Counted from the whole stretch's first letter, positions 1-63,568 are shown. The stretch is DNA of 63,568 nt, filler included, from Craspedostauros australis (GCA_030167865.1; 17 parts of 17 records of this genome joined end to end with filler, not necessarily neighbours in it), one strand, 5' to 3'. The notes: generated from the letters alone by a model not told the origin. Numbers and translations: made by a program.

Positions 1-1093
1 TTAGAGTATTGGAGATGTGATGATCTAGGTCTGTGGCAGCCGAGGTGCCTCCATCAGCATCTGTCATCATACGGAAGTACGTATACCAACAAGCGAGTTT
101 GCAAAAGCTGAACACAACAAAGCCAACTAAAAATACGCAAAAATACTAACTTCGACCAATTCGCGCTGTCATTATTTGTATTTTGGCACATTTCTGACAG
201 CTGCATCATCCAAAACATAAGAAAATTAACAATTATGAACGCTTCCGAACACCTGATGTGACGTCACGATACAGAATTGCGGGAAGACATCCACGAACAG
301 AGGGGAGGGACAGAACGCACCGTGGATAAAAACCTGTCGGATCGACACACAGAATGGTATCGCATTCTGCTGTCGTGGTACCTGGCACTGTCAGAGANCA
401 GTGNCGAGNNNGNGAGTTTCGAAGGAAGGAAGANTCACTAAAAACAGGCANTTTGGTTACCGCAACCCCCACTTTTGATGACGTCGTTGGTGTCTCAACA
501 CATGTCGCAAAAAAGATAAGTGGAAATCATTTCACAACGGAGGAATATTATATTATAGTATACCACACGAGCTTGGTGCCAATAGTTCATTCTCGAGCGT
601 CCAGGCCTCGACCGTCACAGGAACGTGCGTTCCGGGGGTCTTCTGGATGTTGTTGCGCATTGTCGAAATTACTTTTGCGAGGTAAATCGCAGCCACCGAT
701 CCAGCCGCTGCCATCGTGTGCGAGTGACGCGATAACAACACCCATACTTACCTTAGACATGCTTGTTCTTGATCAACAAGGAGAATAGCAGAACGGAGGA
801 GCTGGTCAATACACGGATGAAACACTCCAGACTGTACGTGATCCCGTTCCACTTGGTGCACTAGTACCAAGTCTGTCTATAATTTTTGACTAGGTGTTTT
901 TGCGCTTGTCGCAGAATGCCGCCCTCCCCACACACACACCAACACAACACCCCCCAATCATCCACCACATCCTTGTGGCAAGGTATGGTAGGTCGTATGG
1001 TATAGTACGACCATGTACTCATAGTATTACCACACTTCCACAACCCTTCTATCCCATTCCAATACAACACACGTTGGTGAATACGTTTGCGCC

Positions 1094-1193
1094 NNNNNNN
1101 NNNNNNNNNNNNNNNNNNNNNNNNNNNNNNNNNNNNNTTAATTAATTAANNNNNNNNNNNNNNNNNNNNNNNNNNNNNNNNNNNNNNNNNNNN
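1094..1193. other. Artificial contig-joining spacer (N44-TTAATTAATTAA-N44), first of 16
   Basis: Identical 100-nt spacers with stops in all six frames at 1094, 2489, 4649, 7587, 9317, 11074, 12356, 14402, 34743, 49133, 52256, 53840, 55235, 57087, 58637 and 60356. They define 17 contigs. Confidence 0.97.
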
Positions 1194-2588
1194 GGAGATC
1201 GGCGGCAACAGCTCAACGGTCGCTCATTGGTGCATACGTGGTTGTGATTGGAGAATGTATGTGCAACTGTATGCGATATTTATTTTGGCGAATGAGTGAG
1301 TGTGACGCAGCGCCAACACAACGAGAGAGCAAGTGCAAGAGAGAGAGAGAGAGAGCAACAAGTGCTACATCAATCCGTCTGTCCATTCATTCTCTATTGA
1401 TTTTTACTTTTTATTCTCATCGATTGTAGCCTCAATTTCTCATCATTTGCCTTGGCATCGTGAGAGACGATCGAGTGTGTAATGATTACTTCCCTGGTGG
1501 CCGAACGCAACANGGTAGAATACAATCGATCTGTTCTTCGTTGGCTGCCATTTGGAGTTGTGTTGGCTGTCGGCGCCGATCGTCTCAGATGCGACGATTG
1601 AAGNATCCGCAGTGAATGGGNAAGAGNANAGTNGTTGGGCGTGCGATGTGTGATGTGTGATGTGAGTTCACTGCGGCAGACGTTCTGTCCTGCCTGTTGT
1701 TGTCGGTTGGTGTGGGACGCTGGATCGTTGGTACACGAATCCATCATTGGTGATCTCGTCGTGTTGTTTTCTTGATTTTCGGACATACTTTGGCTCTTCG
1801 TTGTTCGTTTGTTAAATGTAGTTTGTCCTTGTGAGCAACAAACGACATTTGCACTTAACCATTGACGATTCCCATCCAATCAGATTCGACCGAAGTGCGC
1901 CAATTTCACACCCACATTTTCGATCAAGACAACAAAACTGGATCGGGCATCGACCAAGGCATGCAGTGTATTGTCGAGTATGAGACAAGTAGACGACGCC
2001 AAGTCGATCTTCGAACCATGATGGAACCACAAAAGCGCAGCGCTCACAATGGTGCAGGAGCGTGTCCGTAGTTTCACATATTTCGGGAGCCGCTGCAATT
2101 TGTCCACTGCCGTCGCTGATCGTCAATTCTGTTGCTTGAGTCGTTGGCCTCGTGATGCCAAGCGGTAGGAAATCATGCCCCGCACCATCTCCAGCATCCG
2201 CGTCATCCGCAAACCTGCGCAACCTGATGTATGAATGTCATGTTCATCTCCTTCCATTGGTGGAATTCGAAAAGGCCAACACCACACGGATCCGCGAGCA
2301 ATTGAAAGTCAACAAACTGTCTGCCGGAGTCCGGAGCCCTCGCAAGAGGATTGCGAGCAACATCAATTCGGAGCGTGTAGATCGCTCAGGCCCAACCTCC
2401 CCTTTCCCATCAGCCAAACACCATACAGTATTGAGCAATATGAATGGTTGATGCAACTGGAATGGCATAGACTCACCTCAATCGCGGCNNNNNNNNNNNN
2501 NNNNNNNNNNNNNNNNNNNNNNNNNNNNNNNNTTAATTAATTAANNNNNNNNNNNNNNNNNNNNNNNNNNNNNNNNNNNNNNNNNNNN

Positions 2589-3900
2589 CCCGCATGACCT
2601 GGCTCAAGCATGGCACATTCAGCCTGCCACCCCATGATGCTCGTTGTCACGATCAAAGGCTGAGCATAGCGTATTGCTGAGTCTCACAGCTGCAGTCACT
2701 GTCACGCTCGCTCTTGACACCATCAACTGCGATGTTCTCACATCCCACGACGCATACACACATCTCACAGCCCGCATGACCTGGCTCAAGCATGGCACAT
2801 GCAGCCTGCCACTCCATGATGCTCATTGTCACGATCAAAGGGTGAGCATAGCGTATTGCTGAGTCTCACAGCTGCAGTCACTGTCATGCTCGCTCTTGAC
2901 ACCATCAACTACAATACTCTCACTTCTCACAAATCGCATTCACACGTTGCATAGCCCCCTGGACACGACGCAAGAGTGGCACATGCGAACAGCTACTCAG
3001 TGATGCTCGTTACCACACACAACAGATGACCATGATGGATCACAGATCTCACCAATGCAGTCACTTCTGGCCTCCCCCTCAGCATCATCAACAGCATCTA
3101 TTACACATCCCATAATGCATACGCACGTCACATATCCCCCCATGACATGATACATCCGCAACACCTACGGTCGGATACTCCATGATGCTCGTTAGCACAC
3201 TCAATGGATGACCATGATGGATTACAAAGCCTTGCCAATGCAGTCACTGTTGGCCTCCCTCTCTCAACACTGTCAACAGCATCTATCACACAACCAACAA
3301 TGATCACACACTTTGTGGGTGCCTCTGGACATGGTAGGCGAGTGGCACACTAGTTCAGCTACTCCATGATGATCTTTGACACAATCAATGAAGGACCATG
3401 ATGGATCACAGATTTCACCAATGCAGCCACTGCCAGTCCCCCTCTCAACACAATCAACTACGATACTCGCACAACCAACAATACATACACACTCCATCGA
3501 CGTCTCTGGACATTGTGCAAGCGTTTCACGTTGGACTGGCTACTCCATGATGCTTGTTGGTACGCACAGATATTCACTACTGCACGCACATTCTCACTGT
3601 CTTTCCACATGCAAAAACAAAGGCCACAACGAGCATATCTCACACAACCAACAATGAACACACTGTCCATGAATGTCTCTGTACATGGTACAAGCATTGC
3701 ACATCAGACTGGCTGATCCATGGTGCTGGTTGGTACGCACAAACATTCGCCATTTCACAGGCATTCTCACTGCCACGGACAGATGCAAAACAAAGGCCAC
3801 AACAAGCACCCTGCTGATTCTTGGCCACGCAACCACGTTAAGGAGGGCCTATGTGACACCACGCAAGCCTGGGACGCGAGATGGCCACTCCTCAACACTT
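2589..3900. repeat. Degenerate tandem repeat, ~182-bp unit, about 7 copies
   Basis: CCCGCATGACCTGGCTCAAGCATGGCAC recurs at 2589 and 2771. An (A)CTCCATGATGCTC-like anchor recurs near 2632, 2814, 2998, 3180, 3364, 3545 and 3718, with identity falling left to right. Confidence 0.8.
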
Positions 3901-4749
3901 GTTGATCAGGTGTGACACAAGAGCTAGCGCTAAGTCGCGAACAGCCGTTATTTTGCCGTTTAGAAATTGGACTCATTCGACTCAATCCAGTCAGTCATGC
4001 GTAATTTAACGACCACCGTTATTGAATCACGGTCATCCCCGCACTCACGTGATCCAAAAGTCAGCTTCAAAGTCGATCGTGTCGAAAGTTCGACCAGTCT
4101 GACTGACTATAACGTCTGCCATAACGGTAACCAGTCAGCTGTTGATTCAATTCGCCGTTTGTCGTCGCGACACAAAGAGAACTGTCAGAACCCGCCGCCG
4201 ATAAGTGTTGTGAGTCACGGTGTCCGTGCGACGAACAACGGCGTCACATCCGTACATAACCATGGAGAACCGCAGAAGCGAAAATGTTGTTGTCACACAT
4301 CACCAAAGGAGAAATTGTGAACACGCGAACTTAACGTTGACGATCCTCAACGAATGTCAGTGTGAATCACAGGTCATTGTGAGTTCGTGCGTGACACGAA
4401 GGGGCTTCGTCTGAACGGTACTCACGCACGCTTGTTTTATAATTAATTTAATTGAAACGACAATGGCTTGGAAACATCTTTGGCATGTCCGATCAATAAC
4501 AACCTTTGTCGTGTGCGACGCCATGAGCTCTGGGAGGTCCGGGAATGGCATTCATCACTCCCATTTGTGGCTACGTCGTCCACCGTGCAAAAAGTACTGG
4601 AATGGGTGCTTCCTTGCCTCATGTGGGATTTCGCATCTAACACGTACANNNNNNNNNNNNNNNNNNNNNNNNNNNNNNNNNNNNNNNNNNNNTTAATTAA
4701 TTAANNNNNNNNNNNNNNNNNNNNNNNNNNNNNNNNNNNNNNNNNNNNC

Positions 4750-5001
4750 CGCCGTGCCGAGATGGGCTTCGTTGAGCCACAGGCCGTCCCAGTCGACCAG
4801 GCTGGACTCATGCGTGAGAACTACACCCCAGGTGACATCGGTTTCGATCCACTTGGCCTCAAGCCAGAGGACCCAGAGGAGCTTGCCATCATGCAGACCA
4901 AGGAGCTCCAGAACGGACGTCTTGCCATGCTCGCCGCCGCCGGTTTCATCGCCCAGGAGCTTGTCGATGGAAAGGGAATCATTGAGCACTTCACCGCCTA
5001 A
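4750..5001 (+). CDS. LHCX: Light-harvesting complex protein, LHCX/LI818-type fucoxanthin-chlorophyll a/c binding protein (3' fragment, 5' end cut by contig edge)
   Basis: RRAEMGFVEPQAVPVDQAGLMRENYTPGDIGFDPLGLKP...MQTKELQNGRLAMLAAAGFIAQELVDGKGIIEH contains the FDPLG and ELQNGRLAM helix-3 motifs. The G[FW]VEP..P....GL.R..Y.PGD segment is typical of diatom LHCX. Confidence 0.9.
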   Translation, partial: RRAEMGFVEPQAVPVDQAGLMRENYTPGDIGFDPLGLKPEDPEELAIMQTKELQNGRLAMLAAAGFIAQELVDGKGIIEHFTA

Positions 5002-6684
5002 ATGGTTTGATCGTGCTCTGCTCTGGAGTATTCCACGACATTCCCTCTACCACCAAGTCAAGCCAAGCGGATTATGCATCGCTGCTTAATCATGAAGCAG
5101 TGATATTGATCCGATGAGAGATGCTTGCATTCCAATACACCCGCACCACACCAATACAGAGACTAAATTTAACCTTTTTCTTTTTCAATCAATCAATCAA
5201 CTATCACAAGTGTCCGATACTGATACGACCAAATTCTCTTCTCTGCCTTCAGTGCGCTGCGACACCTAGCAATCACTATGGCATGTGTATCGACATGTCG
5301 CAATACATGAACCGACGCATGCTGTGCTCTCCCAGAATTGACGCACAGCGGAGCATCGTGCGGACCAACGATGTTATCTCGCGGCTCTACTGCGATTCGT
5401 CAAAACGGAGCACATGGCACATGAACGGAGCAAGACTATCTCATTCATGGATCTTGAACACTCCCCAACTTCCTCCCTTTGTTGAAGAACAGAGTTGCAC
5501 ACATTCAATCCAAATCAAACCGTCCATCTTGCGATTCGACTTGTGTCGCAAGTCTGCATTGAATGTCGGCGTAGCTTCGTTAGTGAGTTGTGCAAGAATG
5601 CTCTGCCACACCATCGAATCGAGTACTTTCCTGAAAGGTTGACGGAATGCAAGTCGATGGATGCAGCAAGGCAGCACAACCGAACGACACAATCTATTGG
5701 CATCGGAATGATTTGGCAAGCAGACATCATCTCAAAAAGCCGTGTGTCGCCTGACGATGTTTTCCACGAGTCCAATCTCGAGCTGTCTTTGCAATTGAAG
5801 TTGGTAGCCTTGCTGGCATTAGAGCGGAGCCGAAAGTTGAGCAACTTCCTCGCCCGTCGATAGTTGGGGCCAACTATTGTGGAATAAGTTGCCATGCCAA
5901 GATCATGATATTCACAATGGATAGCAACAAAGAAATCGCTGTGCGGGTTCAGTCTACGCACACGATGATAACGTCAACATGGCAGTTCTCGACAACGCAA
6001 AAGACGCTTTGAGGGTGCCGACCTCGCCAACTCTTCATCACAGAACAACTACTATACCCCACTATGCATCGCTCGTCGCAGCGGTAGGTCCCTGGCGATC
6101 GTCCAGTCCGTGGTCTCATGCCATTCCTCTACTCGTACATGTTGCTGCCATCGTCGCTGAACGAGGACTATTGTGGCGAAGCCATTTTTTCGTCGATTGG
6201 ATTTCGTGGGGATTGTCGTCTCTGCTTCAGACATCTGTTGTGGTCGCCTCGCGCTCAATGCGACAGAAGCCACATCGAACAACTTGGGAAGATATCTGCG
6301 TGTGTCAAACGCCTGCAACGGTCGCGGTCGCAAACCAATTACGATTCGTGGTTGGGGGAAACTTTGGATCCGATTTCGAGTCACACAAATTTGTTGCTGG
6401 TCACCACATCCAGAGCTTCACAAGGCGATGGAGCGTGGTCACCACCAATAGGAACGTTCGGCGCGAAGGTTCCGCCGCGTGCTGACGAGTGATCCTCCAG
6501 GGTGCCAACCATTGCATGTCGCCCAGTATCACACTCATCTGTGTCGGACAGTGTGAATGTTGCTGAAGCAGATCCAACAACCACAAAGATCACAAATGAT
6601 CGCTTTCACCAAAAGGCGGCTCAAGGGTCACAATTCCGAGAAACCGAAAAGACGAAGCAACCCACCACCCACAAACTCACAACC

Positions 6685-7586
6685 ATGCCAACCATGAAGA
6701 AGGAACTCCTCGCCCTGGTCATCGGCCAGAGCCTCATGGCCAACGGCGTCGAATCGATGAGTGGTACGAACGGCGCCGCTCCAAGCATCGACAACCACGA
6801 GGAGAGGCGCGTGGCGCGCAAACAGAGGATTGCCAACGCAAAAGCTGGGCTCCGAGACGGACTTGGTACGTTCCCTTCCGCCAGGTCCTTGGAAAAGACT
6901 GATGGTGCCATTGCCAAGCCGCAGAGCAGCACCAAGGGAAGCAACGTCCGGCATCCACGTGCATCTTCCTCCACCAGCGACAGCGCCGCTACCAGCAACA
7001 ACAAATACACCGATCTCGGTCGTCTCGGAAGCGTCGCTGGCAACGGTGATGACAGCGTGTCACAGGATCCCGTTCAGTTGGCTCGTCGTCAGAAGGAGAT
7101 CGAAGCACACTCTGAAGGTGCCCGTCAACTCAAATCATCGAAGTCGTCGAAATCCTCCAAATCTTCCAAATCGCTCAAGTCCCTCAAATCCTTCAAGGAC
7201 TTCGATTCATGCTTCACGGGAACGGTGGCAGAAGTCGCCGCGAGCTGTGCAGCCGCCGGCGCCGAATGCTGCGAGGCACCCGTCGATGCTAGCGGACCAG
7301 CATGCGTATGGACCGACAACCAGACCGTCACCGTTTGCCCGTACTCTTGCAACGGATACGACGCATGCAACTTCCAAGAACACATAACAACGCCAATCCA
7401 GATTGCCCCCAACTCCTGCAATGGCAACAGCGCCTGCTTTTTTACGAATGTATCCATTCCGCTGGATTCTTGCAACGGTGTCTACGCCTGCACGTTCAAC
7501 TACGGGAGTCTGGGCGAGAGCACCTGCAACGGCTACTCTGCGTGCAGTACCAACTATGACACGATCGCTGATTTGTCTTGCAACGG
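6685..7586 (+). CDS. Secreted protein with RXL site, Lys/Ser KxxK tract and Cys-rich SCNG..AC repeats (3' truncated)
   Basis: ATG at 6685/6694 followed by a signal-like KELLALVIGQSLMANGVES. Then RQL-KSSKSSKSSKSSKSLKSLKSFK and repeated (S/T)CNGxxAC units, running into the spacer at 7587. Confidence 0.75.
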
Positions 7587-7686
7587 NNNNNNNNNNNNNN
7601 NNNNNNNNNNNNNNNNNNNNNNNNNNNNNNTTAATTAATTAANNNNNNNNNNNNNNNNNNNNNNNNNNNNNNNNNNNNNNNNNNNN

Positions 7687-9316
7687 TGCTGCTGCTGCTG
7701 GCGTCGTTGCCGCTTCTTGCTCTTGTCGGGACGGAACGTATAACATTCACCCACCACCGTGCTGAGGACAAACTGCATGCCAGCCACGAGACAATCCAAC
7801 TCCTCCTGCTTGTCCATCTCGATGCCCAGGAACTCGTCCCATTCGTTGGCGAATTTGTGCGCTCCACCGCCCGTGGCCCCCATGGTCTTGATGTTGAGAT
7901 GGAGGTTGTTGGCGCGGATGAGGTCGATGGCGTTGGACATGCGGCGCGTCTCGAAGCGAATGAAATGGAATTCTCCGCCGAGCTGTCGCGAATAGAAGGA
8001 GAGCTGATGGTCCTTGACGCCCTCGCGGTAGCTGTCCAGACGTCTGGCGAAGTGGTAAAAGCGATCCAAGGCTTCTTCACGGTTGCGCAGTTGGTTGCTG
8101 TGGAGGGATAGATCGACCATGGAACGAGATTTCTTGAGTCCGCTTCCCGTTTCATTCTCCGTTGGTTTCGTCGGAGTTCCTCGCCGAGGTTCTGCAATGT
8201 TGTGATGGTTTTGAATACCTTTGATGTCGTTGTCCCTGTCGTTGCCATCATCGTCGTTGTCGTTGTCTATATCCCACGATGGATCGTTGATGGAATCCGC
8301 GAAGTGGTTGAGGTCATCGGGGACAGACTCTTGCCGCAGCTGATACAGCGGGCGCAAATCATCATCCGAAGCTTGGGAATGCAACGGCACTCTCGGCTCA
8401 TTCCCGGCCATGTGCGCGTGTCCTCCTCCTGCCGCGGGCGCTGCAGAGCTGTTGGTAATGACGGAGGACCTCCGGCGTTCCTTATGTTGTGCCTGTTGCT
8501 GTCGTTGTGCCTGTTGCTGTGCCTGTGGTGAAGACGACGACGGTTGATGAGAAACATGCGGATCGTCCAGTTGATCATACATCGCCGCCTTGACTCTGCC
8601 CATGACACCCAGACTGACGGTGCGACGCCGTTGCAAGGTCGGTTTGATATGATCGGTCGCGTCGTCGTCGGGCACGATGTCGGCCGAACCGCGACGTGCC
8701 CGGAGGACCGCCTGCGCCGACGCCGCCTGATGGTAAGACCGCTCGCGAGTGGACAGGTGCGTGCGATCCGACAGCACCATGGATTTGTAATCGGTGGGAC
8801 CACGCTGCTGCTCAAAGTAGACGAGCTTGGCCAAGGTGCCGCCGACGTCCATGCCGAAGATGCTGCCGATGCAGAAGTTGGATTTGTCTTTGGCATGCAC
8901 GTCGTCCCGCTGCGGTTGTGCGGCATCGTCGCGTTCCTGCGTCGAGGACAGGGAGGACAGCGACGCTGTGGATTGGCTGCCGTGCATCGCATCGCCATCC
9001 CCGTTGACGCCCTGGAAGACGCTGTTGACCTTCTTGCGTATGGTCTCCCACGGCCAATGCGATCTGCGCGGCAGCTCTCCGATCCTGGACTTGATATCAT
9101 CCACGCTCTTCATCCACCAGGTGGTGTTGTCGCCATCGCTGAGGACTTCCGCAGTGACTTCATCCTCCTCCGTCTGTCCGTGGCTGAGCTGCTCTTCGAT
9201 CCCCTGACGGATTTTGCGCTGCAGCTGCGCACCGAACCAGGCCAGCGAGACCGTGGCTGCGCCTGCCGCAAAGGAGATGAGGCAGGGGATCAGGATGTTG
9301 CTCGCGCTGCCATTGC
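7687..9316 (-). CDS. PANK: Type II (eukaryotic) pantothenate kinase, N-terminal part, allele 1 (both ends truncated)
   Basis: FGMDVGGTLAKLVYFE (DxGGT), GGEFHFIRFETRRM, ATGGGAHKF and EELDCLVAGMQF. The frame is open to the contig edge and includes a hydrophobic segment ILIPCLISFAAGAATVSLAWFG. Confidence 0.88.
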
Positions 9317-9416
9317 NNNNNNNNNNNNNNNNNNNNNNNNNNNNNNNNNNNNNNNNNNNNTTAATTAATTAANNNNNNNNNNNNNNNNNNNNNNNNNNNN
9401 NNNNNNNNNNNNNNNN

Positions 9417-11073
9417 TGCTGCTGCTGCTGGCGTCGTTGCCGCTTCTTGCTCTTGTCGGGACGGAACGTATAACATTCACCCACCACCGTGCTGAGGACA
9501 AACTGCATGCCAGCCACGAGACAATCCAACTCCTCCTGCTTGTCCATCTCGATGCCCAGGAACTCGTCCCATTCGTTGGCGAATTTGTGCGCTCCACCGC
9601 CCGTGGCCCCCATGGTCTTGATGTTGAGATGGAGGTTGTTGGCGCGGATGAGGTCGATGGCGTTGGACATGCGGCGCGTCTCGAAGCGAATGAAATGGAA
9701 TTCTCCGCCGAGCTGTCGCGAATAGAAGGAGAGCTGATGGTCCTTGACGCCCTCGCGGTAGCTGTCCAGACGTCTGGCGAAGTGGTAAAAGCGATCCAAG
9801 GCTTCTTCACGGTTGCGCAGTTGGTTGCTGTGGAGGGATAGATCGACCATGGAACGAGATTTCTTGAGTCCGCTTCCCGTTTCATTCTCCGTTGGTTTCG
9901 TCGGAGTTCCTCGCCGAGGTTCTGCAATGTTGTGATGGTTTTGAATACCTTTGATGTCGTTGTCCCTGTCGTTGCCATCATCGTCGTTGTCGTTGTCTAT
10001 ATCCCACGATGGATCGTTGATGGAATCCGCGAAGTGGTTGAGGTCATCGGGGACAGACTCTTGCCGCAGCTGATACAGCGGGCGCAAATCATCATCCGAA
10101 GCTTGGGAGTGCAACGGCACTCTCGGCTCATTCCCGGGCATGTGCGCGTGTCCTCCTCCTGCCGTGGGCGCTGCAGAGCTGTTGGTAATGACGGAGGACC
10201 TCCGGCGTTCCTTATGCTGTTGCTGTTGCTGTACCTGTTGCTGTGCCTGTGGTGAAGATGACATTGATTTGGATGGCGATGTGGACGACGACGACGATGG
10301 TTGATGCGAAACATGCGGATCGTCCAGTTGATCATACATCGCCGCCTTGACTCTGCCCATGACACCGAGACTGACGGTGCGACGCCGTTGCAAGGTCGGT
10401 TTGATATGATCGGTCGCCTCCTCGTCGGGCACGATGTCGGCCGAACCGCGACGTGCCCGGAGGACCGCCTGCGCCGACGCCGCCTGATGGTAAGACCGCT
10501 CGCGAGTGGACAGGTGCGTGCGATCCGACAGCACCATGGATTTGTAATCGGTGGGACCACGCTGCTGCTCAAAGTAGACGAGCTTGGCCAAGGTGCCGCC
10601 GACGTCCATGCCGAAGATGCTGCCGATGCAGAAGTTGGATTTGTCTTTGGCATGCACGTCGTCCCGCTGCGGTTGTGCGGCATCGTCGCGTTCCTGCGTC
10701 GAGGACAGGGAGGACAGCGACGCTGTGGATTGGCTGCCGTGCATCGCATCGCCATCCCCGTTGACGCCCTGGAAGACGCTGTTGACCTTCTTGCGTATGG
10801 TCTCCCACGGCCAATGCGATCTGCGCGGCAGCTCTCCGATCCTGGACTTGATATCATCCACGCTCTTCATCCACCAGGTGGTGTTGTCGCCATCGCTGAG
10901 GACTTCCGCAGTGACTTCATCCTCCTCCGTCTGTCCGTGGCTGAGCTGCTCTTCGATCCCCTGACGGATTTTGCGCTGCAGCTGCGCACCGAACCAGGCC
11001 AGCGAGACCGTGGCTGCGCCTGCCGCAAAGGAGATGAGGCAGGGGATCAGGATGTTGCTCGCGCTGCCATTGC
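9417..11073 (-). CDS. PANK: Type II pantothenate kinase, N-terminal part, allele 2 (both ends truncated)
   Basis: Near-identical to 7687-9316 with the same ends. Differs by a few substitutions and a net 27-nt in-frame indel in the S/Q-rich linker. Confidence 0.88.
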
Positions 11074-11173
11074 NNNNNNNNNNNNNNNNNNNNNNNNNNN
11101 NNNNNNNNNNNNNNNNNTTAATTAATTAANNNNNNNNNNNNNNNNNNNNNNNNNNNNNNNNNNNNNNNNNNNN

Positions 11174-12355
11174 TCCCAAGCTTCGGATGATGATTTGCGC
11201 CCGCTGTATCAGCTGCGGCAAGAGTCTGTCCCCGATGACCTCAACCACTTCGCGGATTCCATCAACGATCCATCGTGGGATATAGACAACGACAACGACG
11301 ATGATGGCAACGACAGGGACAACGACATCAAAGGTATTCAAAACCATCACAACATTGCAGAACCTCGGCGAGGAACTCCGACGAAACCAACGGAGAATGA
11401 AACGGGAAGCGGACTCAAGAAATCTCGTTCCATGGTCGATCTATCCCTCCACAGCAACCAACTGCGCAACCGTGAAGAAGCCTTGGATCGCTTTTACCAC
11501 TTCGCCAGACGTCTGGACAGCTACCGCGAGGGCGTCAAGGACCATCAGCTCTCCTTCTATTCGCGACAGCTCGGCGGAGAATTCCATTTCATTCGCTTCG
11601 AGACGCGCCGCATGTCCAACGCCATCGACCTCATCCGCGCCAACAACCTCCATCTCAACATCAAGACCATGGGGGCCACGGGCGGTGGAGCGCACAAATT
11701 CGCCAACGAATGGGACGAGTTCCTGGGCATCGAGATGGACAAGCAGGAGGAGTTGGATTGTCTCGTGGCTGGCATGCAGTTTGTCCTCAGCACGGTGGTG
11801 GGTGAATGTTATACGTTCCGTCCCGACAAGAGCAAGAAGCGGCAACGACGCCAGCAGCAGCAGCAGCAGTGTGGTGGGATCAAGTCGCCATCATCATCGC
11901 CAAAGAACGGCAACGACTTAGAGGAGAAAACGGATCTTCCGACCACAGTCGAAAGTGCAGACCTACGAACGTCGGTAAGCCGAATGACATTCCAAGAAAG
12001 CGATGCTGGCTTGTCAGCATCTCATAGTCAACAGCANCNGCAGCAACAGCAGCANCAGCAGCAACAACAACAGCAACANCACTCTTCAGAAGCAACCAAC
12101 GACACGACGACTGATCCACTCAATAATACAGCCAACCAAAATGAAAATGATCTCAGCGACAACGACGACGACGACGACGACGACGATGGCAGCAATGATG
12201 ACTCATCTGCTGATGAAACCCCCATCATGCAGAACAAGGCGGACGGCGGAGATGATTGGTGGTGGTCTCGTAAGGTGCAGAGAGACGCCATCTCGTACTC
12301 CTCCACGTATCCTTACCTCATCGTCACGATCGGAACAGGAGTGTCCATCCTGCGT
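11174..12355 (+). CDS. PANK: Type II pantothenate kinase, middle fragment (redundant contig)
   Basis: Starts as the reverse complement of 9417-10108. Matches the first 1182 nt of the 12456 contig apart from ambiguous bases. Ends in PYLIVTIGTGVSILR. Confidence 0.85.
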
Positions 12356-12455
12356 NNNNNNNNNNNNNNNNNNNNNNNNNNNNNNNNNNNNNNNNNNNNT
12401 TAATTAATTAANNNNNNNNNNNNNNNNNNNNNNNNNNNNNNNNNNNNNNNNNNNN

Positions 12456-14390
12456 TCCCAAGCTTCGGATGATGATTTGCGCCCGCTGTATCAGCTGCGG
12501 CAAGAGTCTGTCCCCGATGACCTCAACCACTTCGCGGATTCCATCAACGATCCATCGTGGGATATAGACAACGACAACGACGATGATGGCAACGACAGGG
12601 ACAACGACATCAAAGGTATTCAAAACCATCACAACATTGCAGAACCTCGGCGAGGAACTCCGACGAAACCAACGGAGAATGAAACGGGAAGCGGACTCAA
12701 GAAATCTCGTTCCATGGTCGATCTATCCCTCCACAGCAACCAACTGCGCAACCGTGAAGAAGCCTTGGATCGCTTTTACCACTTCGCCAGACGTCTGGAC
12801 AGCTACCGCGAGGGCGTCAAGGACCATCAGCTCTCCTTCTATTCGCGACAGCTCGGCGGAGAATTCCATTTCATTCGCTTCGAGACGCGCCGCATGTCCA
12901 ACGCCATCGACCTCATCCGCGCCAACAACCTCCATCTCAACATCAAGACCATGGGGGCCACGGGCGGTGGAGCGCACAAATTCGCCAACGAATGGGACGA
13001 GTTCCTGGGCATCGAGATGGACAAGCAGGAGGAGTTGGATTGTCTCGTGGCTGGCATGCAGTTTGTCCTCAGCACGGTGGTGGGTGAATGTTATACGTTC
13101 CGTCCCGACAAGAGCAAGAAGCGGCAACGACGCCAGCAGCAGCAGCAGCAGTGTGGTGGGATCAAGTCGCCATCATCATCGCCAAAGAACGGCAACGACT
13201 TAGAGGAGAAAACGGATCTTCCGACCACAGTCGAAAGTGCAGACCTACGAACGTCGGTAAGCCGAATGACATTCCAAGAAAGCGATGCTGGCTTGTCAGC
13301 ATCTCATAGTCAACAGCAGCAGCAGCAACAGCAGCAACAGCAGCAACAACAACAGCAACATCACTCTTCAGAAGCAACCAACGACACGACGACTGATCCA
13401 CTCAATAATACAGCCAACCAAAATGAAAATGATCTCAGCGACAACGACGACGACGACGACGACGACGATGGCAGCAATGATGACTCATCTGCTGATGAAA
13501 CCCCCATCATGCAGAACAAGGCGGACGGCGGAGATGATTGGTGGTGGTCTCGNAAGGTGCAGAGAGACGCCATCTCGTACTCCTCCACGTATCCTTACCT
13601 CATCGTCACGATCGGAACAGGAGTGTCCATCCTGCGTGTGGATGGACCGCGCAAGCACGAGCGTATCTCCGGTTCCACCATCGGCGGCGGAACGTACTGG
13701 GGGCTGATCCGGCTGCTCACGGATGTGGAAGACTTCGAGGATGTCCTGAAGCTCGCATACCGCGGTGACCCCACCAAGGTCGACATGATGGTCGGCGACA
13801 TTTACGGCAACAACAGCGACGCCCTGGAGAAGCTGGGGCTGCCTTCGCACGTCGTCGCCTCGTCCTTCGGCAAGCTGGTGGCCAAGGAAGATCCGGCCGA
13901 AGGGCTGACTCAGGAGGATCTGGCCCGCGCCCTCCTCCTTATGGTCACCAACAACATTGGCCAGGTCGCCTACCTCAACGCCAAACTCCACAAAACACCC
14001 CGCATCTATTTCGTCGGCAACTTTCTGAGACGCAACAAGCTGTCGCAGAAACGACTCAGCTACGCCATCTCCTACTGGAGCAAGGGTGAGATGGAGGCCT
14101 TGTTCTTGGAGCACGAAGGGTACTTCGGAGCGCTGGGTGCCTTCCTGCTCTCCCAAAACATCTCCGATGATACACAAGGATTTACAAATTGGAATGAACG
14201 TCAGGGGTCATCCGGCAGCAGTAGCGACAGTGGAAAATCGAATGCTGCTTCTTGTACCGCAAAAGACGATGGGACTGCATCTGTATCTGGAGATGGAACG
14301 GAAGCTGAAGCAATCCCGCCACCAACATCGCAAAAACGATCCGTCTCCAGCTCGTTCTTTCAAAAACGTAGCAAAACATTTGCGACGTGA
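12456..14390 (+). CDS. PANK: Type II pantothenate kinase, middle and C-terminal part (5' truncated)
   Basis: PYLIVTIGTGVSIL, GSTIGGGTYWGL, VDMMVGDIYG, VASSFGK, NNIGQVAYL, IYFVGNFLR and FLEHEGYFGALGA form the Fumble/PanK II signature. Stop TGA at 14388-14390. Confidence 0.93.
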   Translation, partial: SQASDDDLRPLYQLRQESVPDDLNHFADSINDPSWDIDNDNDDDGNDRDNDIKGIQNHHNIAEPRRGTPTKPTENETGSGLKKSRSMVDLSLHSNQLRNREEALDRFYHFARRLDSYREGVKDHQLSFYSRQLGGEFHFIRFETRRMSNAIDLIRANNLHLNIKTMGATGGGAHKFANEWDEFLGIEMDKQEELDCLVAGMQFVLSTVVGECYTFRPDKSKKRQRRQQQQQQCGGIKSPSSSPKNGNDLEEKTDLPTTVESADLRTSVSRMTFQESDAGLSASHSQQQQQQQQQQQQQQQQHHSSEATNDTTTDPLNNTANQNENDLSDNDDDDDDDDGSNDDSSADETPIMQNKADGGDDWWWSXKVQRDAISYSSTYPYLIVTIGTGVSILRVDGPRKHERISGSTIGGGTYWGLIRLLTDVEDFEDVLKLAYRGDPTKVDMMVGDIYGNNSDALEKLGLPSHVVASSFGKLVAKEDPAEGLTQEDLARALLLMVTNNIGQVAYLNAKLHKTPRIYFVGNFLRRNKLSQKRLSYAISYWSKGEMEALFLEHEGYFGALGAFLLSQNISDDTQGFTNWNERQGSSGSSSDSGKSNAASCTAKDDGTASVSGDGTEAEAIPPPTSQKRSVSSSFFQKRSKTFAT

Positions 14391-14501
14391 TGATGATGAT
14401 GNNNNNNNNNNNNNNNNNNNNNNNNNNNNNNNNNNNNNNNNNNNNTTAATTAATTAANNNNNNNNNNNNNNNNNNNNNNNNNNNNNNNNNNNNNNNNNNN
14501 N

Positions 14502-15016
14502 TGCTGCGCCTTGTAGTCCTTCAGCTGCTGGTACATCCTGTGCCATTTCCTGTCATGCGTGCTCATGTCCAGCGGCTTCTTGCGGATGGCGCTCGCCTTG
14601 ACCGCCCAAACGAAGTTGATGCTGTTGAGCTTGGCCTTGCGCCGATCGCTGAGCTTGTTCTTTCGGTTCAGCTTGCGCTGATTCGACACCCAGATGCCCA
14701 GGCTGGGGTCCAGATCGNAATCCAGCGGCACCACGCAATGTCCTTCGCCATCATGGAACCGCCGCAATCGATCGAAGATGGCATCCCACTTGTCATCGGC
14801 GTTGGGATCCTTGCCGGAAAGGTCGTAGCCGATGGATCGCAGCTGCTCCTTCTGATCGTCCGACAACGTCTTCCTTCTGCGCTGGCCTGCCGCCCACTTG
14901 GCCAGCATGCGCGTCTCGCCCGCGTAGGGAACGTCGCAGTGGCCATGCAATTTGACGAACGCCTTCAGGCGATCGAAGTTGGTCTGCCAAACAGAGGATG
15001 GCAGTCCGCCTGCCAT
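14502..15016 (-). CDS. Helicase-associated (HA) domain repeat protein (3' truncated)
   Basis: Repeats of W...F..L..F...HGHC.VP......L..W...QR: WQTNFDRLKAFVKLHGHCDVPY, WDAIFDRLRRFHDGEGHCVVP and WHRMYQQLKDYKAQ, plus LNSINFVW. This matches the Pfam HA pattern. Confidence 0.88.
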
Positions 15017-15810
15017 CGTCTGTGTATGTTGTATTATGTTATATGTTGTATGTTGTGAGTTGTGTGTTGATGTGCATCAGCACATTGTGGTACTAATACC
15101 AATGGGGGCTGCCACGATCTATGTGTCATGTGTGGATTTGGTTCTCTCTGTGCGAGTTGATCTGTGGCCGAAGCGTGTTGCCCCTCTCGCATCTCTTTCT
15201 CCTTGTCTCCCACGATTCTGTCGTTGTTTTCTGCGCTTGTTGTTGTCGCACAAGAGAAACACTCCGTCAAGAAGCACAACACGAAGCCCAAGTCACGAAT
15301 ATGAATCCCGTATGAAATTCGTAGACGTGCGATAGAGCAGGCCACTCAACTATTGTTGCCACCCATGTTGGCATACTGGTTGGGAAAGGATTCTCTTCAC
15401 CATGCATACGTATGTATACACGCACATACACACGCACATACGTATCCTAAACTCACAGACATTCCATGGCTCACTATGGGCTCTGTGCAACGTGTCATGG
15501 ACGCGGATTGTATCTGCATCGGTTGCTGCAAATCTTCGATCCTTGAGTGTGGAAGCAAAATTTCATATCCGTACCGCAGGTACCAGGCACGTGGAAAAGG
15601 CCAATGTTTCATTGCTCTGCGCATGTTGTGGTAGAAGTCATCCCGCGCTGCCCTATACCATGACTGCACAACTGCAAGCAACACCGAAATCAAAGCGTTC
15701 GAAAGGATGTCGAAATCCTCAGATCATAAAACTAAAGTGAGGCAGGACAGGAACCCCAATCGCCACCTTTCCCTCATTCTCTCGAGATATCGCAACTATC
15801 CACCACCGCC

Positions 15811-16779
15811 ATGGCCACCAAGATCTTCATCGTGGACGACGCTGCCCAACTATCCCAAGAGGAGCATAGCGCATTCGCCCTGTTCGGAGACAACATTGAC
15901 AACGCCATCGCCTCCTCATCCCCAGATAAGTTTGCTCGCGTGGCCTATGATTGCGAGGGAGTCGATCTCTCTCGTGTGGGAACTGTCGAGATCATCGCCT
16001 TCTGCTTCGAGACGAAAGATGATGACGCTGCCCCTGGCCAACAAGCAACCACTTTCCTCGTCGATGTTGGAAACGGAAGCAACTCGTCTCTGCGCCAAGG
16101 CCGCATCGACTTGATCCGCAAGCTGTTCGCATCGGAAACCGTGGAGATGATCATCCATGATTCTCGGATGGACTGCGATGCTTTGAATCACCTCCTCAAG
16201 CTTGACCCGCCGAAGCGTATGCACGATACCAGTTGCTTTCACCACGTCATCACGGGCATCGAAAACCAACCCCTCAACGTCGTTCTCGCATACAACGGCC
16301 TGGTCTCCAATACCACCCGCGACAAGAGCGTGTACAAGGCCAATCCCCGCTTCTGGGCAACCCGCCCCATCACGCCTCGCATGAAGGAGTGGTCGGCATC
16401 CGACGTCGACAAGCTCTTCAAGGTCGCCAGCAAACAGCGTGAGACTCTGGAAAAAGCGGTGAATACAATGGCGATGTATTCAGGCGCAAGATGCAGCTCC
16501 AAGTTGGAGAAAGCGGAGAAGATGTCGATGGACTTCAGCACGTACTTGCTGAAGATGGAGTGCGTGCACAACTTGCCATGCAAGGTCCCACCCGGACGAT
16601 TCATCGGCAAGGGCGGTGCCAACATCCGCAGCCTCCAGAAGAGAACTGGCACGATCATCTACCAAGACCATTGCAACTCCATCGGCAAGCAGGTGCGCTG
16701 GCTTGTGTACTATCCCAACGAGTCTGCCTTGCAGCAGGTCAAGGCTAACATGAACGAGATGCGAGGCGCCCATTGGTGA
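15811..16779 (+). CDS. DEDD 3'-5' exonuclease (EXD1/Egalitarian-like) with C-terminal KH domain, 322 aa
   Basis: ExoI AYDCEGVDLSRVG, ExoII IIHDSRMDCDAL, MHDTS, and ExoIII WATRPITPRMKEWSASDV. KH GxxG loop in GRFIGKGGANIRSLQKRTG. Confidence 0.85.
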   Translation: MATKIFIVDDAAQLSQEEHSAFALFGDNIDNAIASSSPDKFARVAYDCEGVDLSRVGTVEIIAFCFETKDDDAAPGQQATTFLVDVGNGSNSSLRQGRIDLIRKLFASETVEMIIHDSRMDCDALNHLLKLDPPKRMHDTSCFHHVITGIENQPLNVVLAYNGLVSNTTRDKSVYKANPRFWATRPITPRMKEWSASDVDKLFKVASKQRETLEKAVNTMAMYSGARCSSKLEKAEKMSMDFSTYLLKMECVHNLPCKVPPGRFIGKGGANIRSLQKRTGTIIYQDHCNSIGKQVRWLVYYPNESALQQVKANMNEMRGAHW

Positions 16780-17639
16780 TTACCAATCACGCATAACCAC
16801 GAGTAAGATCCTTTCTCTCTCAAGAGGGAGCATCTTTGAGGTTGCAAACAAGTCACCTCAGAGACTGTCTATGACCCCATTCTTGTTTATTGTTTAGATC
16901 GTAGTGTTCTTGCTCGAAAGGTATCTTTTTGGATCGCGTCAACGCCGGGAGAGAGAAAGTGCTGTCTCAAATGTCACGACACCATCAAACTCAACTTGAG
17001 GAGGTCCAAAGACGCGTCCCAAACTTCTCCACTTCAGCAAAGAGAGCGACGAGGGGAGCCGGTGGCGGGGTAAAGTGCGTCTTCTCTCTCTGTCTTCTCC
17101 ATCCAATCCGCGATTGTGTGTCTGTTGGGCAACAAGAGATGGGTCTTCGCGCGACGATCATCCCGAAGAAGAGGGAGACCGAACTCGAGTGTTGGTGCGC
17201 TGCCTCTGGTCGAGTTGTCAAATGATCAATCGCCTCACGTCTCATGGGTCTTGCATAGAGTATGTATGCTGGCTCCTTGACGTTGGGTGGTAAATCGGAG
17301 GGGATGGGTTTGCTTCTGACGGGAGGAACACGGCAGAACAGTGACGCTGACACCCACGATACTTGCGATGAGTGGCATCGTTCTCGTCGATGCTCGTGGC
17401 ATGATGATGTGTCAATGAGGCGCAACGATGTAGTATACGACCTGCTATAGTCGTACCACGGAGAAGGCATTTGCTGCGCCCACAGTGTGCAAGTGGAATC
17501 AACGACCAAGGACCCTGCAATCTCGAAGCACCGGACAACATCATTGCTGACGAACCGACCATACGATACTACTACCATACATTCATGGGGCAACCATCGC
17601 CACTGCGCATCCACAAAGCGAATCAAGAAGAGCTATCGC

Positions 17640-20600
17640 ATGGCACCATACAATACCACCAACGTCTCTCCAAAGCACATGCACGCAAACACCATGAGCG
17701 AAACCCCGCTGCCTCGCAACACAATGTCGGAGAGCATCATATCCTCGGAATCCATCACCAAAACAGAACAACGCAGCGACGGCGATTGCGACGAGCTGGG
17801 CGAGATTAGAAGACTTTCGAGATGCGATACCTTCAACGTGCGGCTGTGGAGAGGGATTCTGGCATTTGCGCTGCTCGCGACGGCCGCGGTCGTCACAGGA
17901 TGTACCTTCAAGGTTCGTTGGTGTCTGTTACGCTCTGCGAGGAACTGTCCAGCTGCTTTCGCAAAATAGTATAGTACTCTGCAGCCACGTCCAAATTCTC
18001 ACACCTCGTCTGTTCCCATCTATCCACTCTCATCACCCTCCTTGTTGCCTCGGACTCGATCATCGTTGACACCATGCTGCGGGTCGTCGATGTACTCTGA
18101 GAGCAGTTTCTCGACAATGAAGAAAATAGAAACTTCGAAACGGCGGTAAGTGTCATAACATAGAATACGAAGAAGAAGGGTAGAGTTGATGCAGCGTCTG
18201 CAGAATACGTGCGTGTCTGCGAAGTCATTAAGGTATTTGGGCGACCCATCACGTTGTACCCACCATGCCCATGCCCATCCCACTCACCACATCTCCCATC
18301 CTCGATGCGGATCCACGTTCGCAACTTCCGCAGTACGATCAATTTGCAATCACCATCGAAGAAGCACTTGTCGACCAACAGAATCGGCTCCGCACAGCTT
18401 ATCATGGGGTCGCGAAGCAGGTCTCCACGCAGGTGCAAACCACAGGCGGGACATGGCCTTTGGTGACAGTTTCCAACTTTGGATTCAGTGCATTGCCAGC
18501 GATGAAAATGTCGCGGACGGAGTCTACGTGGCTCATGCACGTCGTCGAGCATGACGAGGTGACCGCATGGATCAATTACACGTCGCAGGAGCACGAATCT
18601 ATGCTGCATCACGCGCACAAGAATGAACGACATGACGCGGACGATATCGATCCAGATACCTTCCATCCATTCATCACGACGACATCGCATTCCGGCTTCG
18701 TGGCGGATCGTGTGCGGGACAAGTACTTTCCAGTGTGGGAGTATGCGCCGGCTCCGCTTTCGTATACCTTGCTCAATTGGAACTTGTTGGGATCGAAGTA
18801 CCCGACACTTGACCTCGTCAGTGCGACCATGGAATTCAAGGATGAGATTGTGTACGGTCTCGCGGGACCGAGCGCCATTGAAGGTGGACTCCCATCTATC
18901 GGAGAAGACGATGGGCACAAACATGGACATGACGGCCATTCACACAGCTCTTCACACCACCGTGGTCTGTCCAATGCCGCCAAGGGGTTCCCGCACTCGA
19001 GCTTCTTCTTGGCTGTGCGTGAACGGATCGAAGATCCAGATTCGCCCGTTGTCGCAGTGATTGGCGGAGTGTTGGGATGGGACCTCGAGCTCAACGACGT
19101 ACTTCCAGCCAGCGTCAAAGGGGTCATCATCGTGATTCACAACACCTGCGGACAAGCGCATACGTACGAGATCAACGGTCTTCAAGCCGACCTTTTGGGA
19201 GAAGGCAAGTGAAAGATGTTCACGGCGCATGGTTCATTTTGGTTGTGCTGTTTTGCATGTTCCTGCCGTGATTGCGCGACTATTCCGGCCCATCTAACTT
19301 CTCCCATATCTTCGTTTGCATCACTACGGCTTTCACATGACATCATTGCAAACCCAATCCGACGCAATCTGACCGAATACTACACTGCTCATGCACATGC
19401 ACAGGAGATCTCCACGACGATACCTACAACAAGTACATGCACGAAATCGATCTATCAATGTCCACCAACAAAGCCTTCAACGAAGCGACATCGCATTGTC
19501 GCTACTCGATGAAGATGTATCCGTCCAAACGATTCGTTGAGCCGTACGAAAAGTGGACCCCCGAACTTTTCGCTTGCGTCGTCTCCGCCACATTCCTGTT
19601 CATCTTCGTGCTGTTCGTCGTGTACGATTGGCGCGTCTACCGCAGGAACGAAAATATGGTGGAAAACGCTGCCAAATCCAACGCCATCGTGGCATCGCTG
19701 TTCCCCGCAAGCATCCGAAAGCGGTTGCTCCCCGAACTTCATGACCATGCCAAGACGCCTCGCAAGAGAATCAGAAATCTGAAGACCTACTTGCATGGCG
19801 AGAGCCCCGGTGGGCCCGACACCTTTGATCAGCCGTTGGCGGACTTCTTCTTGGAAACGTCAGTGCTGTTTGCGGATATCGCCGGATTCACAGCATGGAG
19901 CTCGGTGCGAGAACCATCGCAGGTCTTTTCGCTCCTCGAGACCGTGTTTTCATCATTCGATACCATCGCCAACGCAAGGCGCGTGTTCAAAGTGGAGACA
20001 GTGGGAGATTGCTACGTTGCTGCCACCGGGATCCCGGATGCACGAAAGGATCATGCTATCGTGATGGTGCGGTTCGCTCGTGATATCCTCAGGCGAATGT
20101 CCTTCATCACCAAACAGATGGAAGCCACGCACGGCCCCGAGACGGGGGATCTGTCGTTGCGTGTCGGAATGCACTCTGGTCCAGTCACGGCGGGCGTCCT
20201 GAGAGGCGAGAGGGCTCGTTTCCAGCTGTTTGGAGACGCGGTCGATATCGCAGCATCGATGGAGCACACAGGCAAGGTTGGTCGAATTCAAGTCTCGTCA
20301 ACAACGGCCAAGATACTGAGATCGCAGGGCAAGGCTTCGTGGTTGACCAAGCGAGAGAATCTGGTTACAACTGCAGGGGAAGGGAAGATCCAAACGTAAG
20401 TACGATGATTGCCATGTGCCAGGCACTGTATGGGTACGTGCTTGAGTTGTACTGCAATTCTTTGATCATACGCATCACTCACATCAATGTGCACATCGTT
20501 CATTGCGCAACATAACCACGCGGATATTTTGACATGCGTGCGCACCGCTCCATTTTCGCAGCTACTGGATCACTGGTGTGGGGCACACTTCAGCTGACCA

Positions 20601-22431
20601 GCAACATGAGCATTCGCCGCAAAATGCGCCATGCACGGCAAACGCAGTTTCCATCATCCCGGTCATGGCTCCGGAGCAATGCCCACAGACGCCACCACGA
20701 AAATCAGCAGTGGTGCCGGCTTCAGCATTTGAGTCAATGGTGATTCAAGATGCACAAGAACCATCTCCGGTTGCCCAAAATCAAACACAACAATTCATCA
20801 TCGATGATGGGAGCTCATCTCCGGAACCCATTGCCCACGTCTCGCTCGATGCGCGAACAGAGCGCTACGTGGATTGGCATGTCAATATGCTTGTGAATCT
20901 AATGAAGGACATTGTGGCTCAGCGCGAGGCCATTCATGTCATCCAGCAACACACACCCAAAAGTAGAAGCAGTAGTGGAAGCAAGCCTGGAAGCAAGCCT
21001 GGAAGCAGAGCGGGAAGCAGAGGACCTTCGTCACCCGTCGGTCCTCGAAAGTTGAGAACGCTCGACACCCAGGCGTTGGTGAATGGAATCATGAATGGGT
21101 TCATGAACGGGAGCGCATCTTCCATGCAATCATTCACGTTCTCAACACAGTCGGTTTCATCATCCGGCTACGCAGAAGATGCCGCTGGCACAGATCCTGG
21201 CACTGGCTGTGGAAGGGCCGATTTCAATGATCGCGGATCGGACGACATGGAACTCCTCAACGATTCATGGATCCCGCTCAACGAAGTCAAGGACTTCGTT
21301 CATCTTTCCGCCTTCAATAGCCAAATCGCGAAATTGGAACGCCCGGACGATGTTGACATCTCGGAGCAAGTCACCCAGCAGCTGCGATCGTTCGTGTCAG
21401 CGATCGCTTCAATGTACAGGCGCAACGCTTTCCACAATTTCGAGCACGCTTCGCATGTCACCATGTCAGTCATCAAGCTAATGTCAAGGATCGTGGCACC
21501 AGGATCTTCCGAAATCAACAACGACCAGAAGCTGCATCCGAAGTCCCAGCGTGGGGCGAGCATCACGAAAACGGACGACGAGGAGGCCGCAGCAACCAAA
21601 CCTATCTCGTCCAGATCATCATCATTGCCAGCGCAGTTCCAACGTTCGAAATCAGACGACTCGCTCGACATCGCTGCAGCGACCATGCACGATCACACCT
21701 ACGGCATCACATCGGACCCGATGGTTCGATTCGCATGCGCATTATCCGCGCTCATACATGACGTGGATCACTGTGGTGTTCCAAACGCCCAGTTGGTCAA
21801 AGAGCAAACGCCTGCCGCACAAGTCTACGATGGCAGATCTGTCGCGGAGCAAAATTCGCTGGTGCTGGCCTGGGAATTGTTCATGTCGGATGAGTACGCT
21901 ACGTTGCGATCTTGCGTCTGCCCGACGGCGAGCGAGGCCCGCCGGTTGAGACAGCTGGTGGTGAACGCCGTCATGGCAACGGATATCGTCGACAAGGATC
22001 TGAAGAAGGCCCGCAACGAACGCTGGGACAGGGCGTTCAATAGCGACGCATTGCGCCAATCGGAGAACGATGTGACGAATCAGAAAGCAACCATCGTCAT
22101 TGAGCATCTGATGCAAGCCTCTGACGTTGCGCACACTATGCAGCACTGGCACATCTATCGCAAATGGAACGAGCTGTTCTTCAAGGAGTGCCACGCAGCA
22201 TACAAGGCCGGTCGGTCCCAAAGCAACCCGATCGACACCTGGTACAAGAGCGAGATTGGATTTTTCGACTACTACATCATTCCGCTGGCGAAGAAATTGA
22301 AAGAATGCGGCGTCTTCGGCAAGTCCAGTGACGAGTACTTGAACTACGCGCTAGCCAACCGTGCAGAATGGGAACGCCGCGGCGAGGAGATCGTAGCAGA
22401 GATGGCAAAGGAGGTGGCTGGAACAGCATAA
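17640..22431 (+). CDS. Gene A: receptor-type class III nucleotide cyclase-phosphodiesterase fusion, 5 exons, ~1347 aa
   Basis: Predicted exons 17640-17912, 18107-18145, 18334-19204, 19405-20395 and 20562-22431 sum to 4044 nt and join in frame. Two TM helices flank a sensor region. Cyclase motifs LFADIAGF, KVETVGDCY and RVGMHSGPVTAGVL; PDE motifs FHNFEHASHV, HDVDHCGVPN, ATDI and QASDVAH. Confidence 0.88.
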
Positions 22432-22578
22432 TGAAGTTTTGGAAGGGGAGAAATGGCAACAGAGAAATTGAAGTATTGTTGAGCATTTGCTGTGGTTGAA
22501 TAGAACAAGCTCCGCAATTGACTTGGACGACGAAACTCTCGATTAGGAACCGCTGCACCATTGCTGTCTGGGTTGTTG

Positions 22579-23943
22579 TCACGCCGTCTCCGAAGATATT
22601 GTTTCTGTGAGATCGTCCGCTAACGAAACGGACACGCCGTAGGAGTTCTTCTGCGCAAAGATGAACGAATTCTGATAGCCCCCATCCTTCTGGACTTTGA
22701 CGTCAATCATCGCCTTGTCCTCTCCGACATTGATTGGAGGAGCTTTGCTTATTTCTTGCTGCTTCATTGCTGGTTCTTCTTGCTGCTTCGTTGCCGGATC
22801 CTTGCGTGCCCCCGATTCTGCTTCTCTCTCGCCACTCCCTACCGGCTGGCATACCTGCACGCCTTGATACAGATTCTGCGCCCAACAATCGAACTTGATC
22901 TGCAAGGACTGCCGCGGAGGTCCGTGCCACTTGTTTTGCTTCCATCGACCGTAACTGCAGACATCCTTCGCATGGAAGATGTGGCCGCCAACGTCGAATA
23001 CCGTTTTGTTCTTGAGATGGTACTTGCCCGGCAAACAGCATGGCTTGAGCGCCAGCAAATCGATCTTGCGATTGTGATGCTGCTGTGGCCTCTTATTGAA
23101 CAGCTCGATCGCCTTGATGGACAGCGTGCCACACAAGTGAATCGCCAGGAGCAGGATGGGACCCCTGGGGATCACCTCGCCGGGTTCCTGTTTTTGTCTT
23201 TTCTTTTGCTGTTCCCGATGTGGAGACGCAGGATCCGTGTCCACAACACCACCGGGTTCACCGACGCCAACGTCTACCGGCCGCACGGCATCGTTGTTGT
23301 GCAGCAGCTTCTGCTCCAGCTGCCGGATGCTCCTGGACTTTTTGAGATCCTGCTTCGTTGTCTGCAAAGGAATCGGCCATGCGTACGGTCGCTGCGTCTT
23401 GGGATTGACGCCGTAAATGTGTTCCCAGCTGATGTGGCTGCTGTCGAAGGTCATGATCCGTTGCGCACCCGTGTGCATCGGCCATGCCTTATCGACCAGC
23501 ACGCACTTCTCGACCTTGGCCGGATCCAGCATCTCGCTCAGCAGCATGGACAGGTATCCTTTGCCGCTTGCCAAATCCACGATCAACACGCGATGATGCG
23601 GATCATCGAATCGATCCACGTATCGCACCACCAGCTCCAACACCGGCAAGGCCTCCATGCATTCCTTGACGACGCGGTCCTGCGAGAAGATGCGCTTCCA
23701 CAGCGCGGGATGATCGGGACGGTAGCGTTTGCGCCATTGCACGACAGCGTCGGCGCAGCGTCGCACAATCGTCCGATAACGAGCGCAGAGTTCGGCATTG
23801 TGCGCATACATGGCATCCAAGAACCATGCGCGGAAATCCTCGTCACTTTCCACGACGTGCGCATTGCCCTTCGGTTGGTCCTCCTTCACATCCCTCTCTC
23901 CCATGGGGCAATCGCTTGCCTGACTTGCCGCTTGCTCTGTCAT
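22579..23943 (-). CDS. Putative class I SAM-dependent methyltransferase, ~454 aa
   Basis: Motif I LIVDLASGKGYLSMLL, then VLVDK, AIHLCGTLS and LKPCC, a pattern seen in Methyltransf_32-like proteins. Likely start MTEQ at 23943, although the ORF is open to 24021. Confidence 0.72.
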   Translation of the reverse strand: MTEQAASQASDCPMGERDVKEDQPKGNAHVVESDEDFRAWFLDAMYAHNAELCARYRTIVRRCADAVVQWRKRYRPDHPALWKRIFSQDRVVKECMEALPVLELVVRYVDRFDDPHHRVLIVDLASGKGYLSMLLSEMLDPAKVEKCVLVDKAWPMHTGAQRIMTFDSSHISWEHIYGVNPKTQRPYAWPIPLQTTKQDLKKSRSIRQLEQKLLHNNDAVRPVDVGVGEPGGVVDTDPASPHREQQKKRQKQEPGEVIPRGPILLLAIHLCGTLSIKAIELFNKRPQQHHNRKIDLLALKPCCLPGKYHLKNKTVFDVGGHIFHAKDVCSYGRWKQNKWHGPPRQSLQIKFDCWAQNLYQGVQVCQPVGSGEREAESGARKDPATKQQEEPAMKQQEISKAPPINVGEDKAMIDVKVQKDGGYQNSFIFAQKNSYGVSVSLADDLTETISSETA

Positions 23944-24147
23944 GATCTTCAACGTAGCGCAACGCAACGCAACGCAAAGAATGGTGTACGTAGCTCGTGG
24001 AGTGTTGCGGAATAGTATCATACGTGCGTTGCTGGCGACGGAGGATCACATTCCGCCGCACCGAAACGACACCCATCAACAAAGATCATTTTGTGGTGTG
24101 TGACACGCGTGAATGACTGATTCCCGTGTATTATGTAGATACGTTGT

Positions 24148-25955
24148 CTAGTTCGGCATGAGTTCGTACCGGTACGAGTATTGATCCGTCGCGATGAGAT
24201 CGAAGGCTCCCACATTTTCCAACGGCAGGAAGTCGGAAGACTTCATATTCTTGGTCATATCCATGCGTTTGGATTTGATGGCGGCCTTCTTCTGACCTTG
24301 CAGCATGAGGAGCTGCTTGTTCGTGACTTCTTCGACGAGCTTGATCATGGTGGGCACCATCTTGCGGCTGAAGTTCTTCTTGGCGATGAACTCCTCGTGG
24401 CCCATGCCGGGCCCCGTCTGCATCTCCGTCATCCACACCTTCAGGTTCTCGTCGATGATGAAGTCGGCACCCATCCAGGCGAACTGCAATAGTGTAATAT
24501 TTTGAATATTGTGAAGATCAATGACGATGGAGAGGAAGTTTGTGAGACGAATGGATTGGTCCGTTGGCTGCATGGCACAACACAGCACAACACAACACAA
24601 ACGAACAAACCAAGCACAACATGCGCATACGCTAGAGTCCTCGAACGCACCTCATTCTCGGCATGTTCATCCGACTTGACGATGGATTCGTAATAGGCCG
24701 ATATCGCCGTCGATATGGCATGCTTGATCTGACTTTGAATATGCAGCATGGGATCCGCGCGCTGCGGCGAATCGGCTGCGAAGAGATCCGGGCGTTCTTG
24801 CGTCACATATCGTTGCAGTTCCGGCACCCAATCCTCGAACGATGTGACGGCTTCAATCTTGGGCTCCTTCTTCTCGTCCTCCAACTGCTTCAGCGTCTTT
24901 GATTTGTTGTCATTCTGTCCCACGTTGGTGAGATGCTTGTGCGTGCTGGAAAAGTCTGACTCGTCGTAGATGTTGTGGCTGACGCGCAGGTACCCGCCGC
25001 CGTAGTAGGCCAGCATCGGACGGATCGAGGCGAAGAGGACGAAGCAGCGCAGATCGAACTTGTAGCGGCGGAACGTGAGCTCGTGCTGGATGTACTCCTG
25101 GATCATGTGGCTGGGCATGTTGCCTTGCTGCTTGAGCTCCTTGATCAGATTCATCAAGGGCTCGCTGTTGGGACCTATCATGGTGATGCCCTTGCCGTTG
25201 TCCTTCTTGAGGAATTTGAGGACCCACGGTTTGGACGTGTCGACATTCTTGAGGAAGTTGGCCGTGTCCGTCTCATCGTAGAGCACGTAGCCTTCCGGGA
25301 TGAAGGTCTTCGCGTGCGGCTGATCCCGCGCATGCATGCGGGCGTAGCGGCGCAGTCCCTTGAGCAGCATGGTCTTGCTGCTCATGTTGTGCTCGGCGCT
25401 GAAATGATTGGCGCGCTGCCAGTAATGCAGCTCCTGCGGCGGCAGCTTCTTCTTGCTTTGCACGAACAGCATGCCGGCCTCCAGCGGATCCTTCGTGCGC
25501 TGCCAGCCCAGCAATTCGAACGCCCTGGCGATGCCGGCCGATGTGGTGCCATAGAAGGTGTGCGGCAGCGCGGTGATTTCGCCATCTCTCACCTCCTCCT
25601 TGTCCAGATCGTTGTCCGGCTTCTTCTGTTCGCTGTCTGCCTTGTTGCGCACGACTTGACTCGCTGCGTTCGCAGGCAGTGCCGGCACGGGTCTCTTGAT
25701 CGCTGGATTGGAGGCTCCTGTCGACTGCGGCTCCGCGAAGCTGCGATCGCGCGAGATGAGATGGGAATGGTACAGCTGACCCTCGGCAAAAGCCAACCGC
25801 TGGTATAGCACGACGCAGTAGACGCACAGCGATGCCGACAGAACGATCAGAAAGATCATGCCGAAGCTCTTCGAAAGCTTCGCGCGCAACGATGGCCTGT
25901 TGCCTTGCATGCTGGTTAACGTGCGTCGCATGCCAAACTGATTCCGGTGGTTCAT
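24148..25955 (-). CDS. Tubulin-tyrosine ligase-like (ATP-grasp) protein with N-terminal membrane anchor, 2 exons, ~546 aa
   Basis: Exons 25955-24651 and 24483-24148 with a GT-AG intron. Motifs ANHF..SK, FIPEGYVL, WVLK..GKGI, IQEYI, KFDLRCFVL, HLTN and GADFIIDENLKVWMTEMQTGP. TM segment MIFLIVLSASLCVYCVVLY. Confidence 0.83.
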
Positions 25956-28653
25956 GGTGCAGTTGTTTGAGTGATGATGTGATGATGGGACGATAGGCTG
26001 GACTGTGGAGACTCTTGGATGGATCTTGATGGTGGTGCAGCAAGGGCTACTCTTCGTGCTCGTACGATTCAATGCCCAGTTTATGCAGGATGTGGGATGC
26101 CGAATACAGGATGCAGGATGTAGCATGCCATGAAGTGAAATGAGATGAGATGAGATCAGGTGAGATGAAGAACTGTTTTCGCCTCTGTGAGCATTGCTGG
26201 ATTCTCCCACCAACAAGCCATTCAAATTTGAATTTCGCTCTCGTCATTTTTGCGAGGTTGTTCGAAACGATTGCTCAATTCGGTATCTAAAATCCAATCG
26301 TGCCAATTTATTCCCACACAAAGGAAAGTAGTATTGGACGATCTAGAATATCTGAACCATAACGCTTCGACAACGGCAACGTTGATTGCTGCGAACAACA
26401 TCAATCGTCAACGCGACGAGCTGAGGAGGCAGATCGATGACGATCCGCAGATTTGGCGCCAACCGAAGAAAATGACACCCGCATGAATCGACCTCCTTCA
26501 TTCTTCGTCTGGTTGACGCACTGCATCCACGCATGCAATCGAGGGAGGCATAAGAGCGAGTCATCGCAAGCATCATATGTGGTTCGCCTGTGGCACAAAG
26601 CACCATCATGAAAGCGATCGCCGCGCTGTGGTACGACTACAATACGAGTCCTCTCTCATTGGATGCTCTGACACAACTCGATTCGTGTCGGCAAATGACA
26701 CCATGGATTGCAACACTCCATGTCCACGAGTGCTCTTGCAAAAGTCCACATCACAATGCACGGCGTCAAATCCCACCGAGGAAGCAGCACGAGCGTCGAA
26801 GATCTGCGGCAGTCTTCCTCGCTTCAACCTCATTGCCGTCCGCCGCAACTCCGAGCTTTGACTGAGGTCACCTGCTTGAGCGGACCGAAGTTTCAGTGCC
26901 GCGCCGACATCGTGTGCGCTGGTTTCGAGCCGTTGTTGCTTACCGCATGGACTGGCGTTGCGATGTGGGAAAGTGTTGTACGTTCGGTATTACACCATGG
27001 AGTACTTGAAGCCATGCCCACCCGATCGGTTGGATGGCCTTCCCGCTGGTTTGCTGATCGAACGATGGGGCGAGTGATTGTTTGGTTGACCTCTCAAATG
27101 GTGCTATCAACACTCATTGATGGGTGCCCTGTGCGTGGAAACAGGAGTCCGCATCCACCCAAACCGGGGCTTTGCGCCCTTCACTCTCTTGGCATGACAA
27201 TCCATGGATCTGCGTGCGCTCTGTGTCGATCATGTGGTGAAGCCACAAGGCCCAAGCTCGCTTCCTCTGTGTGCGGCATCCGCTACCATGCGTGCATTTT
27301 GTGCAGGACCATGACAAATGCAGACTTGTGAATGGGGCGCAGATCGTCAAGAACACACAAACCAAATTATCCAAGCCACAAGCAGCTTGGTCGTACTTGT
27401 GCGACCTTTTCGTACTCATTCTCGGAGGCGCCATGTGCGTCACATCATCGTTGACCTCCACAGCGCCATCCTTCTTCGCGCCACAAGGAACGGCTTTGAT
27501 GGCTGCAACCCACGATGATGCAACAACACAACAAAACACCTCTCGCCCCCAGACATGCACACAGACACACACAGACAGAGAGAGAGTATGTGTGTGTATG
27601 TGTGTGTTCACTGCGGAGCCGCAACGTCGAAGCAAGAGAAAGACACGAGTACGAGCAAATCAAACCAAACATTGGGTTCGCGGGCGTCGACTGAAGGGCC
27701 CCACCATAAGTTCTTGAAGTTGAATAGGGGGTTGAATGAAACAAGCGGATTTGATAGAAGGTTCGGATTTTGACACCTAAAACATGGTTCGAATGTGTCT
27801 TGTACTTGTGAACAAGACAGAACAGTCCACGTGAGGTGCCGCTCTCTTCGGGCGCTTTGCTGAGCCATCGTGTACCGACACCGCGAGAACAACGAAACAC
27901 CCACTTCTCGTCACATTTTGGCTTGGTTTCGAAACATCGGTCACGACGTCATTGCGCGATGGCGAAACGTCGCTCCAACGTTTCCCTTCCTCTCTGTGAT
28001 CTTGGAAACAAGAAAGCGGCAGGTTCATCCATGATCGAGGGAGACGATCCTCGTACCATACATACGTGTAGCTGGGCGATGCAGGGTTGAGGGTGACCCA
28101 AGAACATCAAACTCTGATGTCGGTTTGCTGTGCCAACGTCTTTTGTTGCCATCCCAAGCGTGACAAGACACTGGCAGCACCGAATACATGCGCGGAAGTT
28201 TCATCATCAGTCATTTGCCATGGGTCATCTTGTCTGCCCACCTTCTTCGCGCCGAAGGGAACGCTAGGAGAGAGCAAGGAGAGAAACGCACAGCTTGCAC
28301 GATTACGAATACGTGCAAGGCTGCGATACGGTTGCTCATTTTGTCTCACCAGCAAAAACACGCCCATGTATGCCGAACGAAGAGCAAACAAACAAACAAA
28401 CATCTGTGGTGAGCACGTATCCCAACTCGTCCTCGTGTGGTCCACAGCGCACAAACTTTGCGGTACGAGCGCCAAATGTCAATGGTTCATCCTTTCCAGC
28501 CATAAGTTTAACCCAGCATCCAACTCACCAAACCCATCCAACTCACCAAATCACCAAATCGCAACCATCATCACCATCACCACCAACAACACACAATAAC
28601 GCACCAACAACATCACCAACAGCGCACACACAACGCAATTCAGCACAGTGATC

Positions 28654-31325
28654 ATGCAGGAGTCCAAGCAGTACTTGCAAACGAATCACGCTGCACCCAA
28701 CATGAGTGACAGTAGCAATGGTAACTCCGCTGCGGCTAATGCATCATTCCCACCAAAGTATGATACTGACAACCGGGATTACCAAAGCGACGACCATGAA
28801 GAGTTCGAATATCACTACGATATCTCTGCAGGAGATGACGACAACAACTGCAGTGACGATGACGATGATAGCTGCATCGATGAAGACCAGTTGTCAGATC
28901 ATCATAGCTCGAGTGAAGAAAGTGGCAGGCGCAGAGAGAAGGAGCACATCACAGCACAACTCTCAGGTGCCGAGACCAAACGCGTGCGATATTCGCGTAT
29001 CGTGTTCCGTCTAACGTTGTTCTTTGCAGCCACTGGAATGGCCCTTGCTGTGTACTACGTGTCATGGAATCAAGACAAGAGTAGCTTCGAGACAAGGGTA
29101 AGTCAACGCGGTGTGCGATACAACACAAGATATGCAAGCAATATCTCAAACCTGATGTTTGGAGTCCATATGCTCTATTTCTGTTACCTATCGTCAACGA
29201 GGTTGGGGTGCTGTCATCCCTTCAGACGATTCTGCCCTCTTTGCCTGCATACTCGTGCTAATATACACATTTCAATCGACTCCACCCATTCACTCCCTTC
29301 ACGTGCTCCTTCCAACAATCGATGCATCCGTATCACTTTGCCCTCTATCTCTTCGTCCTATATCTCTTTGCTGAACAGTTCAAGGACTTCGCCAAACAAA
29401 TCATCGATGTTTCTCAGATCAACGCAAGGGATATCTTCAATGTGTTCGAAGGCATGAGCCTCCAGATCACAGTCAGCACTCTGGCGGATGATGCCGAATG
29501 GCCCATGGTCACCATCCCTCTATTCGAGGCGCAGAGCGACGAGGCAGTGAAGGCCACAGGAGCCTTCAGCATGGGCATCACGCCTCTGGTGTCAGACGCC
29601 AACAAGGCAGAGTACGAGGAGTACCAGAATAACAATCAAGCCTGGATTCAGGAGAATTTGGATTATGCAGGCCTCAATCGGACGGCCGCACCCATTATCC
29701 CCAAGATTTGGAAGATCGACAAAGGCAGCCTCGTCTTCCCTGAGGGTCAGGGATACTATGCACCCACAGCAATGGTATCACCGATCGAAACCCTAGAGCG
29801 GGTTGTGAACTATGACTCCTTCGAGAATGTACTATTCGCCGAAGTATTCAAAGAGGTCATCAGAACGCACACAGCCGTGCTATCCAAAATCAACCAAGAG
29901 TCCGACATGAGCAAAGTCGAAGGTCCCGAAGATTGGCCGACCAGCTACATGGCCGCTCCCATCTTTGACAAGCTCAGCGGTGACGATCGCGTGGTGGTGG
30001 GCGCGATCACGTCAACAATGCCATGGAGATCCTACTTTCTGGATCTTGTACCGGAGGGGATCGACAGCATCTACCTGGTGGTCCAAAGCTCATGCGATAG
30101 TTCGTTTACGTTCCGCATCGATGGACCGCAGGTGGAGTACCTCGGGCCTGGAAGACACCACGACAGATCTTACGACCATCTTGAAGAATCGGCAGCGTTC
30201 ACCTCCTTCCGAGGCATCCAGGGCTGCGAGTTCTCCTTCAGCCTGTATCCCTCAGATGACTTCCGCTCCACGTACCTCACAAGGAAACCTCTCGTCAACA
30301 CCATCGTCGTCATCGCCATCTTCATTCTCACCGGCGTCGCTTTCATCATTTACGACTGCCTCGTCGAGCGTCGCCAACGCAAGATCTTGGACAGCGCGAC
30401 CAGATCGCAGGCCATCGTCACATCCCTGTTCCCAGCAAACGTCCGAGACCGGGTCATGAACAATGCCACGAACGACACTGGGACTGGGGGCAGCGGCGGC
30501 AACCCAAGAGACAAGGACAAGCGGGATGGAAAAGCGAAGAATGACCCCGGTGCTTGGCATACCTCTCAGAACCCGTCGCAAGGCCTGAGGGATTACCACT
30601 CGGATGACGTCCATGAGATCTCGCGTACCAGACCTATCGCAGATCTATTCCCAAGCGCGACAGTGCTGTTCGCAGACATCGTCGGATTCGTCGGCTGGTC
30701 ATGCCACCGCGAACCAGCAGCAATCTTCACGTTGCTGGAGCAGATCTACAACGCGTTCGACAAGATCGCGAACCGCCTGGGTATATTCAAGGTTGAGACG
30801 ATCGGCGACTGCTACGTGGCGGCCTGCGGTCTACCAGAGACGAGGCACGATCATGCCGTCGCGATGTTCCGCTTCGCGAGGTCATGTCTGTACAAGGCCA
30901 ACACCATGTTCCATGATCTGGCAGTCCAGCTGGGGCCTGACACTACAGACATGGCAATGAGGTTTGGCCTCCATTGCGGACCCGTAACCGCTGGTGTGCT
31001 GAGGGGGCAGAAATCTCGTTTCCAGTTGTTCGGTGACACCATGAACACAGCAGCCCGCATCGAAACATCAGGCGCAGCCAACAGAATCCATCTCTCGGAG
31101 AGCTTTGCATCGGAATTGAGGCGCCACGGGAAGGGGCACTGGTTCGAAGCGAGGGAGGACAAGGTCATCGCCAAGGGGAAGGGCGAGATCACGACGTTCT
31201 GGGGCATCGTCAGGAGCGACGCATCCACCATCTCGGACCCAAGCAGGCAGCACATACCCACCGCCGTGAAGACATCGCTTTCATTCCAAAGCGGATTGGA
31301 CGCTGGCTCCGAACCAACGAAGTGA
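28654..31325 (+). CDS. Gene B: receptor-type adenylate/guanylate cyclase without PDE, 2 exons, ~796 aa
   Basis: Exons 28654-29097 and 29379-31325 (AGG|GTAAGT...CAG|TTC). Two TMs. Full catalytic set LFADIVGF, KVETIGDCY, FGDTMNTAARIET and AKGKG. Stops ~40 aa after the cyclase domain. Confidence 0.88.
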
Positions 31326-33312
31326 GGATTTGGAAGCGACAATCATTCACGATGTACCGTGCGCCGTTGTCGATGTTGCAAGCAGGAAGAGCGTTGAGGC
31401 CTCTGAACCAAGAACTTCAACTCATTGAATATTAGTATCATATATGCATGTTTGTCTAGCAAAACACATGTCACACGGGGCATAACCATTTTACGCATTA
31501 TTATTAGGCATGCATACGTAGTTATCTACTCCGCTCTTACTCCCTCGCAGTTGCGCTCCAATGTGTGGTTGCAATGCGCGCTCCAATTTGCGCAAGTCTT
31601 GTCCCCCCTCCGCATCTGTGGCGGCCGAATCGCAGAGAGGCATGCAATCCCAACCCGCAGCTTCCCTCGTGCTTTCGTCGTGACCTTCGCTGCTGCTTTG
31701 GTCGACTCTGCTCGTAACACTCACCCCACCAAGTGTGCTCGCAAGAGTGATCCTCGGGGAGGTTCTTTTGTCCTGATTGAAGTGCCCAACACTATGGCGA
31801 ACGGAGTGAACACGCCCAAGAAGCTAGCACGTGGCGATCGCACGCTGGGTATGGTATTGGCCCTACGATGGTGTCATCACAAACTGACGTCGATCTTGTG
31901 ATCGAAATTGATATTCCAACAGGGTGATGGCAAAGACTTTGGATATCACAGGGAACGGCCCAAGAACCCCAAACGATGGAGTGCAGGACCTCAGAAACGC
32001 CAACAAAGTCTGCTTCCGCGGAACAAAAACGCGCAGTTGCCAGTCTTGAAGATGAAATTCCTTGGAACACTGATGCTGGGACTGTGCGCCAAGAACAATG
32101 ATTGATTCTGTGAGTGTGAAGGCGACAGCACTATTGGCTCGTGCCTTGGCCACATGCACGTCCGAAGGGCATGATCGTACAGGACCACTCTTGTTGGCCT
32201 CGCTGTTGTCCCTCTTGGCATTCTGCTTGTCGTTGTACTTGTATGCATGCCTTCCCCATTGGAAGGAACAACCGTGTTGCTTGTATGCAGAGAGTGTGTG
32301 GAGTTGTGTGATTTAGACTGGTGCCGCATGCCACGAAACAGCAGCGTTCGTGCCTCCGCGGTACCACGCCATCATGATCCTCGCTCGCACAAGTGCACAA
32401 GCGCCCAAACGCGTCAACCAACCATCATCATTCCTGAACAGAACGAGACGAAAGTCGGTAGTTGGCAATTTGGCAATTGCATACCAACTCTCTCAGGTTC
32501 GCAGGCCTGCTCCGACTTGTACACGTGTTCGATGGGAAGCAAGAGAGAAACCGCAACAACCCACGCCACCAGGGATCTTTCGATTTCTTGTTCGCCGCTT
32601 CATTGATTGTCTTGGTGCGTTGTCGTGTGAACATGGACGCTGACGTCTTGCCGGAGACAATCACGTCGCGGCGGTTTTACAAACTATCGCGGTTCGTATA
32701 AGTTCGCGGACGTTTCGTACCGGGCGGCTTCGATGGCGGCATCAAAATGCACGATTAGACTTCCTTCTGCTCCAAAGAAGATGTGATCGTGTGACGAGAC
32801 CGGTGTGCGCAGAATGTGATTTCTTGTTGGTCGTTGAAGTTCACACAAGTGACCTTCTCTTGTTCGTTTTGGAATGCACCAATGTCAGAAAATCTCTCAC
32901 ATTGTGATGCAATGCCATCGCACAGAAAAGATAGGAAGGCCACGTGCGCGATTGCTGTTGCCGTTCGCTGTCCACCGACGTTGTGTTGCACACAATCACA
33001 AGCTCCATGGACACTTACATGTACGCAACCCAGCCACAGCCACAACCGCAACCACATTTTCCGCGCTATCAAGAACATGGCGCTCGAAACCGCCTCCTCA
33101 GCAAGTGCCAACTGATGATTGTTCGGTTGCCGCCAAAGAGCTTTTTCGTGGAAGCCCACGGTTCGGCAGGCAACCAGCAACCAGCAACCAGGGCCCATCG
33201 CACCCAGAGAGGCCAGGGATACTCATAAAAAACTCACTTGTCTGAGCAACATCTTCTTAAGCCTCCACCCAACACGAGCATCAAGGCGCGAGCGGACGTA
33301 GTCTACTTTGGC

Positions 33313-33366
33313 ACCAACGCCAACGCCAACGCCAACGCCAACGCCAACGCCAACGCCAACACCAAC
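33313..33366 (+). repeat. (GCCAAC)7 hexanucleotide microsatellite flanked by ACCAAC
   Basis: Read directly from the sequence, ~95 nt upstream of the gene C ATG. Confidence 0.9.
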
Positions 33367-33459
33367 ACAAAGACTCTATCGTATCCACACGCTGCACAAC
33401 AACGATCACTGCACTTGCCACAGGCACATACATACGCAAAAGGAAAACGAGCAACAGCC

Positions 33460-34742
33460 ATGTCAGGAGCGCCATCAGAAACTGCGCCGCGAGATGACGG
33501 TGACGCCCACAGCAGTGCTGCCTCATCGGGCGCAGCTTCGTCTGGAGAAGTTCAATCATCCCATGGCACCGAAACCCGAGGTTCATCGTCGATGAACAGC
33601 GGGCAAAGCTCCAAGCACGCCGAAAACAACGCAGAGGAGGACATTTCGGCACGGCTGGTCGGCAGCGAGAGTCGCCAGGTGTTCTGGTCCCGCATTACTT
33701 TCCTCATAGTCCTGCTCTTCGCGACTGCAGGCAGCGCAGTCGGCGTGTACATGATCTCCAGAGACGACGAAAAGAGTAGCTTCGAGGTCCGGGTAAGTTG
33801 CAATGGATCATACTCTGAATGCAGGATTGTGCGTCCGCTGCGGTTGTGTTGTCGCATTGTTTGTGACTCATGTGTGCGCACTCACTAGTACAACCGCACA
33901 CAAGTGTCCAACGCATCCAGCGCTCGATGATCTTACACTTCGCCAATCCATCTTTCTGCTGTGTCGCGCACTGTCCGTATCTTCCATTCCATTCCAATGT
34001 CCATTCCCATTATCGTATTCGCCACCGCCAACAATGACTTGATCAGTTCAAGGACTTTGCGAACCAAATCGTCGAAGTGTCCCAGATCAATGCCAACGAC
34101 ATCTTTGGCGTCTTCGAAAGGATGAGCTTGCACATGACCGTCTACGCGGAGGCAAGAGGGCAGGAATGGCCATTTGTCGTTGTGCCCAGCATCGAAGCCC
34201 AGGGGCAGCAAGCGATCGAAGCCACTGGTGCCATCACGGTTGCCGTGACAATCATCGTCACTGACGACAACAAGGAGGAGTTCGAGAACTTCACCGTCCA
34301 AACTCAAGATTGGATTCAGAAGGAGCTTGACTTCGTAAATTCGACTGCAGAAGTCAGCATCATCCCCAAGATCTGGTATCCGGGAAACAATGGCACAATT
34401 GTGTTCCCCGAGAACCAAGGCATCTACATTCCATCTGTGTATATGTCTCCAATCGAGACCCTCCACACTGTCGTGAACTACGATGCTTACATTCTCCCAT
34501 ACTTCAACAGCGTCTTCCAAGAAGTCAACAGGACGCACGAGCCAGCTCTTTCCGAAGTGCGCAACTACGGGAGGGAGATCAAGTCAGAGCTTGATTGGCC
34601 CAGGAGCTTCATGGCTGTCCCGATTTTCGATACAGCAAGGAAAGAAAACAGAAAACTTGTGGGCCAGCTGACAGCCCAAATGCCTTGGCACAACTACTTC
34701 CTCAACCTCGTCCCTGAAGACATCGACGGCATCTACATGGTC
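33460..34742 (+). CDS. Gene C: tandem paralogue of cyclase gene B, N-terminal and sensor part (3' truncated)
   Basis: Exons 33460-33792 and 34047-34742. Same intron position as B (KSSFE.R|FKDFA.QI..VSQINA.DIF.VFE.MS) and a closely similar sensor domain (WP.V..P..EAQ, SPIETL..VVNYD, MPW..YFL.LVPE.ID.IY). Confidence 0.85.
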
Positions 34743-35590
34743 NNNNNNNNNNNNNNNNNNNNNNNNNNNNNNNNNNNNNNNNNNNNTTAATTAATTAANN
34801 NNNNNNNNNNNNNNNNNNNNNNNNNNNNNNNNNNNNNNNNNNTACCCACCAACCCACAACTCTGGATTTCGACCACTGATCCACAGCCCAGATGAAGCAT
34901 CATCATCACCATGCCTACTGCTACCGCGCAATCCTCAACATCTCTTCGCACCCAACCGCCTTGCCCACGCGAAATGTGAGTCTGTCGATCAAGGGCACGA
35001 CTGGACAGCAAGCTGAAGCACGACTGGTGATTCCCAACACAATTTGTCCTTCTGCGTCCGCATGCCTTTCGTTTCTAGTCGTAGATTAATGCGAAAAATA
35101 TAAACTTTTTAACTATAAGGTCCAGGCATCTAATATTTCACACATATACCCTCCACAACATAATAGGATGATATCGGCCCTCAAATTAAAAATCGGCACG
35201 AATGTACTATCGTATCCTGAATGGGGTCCTAAGCGTCAAAGACTATACTATTGTGCATGTCTGGTCGCCACAGTGTGGTCACTGAATCCGTCTTCACTCC
35301 CTCCGCAGCTCACAATCAACGCCATCACACAAGCCCTTCACAAGTGGGAACTGAGAGATCCAATGGCCTCACCCAACGCGGATCTCGAACACGACGCCCA
35401 AGGTCAAGGTAGAACCAATGCACACAGTACATCTGGCACCTTCACATTTTTCCTTCCGATTAACCTCCCAAAGTGGCATCGCTTCAATTATTCCCGGATT
35501 CATTCATCCACCTTCACAGTTACGCACGCTGCGCTCACTTTGTGCCACCGTAACTGCAACCCATAGTACCACACTCGCAACCTCACAAAA

Positions 35591-36437
35591 ATGGATTCCA
35601 CAAACAAGGACAACCAAACAACATCACCAGCGACGATGACACCACCACCACCACCGCCACCGCCATCACCATCGGTGCAAGGCACTCGCATCACGAGAGG
35701 AAGTCGAAGGATCAGCCTCTCCTCACCGATTCACGAGCGACGACGACCAAGACGCAGCTGCTCCTCCACGAAGTCAGCGCCAACGGTATCAGAAGAAGCG
35801 GTGCGCAAAGGCGTTGGCCCACATCCGACGCCGCAATCGCCGCCCACCAACAACGCAACGAACGACAACCACAAGATCGCGACCGTTGGCCCTAAGATCG
35901 TGTCGTTCTCCACATCCGTCCCCTCACACAAAGCGTCACAGTTGGATCGGTCCAACCATCTGGTGTCGCCCATCAGCGCCCGCAGCGTCACGGGTGTTGG
36001 CAGTATCGCCTTCGCACCATTGACTCCAGGGACAGCGCGGCCGCTCACGCAGATAATGACTGCAGGCGAGTTCAGTCAACATGGCGCGGACAATGATGAC
36101 GATGATGGTGTTGCTTCCCTTCCTCAACGACCCGCATCATCCTCGTCGATGCTGCATGTTGGCGCTCCACCGTTGAATCAAGATGCAGCGAAACAAACCT
36201 CATCGCACACTCTATCCTTGGCAGCCGGATCCAATGATTCGCTTGGCATGTCGTCGCACACTTTTGCGAGAGAGTCGCAGGGCAACACTTACCATGACGG
36301 CCATCTCGATGGCGACGATGATGACGACAGTGGCAGCGATGTTGGCAGTGATGTAGAGAGTGGCGGCCATCATTGCCACCATTGCAATCATGATGCATCT
36401 CACGAGATGCATTCTCATGCTATCCGCACACCCGCCG

Positions 36438-36468
<31 letters not shown>

Positions 36469-39400
36469 CGCCTGTCATCATAGCAGCACCAGCACCTGCC
36501 ACCGATGCAATCACAAATCAGGAAGAGCGCAAGAGAGAAAGCAAAGGAGATGGCTCCGATTCAATCGACGCAAATCAAAGCAGCAGAGGGAAAAGAGAGC
36601 AACAGCATCACCGCCAGCCATTGCTCAAAGCCAGAGTTCGGATGAGGAACACAATCCTACCCAGATCACCGTCCGCGATGTCTTCACGCCCAAAAGCCTT
36701 CCGTTGAGATTGCGCAGAGCGATGATGGTCTTGTGCTCTATGGTCTTCATCATCGTCCCAGTTATCCTCTTCCACTTGGATAGCGAGCATCATCAGGAAG
36801 TGTTTGAATCATCGTATGAGCACTTGGCGTTCGCCGCCTCTCACGGCATCCAAAAGCAATGGGATGGCATCCAGCGCACGTTGGCGACACAGAGCCAATT
36901 CATAGCGGAGTCGCCCAGGTTGAGCTCCGACAGCAACGCGACTGACGGTCTGACTGCTAACCAGTCATCACCGTCGATGGTACTACCCGCTCAGACAATC
37001 TTGCATTTCGACACCTTGGCTGCTGCCGAAATCACATCAACGCAAGGCGTTATTTTTGTGGGATATCATCCGCTCTTCCATTCCACGGACGACGTGCAAC
37101 AGTGGGAATCCTACATCTCGCAGGCGCATGTACGGGGCTGGTACGACCAGACGGTGCAACAGCAACCATCTTTCGTCACGAGACGCGATCGCACGATCTT
37201 AAAGGCACGATCCAGTCCACACCTCAACATCGACCTGGCTGATCCACCCACGAACTTGTACGAGTACTCCGCCAAAGTCGAGCCATGGCCGATGGGCGCG
37301 ATTACCAGCGCCTCGCCATCCTCGCAAACCATCAAGGAGGAGGCGTCGCAGTATGCACTTCCGCTGTGGCAGAGCATGCCAATTCACTCCTGGCTCGTCA
37401 ATCACGATTTGCTGTCGCAGTCGTCACAAGATCGGCGCACGCTGGTACAGGATCTCGTGATCGAGCAGCAGCGCACCGTCATTGATCCCATCCCATCCAT
37501 CGACAGCGACGAGTCGACGCTTTCACCAACAGATCGCATCTTCATGAAGGATTACCATGCCAGCTTCTTGAGAGGCTACTACGGCACGAATAACGTGCAG
37601 TACGATGACGACCCCATGTCATGGGTTTACCATCCCGTCGTCGAGCAGACATCAACGGGCACTGTGGAGAACGAAGTCGTTGCTATCATCTCGATGCTGA
37701 TCGATTGGAAGCAGATGCTGAAACTCCAATCCTCTCATGCAGAGCATTCTTCCTCCCATGATGATCATGACGAGGATCATGACGAAGATCATGACGACGA
37801 GCATGACGAGGATCACGACGAGGATCATGACGATGAGCATGACGAGGATCATGACGAGGATCACGACGATGAGCATGACGATGAGCATGACGAGGATCAC
37901 GACGAAGATCACGACGAAGATCACGACGAGAATCATGACGAGGATCATGACGATGAGCATGATGATCACGACGATGATCATGGTGATCATGATGATCACA
38001 ACCATGATCTCCATCGTCTGCTCTTCGTCGTTGAATGCGCATGTGGGCCCACATTCTCCATCGAATACGACATAGACACGTGGACGCCAAACTTCCTGGG
38101 TCACATCGACGCCCATGATCCATCCATGGAAGGCAAGTGGAAGACCGTCGTGCACCTAGGAGATTTGCACCAACCAACGAACGGCGTAGAGAAGCACTGT
38201 CCGTACACTGTCAACATATACCCATCCGAGGCTATGCACGAAGGTCTGGAGTCTCACTTTTCGTACATCCTACAGCTGGCAGGGTTGATCATCTTCACAG
38301 TCTTGCTGGGGTTGCTACACGACTTCATCACACGCCGGCAACTGGCCAACATCATGACTGCCGGACAGGCTCATGAGGCCCTGGTGACCCAAATGTTCCC
38401 GAAGCACGTCCTTCAACGGATGAGGGCGAGAGGTTACAACCGGCATTGTACCGACGTGACGAACAACAGCAGGCACGGCAAAAGCAGGGCGTCATCCTCG
38501 TTGATGTCAATGGTTGGGGAGGAGGAAGCCAACAGGCTCGGCACTTCCCTTCACAAAATGAGGCGAGAACTCTCTTCGTTCCTGGACGGCGTCAGCGATC
38601 ACTACGGCAACGGCAGGGCTTCCCGAAGCACAAGCGCCATCATGCACGAAGTATTGGCAAGTCCCATCGCGGAACTGTTCACCAACTGCACCGTCTTCTT
38701 TGCCGAGATCGACGGATTCGCCGGGTGGTGCTCACAGCGCGAACCGGAGAAGATCATATCCCTGCTGGAATCCATCTTCCATATCATGGACAGGCTGGCG
38801 AAGCGTCGGCAGGTGTTCAAGGTGGAGACCATCGGAGATTGCTACATGGCGGTGACGGGAATACCCGACCTACAGAGCGATCACGCTGTCCGTATGGCGC
38901 GTTTCGCCCGAGATTGCATCAACGCGGTCCACGAACGCCTGCGGCAGTTAGAACTGGTCTTCGGCCCAGATACGGGCGATCTGAGGCTGCGAATCGGAAT
39001 GCACAGCGGGCCAGTCACGGCTGGCGTGCTGCAGGGCGAGAAGGCGCGATTCCAACTCTTCGGCGACACGGTCAATACGGCAAGCCGGATGGAATCCACC
39101 GGCGCCACGAATCGCATCCAAATATCGCAAGCCACTGCGGATCTCATCATCGCCGCTGGTAAGAAGAGCTGGGTGAAAGATCGCGTCAAGACGATCAGCG
39201 CCAAGGGCAAGGGCATCGTGAACACATTCTGGCTGACAATACCCAAACGAATCGAAAGCTCAGCATCACAAACGACCAGCCAGTCGCAATCGAAGTATGC
39301 AGATGCTGTCGACAGCGACGATGATGAGCTGTACGTCGCCGAGAAGCTCGACGGTGCTTCAGAAGAACAAAGGAACGATGAAATGCTCACCAAGTGGTCT

Positions 39401-42022
39401 CGGAACCTCAAGCAAAACCGCCTCATTGATTGGGTCACTAGTATCCTAAAATCCCATCTGGAAGAATTAGTGGCGGAGCGCAACCCGAGCGATGCAACGT
39501 CGCGAACATCGACATCGTCGTCATCATCCTCTCTGCCATCACCGAAAGCAGCACAATCAAGCCAAGAAGCAACAAAGAAAGCCACCGTCCTTGATGAGTA
39601 TCGGGAGGTAATCGGACTGACACACTCGTCGTCGCCGTCGTCGCGATCGCCATTGCCATTATCATCATCATCATCTGGTGTGACGAAGGATCGGATCAAG
39701 ACAGAACCACCATCTCGCGATCATCAGCACAAAGTCAAAACCAAGTTGCCATCGCAAGTCCGCCAACAACTCCGGGAGTTCGTCGCGTCCATCTCCGATC
39801 GATACCCCAAGCACAACTTCCACGGCTTCGAACACGCAAGTCACGTCACCACGGCTGCCACCAAACTCCTCAGGCAAGTCGGCGACATGAAGCAGGGAAC
39901 CAGAGACGGAAGGAATTTATTCAGCGATGATGCCGATGGGTTGCACCCCTCGTGGACGCAATCACTCCATTCTGTGACCGCAAGCAGTGCAATCGCAAAG
40001 TTCGCTGTTGTTTTCGCATGCGTGGTCCACAACGTCGATCACAGCGGCATCTCAAATGCACAACTGGCCATTCAATCGCCGGCAATGAGCCAAGCTTTCA
40101 ACGGCCGATGCATCGCAGAGCAGAACTCGTTCCAAGTTACATGGAACCTGCTGGCGCAGGATCAATTTGAAGAACTCCGCAGCTGCATCTTTCCAAACCA
40201 GCAAGCGGAGGAACAGTTCCGGCAATTCCTGGTCAACTTGGTTCTTGCCACAGATCTGTTCGATCCTGAACTCGCTCAAATCAGGCAGAACCGGTGGGAC
40301 AAGGCATTCCCCAGCGCAAGTGGATCCGGAGATACATCCCCTCACGGCTCGGTGGATCCACACTTCGCGAGGAATGGTGACACACGCCAGACGAAACTCG
40401 ATGTCGACACGCAAACGACGGCCCTCCTGGAGCACATCATGCAGATCGCCAAGACCAGCCACGCCATGCAGCACTGGAGCGTCTACAGCAAGTGGAACGA
40501 GCGGTCATTCCGTGAGACGTTCCGGGCGTTCCAGGCGGGCAGAGCTACGGCAGATCCAGCCATCGACTGGCACAACAATGAGCTCGCTTTCTTCGACGAC
40601 TACGTCATACCGCTGACAAAGCAGCTATCACGCTGTCACGTACTCCAAGGAGTGTCCGTGCAGTTCTTGGAGACTGCACGTCAGAACCGGCAGATCTGGT
40701 TATTGAGTGGGGAGGAAACCGTGCGAGAAATGCACGAACTCTGTCAACAGAAGGCCAAGGTGAATGTCGGCGGTTTTACTGACGAAGAGATTCGGTCCAT
40801 GTCAGCCAAGCAGCTCGAGTACAGTCTCACGGTGCTGATTCGCAAAGGCAAGGCATTTGGCACGCTCAAGGCCTGGGACAAGGCAGGGATTCGCAATGCT
40901 GCGCAGTCGTGGCTGGACGCCATCGATATCTTTGAAAAATGCTCCGCTTCCGCACATCTTGAGAACAAGTCCATCATCTTCCCGGTGTACTCAGGATTGT
41001 TTGCATACATTTGCGGGGGGAAGATCCTGCAGGAGACGGACCTTTCCTTCGAGACCAACCTGGCTGCACGCTTCGTCCGAGATTCTCAACGCATCGTGCG
41101 CGAAGATCCAATCCATTGCTGCCGTGCGTTGGCGATGCAAACTGCCGTGCTCTCATTCCAAGGCAAATATGAGGACGCTCTCGAGAACTCCGAACTGCTG
41201 GAAGAAATCTACGAACCGTCGCAGCATTCGGCAGACATCGTCAACAACTACGGTATCGATCATGCCATGATCTGCATCGGGTATCGTGGAGTTTGGTTGC
41301 ACCTGATGGGACGGGAAGAAGCAGCGATCAAGGCCTCGAATTTTGCGTTGGATACTCTCCTTCCCGTCATCGGCCCAACGAACATTCTGAACATCTTCCA
41401 TGTGATCCTGCCTGCCATCCAAGTGCTTCAGCACCACGGCCGCCTTCCAGATCTGTTGAACATCTTCCAAACCAACGTCGTGGACAACCAACGAAGGTAC
41501 AAGATCAAGACTCCTGTGGTGCCTCTCATCAAGCCAACCCTGTATTTGCTACAAGTCCTATCCGATCCTGCCCAATTTTCGCAGGAGGGCATCGATTGGA
41601 TCTTGGACGAGAGCAACGGCAAGATCCCAGCTTTTCTCGACAGTATTCTCACCAGGTTTTACTGGTCACCGAGCACCATTTGCACAGAGCTATGCCTCCG
41701 GGTTGCACAAAAGCTGCACCGCGAACAGTCGCAGACTGAAAAGATCGAGGTGCTGCTGCGCAGAGCCCGCAGCTTCTCTGAGGCTGCCATGTGCTTTATC
41801 ATGGGAGATTGCAAGGACACGGGCAAAAAGGTTTTGAGAAATCCAGCTGCGTGGAAGTTCCACAAGGAGATCATCGACGAGGTGAACACATTTTGCGCAA
41901 GCATCGGTGCGGAATGCGGGATCCTGGATGCTGCGGGTCATGCGGATGGCAATACTGGCGACGTCACGCCAAGATCGCAAACCTTGCAGACGAGCCTTGG
42001 AGTGATTTGGTTGGCTGATTGA
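35591..42022 (+). CDS. Gene D: receptor-type cyclase + degenerate PDE + TPR-like tail, single ORF, 2143 aa
   Basis: Long disordered N-terminus, TM, sensor region with a His/Asp repeat, second TM. Cyclase motifs FFAEIDGF, KVETIGDCY, FGDTVNTASRMES and AKGKG. PDE-like motifs FHGFEHASHV, HNVDHSGISN, ATDL and QIAKTSH. About 420-aa helical tail. Confidence 0.9.
37757..38014 (+). repeat. Coding ~12-nt tandem repeat encoding (HDED/HDDE)n
   Basis: CATGACGAGGAT-like units translate as HDDHDEDHDEDHDDEHDEDH...HNHDLH. Confidence 0.92.
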
Positions 42023-42434
42023 TTGATTCATCGATCGATGGATTTCATGCGGCGTTCGTAGGGGGAAGATCAAGCTCTAATACTAGTTGTATTTACTTCT
42101 TGGTTATTCAATAGATTATCTTGTAGAATATGAGTCGTCGTCTGATAAACGCGTATAGTATGCACAAGCAGCGAGAGCGCAGCCAAAGACACAGTTTCCA
42201 TTTCATTGCATTGCATTATCGGACTGCCATACCTGCTACTCTGAAGGGTTGAGTATGTCATCTGCGTGCGATTTGCTCGGCGGATAGAACCTTCAACCTA
42301 ACTTGCATTGCGATGAGTGCGGGTACTCACGTAGAACCCCCGTCAATTGAAGCTGTTCGCGCTGGTGCCACGCTAAACACACCAGCCGCGGGAGCTTCGC
42401 CAAAGACCTTGCTTTGACCCTTGAAGGAGATGCA

Positions 42435-45400
42435 TCAGGCCGGCTCATGGTCATCCAACGAAATACAGCCGTCGGTCCCCACCATGTCACAGCACTGCTC
42501 AGCGTCGCAGCACATGGTACAACATGCGCACGGAATCCTCGGAGAATCCCCGAGACAGTCTGTCACGAAATCTCCGTCCTCGGTTGGCTGTTGCATCTCA
42601 TCGCAGATGCTTGGTGTGAAGCTCCCAGTCATGTTGTTGCCAACCAAAGAGAACTTCTCAAGGTTGGATAGCTGATACAGCTCAGTCGGTATCGCTCCCA
42701 TAAATCTGTTATGATCCAAGGATAGGCGTGCCAGATTCGCAAGTTTCCCAATCTCCGATGGAATGGAACCAGCAAGCTTGTTGTTGTCTATTTGCACAAA
42801 TGTACGAGCATGGTGTTTGATCCATACCAACGCATCACCCGGACACAGCGCGCATAGAGGGAAATCAAGAAGCAATTCACGCCGCGTTGCCGCAGCAAGG
42901 GGAAGGATGCGGAAGGACGATCATTCGACAAAGGAAAGGAAAAGGATGGATTTCATTCGTGAGAGAGTGGGCACAACTGACTCGGGCGACGCCTGCATAC
43001 AACTATATAATGGTATGTACCAACACAAGTAAGGAAGACGGATACGCAGATTCAAGTCCATGAAGAGATGCCGTTTTTCGTTTCCGCAGCACGGTTCTTT
43101 GGATCTGGGACTTACGCAGGTAGAGTCTGGTGAGCTTGGTCAATTTGCCGAGCTCGGTTGGGATGGTACCTTTGAACTTGTTGTGGGCTATGACACAAGC
43201 ACATGTTGGAGGCGGGGTATTGGATACAGTAGCGAGGTAGAGTGAGGAAGATAGTGGCACAAAGGCAGCCGTTGTGGCAACATACAAGCGTGAATGTTCG
43301 TGTCAGAGGTCAAGAGGTCAAACGGAGCCACAGCATCACTTGCAGCCGCAGAGCACCATTACAGCAGATCGTCGTTCCTGCGGCATCAGTCGCAGTCTGG
43401 ACTGTCTTGGGCTTTGGACAAAGTCGCACTGTTTGTAGGCAGCAACTATCGCCTCCATTCAAGCGTACGGCCATCCTGTCTACTCGCCGCTGATACACGC
43501 ACATGCATACATATCCAATGCATAGACAATGCTTTGCACTTACATAGCTGCGCAACCTCCAGGTCACTCAAGTAAGCAATCTCTGTCATGAGCGTGCCAC
43601 GCAACTGCTTGGCAGCTGCGATGTGGTGATCGTGAATGTGGTTCCAACGAAGGGGATTCAATGACGCGACGAGGTGGTGAGATTCGATGGAAACGGCGCC
43701 ACACATAAACGCATAACCACGGAGCTTGGTAGGCGACGCGACGCGACACCACATTCACCCACAAAGTCACAAGGAACGCAAGCACGAGATGCACATGCGC
43801 ACTTACAAAGTCGGAGCTTTTCGACATGACCATCGTTGTTGCATTTGATCGCAGTCCAATCGCAAATCGGAAGATCGGAGAGCCATTTGAAGGCGAGGGC
43901 CAGTTGGCTGGAGTCCTGTTCGTAGAACAAGGTGACCATGACGTAGCGTTCCTGGATAATCTGGAATGGTGTCGTGCGAGGATCCAGCTCCGCCCCGTCG
44001 TCCTCGGCCAACCAGCGGACGGCCTTGCGTTGCGACGTCTTCTGTGCGAGGACGATCGCAAGTTCATCGTCTGTGTAGTTGGCGAAGAGGACGCTAATGA
44101 AATCGTCATATCTCGTGTTGTTCGACGCAAAGAGATTGACGGTCGGGCTGGATGACGGCATTTGCGAGGGTGCTTGGGATGGAATTTCCGACGGCGTGTG
44201 CGACGGCTGGGATGTTGGAGAAGACGACGCCACCGCTGTCGGCTGCGCCGTAAGTACCGTTGCTCTGGTGGGACTTCCAGTGCCTCGACCTTGCGAGTCC
44301 CGGTCGTTGTTCTCCTGGACGGACTTATTCGAGTCACTGTTTCCACCACCACCGTTTTGTGAGGAGACAACGACAGCCGCAACAATGACACCGACTGCCA
44401 CCAGCAAAGCGATGGCGCAGAACACGAAGAATCGCTTGCGCGGCATGCCGCAGATCGTGCGATCCTCCCGTTTGACGATCATCGCAATCTCGGCTTCGCT
44501 GGTGGGAAAATCCGTTCCCTCCGGCTTCGCGCACACGGCGGCGGCCTCCATGATCGTGCCCGAGACGGCCGTAGCGTCGTAGAGGTGGGGATTCTGCTGG
44601 CGCATGAGCTCCCTCTCCGCCTCGAGCTCCCTCGCACGCTGCTCCAGCTCGCGCACACGTTCCTGCGTCTGCTGCACGTCATCGGCGGCGACCAACGTGG
44701 CTTCGTAGAGCGGGATCTGCGTCGTCGTGCCGATATCGTGCGAGGTGTTCGGCGCGGATGTGCGTGCGTCATCGTGCAGCGTGGTGTTGGGGTCGTTCGT
44801 AGCAGAAGCATTTGGCGCTGAGACGAATGCCGGGCGTTGCAGGCCCTTCTCGACGACCGACGGCGTTTCTGGTGCGCTCTGTAACGATGAAGGCTGCTTC
44901 GTCATCGCCCCACCTTGCTCCTGCGTGAAGCCAGGCGCCTTGTCCGCTCCGGTCGACGCAAAGACTTCCTTTTGAAGTGTCTGTTTCTGCGATTTTGCCG
45001 ATGCGGGGACTGCGGTCGATTGCCCCGGCTTCAACAGGGTCTCCGTCTTGGAAGGAGCCGGCGTGGCACTCGAGGATTGCACACCGAGACCAGTGAGAGG
45101 AGGCGAGAGATGCTCAAAGAACGCCCCGGCACGTTCTGCTGCCATGACTTCCTTGTCGTCCACCGAGGCTTCTGTTCCTCCCTGAGGCTGCTGATCCGTT
45201 TGGATTGTGGGAGATGGCTGCCCCAACATGGACACAGTTGTTGACTGGGACACGCGCGCCAAGGCACGGCGCTTCGATTCCTGATCAGCCAGGCTCGAGT
45301 TCGGCGTTCCTCGACGACGCATGGAACGTCGACTTGCCGATGGAGAGGCATGGGATGCACCTCCAACTGGCGAGAAGCCATTGCCATCATCTCTTTCGCT

Positions 45401-45505
45401 TCTGCTGCGCCTGCTGTTGTTGCTGTCACCGGTGTTTACAGCGTTGATCGCATCATCACCAGCCTCCTGATGATTGGAGGCATCTTTCTTGTCGTCGTTC
45501 TCCAT
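42435..45505 (-). CDS. Type II membrane leucine-rich repeat protein (LRR gene E), 4 exons, ~731 aa
   Basis: Exons 45505-43807, 43615-43544, 43187-43116 and 42787-42435 join in frame. TM FFVFCAIALLVAVGVIVAAVVV, S/T/P stalk, QRKAVRWL..ERYVM..WL...CDW cap, plant-type LRRs (N.F.GTIPTELG.L), and C-terminal CACCTMCC. Confidence 0.87.
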
Positions 45506-46193
45506 GATGACTTGCTTTCTTCTGCAACCGTGCGTGAGTATGTGAGTATGTCAGTATGTGGGGATGTGAGTGTGGGTATGAATGAGTGTGTGAGAACCGA
45601 GACGAGCAGCGAGCATTGACACGGCCTGTGGATCAGTGTGGTCGCTATCCTCAATCAGCAGGATGGAATGAAAGTGGTCATAGAGTGGTGACCATGGCTT
45701 CTTGTTTGGGAGATGGTTGTGACATCGTTTGTTTCCTCACGCCCATCGATCCACAGAAAGGGGAAAAGCTCAACTCGGCACAAGCCACTTGGACCTTCCG
45801 TCGTCACACGCACAAAGATACGGGGGACTCAGTGTTTAAATGTTCTCTGTCTCATCCACGTCGTGATCGACAAGGACAAAAGGCAGTCATTGTTCTTAAA
45901 TATCAGTGTTATGCAGAATGGCGAACTAGAAGCCATTCACACCACGTTTGCGAGCACACAGGGCAAGGTGATGGATCGGAGATAGGTGCCTTCACCATCC
46001 TCCACTCGTCGATCGTTTTACACAACCTACTGTGCTCTCTCCAAGCGTGGTAACTTTCAGAGTTACCCACGTCCATAGCATGCTCCGCAACTTCATGTCG
46101 ATCTCGCTTCGCTCTGACACGCAATCCAACAGAATTGTTCACCACTTCAGAGTGCGTGTGCACTCCAACGCCGACGCAAACATCATGCCCCAA

Positions 46194-48159
46194 TCAAAAC
46201 GGATGATACGACCACACGGAGGCGCAGCCATCATCTCCGACCTGATCGCAGCAATCCAAACCATCGCAGCATGTCGTGCAACAGGCGCATTCCATGTTAG
46301 GATTGAAACCGCCGCAATCGACTGCGAAGGAACCTGCCGTCTTCGGTTGCGTCGGATCCGCATCACTGCACACGACGGGAGTGACGCTGCCGGACACGTC
46401 CATGTTGTACAAGAACAGTTCAATGAGGTGCTGCAAATTGTTGAGCTCGGTCGGGATGTCTCCCCTGAAGCTGTTGCCGCTCAATGACAGCTTTCTGAGG
46501 TTCACGAGGTTGCCAAGCTCGGATGGGATCATTCCGTCGAAACGATTGTGGTCTGTGACAGGAGCACGGGAAGTTTGCGATCGATTGGCACGTGTGCGCG
46601 AACAGTACGTGTAGAACGTTTAGGATCATCATGAATAATTGCAGTTCAAGACGCATGTTCCATGGTGTGAGGTATAATATTTTGCAATGCGTGTACTGGA
46701 TTGCAAGGGTTCAACAGAGATCGTCGTCACAAGCCATGGAAATCGCATGAGCAACTGCACCAACGTGTCAAAGAAGGTTGAACGAATGAACGTCGAGTCG
46801 CACTTACGCAGGTAGAGCTTGGTGAGGTTCTTGAGCTGTCCGACTTCTGTTGGTATGTGCCCATCGAGACTGTTGTAGGCTGTGACGGTGGAAATGAAAA
46901 GCGAGTTGCAGCAACGACATTTGTGAGAGACACCTTGATTTCGAGACCATCTCATGTCGCCATTCGTCAAGTCTCTCTCGCTCGCTGTGTCATGTGTGCC
47001 AGTGTTGTACCAGTATAACAATACACTTACAAACGTCGACTGACTCCAGGTCCGCGAACCGTCCTATTTCAGTCATGATGTGACTGTGAAACCCCAGACC
47101 GGCTGTAGGACATTGAAGAGGGTAGATTATATAATACAAATGGGACGCAGGTGATGCGAGTTCGTGTGGTGAGTTGGAAGTAGTTTTGCTCTGGAACACA
47201 TTGCATACAGCATCGAATACTAGTATTGCACGGGAGAACAGAGTTGGGGTTCAGGTGTCTGGTCACGTGGTAAACCGCGGAACATGTGCGCACTTACAGA
47301 ACCGGAGCTTTCGGACGGTGCCACCGTCATGGCATCGCACTCGGGCCCAGTCGCAAACAGCATCCCCGGACAACCACCCGAACTGGAAAGCCAGCTTTGA
47401 ACCCGAGTGATGGTAGAAGAGCAGAGCCATGAGGTATCGCTCGCTCAGAATCTGCAAGGAAACATGGCTGGACACAACATTTGCAGGATCTTCTTGCACG
47501 AGCCACTTCAGTGCCTTGTGCGGGGCCGTGCCAGGCGTCATCAGAAGTGTAAGGTCATCGTCCGTGCAATTCGGATAGAGCAATTCGATCACGTCGTTGT
47601 ATGCCGATGCATCGAAACTTCCCGCTTCATCAGGCGGGTTAGTTGGTGGTGCTGTGGTCGGCCACGAGGTTGGTAGCGCTGGGGGTCCAGTGTTGGACGG
47701 GGTTGCAGGTGATGATGCCTCGAATGCACTTGGAGGCCATGTGGGTGGAGACGTGGTTGGTGACGAGGTTGGGATCATGTTCGGTTGTGATGGACTGGGA
47801 TTGCCACCTTCGACAACGGATCCGTCTCCCTTATCGCTGTTTTGCGCCTCGTCACTTCTTCCCGGACGGCTCCCGTCATTGCCTTGAAGGCTCACGACGA
47901 TGCCCCCGATAAAGACAGACACCAGGATCACAAGAGTGACGGCAACCAATGTGAAACATTGTTTCTTCTTGAGGCCGCACGTGCCTTCATTTTCGTGATG
48001 CTTGGCATCAGCAACTGGTACGCCTGATCTCACGTCCTCATTGTGCTCGGGATCGACATCAGGTGAATAATTGTAGATGGATGTTTCGTTGCTGATCATT
48101 GTGTCGACGTCAGTGTCGGCGTAAGTGTTGGTGTCGGCAAGGGTGCTTGTACCGGCCAT
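46194..48159 (-). CDS. Type II membrane leucine-rich repeat protein (LRR gene F), 4 exons, ~454 aa
   Basis: Exons 48159-47298, 47102-47031, 46879-46808 and 46552-46194 join in frame. Same architecture and intron positions as gene E, ending in CACCTTCC. The start codon is uncertain. Confidence 0.84.
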
Positions 48160-48832
48160 TTTGTGGATTGTGGACTCGTAGCGTGCGCTCTCAGTGTGGA
48201 TTACCTGTTGCTGGTGTCGCTGTGGTTGTTGCGTTTGCTATTGTTCTTGTTCTCGAGTATACTGGTATGTTTGGTTTTTATGCCCAGATGGTCGTCGTAC
48301 GACCTATTATACTATGTAGTCATGGCCTCGATGGGTCTGGAACACCGCACTATGGCTATTGCAATCGATCGCACGTTGGTGGCGTACGTATGGTTGGGAC
48401 ATGGAAACTTGACGTGGTGCGATGCCATCCGTCGTTTCAGTCTCACATGCAGAGAGGATGAAAGTGGAAGTTGTTAGGGGGAAAAGCACCGCAGCTCACG
48501 AAGTAGTCGCAGGAGTGTGCAACTGTGATGGCTCAAGTTGCTTGGTGTTCGCCGTGGGCGACTTCGTCGTGTGTGTCTCGATGTCGGAGAAATGTTCTGT
48601 GAAGTGTTGGCGCGAAGTGTTTCACACATGTCGTCTTGCGTCGTCCGAAACGCACAGAGCTCGATAGGACCCGGTTGAGTGACAGGGACACTCGGCAGAA
48701 AGTCGGGATTCCATTCAACCTATCATTCGTTAAGTAATTTAGTATCATGACATTATCCTCCAGTCATTCAAAGTTGCTGCGTTTGGCGTCAATTACTCCC
48801 TTTACAAAACCTTGAGTCGCAACAGAGAAACT

Positions 48833-48975
48833 CCCGACATTCCCGACAAAGCACCCGACATTCCCGACAACGCACCCGACATTCCCGACAANNNNNNNNN
48901 NNNNNNNNNNNNNNNNNNNNNNNNNNNNNNNNNNNNNNNNNNNNNNNNNNNNNNNNNCGACATTCCCGACAAAGC
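48833..48975 (+). repeat. 21-bp minisatellite (CCCGACATTCCCGACAA[A/C]GCA)n spanning an N gap
   Basis: About three units precede the gap at 48892-48957 and the pattern resumes after it. Confidence 0.85.
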
Positions 48976-49232
48976 GCTCAATACTCGTCACAAGGCAGTC
49001 GGCGTGTTTGAGTACCTTTGCCCATCTGCTCGTGCTCGCTTGTTGGACAACGTTGATGGAGTGTGTCCCAGTGCGATCCATCAGTTGTACCCAGAACACA
49101 CACCAGACACCACTCAAAGCGCTGAGGCTATTNNNNNNNNNNNNNNNNNNNNNNNNNNNNNNNNNNNNNNNNNNNNTTAATTAATTAANNNNNNNNNNNN
49201 NNNNNNNNNNNNNNNNNNNNNNNNNNNNNNNN

Positions 49233-52200
49233 TCTCAACCAGTGCTGGTTTCATCGGGAATTCCTCATTTTCGGTTTCCCGTGTTGACATGTACGAAAGT
49301 GGGACACTCTCGTCTTTGTTTGTGTTGGATGCATCGTCGTCACGATGTTCCATTGTTGGGAGTCTTGATAGTGCATCGGCTACTACGTTGTTTTCTCCCT
49401 TTACGTGGACTACTTTTGGCCCATATTCTTCCAGCAGGATTCGCCACCTCTGGAGTCTGTTCGAGGATAGCGGTTTGTACAACAGATTGAGATGATCTGT
49501 GTGTATTGTTANNNNNNNNNNNNNNNNNNNNNNNNNNNNNNNNNNNNNNNNNNNNNNNNNNNNNNNNNATTCCTTCTCTCCTGTGGTGTACCGTGTTTGA
49601 GCGGTGTTAATTTTGTGATTATAGAATGCCAGTGGCCTTCCTTCCTGTGCTATCACGCCACCAACTTGGTAGTCGCTCGCATTGGTGTGCACATGGAACT
49701 ATTTAGTGAAGTCTGGGTATGCTAGGCACTGCCTTTTGCATCACCATTTGCTTGGCCTCATTGAAAGCTTTCTTCTTCTGGGGTTTGCCCCAGTGCCATA
49801 TCATTTCTTGGTGGCGAAGGCGGTAAGCGGGGTCAGTACATGACTCCTGCGCTTCCATATATCGCGGTCATAGTTGATCATGCCTAAGAAACGTCTCAGC
49901 TGTCGTTTTGTCGACGGCGGCAGCACTCGCTGTATCGCTTCCACTTTCTTTGGCTGAGGCTCGAGGCCGCGTTGCGTCAAGTTGTACCCCAAGTAGTCCA
50001 GCTCCTTCATTTTGAGGAATGACCTACACAGGTTCACTGCGAACCTGGCATCTTGGATACACCCAAGTTCTGGCTGGGGGTGTCGAATGGGATATGGTAG
50101 TACCCCATCAACAAGTTGAATGCTGCAGCACACTTGAACTGTTCCAGCTTCTAAAGCATGTCCTATATTTTTGGCAACGGATACGGTTGCCATTTCAGGT
50201 GCTTATTGAGCTCCCGGAAGTCGGTTAGTACTCGGACATCTCCAGTCTTCTTTGGCTGGATGAAGCTGGGTGCAGCCCAGTCACCGTTGGAGAACTTCTC
50301 CCACACTCCGATCATTTCAAATCATTTACTCTCCTTCTTTATTACCTGCTCATTGGCTTTGGGTACTGGAAAGGCTTTGCCATGGAATGGCTTTGCATTT
50401 GATTTGAGTTCCAGACGTACTGGACTGATCTTCAACGTACCCAGGCCTCCTTTGAAGGTCCTCGGTGTGCGTTGGAGTGTTGCAAACAGCTTCTGCTGTT
50501 GCTCTTTCACTGAGATGGCTCAGTTTGAACATGTATTTGTACAGTGCTATTTCGCTGTAGTCAGCATCCGTTATCTGTTTTGTCTGTCTTCTGCTTTACT
50601 GAGCAGGGTAGACTGCATTGCTATTCGGCATGCGATGTTGATCGCTTGCTTGTCCGTCAGTACTTCATGATGCCTTATTGGGATCATGACATTGTCCCAT
50701 GTTATTTAGTTGCTTGAGAATGACAAGTCTATTCCCAGCTCATGCATCAAGTCTGTGCCCACGATCGTATTGTACTGGGCATTCTCAGCTTGCATTGTAC
50801 TATCAACGTGCATGGTCCAACGGATGGATTTGTGCGAATGGAATTCGGGTAGCACTAGATTTGTTGTGGCCAGATTGGACGTGCAGACTCTGCCGTCCAT
50901 CATTTTCCACTTCATGATTCCCTTTTCATGTCGCAATTTGCGAGGAGTGCACTTCCTCAACACCAGGCAACTTGATGTGCCAGAGTCTAGTAGGACACGC
51001 ATTTGAATCAATTTGCTTTTGCTATCAACCGCTTCACCAATGATTTTTGGTGAACATGTGGTCATGTTTCCTGCACTTGGCCTTTCGGCTAGTCAGGCTA
51101 TAGCAATTCACTGCACATTTGTGTGTAGGCATTGGATATTCGGTATATTCATGGCTACTAGTGCGGTTACCGATATTGTTGTGGTTCAACTGACTCAGTT
51201 GGTTGGCGTTTTCATCGTTTTCATCGGCGATGTTACGCTTCTTCTTTGGGTTCCTCTTGCTTCGGCAAGAATTGAACAAGTTGATTGAAGACCTCTTGGG
51301 TCAAGACCACATTGAGGTTCTCACCACTCTTATTGGAAACCCTTTTGCCCTTTTTCGGGACATGCCAACCGCTTGGGCGGAGGCTTGCAATCTCCGGATC
51401 ATGCCAGCACTTGCTGGTTTCGTGTCCGTTTCGGCCGCATCTCCCACTAACGGGAATGGATTTTGCCGTGACTGCATTTTGCATTTATTGTTATTAAGGC
51501 GTTTTACCGCGTCTTCCGCGGCCGCGTTCACAACTTGCGATACGCTTGCCTTTCTTGGCGCCATTGCCCTTTTTGAGGGGGCGATAGCTATTCGCCACAT
51601 CGGAGGCGATGGTAGAGCTCCTCAACTGAGTGCTCATACACCTAATACCTGTTTTGGATCAGGGCACGGCTGTACTCTTCTGGACTTGCTTGGTCCAAGA
51701 TCTCCACCAGCTCAAAGTCTGGGGATGCCGTTGGTGTAATGTTAGGACCCGGATTTATCATGAATGGAAGGTACTGATTTAGTTCCAATCTTCGGGTGCG
51801 GAAGCTTGCCAGTTTGCCATGATTAAAGGATGCGTGCTGGTGCATCTACTTGCACTGGCGTCATCAAGCGCTTGTCAGGTGTCCACAGAATGGAGCACTC
51901 ACAGCATTCAGCCCTTCTTGGAGCTTGCTGTTTGCTGCCTGCACTGCTGGTCATACTGGAGCGGTTTTGTGCACGAGGTGCACCATCTTCTGCTCTGCAG
52001 TTGCCATGCTCTTCTCTGCCATGAGAGCGTCGAATTTGCAGCGACAATTCAGTCATTCTTCTGCGCTGCAGTTGTCATGCGCTTCCATCCTTGAGCTTGA
52101 GGACTGATGTCTCCACTGTCTTGATATTGCCCTCATCTGAATGATCTTCGCGGGCATCCATCTTGATGTGCATCTGCGTGGGTGCTTCTTCACTTCTGGA

Positions 52201-52255
52201 CTCTCCCAATGGAGGACAGGCTCCTGCCCTGGCTTGACTTTGCTCATCTTGCTTG
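49233..52255 (-). mobile_element. Decayed Ty3/Gypsy LTR retrotransposon gag-pol fragment
   Basis: Order on the minus strand: gag with zinc-knuckle remnant (RCGRNGHETSKC), aspartic protease (VLLDSGTS), RT (WAAPSFIQPKKTGDVRVLTDFRELN, DYLGY, LRRFLGMINY) and RNase H (HTNASDYQVGGVIAQ, TDHLNL, RLQRW, NVVADALSR). Multiple stops and frameshifts. Confidence 0.92.
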
Positions 52256-53341
52256 NNNNNNNNNNNNNNNNNNNNNNNNNNNNNNNNNNNNNNNNNNNNT
52301 TAATTAATTAANNNNNNNNNNNNNNNNNNNNNNNNNNNNNNNNNNNNNNNNNNNNGTTCCTCGTTTCCTCCTTTCCTTCTTGAGCTGTCTTCTTTGTTCA
52401 GGTGGTGATTGGTGTTGTGTTGTCTTTGGTTGGTGACAGATTGTGGCGTTGATGGGAGTTGTGTCTGAGTTGATGTTTTGATGTCCGTTGATTTCTCTTT
52501 CTTCCATTTTTTGGTGTTGTTTCGTGTTGTTCGTTTGTGTTGATTCGTTCACGGATGTGACTCATATGTCCGTTTGTCACATTGTCCGATATTGATCACG
52601 ACTCACTTGACTTCTCGTTTTCCACGATTAATGGTTGAATCGTAATTGATGATGTTGTATTTCACCGCGCCTACTTCAATGGCCTCTCGTTCATCACGTT
52701 TCTCCATCTCACATTCTCGGTCTCACTTTTTGCCACAGGCCTCAACTCAGTTCAACTCAGTTCCATTCATCCACTGGGTCTCCGAAAGTGCCTGTCTCAT
52801 CTTCCCGCTTCTCGTTCTTTGACTTCCCTCCTTCATTCCGCTTGGGCTTTCTTGCTTCTGTTCGCTTTTGCATCAATCAGAACAACCAAGATCAACATCG
52901 ATCGCGTCTCTCTGTCAACATTCATCATCACTGCCATCACTGCCAACATCGCCACTGCCGTCATTGTCAACATCATCCCCAACGTCATGGTTGGGAGCTC
53001 TGTTTGGTTGTCTTCTTTCGTCGCTGTTCTGGTTGGCAACAGCATCATGGTGTCATGATGCAATGATGCTATGAAGAGTCATGGTCTGAAGGCCTTTCAT
53101 GAGCAAAACGAATTCTCCGTGACCAATTCGTTCGCAGTTTCGTCATCTTCCGTTGACCGCCACCACGAACATGTACCACAGATCGTACTAGCTGCACTCA
53201 ATGTAAAACGGTGTCGCGATAACGCTAGTTGTAGAGTTTTGGCCCCTTGTTGCCACTGGTTTGCTTGCTTTTGGGAGAAACGGCGATTGGATATTTAGAG
53301 CTATTTCGTGTTTACTCTCGCTGATCCGTCTTCTACGTCAC

Positions 53342-53839
53342 ATGGAACGGATTCCACGTCATGCAAAACGAGTCACAACAGAGGAAGAGACATCGTGTGA
53401 CTCTTCCTCCGCAAGACACGATGATGACTGCGCGCGGCAACAACAGAATGTGCCAGGCCAGGACAGCCAACAACACTCCACATTGACCAGTCTCACAATG
53501 GAAACCAGCAACATCCAATNGTCTCGGAATTCGACGAAGCGCATTGACGAGCTGTCCGACGCAGACGAAACAGTAGCAGCACAAGCCGCAACCGCTGATG
53601 TCTACAATGATGCAGACGATTCCAAATGCGAAGACACATCCTTCCTCACCATCGATCCAAAGGTCATCAATATCATCAACCGTGACGAGCTGGATTGTGA
53701 TGCAGCGAACGGCTGCGAACTGCCAGAGGGGATGGATGCCAACAGCATCCGAGAATCGACCTTCTGCGACACGTTCCGTGGTTCCGCGAACTACACTGCC
53801 AACCATCCCAACACCCTGGCTGTATTCCACATTCCAGGC
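53342..53839 (+). CDS. Hypothetical acidic protein fragment (3' truncated)
   Basis: Open frame MERIPRHAKR... of ~165 aa, rich in D/E/S/T, running into the spacer. No recognisable domain. Confidence 0.3.
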
Positions 53840-53966
53840 NNNNNNNNNNNNNNNNNNNNNNNNNNNNNNNNNNNNNNNNNNNNTTAATTAATTAANNNNN
53901 NNNNNNNNNNNNNNNNNNNNNNNNNNNNNNNNNNNNNNNTCAATCGGAAGGGTGTTCTGCACTTAC

Positions 53967-54290
53967 CACGCCTTTGTATCCCTTCTGAATTTCATCCATC
54001 AGAAGCCAAATCCACTTCTTAAGGGTTTTGGGGTCCGCAGACATTTTTGATGACAGCGCAAGAACACAATCGTAGTGTCGCAAGAAGTACAAGGTCCAAT
54101 ACAAATGCTTGGGATGACATTTTGGTACACCACGAGCATAGCTCCACATAACTAGGCACATGCGCGGAGAAAGCCCATACAGAGAGATAAATTTCGTTTG
54201 TGTTGCTGGTTTCGCTGGGTCATATGATGCATTATGCCCCACAATGTCCAATCCGATTCTGGTTATGTCTTTCAAGTCGTAGCGCTTTGA
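53967..54290 (-). mobile_element. PIF/Harbinger (ISL2EU-like) transposase N-terminal exon fragment
   Basis: KFISLYGLSPRMCLVMW...HPKHLYWTLYFLRHY...DPKTLKKWIW resembles the HTH region upstream of DDE_Tnp_4 domains. A GTAAGT donor follows at 53966. The catalytic part is off-contig. Confidence 0.65.
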
Positions 54291-55339
54291 TTGATTGTTC
54301 CGCAAGTGCGCCGCGTCACAGTCAAAAGCAGCAGAGTGTGGTGTTGTGTGGCAGACAACAAAGGGTTCGTGTGAGGTCGTGTTTCGGGTCGCTGCGCTTT
54401 GCCTCGGTCCATCAAGCTCTGCGCACCGCATCATGTCACCACACAAACAAACACCCATCACAAAACTCACCATGATGCTTGTTGCAAGCGATGTTGCTTT
54501 TCGTTTGTTCGATTGGTCAGTCAGCAGCTGGTTGCTGCAGCTGCACTGCTGTTGCTTCCTCCTGTTACTGTTGTTCTTGATTATACCAATGCTTCTGATG
54601 GAGTTGATATCACTGCGGACGGTACTGTGATGTTGTTGCTATCCAACTGTTGTGACAATGATGCAATGAGCACGGTCAACACCGATGCTGCTGTTGGAGT
54701 GTGCTTGGATTGATGTTGTTGCAAGCTTGCTTGGTGACCCACTGTGCTTGTACGTATCGTGGATCTAGCTGCTGCTGACGTGATACAGTTGCAAACGATG
54801 GTTGCCGCATTGTCATCTCTTTCGCTCTGTTGGCTCGGATCAGTTGATTGGCCGAGTGGCTCACGATCATCACATGTGACTACGAGTACTCGCTGTATTC
54901 TACTCTGATCTGCGATACCGTATTGGCGAGCCAACATCGCTGGGCTAGAGCACAGCATACATTCAGGGATAACTACCATGTCGCCACATGCAGCAGCAAC
55001 ACAACAACGAACAGCTGCATCTGTACCGAACAAGCACTCTCCTCTTGCCATGCCTGTCCACACGAATTCGCAGCCTCCCACGGACAGTTGCAACTACTAT
55101 TATTCAAATTGAAACAGAATACAACTATACATACATGCAGAAGAGCATTCGTACAAGTGCTGTTGTTGCAAGCATGCTTGTGTGCCAGGTCTCACAGTGT
55201 GTGGGATGTCCTGCATGGTGCTGTACTGATGGTTNNNNNNNNNNNNNNNNNNNNNNNNNNNNNNNNNNNNNNNNNNNNTTAATTAATTAANNNNNNNNNN
55301 NNNNNNNNNNNNNNNNNNNNNNNNNNNNNNNNNNCCCCT

Positions 55340-55499
55340 TTTTGTGTGTTCCATTTCCCCTGTAATTCTGACGAATCACAGTATACTATCGACACGAGTA
55401 TAGTTATACCGTCCAAGTATGTATGAGAGAATAACGGGTGAACGATGCACATATACACGTACTTCTTGACATATACTCACATGTACATCTCGACAGCTG
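55340..55499 (+). repeat. Partial copy (3' end) of an interspersed LTR-like repeat
   Basis: Aligns by eye with 56859-57045 (GTGTGTTCCATTTCC...GGTGAACGATGCACATATACACGTAC...CATCTCGACA). Confidence 0.8.
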
Positions 55500-56214
55500 T
55501 AGTGGACAACCTGATGGGATCCGTCACACATTTCCTCACTGTAGCAAAGCAACAGAGTTGTCATTCATTGCAGAACCTCCTGNNNNNNNNNNNNNNNNNN
55601 NNNNNNNNNNNNNNNNNNNNNNNNNNNNNNNNNNNNNNNNNNNNNNNNNNNNNNNNNNNNNNNNNNNNNNNNNNNNNNNNNNNNNTGGGCATGCATGGTG
55701 TATACATTGTTCCTTTGCTCTGTCTTCACCATCTCATCAGACCACACATTGCCAATGCAAAAACAGCAGGCAAAGCATCCAGCAAAGCATCTGCCAGACA
55801 CCAATGTACAATGAAATCGTCAGCATTATTCAACATGCAGACTGCATTCTGTATTCTGAAACAACTCGCCAATCAGAACACAGCATGCGGCAGGAGCTGA
55901 AACATCTGCCAACGATCAACAATGAGTGGGCGGCTCCAAACAGCAGCTGGAGAGCTTCTGATCACACCCAACAACTTCACACACGGCTGAGCATCAATCA
56001 GAGTATTTTGTCACCACCAACTATCAATGCATCAGCAGTGATCTTCGCCAGATGTCATTTGGCAAGCAGTAGTGAATTGGCAGTGATGATTGACAAGAGA
56101 GAGAGAGAGAGAGAGAGGAGCATCCAGCACTCCACTTGACCCAACCAGAGAATCCACAGTTTACCCAACCAAGAGATTCCAGAAAAGCATATCCAGAAGA
56201 GAGCTGAGCATGCA

Positions 56215-57039
56215 TGTTGGCAAGTTCCGCTCATAGAAGCCTATGATCGTGGAAGATGGTATTGGTTGATAGTTGTTCGTTTGCTGTTTCATTATGTTGG
56301 CACTCCAATCCTCTTGATCTCCATTCGTTCTCTTGCCCGATGCTCTTGGCGCTTCAATCTGTTTTGTAGATTCAGTCTCCGACTATGAGTCGGTGTGCGA
56401 GATGCTCTCTCGCTGCTCTTCGTATTCTCTCTCTCTCTGTCTCAGCATTATGTGCTTCGTGCTACACCATGCTCCGTGTTTGATGCGTACTCTGCATTCG
56501 ACACTCCGTTCATTCACTACTGGTTCCTACTCCATGAGTACTTACCATTTGAAGTTCATCTCCCGTATCCATGATCTTGATGCCCTTTGGTCATTGGATC
56601 TTTGCCTCCTGCTCTGACTTGGAGACAGATGTCAATGTGGTGACATGACGACATCCTGTCAACGTCAGTAGGAGTCCTTCTGCGCTCCAGATGTCACGTT
56701 CCATTGGTGATGCAGTGCTCTGTCAGATGATATCGTCATCTGAGGTTTAGTTGGGAAGTACCTTGAGATTCTCTTGGTACCATTGATGGATGGACGGACG
56801 ATATTTCCAATTCTCTCAGAAATCGTTGATTGCAAGTTTCCTCCAGAAATTCTGCTCATTTTCGTGTGTTCCATTTCCACTGTGATTCTGACAAATCACA
56901 GTATACAATTGACACGAATGTAGTTGTACCGTCCGTATATGAATAAGAGATTAACAGGTGAACGATGCACATATACACGTACATCTTGACATATGCACGC
57001 ATGTACATCTTGACATATGCACGCATGTACATCTCGACA
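56215..57039 (+). repeat. Interspersed repeat, possible solo LTR (TGTTGG...TCGACA, ~825 bp)
   Basis: The 5' ~500 nt match 58139-58636, both starting exactly at TGTTGGCAAG. The 3' part matches 55340-55499. No target-site duplication is visible. Confidence 0.62.
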
Positions 57040-57583
57040 CAGCTGGATGATTGAGGTTGAATGGAGTCCAATGGTGTCAAAGCTTCNNNNNNNNNNNNNN
57101 NNNNNNNNNNNNNNNNNNNNNNNNNNNNNNTTAATTAATTAANNNNNNNNNNNNNNNNNNNNNNNNNNNNNNNNNNNNNNNNNNNNTACTCACATTCGTA
57201 CGCACGGTTGCGCCAACGCCCTTGCCTGTGGTCCAATAGTTGTCTGCATACTCTTGCAATTCATCCTACTCCATTTTCTCCATCCAATTCATCAGTAAGC
57301 CACGTGCAAAGTGACTGTTCCACTGACCTTGTTGTGCTGCTGTCTACTGTACCTATCATGGTTCTGCATGCCACTTGTGGAATTCGATGCAATCATCTTC
57401 ATCCTTGTGTGCTGCGATTGTAGTACCTACTATGCTGCATGTGGCCATCGATTACTCGCCATCTCTCGATCACTGTTCTGTTCGCACTGATTGATCCCTT
57501 GTGTTTGCTTCTACTCTCCTGTTCTTGTCACGTCTCTGACGTCGTTGTATTTGCGACAGGCACCTGTGTTGATTGCATTATAA

Positions 57584-58138
57584 TTGAGTCTTCTTTGTTC
57601 TCCCAATTCGTATCCCCATCAACAATACCACACAGCGATGTCTCTTCCCTCTTCGATTACGGACCAACTCTTCTGCGATGTTTTTGCTGGAAATGTCCTG
57701 GTCTTCCAGGAGCATCTTATGGATGCTCGACATCCTGATGTCAACAAACTCCCTGACCACAAGGGACGGTCGTAGTTGTTCCACGCATGCTGCGCGAACT
57801 CGTATGACAGCGTGCGATTCGTGGTGGAGCAGTGTGGTGCCAATGTGGATGTGCTGGGCGAAGCTGGGTATGGCGCGCTATACGCTGCTTGCTGCTTCGA
57901 TCACCTTGACATCGCTCGATACTCACTGTGCCTTGCTGGCACTAGCCTACTCCTGCCCTCTCGTGGTGACTGTTTGCCCATCCATGGCGCATGCATGCGC
58001 AACTCGATCAAGGTTGCCTTGTACCTTGCCAAGAACCACAACTGCAGAGGGAACGTTCCAGATGAAAATGGTATGACTGTGTTCATCCATGTATGCAAGT
58101 TGATTAGCACAGCTCTAGTCAAAGGACTACTGCAAGCC
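57584..58138 (+). pseudogene. Ankyrin-repeat gene remnant interrupted by a repeat
   Basis: KGRS*LFHACCANSYDSVRFVVEQCGANVD, GYGALYAACCFDHLDIARY, LPIHGACMRNSIKVALYL and NGMTVFIHVC are ankyrin-like units. In-frame TAG at 57773; the repeat begins at 58139. Confidence 0.72.
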
Positions 58139-58636
58139 TGTTGGCAAGTTCCGCTCACGGTAACCTACGATCGTGGAAGATGGTGTTGGTTGATAGTCGT
58201 TCGTTTGTTGTTTCATTACGTTGGCACTCCGATCCTCTGGGTGTCCGTTCGTTCTCTTGCCCGATGCTCTTGGCACTTCAATCTGTTTTGTAGATTCTGT
58301 CTCTGACTATGAGTTGGTATGCGAGATGCTCTCTCGCTCTTCTCTCTTTACTCTCTCTCTCTCATCATCGTGTACTTGCGCTACACGATACTCCGTGTTC
58401 GATGCGTACTCCGCATTCGACACTCCGTTCATTCAATACTGGCTCCTACTCCATGAGTACTCGCCATTTGAAGTTCATCTTCAGTGTCCATGATCTTGAT
58501 GCCCTTCGGTCATTGGATCTTTGCCTCCTGCTCTGACCTGGAGACAGATGTTGACGTGGTGACACGATGACATCCTGTCGACGTCAGTAGGTGTCCTTCT
58601 GCTCTCCAGATGTCACGTTCCATTGGTGATGCAGGA
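58139..58636 (+). repeat. Second copy (5' part) of the LTR-like repeat
   Basis: Colinear with 56215-56712 and truncated by the spacer. Confidence 0.85.
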
Positions 58637-60457
58637 NNNNNNNNNNNNNNNNNNNNNNNNNNNNNNNNNNNNNNNNNNNNTTAATTAATTAANNNNNNNN
58701 NNNNNNNNNNNNNNNNNNNNNNNNNNNNNNNNNNNNGAGCAGCGTCTTCTGTATCTGTATCGTCTCCGGCTCTTCTGCTCTGATCAGCATCGTCGGTCTC
58801 CATGCTTCGGATGGTATCCGCACGTCGCTCCCAAGTCACTCTTCTATCTGGGGTACTCTTCCCTGAAGTAGAGTCGTCATCTCCCAGGTCTGTCAGTACT
58901 GACCTGCTGGCATTCTCAATACTCTCGAATTGCTCACATGACGTATCCATCCATGTCACGTTCATCGTGAGTAGGATCCTGGTCATCACCAGGTTCACTC
59001 GTGCGGTCCATACCGCTTGCATGCGACTCCTGTATCCAATCAGCGTCTGTTGGATCAGAAGTGAAGTTGCTGTTCTCTAGCATGTCGTTGATTGCGTACA
59101 CGTTGCGAGCCACGTCGAGTGCGCTCCGCACGCCAATCTCATGCATCATGTAGTGCAACCCGCGTGGGTGCACTCATCTGCGCAGTCGACTCTCGAATTC
59201 GTCGATCGCATCGTAGCAGATCATCGAAAGCTCGACGCGCACATCGGTGGCAGACGTCATGCTGCTCAACGAGTATCGAACCAAGAGGCAGATCGAACCT
59301 GCATCCATATGCAGTCCTTTGTGCTCCTCATCACTCGTTTCGCCTTGGTTGTAGTTGGCGTTGCCATCTTCCTCTTCATTCTCGGATGAAAAGGGTTGTC
59401 TGTTGATCAACTCCATCGTGATCGTTCGTAGACCCGTAGTAGCCATACACTCCTGGAGTGTACTCGGCTATCTCCTCCCTGGTCCACTCGTAGTTATTGG
59501 CTGGTGTTCCGCTGTCGAAGTCGGAAACCCCATCATTGTTGATTGTTACGAGTGCCATGTTGTTCGTGATCGCGTTGTCGTCGCGCATCATCGTGTGGTT
59601 TCTGATGGTCACATTTTTGGTCGTTGTTCGCGATTTCGGTGATGGCCACGAATTTCGTGTTGGTCATATTTTTGATGCCGACCACATTTTCGTTGATGGG
59701 CATGGGCATCGGCTCGTCGTTTGTGATGAGAGCGATGTCATCCATCCCGTCCATCCCGTCTGTCGCGACCTTGGCCGACCAAGCTTCCTTCATCTTGCTG
59801 TTGTGGGCATCGCGGTTAGGACGTCTGCTCCTGAACCGACCGATCCGCTGTCAGTGTCATCTATCTATCTCACTCTCTCACTGCCGTTGCCTCGTGCGCA
59901 CTTATAACCGTGTTTGATACGGTGGCGGTCGTAGATGAGGCTCATAGCTCTGCGGGTGTCTGAAATCATCGTCTTCTCCGATGGCGAGGACACCTCTTGT
60001 TCCTCGTCATTCGTATTAAGCCTGGGATCGAAGCGCAGAAGGACCTCCCGTCCAGCTTGTTCCAGCGCTTTCCCTTCTCGTCGAAGCACACACTTCCTGT
60101 GTTGCTGTTCTCGTTGTTGTCGCCAATTCATGGCTGGCAGATTGCACTCTTACCTTCTCGATCATCTCACAGTAGGAATCGCAGCCAGCACTCGAGCCTG
60201 TATCACACGATGATAATCAATGCCATGTGATCATCTCGATGCTTTCCGTTGCTGCTCCATGCCCATTCCTGCGTAGATCTTGATCTCTCTTCACCTTATC
60301 ATCCCTGCCTGCATGCTCGTGCTCGATTGCGTCGCGCGCCATGCGCACAGACGTTNNNNNNNNNNNNNNNNNNNNNNNNNNNNNNNNNNNNNNNNNNNNT
60401 TAATTAATTAANNNNNNNNNNNNNNNNNNNNNNNNNNNNNNNNNNNNNNNNNNNNCA

Positions 60458-61343
60458 ACTGTCCAATGCTTGGGTAACTTCGTCACAGGCAACGACATGC
60501 AGACGCAAACGGTGCTGAATGCGGGAGTTCTGAAGCATGCCAAGATGCTGCTGGAACGCCCACAGGTAAGTGTCCAACAATGCTCTCGCTGAACTGAAAT
60601 GGCAACGATTGCCTGACGGTGACAATATGACGGCGGGCGGATTAGTGCAATGAATTGCCTGTCGTCTTTGCCTTTTGGTGTCGTCCTTGTTGTCGTTTTG
60701 GCTGTCGCTGTGTCAATGATCTTCAAACCAACCACAATTTACTCGTGCTCACACTCACACAAATGGTCACACTCACAATCACACCGCTCGTCACATCATC
60801 ACACACGCACCATGCCGCACACCATTCGACATCACACAGGAATTCATCAAACAGCAGACCTGCTGGTTGCTGTCCAACATCGCCGCTGGAACGCACGATC
60901 AGATCAACAAGCTGCGCGGGGAGCGGGGAGTGATGAGAACCGTGATCGGGCTGGCATCTGATGCGTCATGGAAGATCCGCAAGGAGACATTGTACGTGAT
61001 CTGCAAGGCAGCCACCACTGGCAACGACAATCACATCCAACGGCTCGTCGAGCTCAATGCCCTCCAACCACTGTGCAAGGCTCTGTCCACCGCCAGCCAC
61101 GATGAGAAGGTGCTGATGGTCCTTCTGGACACATTCGAGAAGTTCATGGAGGTGAGCAACAGAGTCGGCTGTGGCTGGGAAATCATCATCGATGAACATG
61201 ATGGAATCAACCTCCTGGAGGGTCTGCGGGTGCACAGCAGTGGCAACGTCCGCCTGAAAGTGGTTGCCTTGCTGGAGAAGTTCTTCCAAGGGGAGGAGGT
61301 TGTGGGAGACGAGAACATCTCCCCAGCCCAGGTCTCGGACTAG
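60458..61343 (+). CDS. Importin alpha (karyopherin alpha) C-terminal ARM repeats, 5' truncated, 2 exons visible
   Basis: Exons 60458-60565 and 60840-61343. Motifs LGNFVTGNDMQTQTVLNAG, CWLLSNIAAGTHDQI, IRKETLYVI, GINLLEGL..H and EKFF...DENISP. Confidence 0.85.
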
Positions 61344-62032
61344 GACGGCAACCTCACATTCGGTGTGTCGAAGGAATTGTCCCCATCCAGCGGCAACGGT
61401 GCCAGCGATGGGAATCCCATGTTCAACTTCGTGGGCCCAGCAGGAACATCACCGTTCCGTGGCTTGTCCACCAACTTCCACAGCGCATACATCTCGATGT
61501 AGGCAATGCATGGCATATCAATGCTATGGACAGTGTTGGTTGGCCCATTCGTTGGATGGAATCAACTTGTCATCGGTCGGTCCACTGCTGCATCTCAACT
61601 TGAGAGAGTTTTTGAGAAGCGCGTGGGCAATGCGCAACACAAGCCTTGATCTTTGCTCGTTGGTTCGAACGAGATCGTGCTTGCCTCATAGAAGACCAAC
61701 GATGCCAACATCAATGTAAAAAATCATAACACAACTAATACAACCATAACTAGAATATTCCAGGCAGAAGGGACTGTGTAGGTAAGCCTCTCGTGCCTCG
61801 ATCTGACTTTTGCGAAATTCAACGGACACTGTCGTGGACACATGCCCAGACTGGTGCTTTTTTCGCAGACGCAGCGACGCGCCCAAATCACCGAACAAAT
61901 GAAAGAACAACAAGAACACATCACCGACAGTCTGCACACATCTGTTGCACGTGCGGTGGTTGCTGTTGTTGTTGCACTCTGATGTAGAACCAGAAAAGGC
62001 CACAACCACAACTCAAACACCATCTCAACATC

Positions 62033-63505
62033 ATGGCACCGTCAACAACTACCACGCCTCCGGCCACGAGAGCTCCAGCATCTCGCATCGTGAACAACAA
62101 GCGAGTTTTTGCGCTCGCCATTTCCATTTCCATCATAATCGCATTGGCAAATTGGAACTTCTCTTCGCATACAGTGAGATCTTTCCAAATCCTCGATGAT
62201 CTGGTGAGAGATGCCGTCGACACTCCCACCAAGGCAGCTGGAGATGATTCACATCCATACCGATGGACCCACAACATCACGGACTTTCCTGCCTTCATGT
62301 TACAGTGGCCAACTGATCCTTTCGAACCCGATGAGTGCGACATCCTCAACGCATCAATGCCGTACGTCTTCAACATAACCGACTATCCCAGATCATACAG
62401 TTTAGATGAAACCATAACCGCCCTTAACGGTAATCTTGCCAAAGCATGGGATCAAGTTGGCGGCATCACAAATGAAGCTAACCAGACAAACCATTCGGCG
62501 AATGGACAAACTCCCCACATGAAGGTTGAGACTGTTGCATGCGCAATGAGTTACTACTGGGAAGAGTGGCATTTTCCACATCTGATGCAGAATCTCGTGG
62601 CATGCTGGTCGTTGTGGCGGCACTTTCCAGACGCTCAGCATATCTTTGCTGTTGGCAACGGCTATAGAAAGCGCTACGGCAGTCTATCCCCGTATAATGT
62701 GGGGATTTTGAACCTGCTGCAGGCGCACAACATCAAATTCCAACGCAGGGGCCACGGTGTACTTATGGAAGACGTGAAGGGTGTTGACAGCCCTCTCATC
62801 ATTGGTCGTGCAAAAAGGGATGTATCAAGCGGCTTTCGAGTGGTCAACGAAGATGATATGCAGGACCTGAGGCACAGTTTCTTGTCGTTGCTGGGCATGG
62901 ATGAAACCGAACAAAGGTCATGCGGAGTGGTTTCTACATCCAACAGGCGTAACGTGTCACTCACAGGAACTACGACGAACGATGATTCAGTGGGTGGCGA
63001 TAGCTCAAACATCCATCAACCCCGCACGCCGCGGATCGTCATCATCAATCGCATGGGTGGGAGGCGAACGAAGGGGGCGCACAATGTCTCCATGATGTTG
63101 CAGGATGAACTTCGCCTTCCATACCGACCGCCTGTCGTGTTCCTTGAGGACATGTCATTGGAACAGCAAATAGAGGCCTTCTTCAACATCGATATTCTGT
63201 TGTCGCCGCACGGTGCGCAACTGACGTCAACCCCATTCATGCCTCGTTGCAGCTCAATGATCGAGGTGCTCCCATTTTCCTACGACTTGAACAGATTCTT
63301 TGGTACGCTGGCCGCACTGTCTGGCGTGAATCACTCGTACGTCTACCTTGGAGAGGATCCGGTTGGGGAAACACGTCTCGCCAAGGCCACACAACAACGA
63401 GGCATTGCCCAATCGAGTTTGCTGTGTGCACCTGCGCGTCCGGTGATCGATGCCGTGAAGATCCAGGTTGAGCAGTGGCAACGGTGCTGTGGATTCGTTG
63501 GGTGA
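62033..63505 (+). CDS. Glycosyltransferase family 61 (DUF563) type II membrane protein, 490 aa
   Basis: N-terminal TM VFALAISISIIIALANW, then HFPHLMQ, PRIVIINR..GRR and LEDMSLEQQIEAFFNIDILLSPHGAQLT..FMP..S.MIEVLP. Confidence 0.85.
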   Translation: MAPSTTTTPPATRAPASRIVNNKRVFALAISISIIIALANWNFSSHTVRSFQILDDLVRDAVDTPTKAAGDDSHPYRWTHNITDFPAFMLQWPTDPFEPDECDILNASMPYVFNITDYPRSYSLDETITALNGNLAKAWDQVGGITNEANQTNHSANGQTPHMKVETVACAMSYYWEEWHFPHLMQNLVACWSLWRHFPDAQHIFAVGNGYRKRYGSLSPYNVGILNLLQAHNIKFQRRGHGVLMEDVKGVDSPLIIGRAKRDVSSGFRVVNEDDMQDLRHSFLSLLGMDETEQRSCGVVSTSNRRNVSLTGTTTNDDSVGGDSSNIHQPRTPRIVIINRMGGRRTKGAHNVSMMLQDELRLPYRPPVVFLEDMSLEQQIEAFFNIDILLSPHGAQLTSTPFMPRCSSMIEVLPFSYDLNRFFGTLAALSGVNHSYVYLGEDPVGETRLAKATQQRGIAQSSLLCAPARPVIDAVKIQVEQWQRCCGFVG

Positions 63506-63568
63506 GAGGGTTCGTTGAGCAATGCGGTCTCTTTCTCTCTATCCTGGGAGCGCGCGACAACTGGGATG

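Follow-up and report, generated by a model that had tools for sequence, protein, structure and literature searches.

Reciprocal catalytic degeneration in two receptor guanylyl cyclase/phosphodiesterase paralogues of the diatom Craspedostauros australis and a possible split one-site cyclase

The active sites of class III cyclases lie at a dimer interface, with one chain supplying the two metal-binding Asp residues and the other the Asn/Arg pair and Lys. Receptor guanylyl cyclase/phosphodiesterase (GC/PDE) genes, which respond to sex pheromones, have undergone a large expansion in the raphid pennate diatoms, and to our knowledge the reason for fusing opposing activities in a single chain is not known. 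A split arrangement of the catalytic residues is described for C. elegans ODR-1/DAF-11, an obligate heterodimer whose one site depends on essential residues from each monomer (PMC5225109). According to two papers on Seminavis robusta, the GC/PDE proteins of this diatom have a topology of short N-terminus, transmembrane (TM) segment, ectodomain, TM segment, GC and PDE (PMC4726125, PMC8027222), with 17 GC-domain genes responding to pheromone (PMC8027222), and the published member is described as having catalytic sites that are all conserved save the pyrophosphate-binding site (Moeys 2016, Bilcke 2021). Our literature search turned up no account of a diatom GC/PDE protein that is degenerate, inactive or heteromeric, none of members degenerate in complementary ways, and no biochemically characterised member of the family.

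The window, that is the whole stretch of 63,568 nucleotides analysed, consists of contigs of the diatom Craspedostauros australis strung together by artificial linkers, and contains four receptor cyclase paralogues (A, B, C, and D), all on the plus strand. Their place in the GC/PDE receptor family is evident from the TM-ectodomain-TM-GC-PDE layout and from homology to Seminavis members, with Seminavis robusta matches at 38–55% identity carrying both PF00211 and PF00233. TM segments were picked by eye as hydrophobic stretches, and a Pfam search of the ectodomains gave no significant match (for B, CHASE at E = 0.088). The features of gene A are:

17694–22431, plus strand: gene A, receptor GC/PDE, from open reading frames with tblastn of relative P0265 as exon guide
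17694–~17912, plus strand: putative exon of A (ATG, TM1)
~18331–19204, plus strand: putative exon of A (ectodomain)
19205–19404, plus strand: putative intron of A, which would be GC-AG
19405–20395, plus strand: putative exon of A (TM2, linker, cyclase)
19857–20395, plus strand: A cyclase domain, alpha/C1-like, from Pfam, motif positions and family alignment
20396–20561, plus strand: intron between the cyclase and PDE exons of A, GTAAGT..CAG, splice sites read in the sequence
20562–22431, plus strand: putative exon of A (linker, PDE, TAA stop)
21430–22306, plus strand: A PDE domain, HNFEH at 21433, HDVDH at 21757 and ASDVAH at 22117, all metal ligands intact

The cyclase and PDE of A occupy two reading frames, joined via the 20396–20561 intron. 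The cyclase matches PF00211 (2.4e-41, 141.8 bits, cut-off 21.9) and has both metal Asp residues, in ADIAGF at 19872 and VGDCY at 20001. In FGDAVDIAASMEH (20229–20267), Asn is replaced by Asp and Arg by Ser, and in TAGEG (20370–20384) both Lys are gone, with Ala and Glu in their places, leaving D, S, A, and E where the transition-state Asn/Arg pair and the phosphate-binding Lys would stand. TAGEG is real and not an exon-end artefact, as the spliced reading restores the family T-Y-W after the degenerate Lys motif. The residue pattern of A (DEDRQDSAE) is unique among 388 cyclase rows. Relative to its canonical sister P0265, A is 71% identical in the cyclase and 70.5% in the PDE, with 7 of 13 residues differing in the N/R motif, and across 253 canonical relatives its cyclase averages 57.9% identity (z -1.2). 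Judged by these values, the cyclase fold is otherwise conserved and the domain is not decaying. The PDE matches PF00233 (4.1e-28, 99.1 bits), carries the His, His, Asp, and Asp of class I PDEs, and is off consensus at 2 of 75 conserved columns (z -0.3). The terminal branch of the A cyclase is 4.3 times that of its sister, compared with only 1.6 times for the PDE.

RNA evidence came from one small run, X1, compared with the A/B/C contig, with spliced contigs showing that the run holds RNA. The X1 contigs cover 21627–22937, at the 3′ end of A, with 0 differences, and none lies over the A cyclase, gene B, or gene C. Sequencing error is an unlikely source of the substitutions, which are several, clustered, in-frame point changes with no frameshifts in motifs otherwise conserved, the X1 coverage lying outside the substituted codons. 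Pseudogenes are ruled out by the intact frames, spanning 1100–2143 codons in the window genes, and by the transcription of A.

Gene D lies beyond a contig joint:

34743–34842, no strand: artificial linker between contigs, N44 + TTAATTAATTAA + N44, present 16 times in identical form in the window; A/B/C and D are separate records
35591–42022, plus strand: gene D, a single 2143-aa open reading frame
38672–39239, plus strand: D cyclase domain, beta/C2-like, from motifs, family alignment and AC5 alignment
39818–40637, plus strand: D pseudo-PDE domain, 15 of 75 conserved columns deviating
40750–42019, plus strand: D C-terminal extension, common to the Stauroneis protein P0008

Because the contigs were joined artificially, the adjacency of A and D is without value as evidence of linkage. 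D comprises a long N-terminal region, an ectodomain with a His/Asp repeat, a TM segment, the cyclase, the degenerate PDE, and a 430-aa C-terminal tail, for which a Pfam search gave no significant match (TPR_12, E = 0.071). In the cyclase, which matches PF00211 (3.4e-47, 160.8 bits), AEIDGF (38702–38719) places Glu at the first metal Asp and Asp at +2, with the second Asp, Asn, Arg, and both Lys intact (FGDTVNTASRMES at 39059, AKGKG at 39200). Its terminal branch is 2.3 times that of its sister, compared with 2.0 times for B; the domain evolves at the usual rate of this genome, which fits a working N/R/K face. The PDE of D still matches the PF00233 profile (9.7e-19, 68.4 bits), but reads HN for HD (40028–40033) and Lys for the last metal Asp (40451–40453), so that N and K stand at both Asp ligands and two of the four metal ligands, which we take to be H164/H200/D201/D318, are lost. 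This domain is an extreme outlier in mean identity (z -5.4) and has a terminal branch of 1.77 where the 95th percentile is 0.70; by these measures it is globally diverged.

The remaining genes share the contig of A:

28654–31325, plus strand: gene B, receptor cyclase without a PDE, from open reading frames, Pfam and tblastn; exon 1 28654–29097, exon 2 ~29362–31325
30651–31203, plus strand: B cyclase domain, fully canonical, AKGKG at 31170
33460–34742, plus strand: gene C, N-terminal part of a B paralogue (50% identity), cut by the contig end, with the catalytic part outside the window

B sits 6 kb downstream of A on the same contig and strand, and carries both metal Asp residues, the Asn/Arg pair, and Lys. 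Of PF00211 and PF00233 it matches PF00211 alone (2.5e-40, 138.5 bits), with no PDE remnant found 3′ of the gene. The initial annotation had described A as retaining both Asp residues and an intact PDE whilst losing N, R, and K, D as retaining N, R, and K with AEIDGF and a PDE stripped of metal ligands, and B as a complete cyclase without a PDE, and had placed A and D on different contigs. Each of these descriptions is borne out, with every motif found in its given place, both Lys of A lost, and the reciprocal pattern of A and D confirmed by motif positions, Pfam, and family alignments.

The relatives surveyed comprise 468 cyclase domains (388 rows in one alignment) and 300 PDE domains (302 rows). 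Of the 468 cyclase domains, 457 keep Asn, 452 keep Arg, and 462 keep the first Asp, whilst the second Asp and Glu are invariant (468/468), other degenerate members included. Glu at the first Asp and Asp at +2 each occur once among the 468, in the same domain (P0227 domain 2). Guanylyl-type base recognition relies on a Glu, plus a Cys in animal GCs; this Glu occurs throughout the 468 domains as well as in A, B, and D, with the second place being Gln in 466 of 468, not Cys. Fully canonical residues are found in 333 of 388 cyclase rows, and all four metal ligands in 287 of 302 PDE rows. Catalytic substitutions occur in ~20 full-length cyclase domains, plus ~10 truncated or incompletely aligned fragments, with N/R/K losses commoner than Asp losses. 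The patterns of A and D are unique or nearly so among the 468 cyclase and 300 PDE domains, and the residue tabulation called for at the outset, made for the window and its relatives, marks their losses as rare. The suggestion that the family had divided into synthesis-only, degradation-only, and regulatory receptors fails for the family as a whole, given the predominance of canonical cyclase rows. The sisters of A and D are canonical in both domains (P0265 for A, support 0.93; P0008 for D, support 0.74) and no departure from the canonical residues is seen in the closest relatives, which are transcripts of Stauroneis constricta, so both losses are recent and arose in this lineage alone. Each of the three window cyclases departs from the family consensus at 6–8 of 68 conserved columns (family median 1), suggesting that the genome may simply tolerate more change.

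Both rare domain types recur in P0227, an ENA metagenome ORF in a cluster of 3 near-identical ORFs, with two tandem cyclase domains and no PDE seen. Domain 1, like A, keeps both Asp residues, has Ala in place of N and Lys in place of R, and is missing both catalytic Lys; domain 2, like D, has E-x-D, and is the only other such domain in the family. The tail of domain 2 is out of frame; when it is shifted by one base, 58 of its 79 positions are compatible with the C-terminal half of a canonical domain (130 control offsets: mean 15.6, maximum 24). Its C-terminal catalytic residues, deduced from the shifted frame rather than read directly, are N or S; H, L, P or R; K or R; and K, N, R or S. D and P0227 domain 2 are 51% identical; among about 387, D stands at rank 151 for P0227 domain 2, which itself stands at rank 282 for D, and A ranks 383 against domain 1; as neither is close to its matching domain, the likeness is convergent. 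A search for P0227 DNA by linker and domain 2 gave 167 pattern stretches, none confirmed, and the E-x-D motif DNA pattern found 22 loci in metagenome contigs, 0 of 22 being cyclases. The only further tandem-cyclase relatives found were a pair of gene models from Nitzschia, each with two canonical domains, which are probably merged neighbours. The tandem fusion of an A-like and a D-like domain supports an A:D pairing, a weak point of this argument being its origin in a single P0227 cluster.

We tentatively propose, as a reading with a real chance of being correct yet short of probable, that A and D complement each other as the two halves of a heteromeric receptor guanylyl cyclase with one site. 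The complete site would join the Asp pair of A to the N, R, K, K, and base-recognition residues of D, and the mirror pseudo-site would join the E-x-D of D to the D, S, A, and E of A. In this hypothetical dimer, all catalytic losses (5/5: the first Asp of D and N, R, K, and K of A) fall in the pseudo-site, with 0 of 9 residues changed in the other, and alignment to AC5 (8sl3) places the residues lost from A on the C2-type face and the D-to-E change of D on the C1-type face. A would bind D, neither homodimer would make cGMP, and the complex would hold one live PDE (A) and one dead PDE (D). The latter may have a role of its own and may still bind cGMP, as its HN is the natural equivalent of the substrate-trapping mutation D201N of PDE4D. 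The split-enzyme idea of the initial annotation therefore stands in its residue reading and, by the AC5 alignment, its C1/C2 (alpha/beta) logic, with the A:D heterodimer remaining a proposal and the PDE asymmetry equally explained by specialisation, since PDE sites are self-contained and a reciprocal PDE pattern needs no heterodimer. A and D share 36% identity, with unrelated ectodomains and linkers of different length. The D-to-E change is conservative, keeping the carboxylate, and E-x-D may be a working variant, given that the AC5 C1 motif ADIEGF, which belongs to an active metal site, likewise has an acid at +2; D may thus be a self-sufficient homodimer. An improbable extension of the proposal is an obligate asymmetric A:D receptor with one cyclase site and one PDE site, in which the dead site and the D PDE would be kept as sensors, the PDE trapping cGMP uncleaved to feed back on the live cyclase or PDE and the E-x-D pseudo-site binding nucleotide or metal allosterically, with diatoms having independently evolved an alpha/beta design as both split genes and a tandem fusion (P0227). 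On this extension, mixtures of degenerate and canonical chains would multiply the repertoire for pheromone or environment sensing.

About equally likely as the heterodimer, and likewise only possible, is independent specialisation with no heteromer, under which A would be a ligand-regulated PDE, D a ligand-regulated cyclase, and B a plain cyclase. The dead cyclase of A would then be a dimerisation and signal-transmission scaffold that may still bind GTP, the E-x-D of D would still bind metal, and its PDE would be a pseudo-enzyme that is decaying or has been kept to bind cGMP or for structural reasons. The fully conserved PDE of A and the outlying PDE of D fit this well, a cyclase dimer between membrane and PDE would be retained for structure alone, and the family-wide invariance of the second Asp and Glu suggests that their retention in A may be structural; the acid tolerated at +2 in AC5 C1 and the sporadic single losses elsewhere in the family point the same way. 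Specialisation leaves unexplained, however, why the losses in A take in all four residues of one face yet spare the other, why the sole catalytic change of the D cyclase falls on the opposite face, and why E-x-D is found elsewhere only beside an A-like domain, whilst the frequency of Asp at the first position implies that D-to-E is rarely tolerated in ordinary members. On the first of these points, a rough estimate favours the complementary reading ~3-fold over specialisation.

Alternatively, A could use any canonical paralogue, for example B, as an alpha-like subunit, giving heterodimers with one site, with D separate and active alone or with other partners. We consider this rather unlikely, although neither site of an A homodimer has N, R, or K, a canonical gene lies close by on its own contig, paralogues are many in related diatoms (dozens of Seminavis robusta entries are among the matches), and N/R/K losses are the commoner kind in the family. 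With a canonical partner, the N/R/K face of A would complete a second working site and be expected under selection, yet its four residues are gone, and neither the complementary change in D nor the P0227 fusion finds any use. Neutral decay, with the A cyclase and the D PDE as young pseudo-domains in a large, fast-turnover family and their complementarity coincidental, seems very improbable. The changes are lineage-specific with no conserved orthologous degenerate form, branches are long for all window genes, and the A cyclase branch exceeds that of its PDE in proportion to the sister's, but the reading frames are intact, A is transcribed at its 3′ end, its cyclase lies inside the family identity range, and the dead D PDE retains 60 of 75 conserved columns.

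A mirror-image pair of this kind offers a direct handle on why opposing activities were fused, and predicts which chains to combine for activity and which residues could be mutated without effect. If the A:D pairing is true, diatoms have reinvented the asymmetric one-site cyclase of animal sGC, adenylyl cyclases, and nematode ODR-1/DAF-11, and receptor heteromerisation would be a source of signalling diversity in a major group of marine primary producers. If it is false, A and D still provide clear-cut natural cases of working receptors that retain a pseudo-cyclase and a pseudo-PDE.

Amongst known systems, sGC alpha1/beta1 and the C1/C2 halves of mammalian membrane adenylyl cyclases likewise have the Asp pair on one half, Asn/Arg/Lys on the other, and a degenerate second site, with sGC beta1 keeping the second Asp without the first, as D does. 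In our D-AC5 alignment, the N and R places are occupied in C1 by T and H, and both Asp places in C2 by S. A difference is that sGC is a soluble haem protein, and that the adenylyl cyclases have 12 TM segments and both halves within a single chain. P0227 resembles the proposed pair in its A-like domain 1 and D-like E-x-D domain 2, but is a single chain in which no PDE is seen and is not orthologous to A or D. The best PDB match of the D PDE is 2pw3_A, which reads HNVDH, as does D, with N at the same position of the HD motif; this PDE4D2 D201N mutant (PDB 2PW3) was crystallised with uncleaved cAMP (PMC13095499), whereas in the D PDE Lys replaces the last metal Asp as well and 13 more positions deviate. 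The Seminavis robusta GC/PDE receptors (Moeys 2016, Bilcke 2021) share the family and architecture of the genes described here. Like ODR-1/DAF-11, A and D are two distant receptor-type paralogues with split catalytic residues, their heterodimer being proposed here from sequence; in contrast to the nematode chains, which have a kinase-homology domain and no PDE, A and D each carry a PDE, one live and one dead.

The cyclase domain of gene A keeps both metal-binding Asp residues, with its Asn/Arg pair replaced by Asp/Ser and its two Lys residues by Ala and Glu, and in that of gene D the sole catalytic change is Glu for the first Asp. The metal ligands of the phosphodiesterase (PDE) domain are intact in A, and in D have changed from HD to HN, with the last metal Asp replaced by Lys. 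Gene B encodes a cyclase without a PDE, and no PDE remnant was found on searching 3′ of its cyclase. These results bear out the initial annotation, which had claimed reciprocal catalytic losses in A and D, with every motif it quoted found in place by a motif check on the window sequence. Residues were assigned to the faces of the cyclase dimer by alignment to the solved structure of adenylyl cyclase 5 (8sl3); the first Asp of the family falls on that of ADIEGF in C1, and the Asn/Arg and Lys motifs fall on those of C2. In adenylyl cyclase 5, C1 carries Thr and His where the Asn/Arg pair would be, and C2 carries Ser in place of both Asp residues.

The 63.6 kb window consists of 20 pieces and is not one molecule, with 16 identical artificial linkers (each N44, TTAATTAATTAA, N44) and some simple runs of N at the joints, and the A and D finding covers two pieces, 14502-34742 and 34843-48891. 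Comparison of the window with itself by tblastn reveals one receptor family of four members, all on the plus strand, with Pfam matches to PF00211 in A, B, and D, and to PF00233 in A and D. Spliceosomal introns are present in the window genes, the best relatives of which belong to the raphid pennate diatoms Stauroneis constricta, Nitzschia, Seminavis, Epithemia, and Cylindrotheca.

Receptor cyclase features of the window
17694-22431, plus strand: gene A, four inferred exons
20396-20561, plus strand: intron between the cyclase and PDE exons of A (GTAAGT..AG)
28654-31325, plus strand: gene B, ending after the cyclase
33460-34742, plus strand: gene C, N-terminal part only, truncated where its contig stops
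35591-42022, plus strand: gene D, single 2143-codon ORF

Splicing out 20396-20561 restores the family-conserved T-Y-W in the frame of A. The sole in-frame splice from its ectodomain exon to its TM2 exon (19205-19404) would have GC in place of GT as its donor (GCAAGT), as judged from the frame and from homology to P0265, a Stauroneis constricta transcript. Contigs from one small public RNA run span 21627-22937 of A with 0 differences, the substituted cyclase codons lying outside this cover, and the PDE exon and 3′ end of A are transcribed. A further contig of this run skips 24484-24650, an intron with CT..AC ends in the minus-strand neighbour at 24441-26243, and the run thus holds RNA of this organism. 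That neighbour belongs to the tubulin-tyrosine-ligase family (PF03133, 6.9e-23) and lies between A and B with a Methyltransf_32 gene (22579-24045, minus strand, 2.7e-08). Upstream of gene C, a hexanucleotide microsatellite (33290-33345) encodes (Ala-Asn)n in one frame; an RNA contig of depth ~2390 touches this region only at the repeat, so that its depth is uninformative on gene C. Two paralogous minus-strand ORFs (43658-45550 and 47263-48237), neither with a Pfam match, combine a TM segment with a stretch rich in Ser and Pro, and have a Cys-containing C-terminal motif in common.

Relatives were gathered from large protein collections and a scan of cluster representatives, and their domains excised with phmmer and aligned for tabulation of the catalytic columns. 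Only cyclase matches spanning more than 100 profile positions and PDE matches spanning at least 150 were kept, and P0227, a metagenome ORF, was represented once, its two near-identical copies being set aside. The full canonical cyclase pattern is present in 333 of 388 rows (385 relatives with A, B, and D), in which the patterns of A and of D occur once each. Among 468 family cyclase domains the first Asp is conserved in 462, the Asn in 457, and the Arg in 452. All four PDE metal ligands are kept in 287 of 302 rows, with the ligand pattern of D found in D alone. Some members of the family (P0009, P0010) have two PDE domains after a single cyclase, and several Nitzschia models contain two or three whole guanylyl cyclase (GC)/PDE modules, probably merged tandem genes.

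The nearest relative of A, P0265, is canonical in both domains (71% identity over the cyclase and 70.5% over the PDE), as is that of D, P0008, from the same Stauroneis constricta transcriptome (62.6% and 43%), which has a C-terminal tail in common with D. In FastTree trees of 382 cyclase and 292 PDE rows, with shorter rows left out, both recover A and P0265 as sisters (support 0.93 and 0.79), and that of the cyclases does so for D and P0008 (0.74). As these sisters are canonical in both domains, both degenerations are young and specific to this lineage, and no conserved alpha-like or beta-like subfamily was found among the relatives sampled. Judged by its alignment, the cyclase of A is not eroded as a whole, with a mean identity of 57.9% to 253 canonical relatives (z -1.2). 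Of 68 columns under strong conservation it deviates at 7, one of which is only the end of the exon and three of which lie in the Asn/Arg motif, where 7 of 13 residues differ from P0265 between identical flanks. Relative to its sister, A has a terminal branch 4.3 times as long for the cyclase and 1.6 times as long for the PDE, compared with cyclase ratios of 2.0 for B and 2.3 for D, so that the extra change in A is modest and local. The PDE of D is an outlier by every sequence measure, namely mean identity (38.9%, z -5.4), conserved columns (deviating at 15 of 75; family median 1, 95th percentile 7.6), and terminal branch (1.77, against a 95th percentile of 0.70).

The best PDB match of the D PDE is 2pw3_A, with HNVDH in both; 2pw3 is described as a crystal structure of PDE4D D201N with its cAMP uncleaved (PMC13095499). 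Alignment places Glu in D (~40560-40600; A, 22200-22260) where PDE4D has its “invariant” purine-binding Gln (SQVGF), a Glu that at least 93% of family members apparently share and that might be relevant to the choice between cGMP and cAMP. The predicted ectodomain of D contains a tandem repeat of 12 bases (GATCATGACGAG; 37763-38009, 16.7 copies, 86% matches) encoding ~90 alternating His, Asp, and Glu residues, a tract that could be metal-binding. A 430-residue extension after the PDE of D (40750-42019), with a weak TPR hint (E = 0.071), is also present in P0008, and most of the family lacks it.

Glu in place of the first Asp together with Asp at +2, as in the AEIDGF of D, occurs in only one of the 468 family domains besides D, the second cyclase domain of P0227. 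This 1109-residue ORF, present as three near-identical copies on three contigs of ENA metagenome assemblies, is a receptor with two tandem cyclase domains, the first of which keeps both Asp residues, has Asn replaced by Ala and Arg by Lys, and is without both Lys residues, a loss that by its residues is of the same kind as that in A. Past the first half of domain 2, the ORF looks like intron read-through and then runs out of frame, and we infer rather than read the C-terminal half, including the four key places. When the frame is moved by one base, 58 of 79 positions over this half could encode the residue of the closest canonical relative (130 control offsets: mean 15.6, maximum 24), with N/S, H/L/P/R, K/R, and K/N/R/S possible at the key places. 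D shares 51% identity with domain 2, ranking 151 from domain 2 and 282 from D among ~387, and A ranks 383 against domain 1; as neither is close to its counterpart, the likeness is convergent. A natural fusion of A-like and D-like domains would be expected if such domains act as partners. Further examples were sought beyond the P0227 cluster and none were found.

Were A and D to form a dimer, all five of their five catalytic losses would fall in one of the two pseudo-symmetric sites, with 0 of 9 residues changed in the other, and A would have lost all four residues of one face because the shared site was dead and those residues were free to change. We place such a heteromer first among four readings, as a tentative proposal that may well prove wrong, this ordering being our rough estimate of likelihood and not a computed test. 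Against it, the Glu of D retains a carboxylate, an acid at +2 is found in the working site of adenylyl cyclase 5 C1, A and D, paralogues with 36% identity, are only distantly related and lie on contigs whose neighbouring position is artificial, the asymmetry of the PDEs is explicable without a dimer, divergence is unusually high in all three window cyclases, and the argument from fusion comes from the single P0227 cluster.

Independent specialisation of A and D comes a close second in our ordering, about as likely as the heteromer and equally doubtful. The pairing of A with canonical partners is unlikely, as the Asn/Arg/Lys face of A would still complete a working site in such a dimer, and neutral decay appears very improbable.

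Bifunctional GC/PDE receptors of diatoms are already published. One receptor of Seminavis robusta is reported to be induced by sex pheromone, and its catalytic sites are described as conserved, the pyrophosphate-binding site alone excepted (PMC4726125); eight GC/PDE genes are reported as pheromone-responsive in both mating types (PMC8027222), and a homologue as regulated in Pseudo-nitzschia (PMC5485032). Our literature search for degenerate, inactive, or heteromeric diatom members found nothing, and the new part here would be the appearance of the known asymmetric one-site cyclase principle in this diatom family of PDE-carrying receptors. The pattern of the putative A:D heteromer, with losses confined to one of two pseudo-symmetric sites, is the same as that of sGC, of adenylyl cyclase C1/C2, and, as reported, of the nematode receptor pair ODR-1/DAF-11 (PMC5225109).
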